Source: an uncultured Gammaproteobacteria bacterium (GTDB lineage: Bacteria > Patescibacteriota > Microgenomatia > UBA12405). Taken from it: DNA of 47,697 bases. A model generated the notes under the pieces. It saw only the letters and a program-made list of their open reading frames with translations. It was not told the origin of the DNA and did not search any database. Shown piece by piece: positions 1 to 47,697 of this stretch (position 1 is its first letter; the number at the start of each line of letters is the position of its first letter). The position numbers and the translations under genes were made by a program. The DNA is taken from assembly GCA_964464785.1 (NCBI GenBank), contig CAYXLS010000001.1:1-47697 (forward strand), in the 5' to 3' direction.

Positions 1-73
1 TGTTACAATTTGAGTATTATTTATTATCTGGTTGCAATCAGATTTAGAATTCAGCATTCAAGAATTAGAACTT

Positions 74-101
74 TTGAAGATTATAATGCTGTTGATATAA
101 T
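74..101 (+). promoter_or_regulatory. Candidate sigma70-type promoter for the YvcK-like gene, with geometry that suggests a leaderless or near-leaderless mRNA
   Basis: TTGAAG at 74-79, a 16-nt spacer, then an extended -10 TGaTATAAT at 93-101. Only 6 nt separate the -10 from the ATG at 108. A second TATAAT at 82-87 is an alternative -10. No GGAGG-like motif lies before the ATG. Confidence 0.35.
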
Positions 102-107
102 AGAAAA

Positions 108-1085
108 ATGAAAAATAATTTAAAGATTTGTACGATTGGTGGGGGGTCGGGAATGCCAATTATAAATAAAGCGTTGGTTAGGGCTGGGTTTCAAAATATT
201 TATCCAATAGTAACGACTTTTGATAGTGGTGGTGATACGGGGAGAATGAGAACAGACGAGAGAGGAAGAATATTAGCATTTTCTGATTATTGGCGAGCTC
301 TGATATCGCTTTGGGATGATGGTAAGCAAAAAGAAATTTGGGAAGAAATGCTTCGTTATCGAGATGGTCGAGGTCGAAATTTTGGAAATACATTTTTTCA
401 GTTTTTATCGGAAAAAAATGTAAATTTAGGTAAAGTAGATAATTTGTTTTGTAAATTAACAGGAGCAAAAATAAAAGGAAAGGTTATTCCAATTTCACTT
501 GAAAGTTCGAATATTTGTTTTAAGACAATGAGTGGTAAATTTTATAAAGGTGAAAATTTTATTGATGAATTAAGAATGTCAAAAGATATAATAAATGAAA
601 TTTGGTTGGAACCTAAGGTCAAAGCTAATATAGATGCTATAAACATATTTAATACGGCTGATTTAATAATTTTGGGACCGGGAACAATTTTTGGATCAGT
701 GTTACCAAATTTTTTACCAAAAGGAATGGTCGAAGCTTTTAATAAAAGTAAAGCCAAAAAAATATTTATGGTAAATATTTTTTCACCGGCCAACGAAACT
801 AAAACAGCTTCACAGACCGAATACATAAAAATATTTGAAAAGTATCTTAACAACAATCATCCTTTTGACTTAGTATTAATGGCTGATTTATCGATATTGG
901 ATAAAAATAATTTGAAAAAAATTATTAATTTCTACAAATTAGAACAGGCAACTTTAGTTAGTAATATAGCAAATAAAAAATATATTACTAAGATTGTTGA
1001 TATGGCAGTAATAGATGAAAAAAATATGAGATTGAGACATAGTGAAAGAAAACTCCAAGTTTTCTTTAGGAATCTTGATTTATGA
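108..1085 (+). CDS. YvcK/CofD-family (UPF0052) protein, gluconeogenesis-factor-like
   Basis: 325-aa ORF. N-terminal ICTIGGGSGMP glycine loop and TTFDSGGDTGRMRTD motif, which match the GGGTG...DDGGSSGRLR signature pair of this family. Ends in TGA. Confidence 0.65.
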   Translation: MKNNLKICTIGGGSGMPIINKALVRAGFQNIYPIVTTFDSGGDTGRMRTDERGRILAFSDYWRALISLWDDGKQKEIWEEMLRYRDGRGRNFGNTFFQFLSEKNVNLGKVDNLFCKLTGAKIKGKVIPISLESSNICFKTMSGKFYKGENFIDELRMSKDIINEIWLEPKVKANIDAINIFNTADLIILGPGTIFGSVLPNFLPKGMVEAFNKSKAKKIFMVNIFSPANETKTASQTEYIKIFEKYLNNNHPFDLVLMADLSILDKNNLKKIINFYKLEQATLVSNIANKKYITKIVDMAVIDEKNMRLRHSERKLQVFFRNLDL

Positions 1086-1134
1086 TTTAAGATTTATGAA
1101 TAATATTTATAAATAGTTTTGATAGAATTGAAAT

Positions 1135-2901
1135 ATGTCGCAGAAGAAATTAAAAAAAAATAGAAAAGAACAGGCGGTTGTGTCAAACAATAATCAATTT
1201 TTTGAGAAAGTGTTGGGTGTAAGAGAAATATTAAAAAATAATTGGAAATTTTTGGTGTTATTGTGTTTGGGAGTAATTGTTTTATATTTTAACGCGATGA
1301 AAGGTGATTTTGTGTCTGATGATTATGCTTCTATTACACAAAATCCAGATATTTTAAGTGTTAAGTCAGCGATGTCAGCGTCTTTTTTTGCAAATTTTTA
1401 TAAAACTATTATTGCCATAATATTTGGAATAAAAAGTTCTATTCCTTACCATATAGGAAGTTTAGTGTTGTATTTGTTAATTTGTATTACAGGCTTTGTT
1501 TTTTTGAGTTTATTTTTTGATAATTTAGTAGTCAAAATAGCCTTGTTGATATTTGCAGTACTACCAGTTCATGTAGAGGCTGTTTCTTGGATTTCTGGGG
1601 AACCGTATCTATTAACATCTTTATATGTATTATTAGAATTAATAAATTTTGTTCTTTATATAAAAACTAAGAAAAAAAAGTATTTAATAACAATATTTTT
1701 AATTTTATTTATGTCTTTTTTTACAGATAGGTTTAGGGGTTTAAGTTTTGTCTTATTAGCAGGTTTAGTGTTAATTTCCTTTCAAGAAAAGTTGAAAATC
1801 AAAATTGATTTATGGAAAGTCTTAGTACTAGTCTTGTTTGCAGTAGGTTTGTTACTGTTGGTTGGTTGGCCATTAATAAAAAATAGAGTTGAAAGTGTTA
1901 ATTCTGGGGTAAATATGTCTGATAGTATATTTTATAATCCATTATTTCAGTATCCTACAGCTATTCCAAAATATTTACAGCTAATTGTTTTCCCGACAGA
2001 TTTAACTTTGTATCACACTATGTATATTATTCCTGTTTGGCTTAATTGGTTGATTTTATTAACTTATTTAGGTGCTGTGATTTGGTTTTGGTTTAAAAAT
2101 AAAAAAATCTTTTTCGCTTTGGCTTTTATATTTGTGGCAACTGCCCCGTCTATGGCTCCAGTAAAAGTTAGTTGGTTAGTAGCTGAAAGATATGTTTTTT
2201 TAGGATCATTAGGAATCACTCTATTGATGGCTATTTATTTTGAAAAATGGTGGCAAAAAAGAAAAGCTTTGGTAATAGCTAGTTTGTCTGTTTTATGTTT
2301 GGTTTATGGGGTTAGAGTTTTTTTGAGGAATATTGATTGGCAAACAAACCATAATTTATGGGTAAATACTTGTCAGGTATCTCCAAATAGTCATAACGCA
2401 TGGAATAATATTGGAGACGATTATGATAAATTAGCTGCTTTTGAAAGCACAGATGAGGGAAAAATGAGGCAGTATTACAATTCAATAAAAGGGTTTGGTC
2501 AGTCTTATGCAATTAAGCCAAATTATGCTGATGCTTATCATAATCAAGCAAATATTTTATATAAAATCGGAAGATTAGATTTGGCTAGAAATACCTATGA
2601 AACAGCAATAAAATATAACCCAAATTTGTATCAGACATACACAACATTGTTACAAATTGATTTTGTAGAAAAAAATCAACCAGAATTACTTAGACACTTA
2701 GGAATTATTCAACAGATGAAACCAAACGATTTGCAAGTAGCTTATATCTCGGCAGTAGCTTATGCTCAGATTGGAATGATTAAGGAAGCTAAACAATTGG
2801 CTGATATGATGTATAAACAATTTCCAAATGTGGCTGAAATAAAAAATCTTTATGATTCTTTAGATAAATTGGGAGAAAATACAATTGGGATAACTAAGTA
2901 A
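1135..2901 (+). CDS. Polytopic GT-C-like glycosyltransferase with C-terminal TPR repeats (TMTC / PMT_2-TPR type)
   Basis: 588 aa. About 400 aa of repeated hydrophobic helices, with the acidic first-loop motif FVSDDYASITQNP. The C-terminal roughly 180 aa shows TPR-like repeats (NAWNNIGDDYDKL..., YADAYHNQANILYKIGRLDLARNTYETAIKYNPN). Confidence 0.6.
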   Translation: MSQKKLKKNRKEQAVVSNNNQFFEKVLGVREILKNNWKFLVLLCLGVIVLYFNAMKGDFVSDDYASITQNPDILSVKSAMSASFFANFYKTIIAIIFGIKSSIPYHIGSLVLYLLICITGFVFLSLFFDNLVVKIALLIFAVLPVHVEAVSWISGEPYLLTSLYVLLELINFVLYIKTKKKKYLITIFLILFMSFFTDRFRGLSFVLLAGLVLISFQEKLKIKIDLWKVLVLVLFAVGLLLLVGWPLIKNRVESVNSGVNMSDSIFYNPLFQYPTAIPKYLQLIVFPTDLTLYHTMYIIPVWLNWLILLTYLGAVIWFWFKNKKIFFALAFIFVATAPSMAPVKVSWLVAERYVFLGSLGITLLMAIYFEKWWQKRKALVIASLSVLCLVYGVRVFLRNIDWQTNHNLWVNTCQVSPNSHNAWNNIGDDYDKLAAFESTDEGKMRQYYNSIKGFGQSYAIKPNYADAYHNQANILYKIGRLDLARNTYETAIKYNPNLYQTYTTLLQIDFVEKNQPELLRHLGIIQQMKPNDLQVAYISAVAYAQIGMIKEAKQLADMMYKQFPNVAEIKNLYDSLDKLGENTIGITK

Positions 2902-2911
2902 AATTTCGGTA

Positions 2912-4474
2912 TTATTTTATAATTTTATATTTATAAGCAGCTTTTAGGCGATGGGTTTTTAATTCGCCAAATTTAACGGTAGAAAAAAGCATGGTTGAAT
3001 AATTTTTAAAAATTTTGATTAAATACTTAAAGTCTTCAAAAGTTTTAATTTTTTTGAAAATTGTTGATGGTTTAATAAAAGGTCGGAAAAAGCGAGAAAT
3101 CATTAATTTGTTTTGAGCAATATTTCTTAGTTTTCGAATGTCGTTTACAGAAAGGTATTTGTTACCTAGCCCAACATATCCAGAAAAAGTTTTGCCAATA
3201 TTTTTACTATTAATATCAGTTTTTTTGAGCAAACCTTCTTTTTCTAATATTTTGGTAACATCAGTCTCTGGAAAAGGCATTAGTAATATAAAAACGACAA
3301 AATCTGAAAGTGATTTGATGGCATAATTAAAAGTAGTTTCAATGGCTTTTTTGGTTTCATAAGGGAATCCAATAATGTATGTTGAAAATGTCCAAAATCC
3401 GAGACTGTTGGCCAATTTGATAATTCTTTTAGCTTTTTTTAAGTTTAAATTTTTTCTAATAAATTTTTGAGTTGTGGGATGGCCTGATTCAATTCCAAAA
3501 GTTAGACGATAGCAACCACTTTTTTTCATTTTTAATAATAAATGTTTGTCTAGAGTCCATATCGCAATACCGTTTGGGCAAGTCCATTTTATGTCTAATT
3601 TTTTGGCAATTAGACCGTCACATATTTTCTCAAGCCGCTCTCGATTAACTGAAATATTGTCATCTAAAAAGTGAATTTCTCTAAAACCGTATCTTTTAAC
3701 TAAATGTTCAATTTCATTTACTATTCGTTCGGCACTAAAAGGTCGCCAACAACGTCCCCAAATAGTGGGAACTGCACAATAAATGCAATTATTGGGGCAA
3801 CCACGGCTAGTAACTACAGAGGTATAAGGGGTTCTCATAACATAAGTACCTTTGTTTTCTTTGCCTCCAGAAAGATAAATATCCATAGGTAAAAGATGGC
3901 GGGCTGGTAAGGGTAAAGAGTCTAACTTGGTAATAGGAAGTCTGGTTGGATTTAAAACAATTTGGCCTTGGTTATCTTTAACTGCTGTGCCTTTGATGTT
4001 TAGTAGATCGTGTTTGTTTACAAAATTTTTGACTATTTCTAAAATAGTATTTTCGCCTTCTCCAATAACTACAATGTCAACATTTTTATCAGTTAGTACA
4101 TCTTTGTAAAGGATAGATGCATGTGCGCCTCCAAAAACTACGAGAGTGTTGGAGTTGTGACTTTTGACAATTTTGGCAATATCGTGTGAATCAGAAGAAT
4201 AGGCAGTAAACATTGTACTAATTCCAACAATTTCGGGCTGATAATAGTTTAATTTTTCAACAATAGTTTCTTTTGATAGTCCAATGCGAGTGTGATTTTT
4301 GGTTTTTTTTATGGTGTTTATTCCTTCTGCAAGAGCGTCGATGATTGAAACATTGTATCCATTAGACTCCAAAATTGCCCCTATGTTGGCTAAACCAAGA
4401 GGAATATAAATACCCGGAGTGGTAGTATCGTTATTTCTAATTGTCATTGGCGGATAAAAAAGAAGAATTTTCAT
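2912..4474 (-). CDS. Class B (cobalamin-binding-domain) radical SAM enzyme
   Basis: 520 aa. N-terminus MKILLFYPP...IPLGLANIGAILESNGYNVSIIDA is typical of the B12-binding Rossmann domain in these enzymes. Canonical CX3CX2C in VTSRGCPNNCIYCAV. Confidence 0.8.
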   Translation of the reverse strand: MKILLFYPPMTIRNNDTTTPGIYIPLGLANIGAILESNGYNVSIIDALAEGINTIKKTKNHTRIGLSKETIVEKLNYYQPEIVGISTMFTAYSSDSHDIAKIVKSHNSNTLVVFGGAHASILYKDVLTDKNVDIVVIGEGENTILEIVKNFVNKHDLLNIKGTAVKDNQGQIVLNPTRLPITKLDSLPLPARHLLPMDIYLSGGKENKGTYVMRTPYTSVVTSRGCPNNCIYCAVPTIWGRCWRPFSAERIVNEIEHLVKRYGFREIHFLDDNISVNRERLEKICDGLIAKKLDIKWTCPNGIAIWTLDKHLLLKMKKSGCYRLTFGIESGHPTTQKFIRKNLNLKKAKRIIKLANSLGFWTFSTYIIGFPYETKKAIETTFNYAIKSLSDFVVFILLMPFPETDVTKILEKEGLLKKTDINSKNIGKTFSGYVGLGNKYLSVNDIRKLRNIAQNKLMISRFFRPFIKPSTIFKKIKTFEDFKYLIKIFKNYSTMLFSTVKFGELKTHRLKAAYKYKIIK

Positions 4475-4479
4475 TTTAG

Positions 4480-5934
4480 TTATTTTTTAGATTGAGAAAT
4501 TAAAAACATAAATATTTTGTTAATTAATTTGTTGTCGTACACTAATTTTCTAGTTAAATGAGCAAAAAGTGGAATACGGGTTAGTAAATAAAATATAGTT
4601 CCAAGTATTTTACCAAAACGAAATTGATAAAGTTTTCGTTCGTAAAGAGCAAAACCTTTTTTCATAACTCTAATTCTTTGATCTTTGGTAAACTCTTTGG
4701 TTTCAAATATAGGATTGATGTCACGATAGGAGATGTGTTTTAAATACTGGTTTTTGGGTATTAAAAAATGAGCATTTTTGATAGCCCAATCGTAAACTTC
4801 AGTACCTGGATATGGTACTAAATTATAAAAATTAACGTAATCACAATTTAAACTTTTTGCAAATGATAAAGTTTCCAGAGCTTCTGAATAGGTTTCTTCT
4901 TGATGTCCGATTATGAAATTAACGGCATGTTTAATCTTCGTTTGACTGGTTAATTTGACAGCTTGTCTAACTTGTTCAAGGGTAATGTTTTTTTTGATAC
5001 GGTTAAGTGTTTTTTGACTACCTGATTCACATCCATAAGCAATAAAGTAACAACCAGCTTTTTTGAGTTTTTTAAGTAATTTTAAGTTTATATTATTTAC
5101 TCTGATACCATTGTAAAGCTGAAATTTAATCTTTAATTTATTTTTGACTATAAGATCACAGATGTTTTGAGCTCGATTGATATCGAGAGTAAAACAATCA
5201 TCATTGATATCAAATCTCGAATATCCTTTTTTGTACCAATAAATTATTTCGTCAACAACATTTCTGGGACTTCGGGGTCGAAAACATTGCCCCATAGATA
5301 ATTTAACTGAACAATAATTACAACCGTAGGGGCAACCTCGAGAAGTGATTATAGGAATTATTTTTTCGTTATAGCAAGGATATTTTTTTATTTTAAAACT
5401 TTCATAATCTGGAAAAGAAAGATCGTCTAATTTATAAATAAGAGGTGCAGGGTTGTTAATGATTATTTTATTTTTATTTTTCCAAATTAAATTGGGAACA
5501 TGTGAATAATCTGGAATTTTTTGAGAAAAAACTTGTAAAAAATCTATAAAAGAATTTTCTGATTCACTATACATGGCAAAGTTAATTTTAGTTTCTTTTA
5601 AAATTGTTTCTTTTGTGGCGGAAACATGAGGACCTCCGAGAATAATGGGTATATTGGTGATAGTTTTAATCGTTTTAATGGTGGAATAGAGATAGTCATA
5701 GGCATAACTAAAACCAGTTACTCCGATAATGTTAGGAGAAAAATTCTTTATGGTAAGTTTTATTTTTTTTATATAATTTTTTTCAACACCACAATCTATT
5801 ATTTGAAATTGAAAATTATTTTTTTTAAGAACAGATACTAGATAGGCAATACCAACATGAGGGTGAATAGGTATTCCTTTTTCAGTACCAAACATCGATT
5901 TGATTTCGGGAATGATAAAAAGTACTTTCATCAA
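4480..5934 (-). CDS. Class B (cobalamin-binding-domain) radical SAM enzyme
   Basis: 484 aa. N-terminus VLFIIPE...HVGIAYLVSVLKKNNFQFQIIDC, then CX3CX2C in ITSRGCPYGCNYCSV. The first codon in the track is TTG at 5934; an ATG follows at 5931. Confidence 0.8.
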   Translation of the reverse strand: MMKVLFIIPEIKSMFGTEKGIPIHPHVGIAYLVSVLKKNNFQFQIIDCGVEKNYIKKIKLTIKNFSPNIIGVTGFSYAYDYLYSTIKTIKTITNIPIILGGPHVSATKETILKETKINFAMYSESENSFIDFLQVFSQKIPDYSHVPNLIWKNKNKIIINNPAPLIYKLDDLSFPDYESFKIKKYPCYNEKIIPIITSRGCPYGCNYCSVKLSMGQCFRPRSPRNVVDEIIYWYKKGYSRFDINDDCFTLDINRAQNICDLIVKNKLKIKFQLYNGIRVNNINLKLLKKLKKAGCYFIAYGCESGSQKTLNRIKKNITLEQVRQAVKLTSQTKIKHAVNFIIGHQEETYSEALETLSFAKSLNCDYVNFYNLVPYPGTEVYDWAIKNAHFLIPKNQYLKHISYRDINPIFETKEFTKDQRIRVMKKGFALYERKLYQFRFGKILGTIFYLLTRIPLFAHLTRKLVYDNKLINKIFMFLISQSKK

Positions 5935-5939
5935 ATAGA

Positions 5940-7019
5940 TTAATTTATTATTTCCATAGAAAAGTCTTTATTGAAAAATTTAGCGATTTTTTTGAAAATT
6001 CTAAAATAATTTTTTCCTAAAATATTACCAATAGTAGTGGCGATAACTCCTCTTAAACCAGAAGGCATTCCTAAAATTGTTTTTTCCCACAAACTATCAC
6101 AGTTTTGACAGTAAGAATTATATTTTAGATATGTTTTATCAATCATAGATTTTCTAAAATTAATCATTTTTCGATTATTCCAAATAGATTTTATAGTTTC
6201 TGTATTGACATTACCTAAAACATTTTGACCAAAAAAGTCTGAGCAACAAGCAACAACTCGACCATCCCAAAGTATTCCGAGTGACCCCCAAAGGTATGAG
6301 CATGGAGAAAAAATATTACTTAATTTTTTTGGGAAAAATTTTTTGGTGTTGTTAAATACACCTCCCCAGGTACTAGGTTTTCTAATTTGAATACTGTCAA
6401 GTGGTAAATTGGCAAAATTCATTTTAAATTTATCAATATTTTTTTGATAATCTAGGATTCCCTTTTGATTTAGTAAAAGAATTTGAAGTTCTGTTGTAAT
6501 ATTAGATTTAAGTTCTTTTTTAATCTTTAAAAATTCAACGACGTTTTTTAGTGTTGGTTCAAATTTACCGTTAATTCTAATTTTTTCATAAATTTTTTTG
6601 GTACAACCATCGAAAGAGAAATTGATCCAATCTAAACCAGATTTGATAATTTGTCGAGATAATTTTGGAGTTAAGATAGTTGCATTAGTTGATAAATAAG
6701 TTTTGATGCCATTATTTTTTGCATATTTAACCATTTGTGGGAATTTTGGATGTAAAAGAGACTCTCCAGAAATACAAAGAACTATATAAGATATATAGTT
6801 CTTACTTTGATCAATTATTTTTTTATACAGATTTAAGTCCATAAAACCGAGTTTATCTTGGCTTATAATAGAGTTAGGACACATAAGACATTTTAAATTG
6901 CATTTGTTTGTCGGTTCAATCCACAAAGCTAGTGGTTGGTAACAAAGTTTAATGATTTTGAGTTTATAACTAATAATTGAGCTTACGATTGCAATACTAT
7001 TTTTTATTTTTTTTATCAT
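5940..7019 (-). CDS. Radical SAM enzyme with a C-terminal SPASM/twitch-like Cys-rich extension
   Basis: 359 aa. CX3CX2C in EPTNKCNLKCLMCPN. C-terminal CSYLWGSLGILWDGRVVACC (CX12GX4C) followed by YCQNCD (CX2C). Confidence 0.75.
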   Translation of the reverse strand: MIKKIKNSIAIVSSIISYKLKIIKLCYQPLALWIEPTNKCNLKCLMCPNSIISQDKLGFMDLNLYKKIIDQSKNYISYIVLCISGESLLHPKFPQMVKYAKNNGIKTYLSTNATILTPKLSRQIIKSGLDWINFSFDGCTKKIYEKIRINGKFEPTLKNVVEFLKIKKELKSNITTELQILLLNQKGILDYQKNIDKFKMNFANLPLDSIQIRKPSTWGGVFNNTKKFFPKKLSNIFSPCSYLWGSLGILWDGRVVACCSDFFGQNVLGNVNTETIKSIWNNRKMINFRKSMIDKTYLKYNSYCQNCDSLWEKTILGMPSGLRGVIATTIGNILGKNYFRIFKKIAKFFNKDFSMEIIN

Positions 7020-7031
7020 AGTAGTTGAAAT

Positions 7032-8090
7032 TTAATTTTCAGGAGTACTGATATTACGTTGTGATTTAAAGAAATTAGCAATATATGAGAGAAGACTAGT
7101 TTTGACCATAAGGTGATTGGTTTTGAAAAGTGTAGTGTCTGTAATTTTTCTATTTTTTTGAATAATATATCTCTTTTTTAATATTTTAGATAGATTAGTT
7201 ATGTTCCAAATAATACCATGAAAAATATTTATAGAGGACTTAAACTTTCCAGTTATAAGAAGGAATAAACCTAGAGAAAACCACAAAACAAGATGTATCG
7301 GTAAAATTTTAATTAAATTTAAAATTGATAAGTTTTTGATTAATGTCTGGATATAATTCTTTGTACCGTGAAATCTGATTAAGTAATTATTAAAATCTTT
7401 ACTTACGATATTTTTAGTAGAAGAAAATTGATGATAAACGATGGATTTTGGACAAAAAAGATTGTGATAACCTGATAACCAAGTTCTCCAACCTAAATCA
7501 GTCTCTTCCATAAAGATAAAATAGTCTGGATCAAATTTACCCGCTTTTATAAAAGCATTTCTACTAATAAACATACCAGCAGATTTTGCTGCTAAAATAG
7601 GATAAATTTTGTTATATTGACCTTTATCAATGTTTCCATATGAGCTAATAGGTTTTAAAAATCCAAGATTTCCAAGAAATTCACCCACGTAATCAATACG
7701 TTTTTTTTGATTTAGAAGTAATAATTTGCATTGTATTACACCTATTTTTTCATTTATGTTAAAAAGGTTAACAGCTTTTAAAATCCAATTTTTATCAACT
7801 TCAGTATCATTGTCTAAAAATGCAATATATTTACCTTTACTGATTTTAAATCCTTCGTTACGTGCAAAAGCTGGACCATAATTTTTTGAAAGTTTTACAA
7901 ATTTAATCTTTGTTAAATATTTAATAAATTTTTTTTTAATAAAACCAATACTATTATCAGAAGAAGCATTGTCAGATACTATTATTTCGTAATTATGGTA
8001 ATTATTTTTTAGAATTGAAGAAATACAATTTTTTAAAAAGATTTTACCATTATAATTAATAATAATTACAGAAACTAATGGATATTTCAT
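7032..8090 (-). CDS. Family 2 glycosyltransferase (COG1216 / rhamnosyltransferase-like), with a C-terminal hydrophobic segment
   Basis: 352 aa. VSVIIINYNG, SDNASSDNS and the FLDNDTE DxD-type motif. C-terminal helix ILPIHLVLWFSLGLFLLITG. Confidence 0.8.
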   Translation of the reverse strand: MKYPLVSVIIINYNGKIFLKNCISSILKNNYHNYEIIVSDNASSDNSIGFIKKKFIKYLTKIKFVKLSKNYGPAFARNEGFKISKGKYIAFLDNDTEVDKNWILKAVNLFNINEKIGVIQCKLLLLNQKKRIDYVGEFLGNLGFLKPISSYGNIDKGQYNKIYPILAAKSAGMFISRNAFIKAGKFDPDYFIFMEETDLGWRTWLSGYHNLFCPKSIVYHQFSSTKNIVSKDFNNYLIRFHGTKNYIQTLIKNLSILNLIKILPIHLVLWFSLGLFLLITGKFKSSINIFHGIIWNITNLSKILKKRYIIQKNRKITDTTLFKTNHLMVKTSLLSYIANFFKSQRNISTPEN

Positions 8091-8746
8091 TTTATAATTT
8101 TAACAGCAAAAAGCCCAAAAGAATATTTTGGAGAATAATAATTTAAAATTTGAAATAAAGCATTGATCGCATAAAAAAAAGGACGTGGATAAAATTTAAT
8201 ATTTTGATAAAATTTTCCATTTATAAGGCTATCGACATTGTTTGATGGTTTATAAAAAATTTTTAAACCACTAACACCATAAACTTTAAAACCATTTTTT
8301 TTAAGTTCAGTAATTGACCATCCAGATAAATGTTTTTGATATTTATTGTTGTCAACTAAATCCATAGGAAAATAATTATTAGGAGTAGATAGAATAACTT
8401 TTTTGCTTGCCCATTTTTGAGCTAATTTTAATATTTTTAAACCATTTTTTTTAGAAAGATGTTCAAGGACTTCAATTAGAATTACGGCATCAAAACTTTT
8501 GGGTTTAAAATTTAAATTTAAAATATTTTTTTGAAGATATTTAGTATGAATGTTTTGTTTTTGAGAAATATCTAAATATGGTTTAAAAAGTTCAACCCCA
8601 ACGCTGTATTCAATATTTTTAATATTTTTCAATGGAGATGAAGGGCCACAACCAAGATCAAGTACAGTTTTACAATTAACTAATTCTTTTTGGAGACAAT
8701 AATCAATTTTATGAACGATTTTATAGATGATTTTTTTTATACTCAT
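8087..8746 (-). CDS. Class I SAM-dependent methyltransferase
   Basis: 219 aa. Motif I VLDLGCGPSS and motif II-like AVILIEVLEHL. 4-nt ATGA overlaps with both neighbours. Confidence 0.75.
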   Translation of the reverse strand: MSIKKIIYKIVHKIDYCLQKELVNCKTVLDLGCGPSSPLKNIKNIEYSVGVELFKPYLDISQKQNIHTKYLQKNILNLNFKPKSFDAVILIEVLEHLSKKNGLKILKLAQKWASKKVILSTPNNYFPMDLVDNNKYQKHLSGWSITELKKNGFKVYGVSGLKIFYKPSNNVDSLINGKFYQNIKFYPRPFFYAINALFQILNYYSPKYSFGLFAVKIIK

Positions 8747-10134
8747 TTGATCTTTTTTTTATAAGGAGCTCTTGAAGAAGAACCTCTTATTAAAACTGAT
8801 ATACCTTCGATAATATCGGTTTTAATTTTGTTAAAAGATGTTATATCACTTATAATGCGATTAAAAATATATTTTGGTCTTAAATAAAATTTTCTAAATA
8901 TATTTTTTCTTTGTAAATAAACCCAATCTTTATTTAAAGTTTTTGGTATGTAAATTGGATAAACGCCAGAATAACCTTTACCAAGTTTACCAAGTGCAAA
9001 ATTATCAATAAAATTTTCATTTACTATTCCTTCTTTTAAAGCATATAACCATAATTTTGATCCAGGGAAAGGGGTAGCGATTGAAACTCCAATTATTTTA
9101 AAATCATTTTTTAGAACAAAATCAATAGTTTTTTGGACATTTTTTGGTTTTTCGGTTGGATGTCCGAACATAAAAAAACCATTTGCTTCAATTTTATATT
9201 TGTTACAAAGTTTTATAGTATTAATAATTTTTTTGTTTGAAAAACGTTTTAAAACAATTTCATTTCTTATTCTCTCGTCTCCTGATTCAATCCCAAAAGT
9301 AAGGCTATAACAACCAGCTTGACTCATTAATTTTAATAGGTTATTGTCAACCAAGTCAACTCGAGTATAACCAGCCCAACGATATTTTTTATTTTGTTTT
9401 ATTAATTGATGGCAAAAATCAAATATAAATTTGCGATTGATAGTTAATGAATCATCTTGGAAAAGATAATCACCCCCACAATGTTGGGATAATGAATCCA
9501 TTTCTTTAATAACGTCTTCTACTTGTCGACATCTGACTAAATTGCTGATACATGGTCGACTACAATAATAACAATTAAAAGGACAACCTCGGGTAGCCAT
9601 AATTGAAGCTGTTCGATGATATTTTGAAAGATCTAACAAATGATATGCAGGCCATGGAATTAGTGATAAATCTTTTGGAGTTTCTCCAATTATAATTTTG
9701 TCTATTTTTTGATGATTAATGATTTTTTGATAAGCTTTTAGAAAACTATACTCAGCCTCTCCGGTAATCCCAAAATCAAAATATTTAATTCTAGAGATAA
9801 ATTTTGGATCAGCACTAATATGAGGACCTCCAAGACAAATTTTAATTTTTTTATTATTTTTTTTAATTTTTTTAGCTAAAGTAACGGTTCCTTGTAAAAG
9901 TGGAGTCATGGATGAAAAACCAACTATTAATGGATTTTCATTTTTAATAATTTTTAAAGTTTCTTTTAAATTTTGTTTTTGAGCTCCAATATCGATTACT
10001 TTGACAGAAATGTTATGTTTTTCTAAAACAGAAGCTAAATACAAAATACCTAAAGGAGGATAACTAACGTCAAGTACTTGAGGAATGTTATTTTGATAAT
10101 AAACTGGTGGATAAATTAATATTACTTGAGTCAT
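8743..10134 (-). CDS. Class B (cobalamin-binding-domain) radical SAM enzyme
   Basis: 463 aa. N-terminus VILIYPP...PPLGILYLASVLEKHNISVKVIDI. CX3CX2C in ATRGCPFNCYYCS. Confidence 0.8.
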   Translation of the reverse strand: MTQVILIYPPVYYQNNIPQVLDVSYPPLGILYLASVLEKHNISVKVIDIGAQKQNLKETLKIIKNENPLIVGFSSMTPLLQGTVTLAKKIKKNNKKIKICLGGPHISADPKFISRIKYFDFGITGEAEYSFLKAYQKIINHQKIDKIIIGETPKDLSLIPWPAYHLLDLSKYHRTASIMATRGCPFNCYYCSRPCISNLVRCRQVEDVIKEMDSLSQHCGGDYLFQDDSLTINRKFIFDFCHQLIKQNKKYRWAGYTRVDLVDNNLLKLMSQAGCYSLTFGIESGDERIRNEIVLKRFSNKKIINTIKLCNKYKIEANGFFMFGHPTEKPKNVQKTIDFVLKNDFKIIGVSIATPFPGSKLWLYALKEGIVNENFIDNFALGKLGKGYSGVYPIYIPKTLNKDWVYLQRKNIFRKFYLRPKYIFNRIISDITSFNKIKTDIIEGISVLIRGSSSRAPYKKKIK

Positions 10135-11273
10135 TAATTATCAAACTTAATATCTAAAGCACAACAACGAAAACATGCAGGGATTATTTTGGATTTTAAA
10201 AATATTTTTCTAAAGTTATTTACTTTATTACTATGCCAAATACCCATTAATGATTGTTGGTGAATATTACCAGCAATAAAACCATGACAAATTTCAACAT
10301 CACCATTACCACGAAGAAAAATTTGTCTAAACGGAGATACACATTTAGATTTTTTACTTGGAAAAACTCCAGTATAATATTTTTCTAAATCTACTTTATC
10401 GTTGATTGAAATTATTAGTTTTTTATTTTTTATTGAAGTGATTTTTTTAATTTTATCTTTAATGGTATTAATTTCTTGTTGATTAAAATAATTTTTTTGA
10501 AAACCTAAATCTTGACCCCAAATATCATTTCCAGTTTTGTATTTTTTATAAAATTTATTTTGGTTTGATTTAATATCATTGTAGTAATAAAAAAAATGAC
10601 TAATAGACCATTGATCAACTTTTATCTTCTTTGCCAAAAAGTATATTTTATTGAAATTTAAATAATTTGATTTGTTGATAACGGTAGCGATTCTGATATT
10701 AGGAAAATGATTTGTTCCTTTTAATTTAATTACTTTTTTTATTCCTTTTATTATTTTATTAAATGAACCCTTGACGTAACCTCGAAGATATTGCGTTTGT
10801 TCATCTGGACCATCAAGCGAAACAGCTAAGAAATCAAGGCCAGAGTTAACAATATTTGAGGCATATTTTTCTAAGAGTAAACCATTTGTAACTAAACCAG
10901 TTGGAATTTTTTTACTATGAAGATATTTAATAATTTTAAAAATTTCTGGATGTAATAATGGTTCACCTCCTGAAAGTTGAAAAGAAATACCTTTTTTATA
11001 GCCCTCTTGTGCAATTTTTTTTATATCTGAAAAAGTCAAAATATTGGTGTATTTTTGTCGAGAATTACCGACATGACACATAGGACATTTAAAATTACAT
11101 TGTTCGGTAATAAAACAATTTATTAATCTAGGAAAATTTGTTGCTTTTTTATTAAAAAAAAATGAATCTGTAAGAGTATTTATAGCAACCTTGGGGTATT
11201 TGATTGCAAGTTCTATTTTTTTAAATAAAGATATATTAATCATGGAAGTATGATTTAGTAATAATATTGGCAT
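10134..11273 (-). CDS. Radical SAM enzyme with a C-terminal SPASM/twitch-like Cys-rich extension
   Basis: 379 aa. CX3CX2C in ITEQCNFKCPMCHV. C-terminal CVSPFRQIFLRGNGDVEIC (CX12GX4C) and CFRCC. The internal ATG at 11243 (MINISLF) would cut the 38-nt overlap with the upstream gene to 8 nt, so the start is uncertain. Confidence 0.75.
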   Translation of the reverse strand: MPILLLNHTSMINISLFKKIELAIKYPKVAINTLTDSFFFNKKATNFPRLINCFITEQCNFKCPMCHVGNSRQKYTNILTFSDIKKIAQEGYKKGISFQLSGGEPLLHPEIFKIIKYLHSKKIPTGLVTNGLLLEKYASNIVNSGLDFLAVSLDGPDEQTQYLRGYVKGSFNKIIKGIKKVIKLKGTNHFPNIRIATVINKSNYLNFNKIYFLAKKIKVDQWSISHFFYYYNDIKSNQNKFYKKYKTGNDIWGQDLGFQKNYFNQQEINTIKDKIKKITSIKNKKLIISINDKVDLEKYYTGVFPSKKSKCVSPFRQIFLRGNGDVEICHGFIAGNIHQQSLMGIWHSNKVNNFRKIFLKSKIIPACFRCCALDIKFDN

Positions 11274-12372
11274 TTTGAGTACCGAATTTTTTTAGAGCAA
11301 AAGAACGACAATTTAATTTCATATCAGTAATGATATTAGGTTTTTGTATAAGTATGTTTATTATTTTTAATAGATTTACTTTGGTTGGATTTATTGAAAT
11401 TCCAACTTGTGGAGAATACATTTTGGAAACAGAACCTTTGTTAGTTGTAATTACAGGTGTTCCACACATTAATGATTCCATTACTATCATTGGTTGAGCT
11501 TCAGGAGCTAATGAAGGTAAAATTGTAAAATCATTGTATTGGTAATATTTTATAATTTCCAATGGTTGTTTTTTCCCTAATATTTTAAAGTTTTTTTGAT
11601 TAGTACTTGACTTTTTTAATTTTTTATAATCCGGGCCGTCACCGATGATAGTAATAACTATCTTTGGATTTTTTTTAGCTAAAAAAAGTAAATTGAATAC
11701 TCCTTTCATACTAATAATTCGACCGACAAATAACAAATTAAGAAGAAATTTAGAATTATTTTTTTTTAATATTGGTTTATAAACTTGAGGATCAAGCCAG
11801 TGATGATATTGACATATTTTTTCTTTATTTATACCTATTTTTTGTAATTGAATGCTTGATTTTTGGCTAACAGTAAGTATTTTATGAAATCCTTGGAAAG
11901 TCCATTTAAAGATTTTTGTAGATATTTTTGATATATCAAGATTTGGATATAAATAATGTGTACTGACAATTAATCTGATATTTTTAATATATAAACAAGA
12001 GATACGAGTGATAAAAGCTGCGGCAAATCCATGAGCATGAATGACATCAACATTTTTTTTATTTTTTAATAAATAAATAAAGCTATTTAAAAGAAGCCCA
12101 GGGATTATATAAATAAATTGTAATAAAGGATAAGAGGTAGTAATGTCGAATATTTTTTTACCAAACCACCAATATCGATGAATTGTTAAATTTTTAGATT
12201 TTTCAACTTTTAAATATTTTTTAACTTTGGTTGTTAGTGGTTTATATGTAAGAACAGTAGTATTATAATTAAGTTTGGTTAAGTGTTCAGTTAAAAGATT
12301 TAAGTGACTTTCAACTCCGCCAATATTAGGTCTGAAAAATGGACAAATAATTAATATGTTTTTTGTTTTCAT
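11236..12372 (-). CDS. GT-B fold glycosyltransferase, family 4 (GT1-superfamily) type
   Basis: 378 aa. N-terminus ILIICPFFRPNIGGVESH. C-terminal EX7E motif in APEAQPMIVMESLMCGTPVITT. Confidence 0.75.
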   Translation of the reverse strand: MKTKNILIICPFFRPNIGGVESHLNLLTEHLTKLNYNTTVLTYKPLTTKVKKYLKVEKSKNLTIHRYWWFGKKIFDITTSYPLLQFIYIIPGLLLNSFIYLLKNKKNVDVIHAHGFAAAFITRISCLYIKNIRLIVSTHYLYPNLDISKISTKIFKWTFQGFHKILTVSQKSSIQLQKIGINKEKICQYHHWLDPQVYKPILKKNNSKFLLNLLFVGRIISMKGVFNLLFLAKKNPKIVITIIGDGPDYKKLKKSSTNQKNFKILGKKQPLEIIKYYQYNDFTILPSLAPEAQPMIVMESLMCGTPVITTNKGSVSKMYSPQVGISINPTKVNLLKIINILIQKPNIITDMKLNCRSFALKKFGTQNANIITKSYFHD

Positions 12373-13392
12373 TTAGAAATTCCACCAAAAAGTTCTAAGT
12401 TTACAATTTTGGCATAATTTTAAATTATTAGTGTCAATATTTAAATGTTTTTTTCTAATATATTCAAAATTTTTATTTTTCCATATTGATGCAATAGAAT
12501 CTTTTTTGGCATTACCTAGTATAATTTCGCCTTCAATATCTTGACAACAAAGAGAAATGGTTCCATCCCAATTAATTAACATTTCAGTAAAAGGAAGTCG
12601 ACAGGGAGATCGACTAAAAGAAACATAATTGTTTATGGATAAGTCAAGATTTAATTTTTTTTTGTTTGACCAATCATGGATTTGTGAGATACAAACTTTA
12701 TCAACTAGTTTTTTCCATTTATTGAGAAATTTTTTAGTTTCTTTTTTATTAAGATTAAATTCTAAAAAGTCTATAATAATTTTCGGTTTATTTGTTTTTA
12801 GCTTTTTTTTAAGACTTATTAAATATTTTATATTTTTTTGAACTAAGTCATAATTTAATCCAATTCTTATTTTTTGATATGTTTTTTTGGTAAAAGCGTC
12901 AACACTGATAAAAATTTCGTCTAAACCGGAATTAATAATATCTTTAGCAATTTTTGGAGTTAATAGTGTACCGTTGGTATTGGTAGATACTCGTAAAATA
13001 TTTTTTGATTTAGCATATTTGACTTTCCAGGAAAAATTTTTATCTGTTAATGGTTCGCCAAAATTATGTAAATTTATATATTTTATATTTAATTTTTCTG
13101 TCTGATTTATAATATTTTTATATAATTTTTTTGACATTGTTCCTTTTTTCCTTTTCATCGTTGGATAAGGACACATAAAACATCGACCATTACAAATATT
13201 AGTGTTTTCGATTCTAAGGCTAAAAGGTTTATTTCTATATTTATTTATTACTAGGGCTATTTTCTTTTTTAAAAAAAATTGGTAGATGTTATTTTGTAAA
13301 AATATCTTTTTTGATAAAAACCAGTTAAACATTTTTTTTATAGGATAATTGTACAGAATAGTGTCTAGTATTATTTTGTTTATTGTCGCCAT
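12373..13392 (-). CDS. Radical SAM enzyme with a C-terminal SPASM/twitch-like Cys-rich extension
   Basis: 339 aa. CX3CX2C in ENTNICNGRCFMCPY. C-terminal CRLPFTEMLINWDGTISLCC (CX12GX4C) and LCQNCK (CX2C). Confidence 0.75.
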   Translation of the reverse strand: MATINKIILDTILYNYPIKKMFNWFLSKKIFLQNNIYQFFLKKKIALVINKYRNKPFSLRIENTNICNGRCFMCPYPTMKRKKGTMSKKLYKNIINQTEKLNIKYINLHNFGEPLTDKNFSWKVKYAKSKNILRVSTNTNGTLLTPKIAKDIINSGLDEIFISVDAFTKKTYQKIRIGLNYDLVQKNIKYLISLKKKLKTNKPKIIIDFLEFNLNKKETKKFLNKWKKLVDKVCISQIHDWSNKKKLNLDLSINNYVSFSRSPCRLPFTEMLINWDGTISLCCQDIEGEIILGNAKKDSIASIWKNKNFEYIRKKHLNIDTNNLKLCQNCKLRTFWWNF

Positions 13393-14396
13393 TGTTGTCG
13401 ATTTAATTGTTTTAATATTCCTAACTTATTTTTTATAGTGTTGATAGTATAAAGATAGAGAGTAATAAAACAAGCTACTGGATGTAAAAACCAAGCGACA
13501 TCAGGTTTGTTGTAAAAACCCCTAATACTATCGAATAAGGGGGGAAATAAAAAAATTGTGTACAAAGAAAATTTTATAACACCTGATTTATTGGTATTGT
13601 CCCAATTGTATTGCCTTAAATTTTGATAATAAAAATAATCAGTGATACGACGATTTTGTTTACGAATAAATTTTTTGAATGAACTTTCACAAAAAGTATG
13701 GATAATCCCCTGTTTTACTTTGGCAAAATAAATTGATTTTTTTGATTTGTTTAAATATTGACTGATAATGTCTATGTCAAAAAGATAATCAGATTTTAAA
13801 TTTTTTTTGAGAAAGTCAGCTCTAAAAATTGTGCCATTGGCACCAATAGTGGGAATTGGTAATTTTGGTTTCAGTTCTGCTTTAATATAATTTGGATAGT
13901 CTATTTGATTTATTTTTAAACCAGTCCATTTGAAATTTATAAAATTTTTCCGATCATAAACGCCAGTTACAAAAGCATAAGGATCATTGATGCCAAAAAG
14001 AGCTGAGTATCTTTCGATGTAACCGGCATTTTTTCGATAAGTAAAAAATAATGGTTCAGATCCGATTAAAGAGGTGTCTTTGTCTAGTATATCTAAATTG
14101 GTTTTCAACCAAGATTTTGTTGGCAATATATTGTCTGAATCAATTAAGGCAATGTATTTGCCTTTAGCGATTTTGACTCCAACTGCTTTGCCAGCTTCAG
14201 CGGTTTTGAGTAGGTTTGAGACTATTTGGGCATGATATTTTTGGGCTATTTGGAGGGTTTTGTCGGTGGAACCACCGTCAGATATTATTATTTCATAATC
14301 TTTAGAAATGATAGATTGTTTTTTGATGGATTTTAGACAAATTTCTAAAACCTTTTCAGCATTGAGAGTAGGGATAACAAATGAAACTTTTATCAT
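13380..14396 (-). CDS. Family 2 glycosyltransferase
   Basis: 338 aa. VSFVIPTLNAEKV, ISDGGSTDKT and LIDSDN (DxD). Hydrophobic C-terminal region. Confidence 0.8.
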   Translation of the reverse strand: MIKVSFVIPTLNAEKVLEICLKSIKKQSIISKDYEIIISDGGSTDKTLQIAQKYHAQIVSNLLKTAEAGKAVGVKIAKGKYIALIDSDNILPTKSWLKTNLDILDKDTSLIGSEPLFFTYRKNAGYIERYSALFGINDPYAFVTGVYDRKNFINFKWTGLKINQIDYPNYIKAELKPKLPIPTIGANGTIFRADFLKKNLKSDYLFDIDIISQYLNKSKKSIYFAKVKQGIIHTFCESSFKKFIRKQNRRITDYFYYQNLRQYNWDNTNKSGVIKFSLYTIFLFPPLFDSIRGFYNKPDVAWFLHPVACFITLYLYTINTIKNKLGILKQLNRQQWRQ

Positions 14397-15886
14397 GAGA
14401 AATCTTTTAATTTTTTAATATATTTAAAAGCATAATTTGTCAGATGCTTTATATCATCAAAGTTTCTAATTGAGATAATTTTTTTTATAATAAATTTTGG
14501 AGTAATTACACCTTTAAATAAATTTTGAATTAACTCTATTTGAGTTTGTGGTGGGATAGGTGATTTAATTATGGGTTGACGCATATCGTAATCATTCCAA
14601 TTAGTAGTCAAAAGTAAATTGTTTTTTTGACAATAGTTAAAAAGTGGAGTTCCGGGATAAGGAATAAGTAAAGTTGCTTGAAGACTGTCAGCTAAGTTGT
14701 TTTGAAAGATAAAACGAGCTAGATTTAAGGTTTTTTGAGATTCGCGAAGTGTTTCATTTGGATAACCAATCATAGTGGTGACATGTGGTTCAAGTTTAGC
14801 TTTTTTGGTCATTTTTAAAGTTTTTAGGGCAGCTGAAGTCTTTTCGTTTTTGTTGACAAATAAGAGGGTTTTTTGATTAGCAGATTCCAGGCCATATAGA
14901 ATAAATCTAAAGCCAGATTTTTTCATCAAAAAATATTCTTTTTGACTTAAGGCTCCAAAGCGCATATTACAGCCTAAAGCTACTTTTTTGTTTAGACCTC
15001 GGGTTATAAGTTGATTACATAAATCATTTAACCATTTACCAATAGGAAGTGTCCCAGAATCATCAAAAATTTCTTTAACACCAAAGTTATAAACTAAATT
15101 TTCAATTTCTTTAAGAGTGTGTTTAACTGAAAATGAGTGAAAATTTTTGCCTGGAAACAAGGTAACCCAGCTCCAAAAAGTGCATTTTCCCCACCAACAA
15201 TCTCGACCAGACATGATGTAACTACCGGGTTTGTATTTATAGTTAGTATTGTTATAAGCATAAAGTTGCCATTGAGTTAATTTTCTGTCAATTATAGGTA
15301 ATTTAGCTAAGTTAATTGATTTTTGGAGTTTATAAATTTTATCTTTAGGAGCATTGCCTTTATTAATAAGATCAATTAATTCTTCAAGTAAAAAATCATA
15401 ATGACCACCAATTAATACATAGTCTACTTTACAATTATCAATTGATTCTTGAGGAAGTGCCGTGACATGGTCACCCATAAGGACTACAAGTGGTTTCCAG
15501 CGACATTCTTTTTTAATTTGATTGATTATTTGCCAATGCTTTTTGACGACTGGAGTTTTAGTTTCAATAGCAATTAAATCTGGTTTATTTTTTTTAAGCT
15601 CTTTAAACCAAACTTTATAACTAAGATTTTTAGCAATGGCGTCATCCCAAAATATTTTTAAACCTTGTTTACTAAGTAAAGAAGCAGCATAAGCTGGAAC
15701 TATTGGGTAAATGACGTTGCCGGTATTAGTCCATTGGAATTGACGATTTTGAGATAAAAAGGCAGTTCCCTTTGGAGATTCTAGTGGTGGATAAGAAAAA
15801 GAAATAGATTTAACCACCAATGTATTTGCCAGTTTTTTGGTCAAACGAGTGGGGTTTAAATTTGACGTCTTTTTTGGATAAACCAT
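14393..15886 (-). CDS. Cobalamin-binding-domain radical-SAM-like protein with an incomplete Fe-S cysteine motif
   Basis: 497 aa. The layout matches the other class B enzymes (N-terminal Rossmann-like region, central barrel region). The cluster motif reads SGRDCWWGKCTFWSW, that is C-X4-C-X2-W, with TGG where a third Cys codon is expected. The 77-nt overlap with the upstream gene would shrink to 8-11 nt if GTG (15817) or TTG (15820) is the real start. Confidence 0.6.
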   Translation of the reverse strand: MVYPKKTSNLNPTRLTKKLANTLVVKSISFSYPPLESPKGTAFLSQNRQFQWTNTGNVIYPIVPAYAASLLSKQGLKIFWDDAIAKNLSYKVWFKELKKNKPDLIAIETKTPVVKKHWQIINQIKKECRWKPLVVLMGDHVTALPQESIDNCKVDYVLIGGHYDFLLEELIDLINKGNAPKDKIYKLQKSINLAKLPIIDRKLTQWQLYAYNNTNYKYKPGSYIMSGRDCWWGKCTFWSWVTLFPGKNFHSFSVKHTLKEIENLVYNFGVKEIFDDSGTLPIGKWLNDLCNQLITRGLNKKVALGCNMRFGALSQKEYFLMKKSGFRFILYGLESANQKTLLFVNKNEKTSAALKTLKMTKKAKLEPHVTTMIGYPNETLRESQKTLNLARFIFQNNLADSLQATLLIPYPGTPLFNYCQKNNLLLTTNWNDYDMRQPIIKSPIPPQTQIELIQNLFKGVITPKFIIKKIISIRNFDDIKHLTNYAFKYIKKLKDFS

Positions 15887-16787
15887 ACAGGAATAGTATA
15901 CCGTAATAAATATGAGTGATGGGAATTGTTAGAGTGGCTAAAAGAGAGGGCAAAAGCTTATTTTTCTTAATTAGAAATATTACTAAAGTTATAAGTAATA
16001 TTGATAAATATATATATAATGGAATATACAATAAAATATTGTTAAATATTAAAATATTTAAAATTAATAATAATAAGTAAAAGACAAAAAAAGAAGGTAA
16101 AAGATATCCGATTTTAAAAGAAGTTTCAGGGAATTTTTTAGCAAAAAATCCACGTTGAATGGCGTATCGAGTAATTTGTTGAAGGTGAGGCATAATAACT
16201 GAGCGACGATGATGGAAAACTACTAAAGATGGGTGATAATAAATTTTTAAATTAAATTTTTTAGTTAGATTTAGACAAAGAACAGTATCTTCTCCTGGCC
16301 AATATTGATTATCAAAAGAACCAGCTTTAAAAAAGTCTGTTTTTTTGACAATTAAATTAACACTGGGATAATCTTCAACAAATCTTGATGGTTTAATACT
16401 ATTTCGATAAACTCCAGCTCCACCACTACCAAGAAAACTAGACCAAACTAGACCAGAAGATTGTTGATAAAGATTGTCTTTAGGTGGAGTTAGACATGGA
16501 CCACAAAAAGAAGCGTAATTGGGGTGTTTAGTTACTAGTTTTTGGGCTTGTTTAAAATAATTTTTTGAAGGAAAAGAATCATCATCAAAAAAAACTAAGT
16601 AATCACCCTTAGCTTTTTTAGCACCTAGATTTCTTTTTTCTGATGGATTAGCAGAACCCGAAACCTTATCGGTAATAACTAAGATTTCAAAATTTTTAAT
16701 TGTTTGTTTTTTTAAGGCTATAATAGTTTCTTGGAGATAACTATTTTCCTTACGTATAGGTATAATTATAGAAAAGATAATTTTCAT
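15810..16787 (-). CDS. Family 2 glycosyltransferase with a C-terminal multi-helix membrane anchor
   Basis: 325 aa. FSIIIPIRKEN, the FFDDDS DxD motif and WPGEDTVLC. The last roughly 110 aa contain several hydrophobic helices (LLPSFFVFYLLLLILNILIF..., LSILLITLVIFLI...). Confidence 0.75.
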   Translation of the reverse strand: MKIIFSIIIPIRKENSYLQETIIALKKQTIKNFEILVITDKVSGSANPSEKRNLGAKKAKGDYLVFFDDDSFPSKNYFKQAQKLVTKHPNYASFCGPCLTPPKDNLYQQSSGLVWSSFLGSGGAGVYRNSIKPSRFVEDYPSVNLIVKKTDFFKAGSFDNQYWPGEDTVLCLNLTKKFNLKIYYHPSLVVFHHRRSVIMPHLQQITRYAIQRGFFAKKFPETSFKIGYLLPSFFVFYLLLLILNILIFNNILLYIPLYIYLSILLITLVIFLIKKNKLLPSLLATLTIPITHIYYGILFLYGLSKKDVKFKPHSFDQKTGKYIGG

Positions 16788-16794
16788 ATAGTGT

Positions 16795-16815
16795 TTATAT
16801 TATGTCATAATATAA
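16795..16815. promoter_or_regulatory. Perfect 21-bp palindrome centred in the 35-bp divergent gap. Candidate back-to-back extended -10 promoters and/or an operator
   Basis: TTATATTATG-T-CATAATATAA (10+1+10) is centred at 16805, which is also the midpoint of the 16788-16822 gap. It reads TGnCATAAT on both strands. Each copy lies 11 nt upstream of its start codon (ATG at 16823 on plus, ATG at 16787 on minus). Confidence 0.4.
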
Positions 16816-16822
16816 GTATTTA

Positions 16823-17626
16823 ATGAAATTAAAAGAAAAAGTTGAAAATATTTTCCGTACATTTGTAGAAAGTATCATTAATAATGATAATAATAATTAT
16901 CATGGATATTTAGAGGGAACCTTAGGAATAATTAACTCAAAAATATATATGATGGGTATTCACGAGGAGATTAATTTATGTAATAAATATTTTAAAAAAA
17001 ATGGAAATGTGTTAGATTTTGGAACTGGTGCTGGTTTACATAGTTGGATTTTATCTTTTAGAAATTTTCAAATAGATGGAATAGATATAGATAATTTTGG
17101 GAAAATTGATGGGAATACTAGAGCTACATTAAATATGGCAAGAGATCAAAAAGTATTATGGAATAAATTATCAAATTACAATTCAAATTTAAAATTTAAA
17201 CATTATTCCGGAAATATTCCTTATAAAGGAAATTATTTTGATGGAGTGATTGCGTCTGCAGTTTTAGAACACATACCAATAAAAATACGAAACAAGATAA
17301 TTAAAGAAATATATAGAGTTATTAAACCAGGCGGATATCTTTTAATATCAAGATTACCTAGAAAATATTCTTATACAGAAGCATTATGTCGAATATTCGG
17401 TTTAGGCCATCATCAAAATCTTTTTTTAAAAAGCGAATCGATAAAAATGATAACAGAAGTAGGATTTATTGTAGAAAAATTTTGGTTTACAGACTTATTC
17501 CCATCTTATCCTGTTTCTATTGCTAATAAATTATTCAAAATATTTAATTTTTTAGAGCCTATTTTAATTAAAACACCAATAAAACTTATTTCACACGATT
17601 TTAGAATTTTAGCAAAAAAATTATAA
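16823..17626 (+). CDS. Class I SAM-dependent methyltransferase
   Basis: 267 aa. Motif I VLDFGTGAGLHS, DGVIASAVLEHIP and IKPGGYLLIS. It is the only plus-strand gene inside the minus-strand array. Confidence 0.7.
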   Translation: MKLKEKVENIFRTFVESIINNDNNNYHGYLEGTLGIINSKIYMMGIHEEINLCNKYFKKNGNVLDFGTGAGLHSWILSFRNFQIDGIDIDNFGKIDGNTRATLNMARDQKVLWNKLSNYNSNLKFKHYSGNIPYKGNYFDGVIASAVLEHIPIKIRNKIIKEIYRVIKPGGYLLISRLPRKYSYTEALCRIFGLGHHQNLFLKSESIKMITEVGFIVEKFWFTDLFPSYPVSIANKLFKIFNFLEPILIKTPIKLISHDFRILAKKL

Positions 17627-18424
17627 GCCTGTATTAACTCTCATTTCTAATTCAGGATCATAGACCCATTTTCTTTTATTTTTATCATCGTAGTAATGAA
17701 GTATCCTAAGTCGGTAAAATACAGCAAGGGCATCAATTAAACATTGCCAGACGACTTTAAATCCAGTGGCGTGAGTTAGACTAGAAAAGTCATAAGTTAG
17801 TTTTATGGGTGATTCATAAATGTTTCTAAAGCCTAGATGGTTTGCCACGGATAACATTTCTAGGTCAAAAGCATAATTTTTTATAAGAAGACGAGGTAGG
17901 ACTTTGGTTAATACTTGTCTTTTAAAAATTTTAAGACCAGCTTGGGTGTCATAGATATTAATGCCTAATAAAAATCTAGCAATTAAATGCCCGCCAAAAC
18001 TAATTATCTTTCTATCTAGGGGGTAGTTTACTTTTGAGGCGGGATGTCGTTTTGAGCCAACAATAATATCGGCGTTATACCACTCCATGTGCTCTAGAAT
18101 CATCGAAATACCATTTGGTTCTATTTCCATCCCAGAATCGATAAAAGCAATATAATCCCCTTTTGTTTTGGCCATACCGTAACGGATGGCATAGCCTTTG
18201 CCGTGATTATTTTGATAACCAAAAACTTTTAGATTTTTTAATTTTAATTTTTTAATTAACTTATATGATTTATCGACATTGATACCATCGACAACGGCAA
18301 TGATTTCAAAGTCATATCGAACTTGTTCAAGTGAATGATAAATATTAGTAATGTCGTTTAAAATAGTTTTTTCTTGTTTGTAGACCGGGATAATAACAGA
18401 TAAGAAATGGGTGTTATTTTTCAT
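17621..18424 (-). CDS. Polyprenyl-phosphate glycosyltransferase (DPM1 / ALG5 / GtrB-CsbB-like GT2)
   Basis: 267 aa. LSVIIPVYKQEKT, NHGKGYAIRYGMAKTKGDYIAFIDSGMEIEP, DTQAGLKIFKR and FDLEML. These match the signature blocks of dolichyl/undecaprenyl-phosphate sugar synthases. Confidence 0.6.
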   Translation of the reverse strand: MKNNTHFLSVIIPVYKQEKTILNDITNIYHSLEQVRYDFEIIAVVDGINVDKSYKLIKKLKLKNLKVFGYQNNHGKGYAIRYGMAKTKGDYIAFIDSGMEIEPNGISMILEHMEWYNADIIVGSKRHPASKVNYPLDRKIISFGGHLIARFLLGINIYDTQAGLKIFKRQVLTKVLPRLLIKNYAFDLEMLSVANHLGFRNIYESPIKLTYDFSSLTHATGFKVVWQCLIDALAVFYRLRILHYYDDKNKRKWVYDPELEMRVNTGL

Positions 18425-19505
18425 TTGACAGAATTTTACTATAGACTGAAAGGGTTTGTCTGGCAGTGAATTTCCAATTAAAATTTTTCGATCTTTTTAT
18501 TCCCAAAGAGCGTTGGTTATCTTTTAATTTAGAATCGTTCCAATATTTTTTTAAGATTTCGGATATATGACTAACTGATCGGGGATTAAAACTTAAACCT
18601 ACATTTTCCATAATTTCGGGTAAACATGTGTCTTGACTGAAGGCTATGGGAGTACCTGATTGCATAGCTTGAACAAGAGGTAAACCAAAGCCTTCAGCAA
18701 AAGATGGCTGGCAATAGACGGTTGATAAATTATAAATTAAAGGAAGATCATTATCAGGAACAAAACCAGTTAGTATTAAAGCATTAGAATGTTTATACTT
18801 TTGAGCTTTGGCTTGAAGCCAACGTAAATCTTTTGTCCAAGGATGAATAGGAATGTCTTTTTTGACTGCTGTAGAACCAACAATCACTAAAGGATATTTA
18901 TTTTTTAAACAGGCTTTTACTAGGTTTGGAATGTTTTTGTTCCAATTTATATCACCAACATATAAAATAAATTTATTAGGTAATTTATATTTATTTTTGA
19001 TTTCTTCTAATTTTTTTGGATCGATATTTATTTTGAAACTATTGTCGGCAGCTAAATAGGTTACAGTTATTTTTGACAGAGGGAATTTTGTCAGTTGATG
19101 GATAATGTTTTTTGAATAATTGGAAACAGTAATAATTTGGGAAACTTTTTTTAATTTATTTTTTTGAATAAACCATTTTATTTCACCTTTTATACCCACT
19201 GGAAAATGAGATTTAAATTGACGAGGAATTAGATCATGAACAGTAATTACTGTAGGGGTGTTTTTGTTTGATAGGAGAGTAAGTTTGAAGGGATCGAAAT
19301 AAGGATAATGAATTAAGTTATAATTTCTAATATCTAAAGTAGAATTTTTGATTAAATCAATAGACAAGTCCTTGTAATTAGGATTGATATTGATTTCTTG
19401 ATGTAAAGCATCAACTAAATTTTTAGTATAGTAACCAATTCCCCTAACTGAATTAGCATCTTCTGTTGGAGAAATATCAATGGCTATTTTAATTTTTTTG
19501 GTCAT
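18414..19505 (-). CDS. GT-B fold glycosyltransferase, family 4 type
   Basis: 363 aa. C-terminal QPSFAEGFGLPLVQAMQSGTP. The usual EX7E reads EX7Q here. Confidence 0.7.
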   Translation of the reverse strand: MTKKIKIAIDISPTEDANSVRGIGYYTKNLVDALHQEININPNYKDLSIDLIKNSTLDIRNYNLIHYPYFDPFKLTLLSNKNTPTVITVHDLIPRQFKSHFPVGIKGEIKWFIQKNKLKKVSQIITVSNYSKNIIHQLTKFPLSKITVTYLAADNSFKINIDPKKLEEIKNKYKLPNKFILYVGDINWNKNIPNLVKACLKNKYPLVIVGSTAVKKDIPIHPWTKDLRWLQAKAQKYKHSNALILTGFVPDNDLPLIYNLSTVYCQPSFAEGFGLPLVQAMQSGTPIAFSQDTCLPEIMENVGLSFNPRSVSHISEILKKYWNDSKLKDNQRSLGIKRSKNFNWKFTARQTLSVYSKILSNEK

Positions 19506-20326
19506 TTTTTGTCCCAGTCTTGGGATAAATTTATATCTCGTTTAGTTTTAGATAATTCATAATATTTAGTATAAGCAATGGGATATCTAAGGGCTGAGAA
19601 AAAAGAGAAAACAAAACCAGAAAAACCATCAACATAGCCACGATGACGAAAAAATGTTTTGAAAAACCACCAACATGGCTTAAAAACATAATAATTTACT
19701 CCGCTTAAAAAATTAATTTTTACATTTTTTTCCTTTAATTCTTGAGACAATAAGGTTGTATAGCGATTAGCTCGAAGTAAATATAAAGAAAAAGAGGTAT
19801 CGGCATAATGCTCAAAATCATTTTTGAGATAACCTATTTTCCCATCAACTTTGGCTTGTTCGTGAACATCTTTACAAGGCAAATATCCTTTGTCTTTTTT
19901 GTATAAACGAATAGTGTAGTCTGGATATTGTCCACCTTTGGTAAGGAAACTACCTAAAAAATAATTTTTTCTGGGAATCCAATAACCGTTTTCTAAAATT
20001 GAACTGGGATCTTTTTCTAAAATTGAAACAATTTCTTTTTTAAGATTGGCAGTGACTATTTCGTCAGCATCAAGTTGGAGAATCCAATCAGATTTACATG
20101 CATCAATCCCCATTTGTTTATTGATATGGAACATGGGTTTGTTGGTAGTCGAGATAACTTTAGCTTGTTTAAATTTTTCAACTAATTTGGCTGTGTTATC
20201 TTGTGATTGACCATCGACAACGATAATCTCATTGGCGATATCTTTTATCGCCTCAAGACAACGAACAATATTTTTCGACTCATTGTAGGTTGCCAAAGTA
20301 ACCGAAAGTGTTGATTTATTTTTCAT
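19502..20326 (-). CDS. Family 2 glycosyltransferase (COG0463, WaaE/KdtX-like small GT2)
   Basis: 274 aa. LSVTLATYNESKNI, VVDGQSQDNT and LQLDADE. C-terminal block WIPRKNYFLGSFLTKGGQYPDYTIRLY is shared with the GT2s at 38752 and 40455. Confidence 0.75.
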   Translation of the reverse strand: MKNKSTLSVTLATYNESKNIVRCLEAIKDIANEIIVVDGQSQDNTAKLVEKFKQAKVISTTNKPMFHINKQMGIDACKSDWILQLDADEIVTANLKKEIVSILEKDPSSILENGYWIPRKNYFLGSFLTKGGQYPDYTIRLYKKDKGYLPCKDVHEQAKVDGKIGYLKNDFEHYADTSFSLYLLRANRYTTLLSQELKEKNVKINFLSGVNYYVFKPCWWFFKTFFRHRGYVDGFSGFVFSFFSALRYPIAYTKYYELSKTKRDINLSQDWDKK

Positions 20327-21935
20327 AAATTTTAAAGGCTGCTGTTTGATTTGAAAAATTAATAATATTTATGGGATTTGAAGGAATTTTTTCATCAGAA
20401 GCTACTATTAATGAATTGCTGGGAATGTTGTCCCAATCAATTTTACCAAAATGATAATTATCATAGCTATTAACAGTAGAAAAACCAAATTTGTCTGGTT
20501 GGGTTAATTTGATTTGTGATTGAATAAGTTTTGGATTGTAATGAGAATAGAATAAAAAAAGGATGTAAGGTTGGTCGTATTTATTGGTAATATAAATATT
20601 GTCATAGTCAAATTTTTTTGATTCCACATATGGTACTAATTGGTCAAATTGATATTGCCAAGCAAATGGATAACGTTTGGCATAATGAAAGAAATAACTA
20701 TCGAGATAATAAGCAACAAAGTAAAAGTATAAAACTAAAAATAAAATGGATACAAGATTTATGATTCTAGATTTATGAATAAGACTAAATAACCAATAAA
20801 TTCCACAGGAAATTAAAATTGAAAGAGGAATAACCATTGATAGAGATCGAAGAGCAGATGGGGCTTGGAAAGTTAGAGATGAAGCAATTGGTGATATTAA
20901 TAGAAATAATATAATAAAGATTTTAAATTTACGATTAATGATTAAAGATTTAAGAATAAAAATAAGACCTAAAATTAAAAGTGGTATTTCGATTAGGTGA
21001 ATTTGTCCCATTTCAGGTACTTTTGAACGAGGAACCTCATCTCCATTGATAGACAGAAAATTTAAATCAAAATGAGATGAATAATTATCGGCCCAGGAAA
21101 TAAGATAAAGAATTCTTTTATTATGCATTATGCGGTTTATTAGCTTGATATTGTTGTGATGATTTATAAGTTCATTAGCACGATTGATTGGACCCATATC
21201 AGCGGACAAACCCACTCCTCCAAGACGAGTAGTACCACCGTTATTTAAAAATGAAAATAATACTGGGAGTAAAAGTAAAATTCCAAGAATAATTGGAATA
21301 ATTAGTTGGGGTAATTTTTTAATTAAAAATTTAGAATATAAAATAAAAAGACTTAAAGCTAGCAACGGAGCTATCAGACGAGCTGAATGATATATATAGA
21401 GAGAAAGTATGAAGTTTAGTATGAAAAGGGAAAAATTAAATAAAAATTTTTGTTTGATTGATTTAAAGAAAAAATAAGAACCGATGACAATAAAAGATAG
21501 TGCAGCCGATGATTCCCAAGCACCACGACTAAAATGAATATGCCATGGTGATAATGATAGTACTATAGAGCTATAGAGTCCTAGTGTATTGGATTTTGTC
21601 AAAAGAAATATCAATTTATATAAAAAAATAATTGTTAATATTGATAGAATGAGATTAGGTAAGCGAACGGAAAGAGGATTTAATCCTAAAAATTTTATAA
21701 AAGGAAGGGCTAAATAGACATAACCACCAGGTTTATAATCCCCAAAAGATTTAAAATGGAGAGGCCAAGAAACACCATGTTCATCTTTGCCAGTAAGTAA
21801 TAAAGAATATGCATTGTATCCGAGAGAAGCTTCGTCTGGGTTTAAGGCAGGGGTGTTGCTTAAATCGATAAATCGAATTAGAAAAGCAAAAAAAATTATT
21901 ATTGGTAGAAATATTTTATGGATTTTCATAAGCAT
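20316..21935 (-). CDS. GT-C fold membrane glycosyltransferase, ArnT/PMT (GT39/GT83, COG1807) type, paralog 7
   Basis: 539 aa. NPDEASLGYNAYSLLLTGKDEHG, FKSFGDYKPGGYVY, SVRLPN and SPWHIHFSRGAWE. Many TM helices and a C-terminal soluble roughly 130 aa. Confidence 0.75.
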   Translation of the reverse strand: MLMKIHKIFLPIIIFFAFLIRFIDLSNTPALNPDEASLGYNAYSLLLTGKDEHGVSWPLHFKSFGDYKPGGYVYLALPFIKFLGLNPLSVRLPNLILSILTIIFLYKLIFLLTKSNTLGLYSSIVLSLSPWHIHFSRGAWESSAALSFIVIGSYFFFKSIKQKFLFNFSLFILNFILSLYIYHSARLIAPLLALSLFILYSKFLIKKLPQLIIPIILGILLLLPVLFSFLNNGGTTRLGGVGLSADMGPINRANELINHHNNIKLINRIMHNKRILYLISWADNYSSHFDLNFLSINGDEVPRSKVPEMGQIHLIEIPLLILGLIFILKSLIINRKFKIFIILFLLISPIASSLTFQAPSALRSLSMVIPLSILISCGIYWLFSLIHKSRIINLVSILFLVLYFYFVAYYLDSYFFHYAKRYPFAWQYQFDQLVPYVESKKFDYDNIYITNKYDQPYILFLFYSHYNPKLIQSQIKLTQPDKFGFSTVNSYDNYHFGKIDWDNIPSNSLIVASDEKIPSNPINIINFSNQTAAFKIYEK

Positions 21936-23568
21936 AGAATGTAGAAATATTACTTATTGGGCTAAGAAGAAAAAATTGATTAAATTCTGGTTTTTTGTCA
22001 ATAGCTTGACGATAAATTTCTTCTTGAGAAAAAATACCAAGAGAACCTGGATTATTTTTAATATATTCAAAACTTGGTGTAGAAAATTTTATTTTATCGA
22101 TTGACTCGACATTCCCAATATCAATTGAGTTATTTGTAAGTTTTGCTTGTTTTTGATAAATACTTGGAGAATATTTCGAATAAAATAAGTAATAAATGTA
22201 TGGTTGACCATAGAAATTTGTGAAAGTAATATTTTCAAATTTATTTTGGTTTTCTATTAAATATTTTATTGAAGACTTATATCCATATAAAAGATCATAG
22301 GGATTTTTTTTGGTAGTATGATTTAAGTATAAATCGGAATAATAAATAAAAGAAAATATATAAAGCAAAAAAAAGACAATATATAAAATTAAATTTTTAA
22401 ATTTAGTAAAAAATAAATATATACCCAAAGAAATAAAATATATCAAGGGAATTGAAAAAGACATCGATCTAACCGCGTGGACTGAATCACGAGTAAGTGC
22501 AGAAGGGATAGGGGCAACTAATAACCATAATAAAAAGAAAATATTTAATTTATCAATTTTTGGTTGACTAAGTGATCTAAATAAGCCAATTATAAAAAAA
22601 ATAAGACTAGGATATAAAATTACTCCTATGTAAGGAGCTGAATGCCGTGGGTTTTGCCAATCACCATCAAAAATTAAAAAACGAGGTGAAAAATGGTTAA
22701 AATAACGGGTTAAAAAATTTCTAACAAAAAATATGAATCGATTGTGAAAAATATTATAATCTAACTTATTTGTTTCACTTATTATTGTTTGAGTTTCTTG
22801 ACTGGAACGAGGATAGGAAAATAAGCTAACAACTTTAAGTCGATTTGAATTATTTTGGAATAATAGTCCATAAATAATTGGAATGGTAAATAGCCCAAGT
22901 GGAATTATAAAATTGAAAAATATTTGGGTATAGTTAATTTTTTTAAAATTAACAAAGAATAAAATAATTATTAAAAATAAACTAATCATTTTACCTGCTT
23001 GATAGGTATATAAAGACAAACCAAAAATTAAAGAAGAATAAAATATGTATTTACTTTTATGAAAATTTATATATTTAAAAAATAATAAAGCGGCGGCGAC
23101 TAATTCAAAAGTCAAAATATTAGCCTCCCAGGCTCCTCGACTAAAATGGATATTATAAGGATTGATAGCCATAATAAGGCTAGAAATTATTGCAGTTTTA
23201 TGGGCTTTGGGATTAATTTCTTTGATAAGAAAATAAAGAATTATAGGTAAAAGTGAACCTAAGATTATGGATGGAAAACGAACTGAAAATTCTGAAAGTC
23301 CAAAAAGATAGACAAATGGTATGGTTAAATATACATAAAATCCGGGTTTATAATCACCGAATGATTTAAAGATTATGGGGAAAAAAGTTCCATATTCATC
23401 TTTGCTTGTTTTTAAAATAGAATAAGCATTGTAGCCAAGAGCCGCCTCGTCCCAAAGTAATGGTATAGTTTGAATGTAAAGGGATCTAATTAAAAAACTT
23501 AAGATGAAAATAGAAAACAAAATTATTAATATTTTATTCTTTAACATTTTTAGGTATGGTTTCAACAA
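21916..23568 (-). CDS. GT-C fold membrane glycosyltransferase, ArnT/PMT type, paralog 6
   Basis: 550 aa. LWDEAALGYNAYSILKTSKDEYG, FKSFGDYKPGFYVY, SVRFPS and NPYNIHFSRGAWE. Confidence 0.75.
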   Translation of the reverse strand: MLKPYLKMLKNKILIILFSIFILSFLIRSLYIQTIPLLWDEAALGYNAYSILKTSKDEYGTFFPIIFKSFGDYKPGFYVYLTIPFVYLFGLSEFSVRFPSIILGSLLPIILYFLIKEINPKAHKTAIISSLIMAINPYNIHFSRGAWEANILTFELVAAALLFFKYINFHKSKYIFYSSLIFGLSLYTYQAGKMISLFLIIILFFVNFKKINYTQIFFNFIIPLGLFTIPIIYGLLFQNNSNRLKVVSLFSYPRSSQETQTIISETNKLDYNIFHNRFIFFVRNFLTRYFNHFSPRFLIFDGDWQNPRHSAPYIGVILYPSLIFFIIGLFRSLSQPKIDKLNIFFLLWLLVAPIPSALTRDSVHAVRSMSFSIPLIYFISLGIYLFFTKFKNLILYIVFFLLYIFSFIYYSDLYLNHTTKKNPYDLLYGYKSSIKYLIENQNKFENITFTNFYGQPYIYYLFYSKYSPSIYQKQAKLTNNSIDIGNVESIDKIKFSTPSFEYIKNNPGSLGIFSQEEIYRQAIDKKPEFNQFFLLSPISNISTFYAYENP

Positions 23569-25150
23569 ATAAGAATCCTGTTTTACCGTTTAAAAAGTCT
23601 ATTTTTTTTATTATTTGATTTTCTGGAATCTTGGTGTCTAAAAAGTCCCAAGGAGCAGCAATTAAAAGTCGATTAGGTTTTTCTGAATCGACCGACCAGG
23701 TAATTCGATGAAATGAAATTTTATCAATATTTCGAGTTTGATAATATGTTTTTGGATCAGATTGACAATAAAATAAAACATAAAGATAAGGTAACCCAGT
23801 ATTAAGGGGACCATAACTTCCAAAAGTTTCTGAAATTATAATTTCGTCATATTTATCTTTATGTTCACAAGCAAATTGGGCAATTTGCTTGTAACCATAT
23901 TGCCAATATTCTGAAAAATGTTTTGGGGATTGATATTTATATATATCAATAAAATAGATGATATTAATAAATAATAAAAGATAATAAACAAAAAATATTA
24001 TTTTTTTAAATTTAGATTTTGTTATAAATTCAAATCCATGTGCAATTATTAAGGCAAGTGCTGGTATCCAAACTAAGGCACGAAGTGGGTGTTGTTCGTT
24101 CATAGCAAAAGAAGCCGGTAGAGGTCCTAAAATTAACCAAATTAAAGTAATTTTAGAAAGATAGTAACTATTCTTTTTGAATAAATAGTAAATACCAATG
24201 AAAAATAATGGCAAATCAATAAAATACAATAGACCAACTCCTGGGTAACCTGGTTGAGTAAATTGCATACCATTCCAAAATATAAATTCAAAGTTAAAAT
24301 AATTTAGATATTTGCTTAGCCAATGTCGAAAAATGATATAGGCATCGTTATCAAATATAAATTCTTGAATATTTTGATAATTTCCATGATGAAGAGCTGA
24401 AATCAGAGTTGTTTCTCGAAAAATTGAAGTGACAGTGGCTCGAGTTTTTATGGCAGGTGTAAAAAATGATAATTTTAGAAATGGAACTGTGAAGATAGCT
24501 AAAACCAATAATGCCCAACATAGTTGTTTTTTGGTTTTATATAGATTTATTTTTGATCCATATAAAATAATCAAAGTTACTACAAAGATAGGGACAAGCA
24601 ATCGTTCGGCGTGATATGACCACACAGATAAACTAAAGGCAACGACTGAACTTATTAGTGTTGCTAATTTATTTTTTTCAACCCAGGAAATAAATAAATA
24701 GGTACCAAGGATTAAAAAAAATAAAGCGGTAACAGCTTCGAAACTCGCCCTGGAGAAATGAATATGCCAAGGTAAAATGCTTAGCCAGAGACCAGTAAGG
24801 TAAGATGCAGTTGGTTTAATTTTTAATTTTAATAGTAGTAAGACAATAAAAATTATAGTAAGTGATCCGATAAGAGCAGATGGTAATCTAGTGGCAAATT
24901 CAGTAAGTCCAAAAATTGCAATAAAAGGAACAGTAAGGTAGACGTTTACTGGTGGTTTATAATCCCCTACTGATTTGAAAGCTAAAGGAAGAAACTCTCC
25001 CCACTCATCACGTCCAGTTTTTAGAATTGAATAAGCATTGTAACCAATAGCAGTTTCATCCATCGATAGGCTTACTGGATATTTAGTTAATTGATAGAAT
25101 CGAAAGACTATTCCGATGATAAAAAGTAGAAGTAATAATTTTTTTTTCAT
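23534..25150 (-). CDS. GT-C fold membrane glycosyltransferase, ArnT/PMT type, paralog 5
   Basis: 538 aa. SMDETAIGYNAYSILKTGRDEWG, FKSVGDYKPPVNVY, ATRLPS and LPWHIHFSRASFE. Confidence 0.75.
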   Translation of the reverse strand: MKKKLLLLLFIIGIVFRFYQLTKYPVSLSMDETAIGYNAYSILKTGRDEWGEFLPLAFKSVGDYKPPVNVYLTVPFIAIFGLTEFATRLPSALIGSLTIIFIVLLLLKLKIKPTASYLTGLWLSILPWHIHFSRASFEAVTALFFLILGTYLFISWVEKNKLATLISSVVAFSLSVWSYHAERLLVPIFVVTLIILYGSKINLYKTKKQLCWALLVLAIFTVPFLKLSFFTPAIKTRATVTSIFRETTLISALHHGNYQNIQEFIFDNDAYIIFRHWLSKYLNYFNFEFIFWNGMQFTQPGYPGVGLLYFIDLPLFFIGIYYLFKKNSYYLSKITLIWLILGPLPASFAMNEQHPLRALVWIPALALIIAHGFEFITKSKFKKIIFFVYYLLLFINIIYFIDIYKYQSPKHFSEYWQYGYKQIAQFACEHKDKYDEIIISETFGSYGPLNTGLPYLYVLFYCQSDPKTYYQTRNIDKISFHRITWSVDSEKPNRLLIAAPWDFLDTKIPENQIIKKIDFLNGKTGFLFVETIPKNVKE

Positions 25151-25764
25151 AGTCTAGTTATTAGAAAAACTCTTAAAAAAAGATAGAGGGAATAAATAGA
25201 AAAAATTAACAAAAATATTTTTTTATTTTTTGGTTTCCAAAAAGATATTTCATAAGCACTGCAGTATAAATAAAATAATGCAGTAGGAAAAAGAAAATAT
25301 AAATTGTATTGGCCAGAAATATATCCAAGTAATACCGATAATAAGCCTATTAATAAGTATTTGAGTTTGTATTTAATTATTAATCTATATAAACCAATTA
25401 TTGTAACTGGTAATAATAAAATTGCGATTGGTTCGATTTTTGGAGGAGAATCTACTTGTCCAGTACCTGATTGGAAATAAAAACGAGGGTTTAGGTTATT
25501 TAAATAAATAATAGACTCGGAAACTAATAATTGAGATTTGTTATAAAAAAATCTACCCCAAAATGGTCGATTATCTTTGGTTACATCGTTCCAGCGAAAT
25601 TCATCAATATATTTTGTGTTTGTAAATATAGAGGTTACCTTTTTATTTATATATGAGGGAATCTTTTTATATTCAAATATTATTTTATTTTGATTTACCA
25701 AAAATTGCCACCAAAAAAATGGAGAAATCAAAAGTAATATTAAATAGATATTTTTAGTTTTCAT
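25147..25764 (-). CDS. Small membrane protein homologous only to the central loop-plus-helix region of the flanking GT-C paralogs (mini-paralog)
   Basis: 205 aa. N-terminal anchor helix, a roughly 90-aa loop, then 3-4 helices. IIYLNNLNPRFYFQSGTGQVDSPPKIEPIAILLLPVTIIGLYRLI aligns with FLTRYFNHFSPRFLIFDGDWQNPRHSAPYIGVILYPSLIFFIIGLFRSL of the 550-aa paralog. It lacks the DE-motif N-terminal third and the C-terminal soluble domain. Confidence 0.6.
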   Translation of the reverse strand: MKTKNIYLILLLISPFFWWQFLVNQNKIIFEYKKIPSYINKKVTSIFTNTKYIDEFRWNDVTKDNRPFWGRFFYNKSQLLVSESIIYLNNLNPRFYFQSGTGQVDSPPKIEPIAILLLPVTIIGLYRLIIKYKLKYLLIGLLSVLLGYISGQYNLYFLFPTALFYLYCSAYEISFWKPKNKKIFLLIFSIYSLYLFLRVFLITRL

Positions 25765-25765
25765 T

Positions 25766-27352
25766 TTAAATTTCTAAAATATCAAAAGCAGGTGTGTTGT
25801 CTAAAAATTTAATAGTATTAATTAAGTGATTCCCTTGATTGTAGTTGTTTGGAGAAGTAATTAAAAGGGTATTGTTTGTTGGATTGATATTTAAAATATA
25901 TTCTTTAATTTCCCAATCATTGACAAATTTAAATTTATCAAAACCATTAATCCAGTACCAATTGGCGTGAAAGTCCCAAATTTTATTAGAATCATTTTGA
26001 TATTTAGATGGATCCCAAGGCCAATAAAATAATAAAAATTCATGTGGTTCGCCGTATTTTTTGGTAACTATAAATTGATCATAATTTTGGTAATTTTTTT
26101 GAATAAAAGCAACCATATCTTGATATCCATATTGCCAGGACGATGAATATTGGGTGGCATATGATTTATAAGATGGCCAAAATAGTATTTGTCCAACTAT
26201 TAATACAAAAAAAACAAAGCAGGTAATAATTTTGGGGATTTTTTTATAAATAAAATTTATTCCAATTGTAATTAATATTACAATAACAGGTAAGATAGAG
26301 ATACTTCTAAGAACATGAGGGGCGTCTCTAGTAATACTTGAGGGTAGCGGTGCTATTAAGAGCCAAAATAGTAATATTTGATTATTTTTTTGCTGAATAT
26401 TTTTGATTAAGTAATATAAGCCAAAAATTGAGAAAGGTATAAAAAATGGTGATATTAAAAAGAAATTTGGAAGACTAAATTGATAATGAGATCCACCATT
26501 TAAAAATATAAAATTAGGAGTGAAATGACTTAAATAGTTTTTGGTGGCTGTATATGTAAAATAAGTAACTTTGTTGATTATTAATCTAGGGTAAGATTGT
26601 CTAAGTTCATTTATTTTGTTTATAGAACCTTGATCGAGTAAAGAAACCCATTGGTATCTTGCTTGACCTGATTGATTTAGTGTTTGGAAAACTGTTAATG
26701 CTGTCAAAAATATAAAAGGAATAAATTTGTAAAAGCTATTAAAAATTTTGACCTTATCTTTGACTAATAAATAAATAAGTAAAACAAAATAAAGAGGGAG
26801 TATAACTCGACTACTATTATAGGTGAATAATGTAACTCCATAAATAAAAGTACTTAAGGGATATTTTTTTTGAATTAGAAAATAAATACTAAGACAAAAT
26901 AATAATAGAAATAAATTTGCTTCAAGAGCTATTCTTGATAAAAATATAGTACCTGGAGAAAAGGAGATAATCGATGCTCCTAATAATGGTAACTTTAAAT
27001 TGTTTAAAAATATTTTTTTTAGTATTAGATAAACCACTAAAGGTATTAATGAACCAGCTAAAATAGAAACTAGGCGAACAGAAAAACTGTTTAGACCTAA
27101 TAATAAGACCGAAGGGACGGATAAATAAATATAAACAGGTAATTTGTAATCACCAAAACATCTAAAAATTGATGGCATAAAATTCCCCCATTCATCTCTC
27201 CCTGTTTTTAAGATGGAATATGCATTGTAGCCATGGGAAACTTCGTCCCAATTTAAACTTGGTGGAATTTTATCTAAATTAACAATCCTTAAAATAAAAG
27301 ATATTATTAAAATAATTATTAATAAATATTTGTCTTTTTTTAAAAAAATCAT
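25766..27352 (-). CDS. GT-C fold membrane glycosyltransferase, ArnT/PMT type, paralog 4
   Basis: 528 aa. NWDEVSHGYNAYSILKTGRDEWG, FRCFGDYKLPVYIY and SVRLVS. The SPW-HIH-SR block has diverged to SPGTIFLSR. Confidence 0.75.
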   Translation of the reverse strand: MIFLKKDKYLLIIILIISFILRIVNLDKIPPSLNWDEVSHGYNAYSILKTGRDEWGNFMPSIFRCFGDYKLPVYIYLSVPSVLLLGLNSFSVRLVSILAGSLIPLVVYLILKKIFLNNLKLPLLGASIISFSPGTIFLSRIALEANLFLLLFCLSIYFLIQKKYPLSTFIYGVTLFTYNSSRVILPLYFVLLIYLLVKDKVKIFNSFYKFIPFIFLTALTVFQTLNQSGQARYQWVSLLDQGSINKINELRQSYPRLIINKVTYFTYTATKNYLSHFTPNFIFLNGGSHYQFSLPNFFLISPFFIPFSIFGLYYLIKNIQQKNNQILLFWLLIAPLPSSITRDAPHVLRSISILPVIVILITIGINFIYKKIPKIITCFVFFVLIVGQILFWPSYKSYATQYSSSWQYGYQDMVAFIQKNYQNYDQFIVTKKYGEPHEFLLFYWPWDPSKYQNDSNKIWDFHANWYWINGFDKFKFVNDWEIKEYILNINPTNNTLLITSPNNYNQGNHLINTIKFLDNTPAFDILEI

Positions 27353-29043
27353 TTGAGAGTTATTAAATAATAAGACAAATTATCTTCAAAAATTGTTTTT
27401 TCAGTATCAATTACCTCTATATCTACGTTTTTATTATTTTTTATTAGTTCATATTCATTTTGGTTTATGACAAACAAACAACTGGAACAATTTTCTTTTA
27501 GAGAATTTATATTACTCCAATCAATTTGGCCAAAATAATATTTATCGTTGGCTTGTAATCCTGAAAAAAATGTTGAAGTTTCAGATATTAATGATTTTGT
27601 TGGTGCAGAATAATTTTTGGTAGATTTATATTGAGTGTAGTAAAGGAAAAAAGGAAGCATCGATTCATCTCGACTACTATAATAGATTTTTGAAAAATTA
27701 TTTTTTTGTTGTTGTGAAGACATAATTATCTCTTTTATACCAGTATGCCAATATCTGGCGGAAATTAGAGGATAGCGATAATTATAACTAAACCAAAAAT
27801 ATGAAAAATTAAAAATAAAAAAAAGAATTAAGAATAAAAATAAATACTTTGATAATTTAAAAATTTTTTCATATCCATAAGATAAAAAATAAATTAAACT
27901 TGGTAGCATTAAAATCAACCTGGTTGCGTGGGCAGAATTTGAGTCACGAGTTAAAGAATAAGGTATGGGTGCAAATAAAAGTAAAAGAATAAAAAAAGAT
28001 GAGAATTTAGAGTTTATTTTAAGTGAATAAATAATACCTAATAAAATAATAAATATATCAAAATAGAAAAAATATCCTTGTGTACCAAAACCTTGTCTTA
28101 GATTAGAATCACCTTTAAATACTAAAAAATCCATTGAAAATGAAGAAAAATAATTTTTTAAGAAAGTTCTAGATACTAAAGTTAATTTGTTATTAAAAAA
28201 TTTTGATAAAAAACTAGGAGAAACACCGATAGACCCATAATTAGTTATTAAAATATCGGAATATCGTTCATAATCAACTCTGGCTGAGAGTGTTGGATCG
28301 GAAAAAATATTTATATATGAAAAACGATTGTTAGATTTGGTAAATAAAGTACTGTGTATTAAGGGTAATAAGGTAACAAAACAAAATATAATTGGTAATA
28401 ATAGATTTTTAATAGGAATTTTGAATAAAGTTTTTTTCCATACTACTAAAATACTTAGAAAAATAAAAAATATAAAAAGTTTTGCCGTGCTATAAAAGTA
28501 TGGTGTTAGAGAAAAACTTATTAAAGACAAAGATAATAATTTATTATTTTTTGTTCTTAAAAATTTACTTAAAAATAATATTCCTAATATAAAAAATAAT
28601 AACATTCCAGTGATAGATTCAAAATTTGTTCGGCTATAATGAATGTGCCAGGGTGACAAACTAATAAATAAAAGTGAAATCAAAGATAATCTATTAGATT
28701 TAGTAATTTGTAAAATCGATAAATAAAAAAATATTAAGGAAAGTATTCCAAAAATTATTGAAGGCAATTTGAGGCTATAAATATTAATTCCTATTAGTTT
28801 TTGAAATAAAGATACCGGTAAGATTGAAAATGGGGTATGCCAGTCAGAATATGATTGAAAAAATATAGGAAATTTATTACCAAAATAATCAGTAAAAGTT
28901 CTATTGAAAGTTATTGCTTGATAGCCAATATCTACTTCGTCGGAAAATATTGATGGAGGTATTTTTGATAGGTTAGATAATCTTAAAAATATTGCTAGTA
29001 GAATAATTGATATAACAGTAATTATATGTATCTTGTTTTTCAT
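27349..29043 (-). CDS. GT-C fold membrane glycosyltransferase, ArnT/PMT type, paralog 3
   Basis: 564 aa. FSDEVDIGYQAITFNRTFTDYFG, FQSYSDWHTP, SLKLPS and SPWHIHYSRTNFE. Confidence 0.7.
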   Translation of the reverse strand: MKNKIHIITVISIILLAIFLRLSNLSKIPPSIFSDEVDIGYQAITFNRTFTDYFGNKFPIFFQSYSDWHTPFSILPVSLFQKLIGINIYSLKLPSIIFGILSLIFFYLSILQITKSNRLSLISLLFISLSPWHIHYSRTNFESITGMLLFFILGILFLSKFLRTKNNKLLSLSLISFSLTPYFYSTAKLFIFFIFLSILVVWKKTLFKIPIKNLLLPIIFCFVTLLPLIHSTLFTKSNNRFSYINIFSDPTLSARVDYERYSDILITNYGSIGVSPSFLSKFFNNKLTLVSRTFLKNYFSSFSMDFLVFKGDSNLRQGFGTQGYFFYFDIFIILLGIIYSLKINSKFSSFFILLLLFAPIPYSLTRDSNSAHATRLILMLPSLIYFLSYGYEKIFKLSKYLFLFLILFFIFNFSYFWFSYNYRYPLISARYWHTGIKEIIMSSQQQKNNFSKIYYSSRDESMLPFFLYYTQYKSTKNYSAPTKSLISETSTFFSGLQANDKYYFGQIDWSNINSLKENCSSCLFVINQNEYELIKNNKNVDIEVIDTEKTIFEDNLSYYLITLK

Positions 29044-29044
29044 T

Positions 29045-30694
29045 TTATTTGGTATGTAGTAGGTAAATAGCTGGTTCTGGTTTCGATTTATTAGGATAAT
29101 AAATAATATAGTCTGGTTTTATGTCTCTAAATTCATCAGGACGACCAATAATTAGTGTATTAGACAATTGACTGTCACTAGGGATATTAATTTCTCTAAA
29201 AATAAATTTATCTAATGAATATTCTCCGAGTTGGTCTAAAAAAGAAAGATTTTTTGATTCATATTCTAGCCAATTTACAGTATTCGATTGAGTAATTTTT
29301 GGATTTATTTTTTGAAAAAATGTGACATACGATTGAGGTTCAGAAAGTTTTCGGGAATAAATTATTTGATTAGATGATGTTTTTTTAATAATTTCATTGG
29401 CTTCACGATGGCCAAAAAGCATACCAGAGGCAAGTATCTGATTACCTTGATAAAAATATCTAATTAAAAAAGATAAATTAAAAAATAAAAATATTAATCC
29501 TAAAATTGTTAATAAATATGGTTTTAGATTAATCGATACATTATTTAAAAAAGTTACTAAACCATACGCAGAAATTATTTGTAAAAAAGGCATCATTAAA
29601 GAAACTCTATTACCAGAATACTGACCTTTAGCAATTGAGGCAATAAATGGTGGAATTAGAATGATGGAAAATAAAAAAAATAGATTATTAATATTTTTGG
29701 AATCTTTCTTTTGAAAAATATAAATAATGCTTAATAATAGACCTAAAGTTGGGATAATACCTAAGACTCCAAAACCAGGAATCATGCCATAAGTGGTTTC
29801 CCCAGCTCCTTGTGTTATTAAAAATTGAGGAGAAAAATAAGATAAATAACTTTGAGAAAAAATTTCATAGATATAAACAATTTTGTTATAAACAAGTCGA
29901 GTTATAATTTTTGGTAAACCATTTTGAGAAATTTCATATTGAGCGTTTGAGACTTGTTGCCAGTTATCAGTTGGGTTGAAAATGGCAATATCTTTTGTTC
30001 GATTTATTTTAATTTGATTATTTTGATAAAAATTTAATAATAAAAATAAACTAAAAAATATAGTTGGAAGTATAAAAACCTTTTTTGGTTGGTATTTTTT
30101 TTGAAAAAATATTAATAAGATTAATAATATAGGAGTGAATATTTTGGCACTATGATATGTAAAAAGGCTTAATCCAAAAAAAAGTGAAGAAAACACATAA
30201 AGTGTGATTGATTTGTTCTCGTTGGCTTTTAGATATAAGTATGTTGCTAATGCAATAATAAACACTACTAAATTAGCTTCTAGAGCAATTCTTGACATTG
30301 GAAGAGCCCATGGAGATATAGCCATAAAAAGTGTGCTTAAAAGAGAAATTGAATAATCTTTAAACAATTTTTGAGAAATGAGAAAAGTAAAAAGAAGTGT
30401 AAAAATAGATAATAATGCATTGGGGAAACGAACAGCAAATGGGGTTAGGCTAAAAATTTTTATTGAAGGAATTAAAAGTAGGGTTTGTAGTGGTGGTTTG
30501 TAGTCGCCAAATGAACGTAAATTTAACCAATTAGTGCTACCCCACTCATCGGCTCCAGTTGAGAGAATGGAATAAGCACTATATCCTTGGGCTAATTCAT
30601 CAGGTGTATATGAGTTTGGAATTGATCCAAGTTTGTATAACCTAAGGAAAGCCCCAAGAATAATGATTAAAATTAAAATTACTTTTGTTTTCAT
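29045..30694 (-). CDS. GT-C fold membrane glycosyltransferase, ArnT/PMT type, paralog 2
   Basis: 549 aa. TPDELAQGYSAYSILSTGADEWG, LRSFGDYKPPLQT, AVRFPN and SPWALPMSRIALE. Confidence 0.75.
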   Translation of the reverse strand: MKTKVILILIIILGAFLRLYKLGSIPNSYTPDELAQGYSAYSILSTGADEWGSTNWLNLRSFGDYKPPLQTLLLIPSIKIFSLTPFAVRFPNALLSIFTLLFTFLISQKLFKDYSISLLSTLFMAISPWALPMSRIALEANLVVFIIALATYLYLKANENKSITLYVFSSLFFGLSLFTYHSAKIFTPILLILLIFFQKKYQPKKVFILPTIFFSLFLLLNFYQNNQIKINRTKDIAIFNPTDNWQQVSNAQYEISQNGLPKIITRLVYNKIVYIYEIFSQSYLSYFSPQFLITQGAGETTYGMIPGFGVLGIIPTLGLLLSIIYIFQKKDSKNINNLFFLFSIILIPPFIASIAKGQYSGNRVSLMMPFLQIISAYGLVTFLNNVSINLKPYLLTILGLIFLFFNLSFLIRYFYQGNQILASGMLFGHREANEIIKKTSSNQIIYSRKLSEPQSYVTFFQKINPKITQSNTVNWLEYESKNLSFLDQLGEYSLDKFIFREINIPSDSQLSNTLIIGRPDEFRDIKPDYIIYYPNKSKPEPAIYLLHTK

Positions 30695-32364
30695 AATTTT
30701 TGAATTATTTGAGCCAAAATGGTGTTGTTGGGATTGTATACGGTTTTAATTGTTTTAAATCCATCTAAATATTTTTTTGTAAAATCCATGTCTCCTGGGA
30801 TATCAAAACCTTGAAATAATAAAAATATATCCCCGGGTTGAGCAATTTGATTAACTGCGGATAAATGATCATTTTGTTTATAGTCATTTATAAAAAATAT
30901 ATTTTTGTAAAGTTTAAATCCTGATAACCCTGAAATTATATTATTAATATTATTATCATCTAGAAAACCATTGTTGGTAGAATATTTTTGATAAAAAGTA
31001 AAAGGTAATAAAGAATTGTACAAAGCATTGCTAATATAAATGTTTTTGTTTGTTTTTGGAATATTTTGGAATAACTCTTTATAACCATAATTCCAGACTT
31101 CAAAAGAATCTTTAGGATAATGAATAAAATATTCATGTGAGTAGCCAATAATTTGAATAATTAAAAAAAGGCTTAAAATAAATAAAAAAAATTTAACAAA
31201 AATATTTTTTAATAAAAAGCTTTTTTGTAATCCAAGAGCAGTGAAATATGACAATGGAACAATCATAATAAATAGTCTAGTAGCATGGGTACTGCCATCG
31301 ATAGTTAGAGATGATGCTATTGGTGCAATTAAAAACCAAAAAAACATTAATTTATTTAATTTATCCTTAAAATCAAGCTGAAAAATACCATAGAGGAGGA
31401 ATGGTAAATAGGAAAGGAAAATTAGTCCAAAATTTGGAATAGTGTGTCGATAATTTATTTGATCACCATATATAAAAAGAAAAGATAAAGAAAAAGAAGA
31501 AATATAATTTTTTGTAAATTCTCCTCCCCAAGCAGTGGCTTTATTGTGGAAAATAACTTCTATTTTAGGAGAAATAGCTGAAAAAGAGGTCCTTTTTTCA
31601 ATAATTTGGTTAATAATATTTTGATTATTAAAAATACTGATAAGATTGAAACGATTAGCGGCAGTGCCAAAAAATATTTGTAACGATAAAGGTAATATTA
31701 ATAATAAAAATAAAATTAAAGATATCAAAAAATTTTTAAATTTAATTTTAGAAATAAAATTTTTTAAATTAGTAACAATAATAGTAATAATAATTAAAGG
31801 AACAAAAATATTAGCGATGTTGTAGGTATAAAAACTAAGACAAAATATAAATATAGATAAATAGAGATATTTATTTTTACCAAAGTTTAAAAATTTATAG
31901 AAGAAAAATATTCCAGTTAGAATTAGTGATAGAAGTAAAGTAACTTCAAAAGAGGTACGACTATAATGAAAATGCCAAGGAGTAAAAGATAAGGCTATAG
32001 AGCCATAAAAAGCGAGAGTGCTAGATTTTGATAATAGTGATACTAGTTTATAAAAAATATATATACTAAAAACACCAAATAATATTGAGGGAAAACGCAC
32101 CCCAACTTCATTTAATCCAAGTAAAGCTATACTTGGTACAGTAGTATAAATTAATAAAGGAGCGCGTGACTCAGATAAAGATTGAATATAGGTAGGTAAA
32201 AAATTACCTTTATAATCGTGACCATTTTGAAATAAAGAATAGGCTTGATAACCGACATCAATTTCGTCTCCAAACAAACTTAGAGTATCTATTTTATAAA
32301 TTCGTAAAAAAAAAGTGATTAAAAGAAGTATAATTAAAGGCCAGTTTAATTTTTTAAATTTCAC
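30691..32364 (-). CDS. GT-C fold membrane glycosyltransferase, ArnT/PMT type, paralog 1
   Basis: 557 aa. FGDEIDVGYQAYSLFQNGHDYKG, GVRFPS and TPWHFHYSRTSFE. Confidence 0.7.
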   Translation of the reverse strand: MKFKKLNWPLIILLLITFFLRIYKIDTLSLFGDEIDVGYQAYSLFQNGHDYKGNFLPTYIQSLSESRAPLLIYTTVPSIALLGLNEVGVRFPSILFGVFSIYIFYKLVSLLSKSSTLAFYGSIALSFTPWHFHYSRTSFEVTLLLSLILTGIFFFYKFLNFGKNKYLYLSIFIFCLSFYTYNIANIFVPLIIITIIVTNLKNFISKIKFKNFLISLILFLLLILPLSLQIFFGTAANRFNLISIFNNQNIINQIIEKRTSFSAISPKIEVIFHNKATAWGGEFTKNYISSFSLSFLFIYGDQINYRHTIPNFGLIFLSYLPFLLYGIFQLDFKDKLNKLMFFWFLIAPIASSLTIDGSTHATRLFIMIVPLSYFTALGLQKSFLLKNIFVKFFLFILSLFLIIQIIGYSHEYFIHYPKDSFEVWNYGYKELFQNIPKTNKNIYISNALYNSLLPFTFYQKYSTNNGFLDDNNINNIISGLSGFKLYKNIFFINDYKQNDHLSAVNQIAQPGDIFLLFQGFDIPGDMDFTKKYLDGFKTIKTVYNPNNTILAQIIQKL

Positions 32365-33652
32365 TTTTTAAAAATTTAAAATAATATTTAAAACACATTA
32401 CTATAAGTATAAATGATAATAAACGGCAGATGACGGAATTGTTCCAATTTAAAAAGTTTTGTAAAAAGATTATTGAGGGATAATACCATAAATTGTAAAG
32501 ATTTAAAAAGTGAATTGTTGACAATAAAATTAATTGTTTTATTTTAATTTTGGTTTTTGGTAAGAAAAGTAATATGGTAATTAGTGGTAATATAGGGTAA
32601 AGATATCTTTCGTGCATATTAGTTAAAAAAATAAAACAGCCAAAAGCGCTGATAGTTAAAGACATAAATAAATTTATTAAGGTTAATTTGTTTTTAATAA
32701 ATTTAATCCAAACAGGAACTAAAAAAATAACATAAAGTAATCTTCCCCACAATTGATAAGTTAAACCAAAAAATTTGATATATTCAGAGTTTGAAAGATT
32801 GATACTAAATATAAGAGACCATAGATTAAAGGCATTTCCGTTTAACATACTACCCTGTCTATTTAAAACTCTATTGGTATACATATACCAAATCCATTGC
32901 AAAGGATTAAAACCGTCTAATGTGAATGGAATTACTAAAAGATATATGAAAAGTAAAAAAATAAAGGTAGGTAAAATATATTTTTTCCAATCTTTAATTC
33001 TTTTTACAAAAATAAGTCCAAAAATTGGTAAATAAATTATTAATGAAAGTTTAAAAAGAAAAGTTGTTAAAAATAAAATAATTCCTAAGAAGTATTTTTT
33101 TTGAAAAACTAAATATAATCCTAAAATTGCTAATAAATTAATTAAAGAATCAGTCTGTCCCCAAATGGTAGAATTGTAAATTAGAACTGGATTAAATAAA
33201 AAAAGATTGGCAGCAAAAAGAGCTTTTTTTGGGTTTATTTTTAACACTATTTTGTAAATTAAAAAACCAAGACCGATATCGGAAAAAATAAAAGGAAGCT
33301 TAACCATCCATGCATGTATATTTGCTTCAATATAAGGGATAATGAATGAGGGGAAAAAGGAAAATGTTTGATTTAAGGTTTGGATAATATTAAAAACTAA
33401 GTTTTTAATTAGGGCAGAAAAAGCAAATAGTAATATTGTGCCAATCGGTTGATTAGGCCAAGAAACTGACCAAAAAATATTTTCATAGAACTTTTTAGGG
33501 CCTAAGTCTAAAAATCTAATACCCCAATCGATGTGATTAAGAAGATCTGGATGCCAATGAAAAAAAATAAGTAAAAAAAGACGTAATATAAAAGCGATGA
33601 GTAAAATATTAGTTATCTTTGAAAATGTTTTTGCCATTTTTGACCAGACCAA
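32354..33652 (-). CDS. Polytopic membrane protein, probable GT-C glycosyltransferase of the Gpi18/PIG-V / DUF2029-like (COG5542) type
   Basis: 432 aa and almost entirely hydrophobic helices. First-loop motif HPDLLNHIDWGIRFLDLGPKKFY...WPNQPIG resembles the D...W...G...FY...YPP pattern of these mannosyltransferase-like families. The specific family call is tentative. Confidence 0.45.
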   Translation of the reverse strand: MVWSKMAKTFSKITNILLIAFILRLFLLIFFHWHPDLLNHIDWGIRFLDLGPKKFYENIFWSVSWPNQPIGTILLFAFSALIKNLVFNIIQTLNQTFSFFPSFIIPYIEANIHAWMVKLPFIFSDIGLGFLIYKIVLKINPKKALFAANLFLFNPVLIYNSTIWGQTDSLINLLAILGLYLVFQKKYFLGIILFLTTFLFKLSLIIYLPIFGLIFVKRIKDWKKYILPTFIFLLFIYLLVIPFTLDGFNPLQWIWYMYTNRVLNRQGSMLNGNAFNLWSLIFSINLSNSEYIKFFGLTYQLWGRLLYVIFLVPVWIKFIKNKLTLINLFMSLTISAFGCFIFLTNMHERYLYPILPLITILLFLPKTKIKIKQLILLSTIHFLNLYNLWYYPSIIFLQNFLNWNNSVICRLLSFILIVMCFKYYFKFLKSEI

Positions 33653-34413
33653 ATAATAAAATATAAAAAATAATGTTTAAATAGGCCGTGAAATTTTTTA
33701 CTACTGGGGACGAGACGTCGCCATTGATTATTAGTATCAATTATGTTTTTTCCACTAGTACCATGATAATGAATAATTTGACATGTTGGATAGTAAACAA
33801 TTTTTTTACCGCTTTTAATTACTTGACGACAGAGATCCATATCTTCATAGTAAAAAAAATATTTTTCATTCCATTTACCGATATATTCAAAATATTTTTT
33901 ATTGATGGCAATACAACCTCCGGAAATAAAACTAACTAAGCTTGGTTTATCACTTTTTGGTATGTATTTTGAATAAGCATTTCTACAAAGCCAAAATTCT
34001 TTAAAAGCGTTTAGACAGGTTTGTGGAGGGAAAACTGATGCTTGAGGTGACATATCGGGATTTAGGAATTTGGGTCCGATTAAACCTATCTTTTTATTTT
34101 TTTTAAGATAATTAATCATTTCTAATAAAGTTTTGTCAATTAGTTCTATGTCAGAATTCATAAAAACAATATATTCTGATGTGGCTGATTTTAGACCAAT
34201 ATTATTAGCTTTAGCAAAACCGTAATTATTATCTAATAATACATATTTGATATTTGGTATTTTTAGATTTTTGAGAATGTCTATAGTTTCATCGCTTGAA
34301 CCATTGTCAACGATAATTATTTCATTATTTGGAATATATTTATCTATGGATTTGATACATTTTTGAGTGATTTTTGCGGTATTCCAGGTGGGAATTATAA
34401 TTGAAAATCTCAT
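33613..34413 (-). CDS. Family 2 glycosyltransferase (COG1216 type)
   Basis: 266 aa. FSIIIPTWNTAKIT, IVDNGSSDET, FMNSDIE and YEDMDLC. The 40-nt overlap with the next gene makes that gene's start uncertain. Confidence 0.8.
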   Translation of the reverse strand: MRFSIIIPTWNTAKITQKCIKSIDKYIPNNEIIIVDNGSSDETIDILKNLKIPNIKYVLLDNNYGFAKANNIGLKSATSEYIVFMNSDIELIDKTLLEMINYLKKNKKIGLIGPKFLNPDMSPQASVFPPQTCLNAFKEFWLCRNAYSKYIPKSDKPSLVSFISGGCIAINKKYFEYIGKWNEKYFFYYEDMDLCRQVIKSGKKIVYYPTCQIIHYHGTSGKNIIDTNNQWRRLVPSSKKFHGLFKHYFLYFIIWSGQKWQKHFQR

Positions 34414-34417
34414 GTTG

Positions 34418-36682
34418 TTATACTGATTTGTTTTTGTATTTTTTAAAAATAATTAACCAAACTAAAAAAGTAAAACTAGAAATATAAAAACCGATATAAA
34501 ATGGTTTTGGTTTGTAAATAAATTCTACATTATTTTCCCCTTTTGGAATGTTTATTAATCGATAAATGTTTAAATACTTATTTATTGGTATTTCTTTATT
34601 GTTGATATAAGCTTTCCACCCAGGATACCAGGTGTCTCTTAAAATAAGGGTAGATTCATTATCGGTAGTGTTGGTAATAAATTTTATTCTATTTGATGAA
34701 TAATTTAGGTTAGAATAAGAACCTTGACCAGATTTATTAATGATTTCAACTCTGGGTTTTAAATTTTTATTTTCTAAAATACTTGTACTTTTGTATCTAA
34801 ATACTTCATTCCAGTTATCAGTATTTACTTTATGATTAAAATGATCACCGTCAGGAGAGATTACGTCTTGCTTATTATAGTTTAAAACTAAAAGATATTT
34901 TACGTTCCCTTCTCCAAGTGAATTAGAATCATAATTATCTATTTCTGAATATCTTGAAGAACTACCTTTACCTTGCATATTTATTTTGTTTTGAAAGAAA
35001 ATAGAGTATTCTTTTAAGGCCATTGGATCATAGCCTGAGGTGCTCTGAAGTTCATAAAATGACCATACATTTGGAGTCATTAATGGACCTTTTTCTTTTT
35101 CAATACGAAAAATAGATTTATCTGTTTTTAAAAATTTAGTTATATTAGTTTCTGGGTAAAGATATTCTTTTGATGTAAAGGGAAGATATTTCCACCCAAA
35201 TCTAAATAAATCAATAATTATAATTAAAATTAATATAATATTTTTCGCCTTAAAATTTTTAACAAATACTAAAATAATAGAAATTGTTATAGAAATTAAT
35301 AATGGAATTACTAAATTTCTCATGGCTATATAATAATTATTTTGATATCTAATAAGAGCCGGCGAGTTTTTGTAATTTAAATAGGTAGAGATGATAATAA
35401 AAACAAAATAAAATATATATATCCAATAATATTTAATATATTTTTTTAAACTGTGTATAGCTAAATTTTTAAAAAAATAAGTCACAAGAATACTTATACT
35501 AAAAGTATAGATAAAAGCTAATCTACCGGCTGCACTAGTCGAAATTAATGGTAACTTTAATTTATATATTAATTTCCCAAAGAATGTATCATAAATAAAT
35601 AATAACGAAATAAGAGTGGTATAGAAAAAGAATTTTTCAATTTTTAGCTTTTTGAAGTTAAATATACAAAATAAAATAGCAAATACAGTCAAAACACCAG
35701 TATAGATTATGGTTTCGTGATAGTTAAAATTACCCCAAAAGTTAAATGTAGTCGGATTTCCAAAATAATCGGGAGCAAATAGGGTGACAATTCTATCTAA
35801 AGATAATAAACCGTAATTATATTCTGATATGTAATTTTCATCGAATCTTACAGAATATTTTCCCATTTCCATTGTAGGTAATAGTTGAATAGACATTAAT
35901 AAAATACCCAATAAAACTGTTATTGTATACCAAAATATAGTTATTAATTTTTTAAATGATTTTTGATTAAAGTATTTATATATAAAATAAATACCAGAAA
36001 TAATTAATCCATAAACTAATGCTTGTAAGTGTCCAGAAGTCATCATTAAAAAATATAATATTGAAAGATATAAAATATGTTTGATTTTTTTAGTTTTAAA
36101 AAAGTTTTCAATACATAAAAAAATTAATGGTAACCAAATCATTGCAAAACCAGCTGTAACAAACTGTGACCAAGTAATCATAAAACCACTAAAGGCATAT
36201 GTAATTGTTCCTGCCAAAGTGGCAAAAAAGCTATTTGGATATATTTTTTTTAAAAATAAATTCATTGTAAAACAGCTAAATAGAAATTGAGATATTACTA
36301 AAAGTGTCCAACCATTAGCATCTCCAAAAAATAACATTAATAAATTAAACGGGTTAAGTACTCCGGAATGAAAATTTGCAAATAGAGGGTATCCAGAATA
36401 AGAATAAATATTCCATAAAGGGAATCTTAAACTTTTAAAAGAATTAATAATTATTTTTTTCCATACAAAAAATTGTGAAAAAACGTCGGAAATCAGAGGG
36501 TTTTTAATTGGAACATCAGTAACAAATCCACCCCATCTATGATCCATCCAAGGGAAATAGGCGCCTACTAACATATCACCAGGGAAAGGTATTTGTCCAA
36601 AAAATAAAGATTTATAAAAGAAAATAAAAACCAAAAAAATAATTAAAATAATCGAAAAATATTTTTTAAAAAAAATTATCAT
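34418..36682 (-). CDS. YfhO-family polytopic membrane protein (GT-C-like glycosyltransferase)
   Basis: 754 aa. N-terminus FPGDMLVGAYFPWMDHRWGG, many TM helices and a large C-terminal extracytoplasmic domain. That domain ends in RDTWYPGWKAYINNKEIPINKYLNIYRLINIPKGENNVEFIYKP plus a final TM helix, which is the characteristic YfhO C-terminal signature. Confidence 0.65.
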   Translation of the reverse strand: MIIFFKKYFSIILIIFLVFIFFYKSLFFGQIPFPGDMLVGAYFPWMDHRWGGFVTDVPIKNPLISDVFSQFFVWKKIIINSFKSLRFPLWNIYSYSGYPLFANFHSGVLNPFNLLMLFFGDANGWTLLVISQFLFSCFTMNLFLKKIYPNSFFATLAGTITYAFSGFMITWSQFVTAGFAMIWLPLIFLCIENFFKTKKIKHILYLSILYFLMMTSGHLQALVYGLIISGIYFIYKYFNQKSFKKLITIFWYTITVLLGILLMSIQLLPTMEMGKYSVRFDENYISEYNYGLLSLDRIVTLFAPDYFGNPTTFNFWGNFNYHETIIYTGVLTVFAILFCIFNFKKLKIEKFFFYTTLISLLFIYDTFFGKLIYKLKLPLISTSAAGRLAFIYTFSISILVTYFFKNLAIHSLKKYIKYYWIYIFYFVFIIISTYLNYKNSPALIRYQNNYYIAMRNLVIPLLISITISIILVFVKNFKAKNIILILIIIIDLFRFGWKYLPFTSKEYLYPETNITKFLKTDKSIFRIEKEKGPLMTPNVWSFYELQSTSGYDPMALKEYSIFFQNKINMQGKGSSSRYSEIDNYDSNSLGEGNVKYLLVLNYNKQDVISPDGDHFNHKVNTDNWNEVFRYKSTSILENKNLKPRVEIINKSGQGSYSNLNYSSNRIKFITNTTDNESTLILRDTWYPGWKAYINNKEIPINKYLNIYRLINIPKGENNVEFIYKPKPFYIGFYISSFTFLVWLIIFKKYKNKSV

Positions 36683-37566
36683 TTCTCAAAAATTTTAAAA
36701 ATTTCTTTATCGGTTAGTGTGGGAAATATTATTGGAGGAGGAAATTTTTTTAGTTGCTTTTTGGCGGCACGTATTATTTTTATGTAATTAGGTCCGGTTA
36801 AGATTCGACCAATTGTAGCCAGTTTGTTTTGAAATAGCATATTGGGTGTATCAATAAGTCGCCAGGTGTTTAGAAGTCGATTACGTTCTTTAACATAGTT
36901 CAAAAGAGATTTTGAAAATTTTGACATAGTAATTTCATGGTGATGTTCAACAACACATTTTGGATCCCATAAACATATATAACCAGATTTCCATGCTCGA
37001 TAGCCAATGTCTAAATCTTCAGAATAAAAAGGTTTGTAGATAGGATCAAAACCTCCAAGTTTTTGAAATAAAGACTTTCGAATTATTGAACTTCCGCCGG
37101 AAACCCAACCAGAGATATGAGTTTTAGTAATTTTTTTTGTACCAGGTTCATGCTGAAGATAACCACCTTTGAACATAAATCTAGCCCAATTTTCATGGCC
37201 TTTTTCGGCAAAACCTACACCAAAAACATCTTTATTTTTAAAATGTTTAATTGATTGGTCTAAATAATTAGGATATGGAAATATGTCATTGTTTAACAAA
37301 ACGATCAAATCACCGTTTGATTTTTTTATAGCATCATTGGTATTGGCGCCAAAACCTAAATTTTTTTTGTGACTAAGAATTCTTAGTTTGGGATAATTTT
37401 GTTGGAGACTTTTTGTATATTTAATACTTTCATCGTGTGAGGAATCGTCAGCTAATATTATTTCTTGAGCCTGAGAACTGTTTTTAATTATTGTTTCTAA
37501 ATTTTTTTTAAGTAAATCTTGGCCATTCCAGTTCGTTATGATTACAGATATTTTCATATTAACCAA
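36679..37566 (-). CDS. Family 2 glycosyltransferase (COG1216 type)
   Basis: 295 aa. ISVIITNWNGQDLL, LADDSSHDES, LLNNDI and YSEDLDIGYR. The start could be the ATG of MKISVII, three codons in. Confidence 0.8.
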   Translation of the reverse strand: MVNMKISVIITNWNGQDLLKKNLETIIKNSSQAQEIILADDSSHDESIKYTKSLQQNYPKLRILSHKKNLGFGANTNDAIKKSNGDLIVLLNNDIFPYPNYLDQSIKHFKNKDVFGVGFAEKGHENWARFMFKGGYLQHEPGTKKITKTHISGWVSGGSSIIRKSLFQKLGGFDPIYKPFYSEDLDIGYRAWKSGYICLWDPKCVVEHHHEITMSKFSKSLLNYVKERNRLLNTWRLIDTPNMLFQNKLATIGRILTGPNYIKIIRAAKKQLKKFPPPIIFPTLTDKEIFKIFEK

Positions 37567-38737
37567 TTACATTTAACAATTTTTTTTCAAAATTACTTTT
37601 TGAAAATTGTTGACAATTTAAAATAGATTGCTGTGACATTAATTTTAAGGTATCAGGATTGTCAATTAAATTTTTTGTTTTTGAGATTAGATCGTCTGTG
37701 GTTTGCCAGAGATAACCATTGACGCCATTGTCGACAATTTCTGGAATGCCACCTTTTGAAATTACAATCGGTACCACCCCCGAAGCCATAGCTTCAACCA
37801 CGGTGATGCCAAAATGTTCGGTGTTTTCTGGATGGATTTTTTCATCGACATCGAAACCTGCAGCATGCCAATATATTTTTGATTTTGAATATTGGTCTTT
37901 TAGAACATTAAAAGGTGGATTAACAATAAAATCTATTGGTAAATTGGCTGCTTTATTTTCTAAATATTGTAAATAAAAATTATTTTTTGGATTCAAAAGA
38001 CTACCACCTATTAGAATTAACTTCCAATTATTTATTTTTTCTCTTACTACTAGCGACCTGAAAGCATCAATTAAAATGTCTTGTTTTTTGGCATTTAAAA
38101 TATTGTCAAATCTACCGACAGACAAAATTAGATTATCTTTTTTTTGATGTGAATCAAATTTTTCAATATCAACTGGAGGATATAAAACTAAAACTTTTTT
38201 ATTTGATATTTTCTTTTGAAAGCTGGCTGTAAATTGAGAATTGCAGATAATATTAGTATATAAATTATATTTAATTTTATTTAAAAGATCACTTAAAGGG
38301 TCATCCTTTTTAACTAATGGGACTTGAACATGAAGAAAATTTTTTTTACCAAATAAAAAAGGAAAGCTTCCGTCACTTAGGTAAAATATAATATCGTATT
38401 TTCTGTTATTCTTAAATTTTTGAAAAATATTTTTTAACTTAAAATTTATTTTTTGTGGTTTAACTACTTTATTGATTGATTGAACAAAATTTTCGTTTTC
38501 TTCTAATGTTGATAAATTAAGAGGTTTAACTTCAAAGATATCAGGAACAATGTTTAAGTTTGTCAAATCAAGTGAAAAACGAGTTTCGGCTTTTTGAATA
38601 AGTAATTGATCTCCAGACCAATATAAATCTACTTGATAATTGTTTTTTAGTAAAATTTCGGCGACAGTAAGACAATATCTTTCTCCTCCACCAAGTGTAT
38701 CTAAGTAAGGATCATAAATTGCTACTTTTTTTACCAT
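37559..38737 (-). CDS. GT-B fold glycosyltransferase, family 4 type
   Basis: 392 aa. EX7E motif in PENTEHFGITVVEAMASGVVPIV, followed by GGIPEIV. Confidence 0.75.
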   Translation of the reverse strand: MVKKVAIYDPYLDTLGGGERYCLTVAEILLKNNYQVDLYWSGDQLLIQKAETRFSLDLTNLNIVPDIFEVKPLNLSTLEENENFVQSINKVVKPQKINFKLKNIFQKFKNNRKYDIIFYLSDGSFPFLFGKKNFLHVQVPLVKKDDPLSDLLNKIKYNLYTNIICNSQFTASFQKKISNKKVLVLYPPVDIEKFDSHQKKDNLILSVGRFDNILNAKKQDILIDAFRSLVVREKINNWKLILIGGSLLNPKNNFYLQYLENKAANLPIDFIVNPPFNVLKDQYSKSKIYWHAAGFDVDEKIHPENTEHFGITVVEAMASGVVPIVISKGGIPEIVDNGVNGYLWQTTDDLISKTKNLIDNPDTLKLMSQQSILNCQQFSKSNFEKKLLNVIG

Positions 38738-38751
38738 TGATTAATGATACC

Positions 38752-39543
38752 TTATATTTTTTGATTTTGCTTCTGTTGAAGTTCCAAAAGACGAGCATAA
38801 ATTAAAAATGTATTATAACTTTCAAAAATTGCTGATATCCAACCTACTTGCCCATCTTTCCACATTTTTTGTTTAATTAGTCTTTCATATAATTTAGTAA
38901 ATATCATTCGAATAAAGCGCCACCAAACCACAGGAGGATGACCAGATTTAAACAAAGCCTGAGCCTCGATATCACTCCAGACTAAAGTTTTGTTAGTCAT
39001 TGATCTAAGATCGCGATGGGTGTAGTGAAATAAATCTGATTTTAAATAACCCATTTCTCCCGAAATGATGGGTTCTTCGTGAAGAATTCCTTTGTATCCA
39101 TTAAATTTTTCTTTTAAATATAGCCTTTTTACATAGTCTGGATAAGTTTGACCATATTTTACCCTTTGACCCAAAAAATAATTGGCCCTAGGAATAACAT
39201 AATAAGAGTATTTAGATTGGTTATTTATTTTTTTTATTATTTCTTTTTTAAGTTTGAGAGTAATTCTTTCATCAGCATCTATATATAATATCCATTTTTT
39301 AGTGGCTAATTTAAAACCTAAATTTCTCCATTTACTAAAATTTTTATTATATTCGTCATTTGTTTTAATAATTTTAATACTGGGAATTGTGTGTTTTGCT
39401 AGAGATATAGTGTTGTCAGTAGAATTGGCAGCAACTAAAATAATTTCTTCTACCCAGCTACAAGTTTTAAGACAATCAATTATCATTTTTTCTTCGTTGC
39501 CGGCTAAAATTATTATAGAAATATTTTTTTGTTTTATTGCCAT
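38752..39543 (-). CDS. Family 2 glycosyltransferase (COG0463, WaaE/KdtX-like small GT2)
   Basis: 263 aa. ISIIILAGNEEKMI and YIDADE. The block VIPRANYFLGQRVKYGQTYPDYVKRLY is shared with 19502 and 40455. Confidence 0.75.
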   Translation of the reverse strand: MAIKQKNISIIILAGNEEKMIIDCLKTCSWVEEIILVAANSTDNTISLAKHTIPSIKIIKTNDEYNKNFSKWRNLGFKLATKKWILYIDADERITLKLKKEIIKKINNQSKYSYYVIPRANYFLGQRVKYGQTYPDYVKRLYLKEKFNGYKGILHEEPIISGEMGYLKSDLFHYTHRDLRSMTNKTLVWSDIEAQALFKSGHPPVVWWRFIRMIFTKLYERLIKQKMWKDGQVGWISAIFESYNTFLIYARLLELQQKQNQKI

Positions 39544-40451
39544 GATCCTTTGTTTAATTTACCTAGATAAAAATCAATAATTCCTCTTTTTTTCCATTTA
39601 GATAAATTTGTGGAAAATAATTGTTTTATTGATTCTCTTAATAGAGCAAATTTACTTCTTAAAGAAGCATTTTTAATGCCAAAATATAGCCTATTTCTGG
39701 TCATGAAATAATCATGAAGATTTCCTCCACTTTTTGATGAGCCAGAATTCAAATGCCAGATAAAGGATTTATAAATATAAGCTAATTTAAAATTATTTTT
39801 TTTGGCTTTTTGACAAAAATCTAAATCTTCTAAATACATAAAGTAATTTTCATCTAATAAGCCTATTTTTTTAAAAACATTTGCATTTATCAACAAACAA
39901 CATCCTGTTAAGAAATCAACTTGGTCATTAATTTTATCGAATTGACCTTTGTCGACTTGATTAACTCCAATATTACTTCCATAAATATTATTCCAGTCAA
40001 TTTGACCACCAACAGACCAAATAACTTTTCCAAGTTCGTCTTTTGAATATCTGTCTTGGTGATATTCAAAACCTGGTGCAAAATAAATTTTAGGACCAAC
40101 AATGTCATACCCACTATTTGTCCCTTCAATAAGATATTTTAAAAAATTAGAATCAACGATTACATCGTTGTTTAACAATAAAATGTAATCATATTTTTCT
40201 TTTATTGCTTTTTTAATACCAATATTATTACCAACGTAACCAAGGTTTGAATCTGTCTGAATTAGATTTATATTTGGGTTTTTTGAATATTTTTTTTTAA
40301 ATATTTGAAATGATTTGTCAGAAGAATTATTGTCGATTAGAAAAATTTTATACTTAAAACCATTAGAAGTTATTTTTCTAAGCGAGTCAAGAGTATCGAG
40401 AGTCAATTGTGGTTGATTCCAGTTGAGTACTATAATGGAGATTTTGATCAT
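39534..40451 (-). CDS. Family 2 glycosyltransferase (COG1216 type)
   Basis: 305 aa. ISIIVLNWNQPQLT, IDNNSSDKS, LLNNDV and YLEDLDFC. Confidence 0.8.
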   Translation of the reverse strand: MIKISIIVLNWNQPQLTLDTLDSLRKITSNGFKYKIFLIDNNSSDKSFQIFKKKYSKNPNINLIQTDSNLGYVGNNIGIKKAIKEKYDYILLLNNDVIVDSNFLKYLIEGTNSGYDIVGPKIYFAPGFEYHQDRYSKDELGKVIWSVGGQIDWNNIYGSNIGVNQVDKGQFDKINDQVDFLTGCCLLINANVFKKIGLLDENYFMYLEDLDFCQKAKKNNFKLAYIYKSFIWHLNSGSSKSGGNLHDYFMTRNRLYFGIKNASLRSKFALLRESIKQLFSTNLSKWKKRGIIDFYLGKLNKGSWQ

Positions 40452-40454
40452 TAT

Positions 40455-41390
40455 TTAAAAATTTTTTGAAATCAGATTAAGCCAGTGACGAATTTTTATA
40501 ATAACTTTTTTAAAAATATTTGGAGAATATTCTTTTTGAAAATATTTTATAAACCAGTGATCATATTCATAATTGGCCTCAAGATTAGCTGAAACAAATG
40601 ATTCTTTTAGAAATTGTTTATCTGATGAACCTTCTTTTTCCCACAATTTTGCATATATTAATCCAATAGCAAAAGCTTGAAGCAAACAAAAAATTAGTCC
40701 AGGTAGTCCATCTTTGTAACCTTCAGAAAAATAAAAACGACTATTAAATTCTTGAATTGGTTTGAGTATAAAATCGCCAGTTTTTACTTTGTACTCCTTT
40801 GAGTGGAGTTCATCTGCTTGAATACTACTATACCTAATAGCTCGAGTAATAAATTGATTAATAGATTGATAGTTATCGTGTTTTATAGCTAATTTGTCTG
40901 AATCTAGAAGGGTTAGACAATTTCCTTTGGTAATTGGTTGGCTATGGATTTCTTTTTGCCAAGTAACACTACCTTTTTTAAAAAACCTAATTAAATAATC
41001 TGGCCAACAGTTTGCATGACGAATCCATTTACCAAAAATAAAATTTTGACGAGGAATTTTGACAAAATCAACGTCATTCCTTAAAGTAATTTTTTTCAAT
41101 TCCTTTTTTAATGTTTTTTGAAGATATTCGTCTGGATCTAATAATAAAATCCAACTTCCTGTTGCCTTTGATAGGGCAAAATTTCTTGCAGGTTCGACAT
41201 ATTTCATAGGTCGATAACTATATACTTTTGCTCCAAAAGTTTTGGCTATATTGACACTGTTATCGGTAGACCTCATGTCTACTATGATAATTTCGTCGGC
41301 AATATCTTTAATTGATTTTAAACATTTGGTTAAATGCTCTGATTCGTTTCTAACATTAATAACCACAGAGATACTATTTTTTGATTTCAT
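40455..41390 (-). CDS. Family 2 glycosyltransferase (COG0463, WaaE/KdtX-like) with an extra C-terminal region
   Basis: 311 aa. ISVVINVRNESEHL, VDMRSTDNS, LLDPDE and IPRQNFIFGKWIRHANCWPDYLIRFF. Confidence 0.75.
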   Translation of the reverse strand: MKSKNSISVVINVRNESEHLTKCLKSIKDIADEIIIVDMRSTDNSVNIAKTFGAKVYSYRPMKYVEPARNFALSKATGSWILLLDPDEYLQKTLKKELKKITLRNDVDFVKIPRQNFIFGKWIRHANCWPDYLIRFFKKGSVTWQKEIHSQPITKGNCLTLLDSDKLAIKHDNYQSINQFITRAIRYSSIQADELHSKEYKVKTGDFILKPIQEFNSRFYFSEGYKDGLPGLIFCLLQAFAIGLIYAKLWEKEGSSDKQFLKESFVSANLEANYEYDHWFIKYFQKEYSPNIFKKVIIKIRHWLNLISKNF

Positions 41391-41406
41391 AGATTAAATA
41401 AGTTTA

Positions 41407-43116
41407 TCATTTTTGAACCTTAAATATTTTAATTTCTTCATTGTTGTATATTTCATCAACCTGAAGATCACTTAAATTTGTTTTTATTTGTTGATCGGTA
41501 GTTAAATAAATATAGTCAATATTATTATTTATTAAAAAACCTCGATTATTATATTTATCGTTTTTTGAAAAAAAGTTTGTTGACTCAAGGCGCCTTTTTT
41601 GCCAGTCAAATCCAGTGATGTCTAGATTCATTTCATCTTCTAAATAAACTGTTTTTTGGCTAAATGCAGATACATAAGATGTGGTTTCATAAGCATAAAG
41701 AGGAATAGGAGTATTTAGGTTATTTTTTTTATACTTATCATAGGGATAGGTTAAAACAATACCTGAAGGTTGGTCTTTTAAAAAATTTAAAGCAATTATT
41801 TCATTATTAGGTAAACAACTAGGTGCTGGATTACCAAAATAATCTTTTAGCGTACCAACGCTTCCAATAGAGGCAAGAATTAATAGACATAATAATATTA
41901 TTTTATGTTTTTTATAAATATTAGATAAAAATTTTGCTAAATAAAAATTGGTAATAAATAAAAAATAATATAAAAATTGGATTGTATTCCAAGCTGTCCC
42001 CTTTTGAACAAAAAATATTGTAAACATGAAAGCAATTGACATTAATAATATAAATAAGATATCTATATTTTTTGTTTTATTTTTAATAAAATCGTTTATT
42101 AATTTAGCTATACCAAAGATACGAATTCCTAGGTTGCCAATTAAAAATATTCCAATCAGAAATAATTCGATAATTGTTGTAATAATAAAATTTGTTTGAT
42201 TGTAACGATACGAAGCCAATTTTGGCCAATATAACTTATCTATTGATTCAATCATTGAATGAGTAAACCAAAATGGCTTAAATTCTAATAAGTTGGCCTT
42301 ACCCAAAACACCTAAGTTTTTTAGAATTATCAATGAAATTATTCCCATTGATAAACAAATTGATAGATTGAATCGAGTAATTATTTTAGATTTTGAAGAA
42401 GAAATAATTAGATAAATTGAAAGAGACAAACCAATTAAGATAGCTGAATATACTTTTACATAACAAAGAAGACTTAGAATTAAACCAATGGATAGACCCC
42501 AAAAAATTGAACCGTTATCTTGGTGTTGAAACCAGAGAATCAATCCGATGAGTAAAATTATCAAAGATAAGGCATAGGGTGGGTTAAGTAGAGTTGAAGC
42601 TGACTGCATTGACCAAAATATAGATTCTCCAGCTATTTGACCTGACTTGATAAGGGTTATAATCCAACCAAAGGAAGAGGCAAAATAATTTAAAAAAACA
42701 AAGAATAGAGAGGTTAGATGATTTTTGGTTACTATTTTGGCAAATTTGTATGATAAAAAACCAATTATTATTGCAAAAATTATAGGTAATATTTGAAAAT
42801 ATAAAAATGAAGGATTAATTTGTGTAATTTTTGAAATTAAGGCTACAAACAAGTCGTAACCCCAATGGTAATTTGATAAAGAGGTTCCTGAATAAATTGG
42901 ATTATTGGGAGGGATATTTTGTTTCAATTGATTGATAAGACTTAGATGCCAAATGGCATCATGACCGTTAGGACCCCAGAAACCGATACCATACTCATAC
43001 TTTAAGCCACTTTTAAACATAGTTATGGATAATAGTAGACTCGATATTGTGATTAAAACTATCGTTTTTATTTTTTCTTTTGAGGTAGAAAACATAATAT
43101 TTGTTGCCAAAACCAA
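41407..43116 (-). CDS. Orphan polytopic membrane protein with a C-terminal extracytoplasmic domain. Possible polymerase, ligase or GT-C-like enzyme, family not recognised
   Basis: 569 aa. At least 10 hydrophobic helices. Early loop motif FWGPNGHDAIWHLSLINQL. C-terminal roughly 150 aa are hydrophilic (YPYDKYKKNNLNTPIPLYAYETTSYVSAFSQKTVYLEDE...). I recognise no signature. Confidence 0.35.
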   Translation of the reverse strand: MVLATNIMFSTSKEKIKTIVLITISSLLLSITMFKSGLKYEYGIGFWGPNGHDAIWHLSLINQLKQNIPPNNPIYSGTSLSNYHWGYDLFVALISKITQINPSFLYFQILPIIFAIIIGFLSYKFAKIVTKNHLTSLFFVFLNYFASSFGWIITLIKSGQIAGESIFWSMQSASTLLNPPYALSLIILLIGLILWFQHQDNGSIFWGLSIGLILSLLCYVKVYSAILIGLSLSIYLIISSSKSKIITRFNLSICLSMGIISLIILKNLGVLGKANLLEFKPFWFTHSMIESIDKLYWPKLASYRYNQTNFIITTIIELFLIGIFLIGNLGIRIFGIAKLINDFIKNKTKNIDILFILLMSIAFMFTIFFVQKGTAWNTIQFLYYFLFITNFYLAKFLSNIYKKHKIILLCLLILASIGSVGTLKDYFGNPAPSCLPNNEIIALNFLKDQPSGIVLTYPYDKYKKNNLNTPIPLYAYETTSYVSAFSQKTVYLEDEMNLDITGFDWQKRRLESTNFFSKNDKYNNRGFLINNNIDYIYLTTDQQIKTNLSDLQVDEIYNNEEIKIFKVQK

Positions 43117-44528
43117 TTAATCTGATGTTTAGATGTCATATAAGTGTATAGACAATAAAATAGAAGTCCAATAGCTATACTTCCTATTAAAGTCAATAGT
43201 GCTGAAAATGCTAAATGTTGGAACCCTAAAATTAGAATAATCATAATTAAAGAACCCAATAATGGCTGAAAAGTGATTTTTAAAACATTAATGTCAAATA
43301 GTTTTTTGGCGACAATCCAAACTATCACCGAACTTAATCCTACTAATAAAGTAGCTACTGAGGTACCGATATATCCATATTTTATGGTAAGATAAGGATA
43401 AAGAATCCAAGTTAGTACTGTCCACATAACCATAAATTTGGTGGTGAGAGTGATTTTTCCAACTGCATTAAATGCATTTGTTAAAGGACTGGTTACTGAG
43501 GCAATAGCAATATTGATGCTATAAAAATATAAAGGAATAATGGCTGGTAACCATTTGGTGTATTTTGGAATTAGATTAATTAGACTTGGAGCAATAAGAG
43601 CAATACCAGCTGATGTAGGAAATACAAATAGGGCTATAAAATACAGACTTTTTTCTAATGATTTTTTAAGATACTCTGGGTTATCTTGAAGTCGGGAAAA
43701 TGTGGGGAAAGTTACTTTCATTATGGCATCCATAAAACTTAGAGGAATACGTGGTCCTTTTTGAGCCCATGACAAAATTCCAAAACCATCACGGCCTAAA
43801 AGCCCGGCTACAAAAATATTTGATAATTTATCCTTAGCCATTGAGATAAATGAGTTTAACTGATAAGGAATACCATATTTAAAAAGAGATTTAGCACTTT
43901 GATAGGAAAAAGAAAAACCAATCGGCCATGGACTGAAACGATAAATAATAACTAATCCTAAAAAGCTACGGATAAAAGTTGCGATGGCATAGGAATATGC
44001 TCCAAAACCTAAAAAAGCAAATAAGACCGCTATTGTATAAAAACTAATATTTTCAATAATATCGACAGTAGATATTAATTTAAAATTTAGTTTTCTTTCT
44101 AATAATACCGATGGAATTGTTTTGAGAGATGCGGCAAAAAAAGAAAAACATAAGGAAGCAAATATTAAACTTTCTTTTGGCCCATAAGATCTAGATATTT
44201 TAAGTTTCTGAAAAATAAATGAAATTACAATTAAAGATAAAATTACTAAAATTTGTTGAATTAAGAATGTGCTCTGAAGATCTTTTTTCTCGACTTCTTC
44301 TTTTTTTTGAATAAGAGCACCAGCTAAACCAATATCTGAAAAATACCCTAAAATTCCAACTGATTCAGCAACAATTGCAAATAAACCCACTTCTCCGGTT
44401 CCCAAAAGAATTGTTAAAATAAAAAATCCAAGAGTTGAAACTGCCTGAATTCCAATATTTCTGAATGATAAAAATAATACGTTTTTGGTAGTTTTTTGTT
44501 TTATTTCTTGTAAATCAAGCGAAGCCAT
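43068..44528 (-). CDS. wzx: MOP-superfamily oligosaccharide/polysaccharide flippase (Wzx/RfbX type)
   Basis: 486 aa with about 12-14 helices. N-terminus VLFLSFRNIGIQAVSTLGFFILTILLGTGEVGLFAIV is typical of Polysacc_synt family flippases. The 49-nt overlap with the next gene makes that gene's start uncertain. Confidence 0.6.
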   Translation of the reverse strand: MASLDLQEIKQKTTKNVLFLSFRNIGIQAVSTLGFFILTILLGTGEVGLFAIVAESVGILGYFSDIGLAGALIQKKEEVEKKDLQSTFLIQQILVILSLIVISFIFQKLKISRSYGPKESLIFASLCFSFFAASLKTIPSVLLERKLNFKLISTVDIIENISFYTIAVLFAFLGFGAYSYAIATFIRSFLGLVIIYRFSPWPIGFSFSYQSAKSLFKYGIPYQLNSFISMAKDKLSNIFVAGLLGRDGFGILSWAQKGPRIPLSFMDAIMKVTFPTFSRLQDNPEYLKKSLEKSLYFIALFVFPTSAGIALIAPSLINLIPKYTKWLPAIIPLYFYSINIAIASVTSPLTNAFNAVGKITLTTKFMVMWTVLTWILYPYLTIKYGYIGTSVATLLVGLSSVIVWIVAKKLFDINVLKITFQPLLGSLIMIILILGFQHLAFSALLTLIGSIAIGLLFYCLYTYMTSKHQINWFWQQILCFLPQKKK

Positions 44529-46258
44529 AAAGGTTTAGATAGATACAATATTAAAATAATCCAAGTAACTAATGAAATATAATTTGAAATACTACGAACT
44601 TTAGTATTTCGAAGTTTTACCATAATTTGATGATCACCTGAAGGTAAATTTATAATTAAACGGCCTAATTCTGGTTCAATTTCGGTTGGAACTAATTTAC
44701 CATTTGAAGTAACTTCAAATTCTGGAAAAGCTAATTGAGCCAAAATAACTTTTGAGTCACGACTAAGATGAAGATCAAATATCATCCAATCGGTCCCTTT
44801 TTTACCATTTGAAACTGTATAAAAACTTTCAGATGGATCAATTTCGTCAACATAATCTTTGGCAGGCTTCTGGGCGGCAATACGAGCAGTTTTGGGAAGA
44901 TAGTCATAAATTCCTGATGTTACTTGATTTGTCCAGGCTTTACCTGAAAATTTCTGTTCATCAGTAATGGGTCCATAAGTAATAGGAGTAAAATATTTTA
45001 TATTAATTAATAATATAAATAATCCTAAAATTAACACTAAAATTTCTTTATTTTTTGAAAAAAACTTATTGATAATAAAAATTAAACCGCCAGCGCTAAA
45101 AGAAAATAAAAATATAGTATGGTTTAAAAATCTCCAAGGAAATTGGATTTTTTGAATGATTGGTATTAAAAACCAAATATTTGTTGATTTGTTGTGGGTC
45201 ATAAAAACTGTACCAAGACCCATCAAAATTATTATTAATAATAAAACATATTGAGAATCAATTTTAGAAATTTTTTTGTTTCTAACATTTCTATAAATTA
45301 TTATTAAAACATATATAATAATTATTAGAGGGATAATCCAGTGAAAATAACCAATATTAAACGACATATCATCATTTGGCCCCCAAACAGAAGCACCATC
45401 ACCCCAAAAATTACTGATAAATAATTGATAAAGTCCGGCAAAATGAACTGAAAAATGATAGTAACCTTCAAACATAGTATTAATCTTGACAAGTTTAGTT
45501 TCTAATAGAACTGGAAAAGTATAAAAAGCAGCTAAAGCTGTAGTTAATAAGCCAGAAAAAAATAATTTTAGTATAATTTCAGTTTGTTTTTTTATAAAAG
45601 CCCAAAAAGGTTTTTTGTATTTTTCAAAAATCCAAAATAATATCCAAATAAATAAAATTGGAGTAAAAGTCAAAGCCATAGGGTTATGAGATAAAAGTAA
45701 TCCAGTAAATGACAAACTAAGTCCAATAATACTTTTTATTTTTTTGTCTAATATAACCTTTTTTGAGAAATAAAAAATTAGAGGGAAAAATACTGCTGCC
45801 CAAGCTTCGTTCATGGCACCACGAACAAATATATTTAATGCGTGGTATGGGGCATAGGTATAAAAAAGAGATGACAAAAATCCACCAATAGGACCAAATA
45901 TTGAGCTGGCCAATAGATACATAAAAAATGAAGATAATAAAATTTGGAAAATTGCAGTTGCCTTGATAGAAGCAACGAAAGATAAACCAAAAGTTCTAAA
46001 AACTTGACCTACTATATAAGGCATTGGAGGATAAAAATTAAACAAAGGGTAACCGTAACCGTAACCAAGGTCTGGTGTCCATCTGCAGGGAATCTGACCG
46101 TCTTGAATACATTTTTCAAATTCCAATTGACGAATCATTTGCATATCATCGTGCATATTAAAATAAATATTTGGGCGAAGTAAAAATAAGATTGCCGGAA
46201 AACTAAAAAAAAATGTTGCAATTGGCCAAAAATATTTACGTTTTATTAATTTTCCCAT
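44501..46258 (-). CDS. Polytopic membrane protein of the PTPS-related (COG5617 / PF10131-like) family, a predicted GT-C-like glycosyltransferase
   Basis: 585 aa. Early motif NMHDDMQMIRQLEFEKCIQDGQIPCRWTPDLGYGYGYPLFNFYPPMPY matches my memory of the HD...H...R...G.IP.RW....G.GYP.F.FY.P signature. C-terminal soluble domain plus a final TM helix. Confidence 0.5.
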   Translation of the reverse strand: MGKLIKRKYFWPIATFFFSFPAILFLLRPNIYFNMHDDMQMIRQLEFEKCIQDGQIPCRWTPDLGYGYGYPLFNFYPPMPYIVGQVFRTFGLSFVASIKATAIFQILLSSFFMYLLASSIFGPIGGFLSSLFYTYAPYHALNIFVRGAMNEAWAAVFFPLIFYFSKKVILDKKIKSIIGLSLSFTGLLLSHNPMALTFTPILFIWILFWIFEKYKKPFWAFIKKQTEIILKLFFSGLLTTALAAFYTFPVLLETKLVKINTMFEGYYHFSVHFAGLYQLFISNFWGDGASVWGPNDDMSFNIGYFHWIIPLIIIIYVLIIIYRNVRNKKISKIDSQYVLLLIIILMGLGTVFMTHNKSTNIWFLIPIIQKIQFPWRFLNHTIFLFSFSAGGLIFIINKFFSKNKEILVLILGLFILLINIKYFTPITYGPITDEQKFSGKAWTNQVTSGIYDYLPKTARIAAQKPAKDYVDEIDPSESFYTVSNGKKGTDWMIFDLHLSRDSKVILAQLAFPEFEVTSNGKLVPTEIEPELGRLIINLPSGDHQIMVKLRNTKVRSISNYISLVTWIILILYLSKPLWLRLIYKK

Positions 46259-46279
46259 TTTTATATTTTAACAAGCTAT

Positions 46280-47697
46280 TTAATTAAGTTGATAAAGTAG
46301 TAGTTTATCAAAATCTGGTTTATCAAAAGAATCTATAAGACTTAAGCCGTCTTGTTCCAAACTAACAGTATTAAAACGTGATTTATTGATTAATAGATAA
46401 ACTTCATCACCATATTCTTTGGCTTCTATCAAATTTTCGGGAACCGTAGCGAACCCTAACCCCTGACCTATTATGGTAAATTGTTTGGCTTTGTTGGCAT
46501 ATATTTGAAGTCCGTTGGGTAAAGTACCAAAGGATCCTTCGGTACCAACAATTATGTTTGATACTAAAGATCTTTGTTTTAGATAATTAAATGATTCTTT
46601 GATACCCCAACCTGAAGTCCAGTCGACTAAATATCCAGTTTCGGATGATGGTAGTTTTTGGTTAAAAGGATCGGTGGACAATTTATAGATAAAATTAATA
46701 TTGACTAGAAAAATAAATAAAATTAAAATTAATTTAAAATAATTATTTTTTATTTTGATAATTAAATTGTAAAAAATAATTGAGATTAACGCTAAAAATG
46801 GTGGTAAAGTAAATAAAATATAACGGGCAGTAAACACTTTTGCCAGAGCAGAATTGACGATAAGAGGTAGAAGCCACCAAGTTGCTAGAATTAAATATCT
46901 AATATTTAGTATTTGGTATGTATTTTTCTTATAAAGCGAATATAACAAACCAACTATAAAAATAATTAGAACTGGCAATGATATATAATGAAGATAAATT
47001 TCTAAGGCATTAGCCAGATGAGGTTTGAGAGGGTCTAACGGATGTTTTAAAATTTCTGAAAACGTCCAAACATAATCTTTGTTCCTTAAAGTAATTTGAT
47101 GGAACTGAGGGCCAAGACGAAGTAGGTTGTAGATTAGAAAACCGATGGAAGCTGAAATTAACGGATATGTAAAAGATAATATTTTTTTGTAGTTGATAGC
47201 CAAATAAGTAGTGAGTGATAAAACGACAAAATAGATTGCTGGTGATTTGGTTAGCCAGGCTAGACCTAGGGAGAGACCTAAAAAAAGTGAATTGGTAATA
47301 TTTGGATACTTAGCTAATAAAAGTGATAAAAATAATGACATTACACCAAATAATGACAAAAGATTGTCGGTTAAAGCTAAGCGATCAAAGAAAAAAGTAA
47401 AGGGAATCAAGCAATAAACCATAAAAACAAAAATAAATAAATAGTAGTGTTTAGAGATATTCTTTTTTAAGTAAGTAGATATATTTTTTTGACTATCTTG
47501 AAAACTTACTATAACTACAGAAATTAATGAAATCAAAATAGCAATACCAAAACCAGAAAAAATAGAGATAATTCTGCCTGAGACTAAAGGATCAGAAAAT
47601 ATTTTTAGAGTAATAGCGTTTAACCACATAAATAAAGGCTGTTTGCCATCTGTTTGAGGGATAAACCGTAAATTTTCTTCTGATTGGATAATTTGAG
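46280..47697 (-). CDS. GT-C fold membrane glycosyltransferase, ArnT/PMT (COG1807) type, with the N-terminus truncated by the window edge
   Basis: The reading frame stays open upstream of the track's ATG (47629) to the last base of the window (...QIIQSEENLRFIPQTDGKQPLFMWLNAITLKIF). The expected DE-motif first loop is missing, so the true start lies beyond 47697. Multiple TM helices and a C-terminal soluble domain. Confidence 0.65.
   Translation of the reverse strand, partial: QIIQSEENLRFIPQTDGKQPLFMWLNAITLKIFSDPLVSGRIISIFSGFGIAILISLISVVIVSFQDSQKNISTYLKKNISKHYYLFIFVFMVYCLIPFTFFFDRLALTDNLLSLFGVMSLFLSLLLAKYPNITNSLFLGLSLGLAWLTKSPAIYFVVLSLTTYLAINYKKILSFTYPLISASIGFLIYNLLRLGPQFHQITLRNKDYVWTFSEILKHPLDPLKPHLANALEIYLHYISLPVLIIFIVGLLYSLYKKNTYQILNIRYLILATWWLLPLIVNSALAKVFTARYILFTLPPFLALISIIFYNLIIKIKNNYFKLILILFIFLVNINFIYKLSTDPFNQKLPSSETGYLVDWTSGWGIKESFNYLKQRSLVSNIIVGTEGSFGTLPNGLQIYANKAKQFTIIGQGLGFATVPENLIEAKEYGDEVYLLINKSRFNTVSLEQDGLSLIDSFDKPDFDKLLLYQLN

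Follow-up and report, generated by a model that had tools for sequence, protein, structure and literature searches.

A conserved Wzx and GT-C core with variable GT-C genes in a probable cell-surface glycan operon of Candidatus Shapirobacteria

Results

A conserved nine-gene core followed by variable accessory genes

The genes at 32354-47697 of the window (the whole stretch of 47,697 nucleotides analysed here) probably constitute the downstream two-thirds of a cell-surface glycan operon common to the lineage, working stepwise and extended by variable GT-C genes. The host lineage is Candidatus Shapirobacteria (Microgenomates, CPR/Patescibacteria), an ultrasmall bacterium. The region comprises twelve co-directional, overlapping genes: five GT2 and one GT4 glycosyltransferases, a Wzx flippase and five polytopic proteins (Table 1). 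Checking of the open reading frames and Pfam searches bore out the positions and the GT2, GT4, Wzx and YfhO assignments proposed in an earlier note made from the sequence alone, and placed all genes on the minus strand. Adjacent genes are spaced by -49 to +21 nt, the coding share is 99.6%, and there was no enrichment of promoter-like or terminator-like sites in the region. Glycosyltransferase genes cover 71% of the whole window, which encodes, as had been counted, 10 GT2 and 3 GT4 cytoplasmic enzymes.

Table 1 Genes of the 32354-47697 region, from the window end inwards. Loci are evaluable loci with an orthologue, unless indicated.
Coordinates	Strand	Length (aa)	Assignment	Pfam match	Loci
46280..47697	-		PMT_2-like GT-C glycosyltransferase, N-terminus cut by window end; first core gene inside window	PMT_2 E=5e-4 (under cut-off)	56/60
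44501..46258	-	585	GT-C glycosyltransferase of PMT_2/YfhO/PTPS_related neighbourhood; core	PTPS_related E=0.027, 13 bits (under cut-off)	59/61
43068..44528	-	486	Wzx-type MOP flippase; core	Polysacc_synt_3 E=9e-45; Polysacc_synt E=3e-22	66/68
41407..43116	-	569	Unannotated GT-C family, ~11 transmembrane helices, C-terminal alpha/beta ectodomain; core	none	
40455..41390	-	311	GT2; core	Glycos_transf_2 E=6e-18	68/68
39534..40451	-	305	GT2; core	Glycos_transf_2 E=1.7e-16	63/64
38752..39543	-	263	GT2; core	Glycos_transf_2 E=1.8e-14	61/62
37559..38737	-	392	GT4 (GT-B fold), only one in region; core	Glycos_transf_1 E=3e-22	56/59
36679..37566	-	295	GT2; final gene of strictly conserved core	Glycos_transf_2 E=2.8e-23	51/55
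34418..36682	-	754	YfhO-family GT-C glycosyltransferase; variable accessory	PF09586 YfhO, 63.9 bits (cut-off 28.5)	17/48 (YfhO-like gene at this position)
33613..34413	-	266	GT2; semi-conserved	Glycos_transf_2 E=7e-30	35/46
32354..33652	-	432	GT-C of Gpi18/PIG-M/GT87-like group; variable accessory	none for the protein itself	18/44 (mostly low identity)

Synteny was compared across 80 species-level related genomes, taken from the 374 species with a match. The nine genes from 46280 to 36679 were colinear in 91-100% of evaluable loci, with order and orientation kept at 35-90% identity; the best-conserved cytoplasmic glycosyltransferase of this core was 40455 (median identity 66%). Where YfhO (35% of loci) or the Gpi18-like gene of 32354 (41%) had a counterpart, this was mostly a paralog of ~30% identity. 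True orthologues of 34418 (65-66%) were restricted to the closest relatives, and the locus L085 carries a 754-aa PF09586 gene at that position. The seven-gene PMT array (20316-32364), into which 32354 leads, differed in copy number between relatives (5 members versus 7, plus extra PMT_2 genes). The core being colinear and these genes variable, the locus is therefore described as a lineage-wide core operon with variable GT-C add-ons, and the single integrated pathway proposed in the earlier note holds for the nine genes and not for these variable ones.

The same variation in presence, identity and copy number would be expected of a mosaic island, in which independent two- or three-component modules (a polyprenyl-phosphate-sugar GT2 plus a GT-C) serve different envelope polymers, and Wzx an unrelated polysaccharide; the alternation of GT2/PMT_2 pairs upstream in relatives also fits it. 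We consider this improbable for the region as a whole, given the conserved order of the core, its overlapping genes, the existence of a Wzx-GT-C fusion (see below), and the six cytoplasmic glycosyltransferases, none of which had a polyprenyl-phosphate sugar synthase as its best NCBIfam match. It probably describes the accessory genes correctly, and not the core.

The polytopic proteins are GT-C glycosyltransferases of distinct families

All five polytopic proteins of the region are GT-C glycosyltransferases, by Pfam, profile (including hhalign) or predicted-structure (Foldseek) evidence. As previously suggested, no paralogy among them was detectable (BLAST E>0.01); the 46280 protein showed a weak relationship to the upstream array (E=2e-5). 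Every GT-C begins with a basic N-terminus and TM1, after which the first outward-facing loop carries conserved Asp/His residues as a motif. Three of the five lack an above-threshold Pfam match on their own sequence, which might suggest transporters or other non-glycosyltransferase membrane proteins. That reading is hardly credible: all Foldseek matches at E <= 0.001 were GT-C enzymes (22 for 41407, 8 for 44501), MFS and ABC transporters appeared only at E>0.05 with TM-scores of ~0.1, the 32354 profile matched PIG-M and ALG6, and 34418 exceeded the YfhO cut-off. The 32354 matches and the Foldseek results effectively refute a transporter identity. The up to 13 full-length GT-C-like proteins previously counted in the window become 12 supported and one presumed, because the membrane domain of the TPR-tailed 1135 protein is unconfirmed as GT-C (hhalign probability 7%).

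The 46280 protein is truncated, as had been noted, since its reading frame runs off the end of the window; it is missing ~40-60 residues, including TM1 and the acidic motif of the first loop. It matched the PMT array profile (hhalign probability 91%, E=1e-6, 334 columns), and its orthologue in L001 carries PF13231. The label PTPS-related previously given to 44501 proved weak, the protein being closer to PMT_2/YfhO: hhalign gave 73% against the PMT array and 68% against YfhO, and some of its >1,956 homologues exceed the PMT_2 cut-off (P0193, 35 bits). One NCBI record of these homologues bears the name GT39 protein. Invariant residues of 44501 include N34-M35-x-D37 in the first outer loop, where D38 is present in at least 90% of sequences, and the Cys50/Cys58 pair; a C-terminal beta-sandwich ectodomain (~470-549) precedes a C-terminal transmembrane helix. 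Its AlphaFold2 model (pLDDT 76, pTM 0.82) matched OST-B, PglB, Pmt4, AftA, ArnT and Emb.

In the accessory part, the YfhO-like assignment of 34418 stood (Table 1). The 32354 protein has H34, D36, N39, H40 and D42 invariant in its first outer loop, and its homologues are named 'Gpi18-like mannosyltransferase' by JGI. Its family profile matched GPI mannosyltransferase 1 (E=2e-9) and ALG6 (0.008) in the PDB, one homologue (P0296) matched GT87 at 6.5e-4, and hhalign related it to the PMT array (87%).

A large unannotated GT-C family is encoded next to Wzx

The 41407 protein, described earlier as an orphan, has >1,125 homologues at 50-73% identity, and its family comprises 1,579 clusters at 50% identity. 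No sequence match was found in Pfam, NCBIfam or the PDB, and hhalign probabilities against the other GT-C families of the window were below 2%; on its predicted structure, this is a large GT-C family named in no database. The AlphaFold2 model (pLDDT 84, pTM 0.87) matched STT3 (1.7e-8), DPY19, PglB, AglB and AftA. The best structural neighbours were STT3, PglB and AglB (1.7e-8 to 6e-5, TM-score ~0.5-0.55); AftA fitted about equally to STT3 (TM-score 0.54/0.52), with the lowest rmsd. Residues invariant across the family include D53 and H57 (first outer loop), K221, Y223, Q371, N377 and Q380, and R332 is conserved in 94%. The invariant K221 together with R332 suggests that phosphate is bound by basic residues, as in ArnT/DPY19/Emb, and not by a metal.

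These structural matches raise the alternative of protein glycosylation: 41407, with its oligosaccharyltransferase fold, would move the Wzx-flipped oligosaccharide en bloc onto secreted proteins (S-layer, pilins), and the PMT-like GT-Cs would O-glycosylate proteins, as do actinobacterial Pmt and eukaryotic PMT/TMTC. Like STT3/PglB/AglB (CAZy GT66), 41407 combines a polytopic N-terminal domain with a C-terminal alpha/beta ectodomain, which matched the globular domain of AglB, conserves an Asp in its first outer loop and is genetically coupled to a flippase for lipid-linked oligosaccharides. Members of the PMT array exceed the PMT (PF02366) cut-off, the window encodes the TPR-tailed polytopic protein at 1135, and Wzx matches the NCBIfam 'O-glycosylation flippase' below threshold. 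We nevertheless judge this alternative unlikely. The motifs WWDYG, DK/MI and TIXE/SVSE are absent from 41407, the look-alike strings 'DYFG' and 'SMIE' being conserved in only ~30% of family representatives; the model has ~11 transmembrane helices versus 13, and the family profile matched no oligosaccharyltransferase sequence in the PDB. The lipid A transferase ArnT likewise falls within PF02366. An alpha/beta ectodomain above the active site is generic to prokaryotic GT-C enzymes (PMC10265970).

The wzx gene overlaps both adjoining GT-C genes. Its NCBIfam matches (MOP flippase, O-glycosylation flippase, TuaB) were all under the equivalog cut-offs. In L084, a single short contig, one uninterrupted ORF directly after the 44501 orthologue joins Wzx to an ectodomain and a GT-C resembling 41407. 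Because of this one-contig fusion, adjacency and conservation, 41407 is the best candidate consumer of the lipid-linked glycan that Wzx flips, which it would polymerise or transfer en bloc. Against this assignment, Foldseek puts oligosaccharyltransferases first for 44501 too, so that fold ranking does not separate donor types. No NCBIfam equivalog cut-off was reached by any of the six cytoplasmic glycosyltransferases of the region; the top match of 39534, under cut-off, was a rhamnosyltransferase subfamily, and hydropathy indicated one C-terminal hydrophobic or amphipathic helix in 40455.

Proposed pathway and comparison with known systems

Returning to the favoured reading, a stepwise cell-surface glycan operon, we infer the following donor and acceptor chemistry, order of steps and division of work among the GT-Cs. 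At the inner membrane face, the five GT2 and one GT4 enzymes would build up an oligosaccharide bound to polyprenyl phosphate as carrier, after initiation by an enzyme encoded outside the window, and Wzx would carry it to the outer face. There 41407 would use it as donor, for polymerisation or for en bloc transfer to an envelope acceptor, and the PMT_2-like 44501 and 46280, YfhO, the Gpi18-like protein and the PMT array would add further sugars from polyprenyl-phosphate monosaccharides. In relatives, ArnC/PpgS/Dol-P-hexose-transferase-like GT2 genes alternate with PMT_2 genes directly upstream of the 46280 orthologue, and these GT2 enzymes may supply such donors. Among the 38 ORFs of the window there were no Bac_transf/WecA, Wzy, Wzy_C/WaaL or LCP domains. 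Of the classical Wzx/Wzy route, no phosphoglycosyltransferase for initiation, no polymerase and no ligase were found in the window.

The best match in logic is the Gram-positive "Wzx + GT-C" multicomponent glycosylation of Lactococcus (Wps) and Streptococcus (GacIJKL), also called 'complex' or four-component transmembrane glycosylation (PMC9574508; PMC8035078). In the experimentally described scheme, a GT-A-initiated lipid-linked oligosaccharide is exported by a Wzx-family flippase, polymerised by the GT-C WpsI and transferred by the GT-C WpsJ, with three-component side-chain systems in addition (PMC9574508); the order proposed in the earlier note, building inside, flipping by Wzx and GT-C action outside, matches it. 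The likenesses to the region are: cytoplasmic GT-A/GT-B enzymes building the lipid-linked sugar or oligosaccharide; a Wzx-family (12-TM MOP) flippase; GT-Cs, not Wzy/WaaL/LCP, for polymerisation (WpsI) or acceptor transfer (WpsJ, GacL); further three-component systems, also built on GT-Cs, for side-chain sugars; and GT-C components without sequence conservation, recognised by fold only. In contrast, neither a GacI/WpsA-type initiator with its GacJ/WpsB activator, nor a Wzz-like WpsH, nor rhamnan (ABC-transporter) backbone genes were found in the region, and no GacJ/WpsB-like activator in the window. Three conserved GT-Cs flank Wzx, with up to ten more after, in a CPR host, and throughout a whole class the locus keeps its genes and their order, unlike the strain-variable Wps/GacIJKL loci.

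The mycobacterial/corynebacterial envelope (AftA GT85, Emb GT53, PimE/MptA GT87) likewise has many GT-C families acting in series on one glycan with polyprenyl-phosphate sugars, and 32354 is GT87/PIG-M-like. The region differs in that its proteins show no sequence similarity to AftA or Emb, that genes for making arabinose or galactofuranose donors are absent, and that a Wzx flippase is central to the operon, which the mycobacterial routes are not known to use. Compared with the YfhO/CsbB three-component glycosylation of teichoic acids in Firmicutes, no GtrA/GtcA-type small flippase was identified in the region, nor a GtrA-like one in the window, and YfhO is accessory, not core; 34418 is a true member of the YfhO family. 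ArnC/CsbB-like GT2 genes are present in the wider cluster, at 17621 in the window and as two upstream GT2 genes in relatives.

Gene content and packing of the island

The 47.7-kb window (GC ~27%) holds 38 plausible genes in an ORF listing of frames of at least 100 aa, all but one of those from position 2912 onward lying on the minus strand, and glycosyltransferase genes make up 71% of its length. The 12 genes between 32354 and 47697 are tightly packed: neighbouring genes overlap by up to 49 nt or lie at most 21 nt apart, and coding sequence accounts for 99.6% of the bases. Promoter- and terminator-like sites showed no excess over shuffled sequence in a scan that is uninformative at 27% GC. The frame of 46280 (genes are named by their start coordinate) stays open up to the window end and the gene is therefore N-terminally truncated, as the earlier note had described it.

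Pfam confirmed the 10 GT2 and three GT4 enzymes counted previously in the window. The accompanying figure of up to 13 GT-C proteins stands for 12 of them, the thirteenth (1135) being presumed only; this GT-C density, 12 supported plus one presumed in 47.7 kb, is counted as new. All-against-all BLASTP likewise bore out the division of the membrane proteins, the seven upstream genes being paralogs (27–38% identity among them) and the five polytopic proteins of the sub-cluster having no detectable paralogy to one another; a weak relation of 46280 to the array (E=2e-5) was the sole link there between the two groups. Gene 43068 is a Wzx/MOP flippase (153.6 bits against a cut-off of 23; ~13 hydrophobic segments, ~12–14 transmembrane helices being expected), and 34418 is a member of the YfhO family, above the gathering cut-off. 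None of the six cytoplasmic glycosyltransferases reached an NCBIfam equivalog cut-off. A GtrB/ArnC-like identity for 40455 was rejected: there is a single hydrophobic helix at its C-terminus instead of two, and neither ArnC nor PpgS is among its matches at E<=1e-5.

Features of the window and of related loci and proteins, with coordinates or gene starts
Source	Position	Strand	Feature	Basis
Window	108-1085	plus	CofD-related/YvcK-like gene	156 bits (TIGR01826 cut-off 196)
Window	1135-2901		TPR-tailed polytopic protein	
Window	2912, 4480, 8743, 14393		Radical SAM with B12-binding domain	
Window	5940, 10134, 12373		Radical SAM with SPASM domain	
Window	8087, 16823		Methyltransferases	
Window	17621		ArnC/PpgS-like GT2	
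Window	20316-32364		Array of seven PMT genes	
Window	25147-25764		205-aa ORF within the array	
Window	32354	minus	Gpi18-like protein, 432 aa	
Window	33613, 36679, 38752, 39534, 40455	minus	GT2	Pfam
Window	34418	minus	YfhO	PF09586, 63.9 bits (cut-off 28.5), E=1.4e-17
Window	37559	minus	GT4	Pfam
Window	41407-43116	minus	Polytopic protein, 569 aa from TTG	Longest ORF
Window	43068	minus	Wzx	Polysacc_synt_3, E=9e-45
Window	44501	minus	Polytopic protein, 585 aa	
Window	46280	minus	PMT_2-like protein, truncated	
L084	1868-6787		Wzx fusion, single 1,639-aa ORF	
L085	5861-9220, 11280-19437		Array/PMT_2 differences and 156-aa ORF after YfhO	
L017, L020, L026, L028, L029, L034, L053, L054, L064, L070, L076, L079	Just upstream of the 41407 orthologue		~400-aa soluble domain	
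P0361-P0456	Within the protein		~400-aa soluble domain	

A conserved nine-gene core with variable GT-C accessories

CPR/Patescibacteria are ultrasmall episymbionts with a genome of ~1 Mb, for the most part not yet in culture, and to our knowledge their surface chemistry is essentially unknown; nothing relevant to this operon or to the 41407 family in CPR, Patescibacteria, Shapirobacteria or Microgenomates was found in the literature searched. When each GTDB species was represented by a single genome and scanned with two peptides conserved in the 41407 family, 374 species yielded a relative, and the named homologues are nearly all from Candidatus Shapirobacteria, Woesebacteria or Microgenomates. 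In the best 80 loci of these 374 species, each queried by tblastn with all proteins of the window, the order 46280 - 44501 - Wzx - 41407 - 40455 - 39534 - 38752 - 37559 - 36679 is kept on one strand in 91–100% of the loci long enough to judge, with median identities of 51–66% for the nine genes. The GT2 gene 33613 was found in 76% of the loci, a YfhO-like gene in 35% and a Gpi18-like gene in 41%, most matches to the last two being ~30% identical and thus paralogs rather than orthologues. Upstream of the 46280 orthologue, the relatives carry the series GT2 - PMT_2 - GT2.

The earlier note had read the sub-cluster as one integrated pathway whose sub-blocks should travel together. This holds for the nine-gene core, which is colinear, but not for YfhO, the Gpi18-like gene and the array, which vary. 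From this pattern the sub-cluster is a lineage-wide core operon, continuing past the window end, with variable GT-C accessories. Assembly of the island as a mosaic of independent modules probably does describe the accessory genes, whereas for the core it is contradicted by the colinearity and the gene overlaps. The contig of a close relative (L085, 221 kb) carries the same island, with five array members against seven in the window and two additional PMT_2 genes after YfhO, so the GT-C copy number in the island changes between related species.

The core operon is colinear across hundreds of Shapirobacteria/Microgenomates species, a degree of conservation that points to a conserved envelope glycoconjugate and not to a strain-variable antigen. 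The host lineage and the class-wide conservation of a core of nine (or more) genes are new; the core is a defined unit for heterologous expression, and the variable GT-C additions could be behind a diverse surface, recognition of hosts or escape from phages. Many of the GTDB representative contigs with a Shapirobacteria-type operon (L003, L005, L008, L010 and others) are titled 'uncultured Gammaproteobacteria bacterium', and single contigs 'Clostridia bacterium' and 'Candidatus Methanoperedens sp.' (L065, L068); such titles have the look of placeholders or of errors in binning.

Protein 41407 belongs to a large GT-C family

Previously called an orphan, 41407 has more than 1,125 homologues at 50–73% identity, all of them hypothetical proteins and none with a Pfam domain, and an exhaustive profile search extended the family to 1,579 clusters at 50% identity. 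Pfam, NCBIfam and the PDB sequences gave no match to the protein, the family profile has no PDB match at E<=10, and a sequence link to the other GT-Cs of the window was rejected (hhalign, <2% against the 44501, 32354 and array profiles). The public gene call is 537 aa long; we favour the 569-aa form because most homologues have 562 aa and align from about residue 1–7.

The AlphaFold2 model is confident (pLDDT 84, pTM 0.87) and has ~11 transmembrane helices. Foldseek gave 22 matches with E<=0.001, every one a GT-C enzyme (TM-scores 0.41–0.55), including STT3 (1.7e-8, TM 0.55), DPY19, PglB, AglB and AftA (TM 0.54/0.52); transporters appeared only at E>0.05, with TM-scores of ~0.1. The protein thus combines the 8–13 transmembrane helices and acidic first-loop residue of GT-C enzymes with similarity to their solved structures. 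For the third trait of that superfamily, a lipid-phosphate-linked sugar donor, the context is the neighbouring and once fused Wzx. That the polytopic proteins are instead transporters, the outcome named earlier as refuting the family assignments, is excluded, their folds and profiles being those of GT-Cs. The N-terminus of 41407 is basic. Among 127 divergent representatives of the family D53 and H57 are each conserved in 98%, and the invariant positions are G37, D53, H57, Y83, F107, P111, N178, K221, Y223, P281, F324, N328, Q371, N377, Q380, Y384 and Y481, with R332 at 94%. This unannotated family offers a short list of invariant residues to mutate.

Assignment of 41407 as an oligosaccharyltransferase (OST) was considered and rejected. 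There is no WWDxG motif, and the nearest equivalent, D425-Y426-F-G428, is conserved in only 25–65% of the 127 representatives (D425 in 28%); the 'SMIE' at 287–290 of close relatives, a candidate for TIXE/SVSE, has its E290 in only 31% of the family. In these relatives 'SMIE' lies in the long loop, and the last transmembrane helix is followed by 'DYFG'; both drop to ~30% across the 127 members and are therefore chance resemblances to TIXE and WWDYG. Nor is there detectable sequence homology to the GT66 enzymes STT3/PglB/AglB (profile against PDB; Pfam). AftD, PglB, ArnT and AglB all have an alpha/beta ectodomain that covers the active site (PMC10265970), and the match of 41407 to the C-terminal domain of AglB is consequently not OST-specific. 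We file 41407 as a putative new GT-C family with a predicted OST/DPY19/AftA-like fold, and not as an OST. What is new here is a large GT-C family that adjoins Wzx, is once fused to it and has no counterpart in Pfam, NCBIfam or the PDB sequences.

Proposed coupling of 41407 to the flippase

The wzx and 41407 genes overlap by 49 nt, and they are neighbours in 66 of 68 loci. In one locus (L084), directly after the 44501 orthologue, a single ORF joins Wzx, a ~590-aa ectodomain and a 41407-like GT-C, in a frame uninterrupted under table 11 with one terminal stop. The locus is a single short contig (38% GC, from one Logan assembly), and the fusion is thus supportive of Wzx-41407 coupling, not decisive.

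The long family members (850–1,160 aa) were considered as further Wzx fusions and rejected, Wzx being present only in the L084 protein (P0403). In the others, a signal or transmembrane segment at the N-terminus comes with a ~400-aa soluble domain. This domain precedes or is fused to a 41407-type GT-C in 14 of 82 loci and in 41 of the 149 top family representatives, and bears the strings 'NPVRG..FW', 'ADQFSTDGYQIWG' and 'GLEND'. It has no Pfam or PDB match, the sole hint being a weak one to DUF3863 (3e-4), and is absent from the window.

The other membrane proteins

The sequence of 32354 itself has no Pfam match. Its homologues are annotated "Gpi18-like mannosyltransferase" (JGI), and the family profile (32 sequences) matches PDB structures of GPI mannosyltransferase 1 (E=2e-9) and ALG6 (0.008), and the PMT array profile at 87% (hhalign). 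The Gpi18/DUF2029-like label given earlier is hence sound at the GT-C level, by profile homology to characterised Gpi18/GT87/PIG-M-like enzymes, but fixes no single CAZy family, the GT87/DUF2029 match of one homologue (E=6.5e-4, 20 bits) lying below the cut-off of 25.

The PTPS-related label of 44501 is weak (PF10131, 13.3 bits against 26.4, E=0.027; orthologues weak too). The window protein has no PMT_2 (PF13231) match in the Pfam search; homologues ~60% identical to it pass that cut-off of 26.1 (P0193, 35.2 bits; P0222, 27.9 bits), and one NCBI record among the homologues is named GT39 protein. Its AlphaFold2 model (pLDDT 76, pTM 0.82) matches OST-B, PglB, Pmt4, AftA, ArnT and Emb in Foldseek, with a predicted C-terminal beta-sandwich followed by a transmembrane helix, and the family profile aligns with the PMT array at 73% and with YfhO at 68% (hhalign). 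The truncated 46280 scores 20.7 bits for PMT_2 against the same cut-off; the full-length orthologue of L001 bears the PF13231 match, and 46280 aligns with the array profile at 91% over 334 columns (hhalign).

The four full-length GT-Cs of the sub-cluster share a basic N-terminus followed by transmembrane helix 1 and, in the first loop, a conserved Asp/His motif, predicted from sequence to lie at the outward-facing position expected of a GT-C active site; the corresponding portion of 46280 falls past the window end. Within the PMT array, the 205-aa ORF has four hydrophobic segments and no Pfam match, and weakly matches residues ~273–331 of two array members (BLAST E=0.035–0.35); it may be a paralog remnant or a small accessory membrane protein.

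Proposed assembly of the glycan

None of the 38 window ORFs contains a Bac_transf, Glycos_transf_4, Wzy_C or LytR_cpsA_psr domain (Pfam), and L001, L002 and L085 are likewise without phosphoglycosyltransferase, Wzy, WaaL/Wzy_C or LCP domains. Without phosphoglycosyltransferase, Wzy or ligase in the window or its annotated relatives, the classical Wzx/Wzy scheme does not fit. The same logic is described for the multicomponent transmembrane glycosylation pathways of Gram-positive bacteria. The C55-P-GlcNAc of Streptococcus pyogenes is made by GacI/J and flipped by GacK, of the Wzx family, and its sugar is transferred by the GT-C GacL; in Lactococcus lactis WpsC-F elongate a lipid-linked unit, the Wzx-family WpsG flips it, the GT-C WpsI polymerises it and the GT-C WpsJ transfers it to rhamnan, three-component systems adding side-chain sugars besides (PMC9574508). 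The present locus shares with these systems a Wzx-family flippase and GT-Cs with no Wzy or ligase. As to the GT-A initiator for the C55-P-sugar and its small activator (GacI/GacJ, WpsA/WpsB), no GacI-type initiator, GacJ-like activator or GtrA-like flippase was found in the window, and no small 3-TM activator ORF (GacJ/WpsB type) fits within 32354-47697. ArnC/PpgS-like GT2 genes lie outside the sub-cluster only, at 17621 in the window and upstream in the relatives. The upstream GT2s of the relatives, with ArnC, PpgS and dolichyl-phosphate hexose transferase as best matches, all below equivalog cut-offs, are putative polyprenyl-phosphate sugar synthases.

Beside the observed families, folds, packing, synteny and fusion, we infer the following for donors, acceptor and order of steps: the five GT2 and one GT4 enzymes would build a glycan in the cytoplasm, Wzx would flip it, 41407 would consume it by polymerisation or en bloc transfer, and the PMT_2-like, YfhO, Gpi18-like and array GT-Cs would decorate it outside from polyprenyl-phosphate monosaccharides. 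This assembly logic is a known one, and the general interpretation in the earlier note is textbook; the scheme would extend the "Wzx + GT-C" logic outside Firmicutes. A protein glycosylation system, for which the OST-like fold of 41407, the PMT-family array and the TPR-tailed protein 1135 speak, we regard as possible but less likely. Going beyond the proposed scheme, the 41407 family might comprise CPR-wide en bloc transferases of OST fold, coupled and sometimes fused to Wzx, that attach an oligosaccharide, conserved and assembled beforehand, to proteins of the surface or to peptidoglycan, a speculation to which we give little credence; if true, Microgenomates would have in this family their counterpart of PglB/AglB (or LCP/WaaL), and it would found a new GT-C/CAZy family.

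The remainder of the island

The membrane domain of 1135 has ~8 TM helices and 'GDFVSDDY' in its first loop, and the TPR tail resembles that of OGT (E=3e-16), an architecture that recalls TMTC-type enzymes. The membrane domain was not confirmed as GT-C (7% against the PMT array in hhalign; PDB matches covering the TPR tail alone). The stretch from 2912 to 16787 holds seven radical SAM genes, among which GT2/GT4 genes and two methyltransferases are interspersed. This radical SAM density is unusual for a glycan locus, and the set may point to C-methylation or some other radical chemistry on sugars, or to a linked peptide. The CofD-related/YvcK-like gene stands at the island edge and belongs to a UDP-GlcNAc-binding family.
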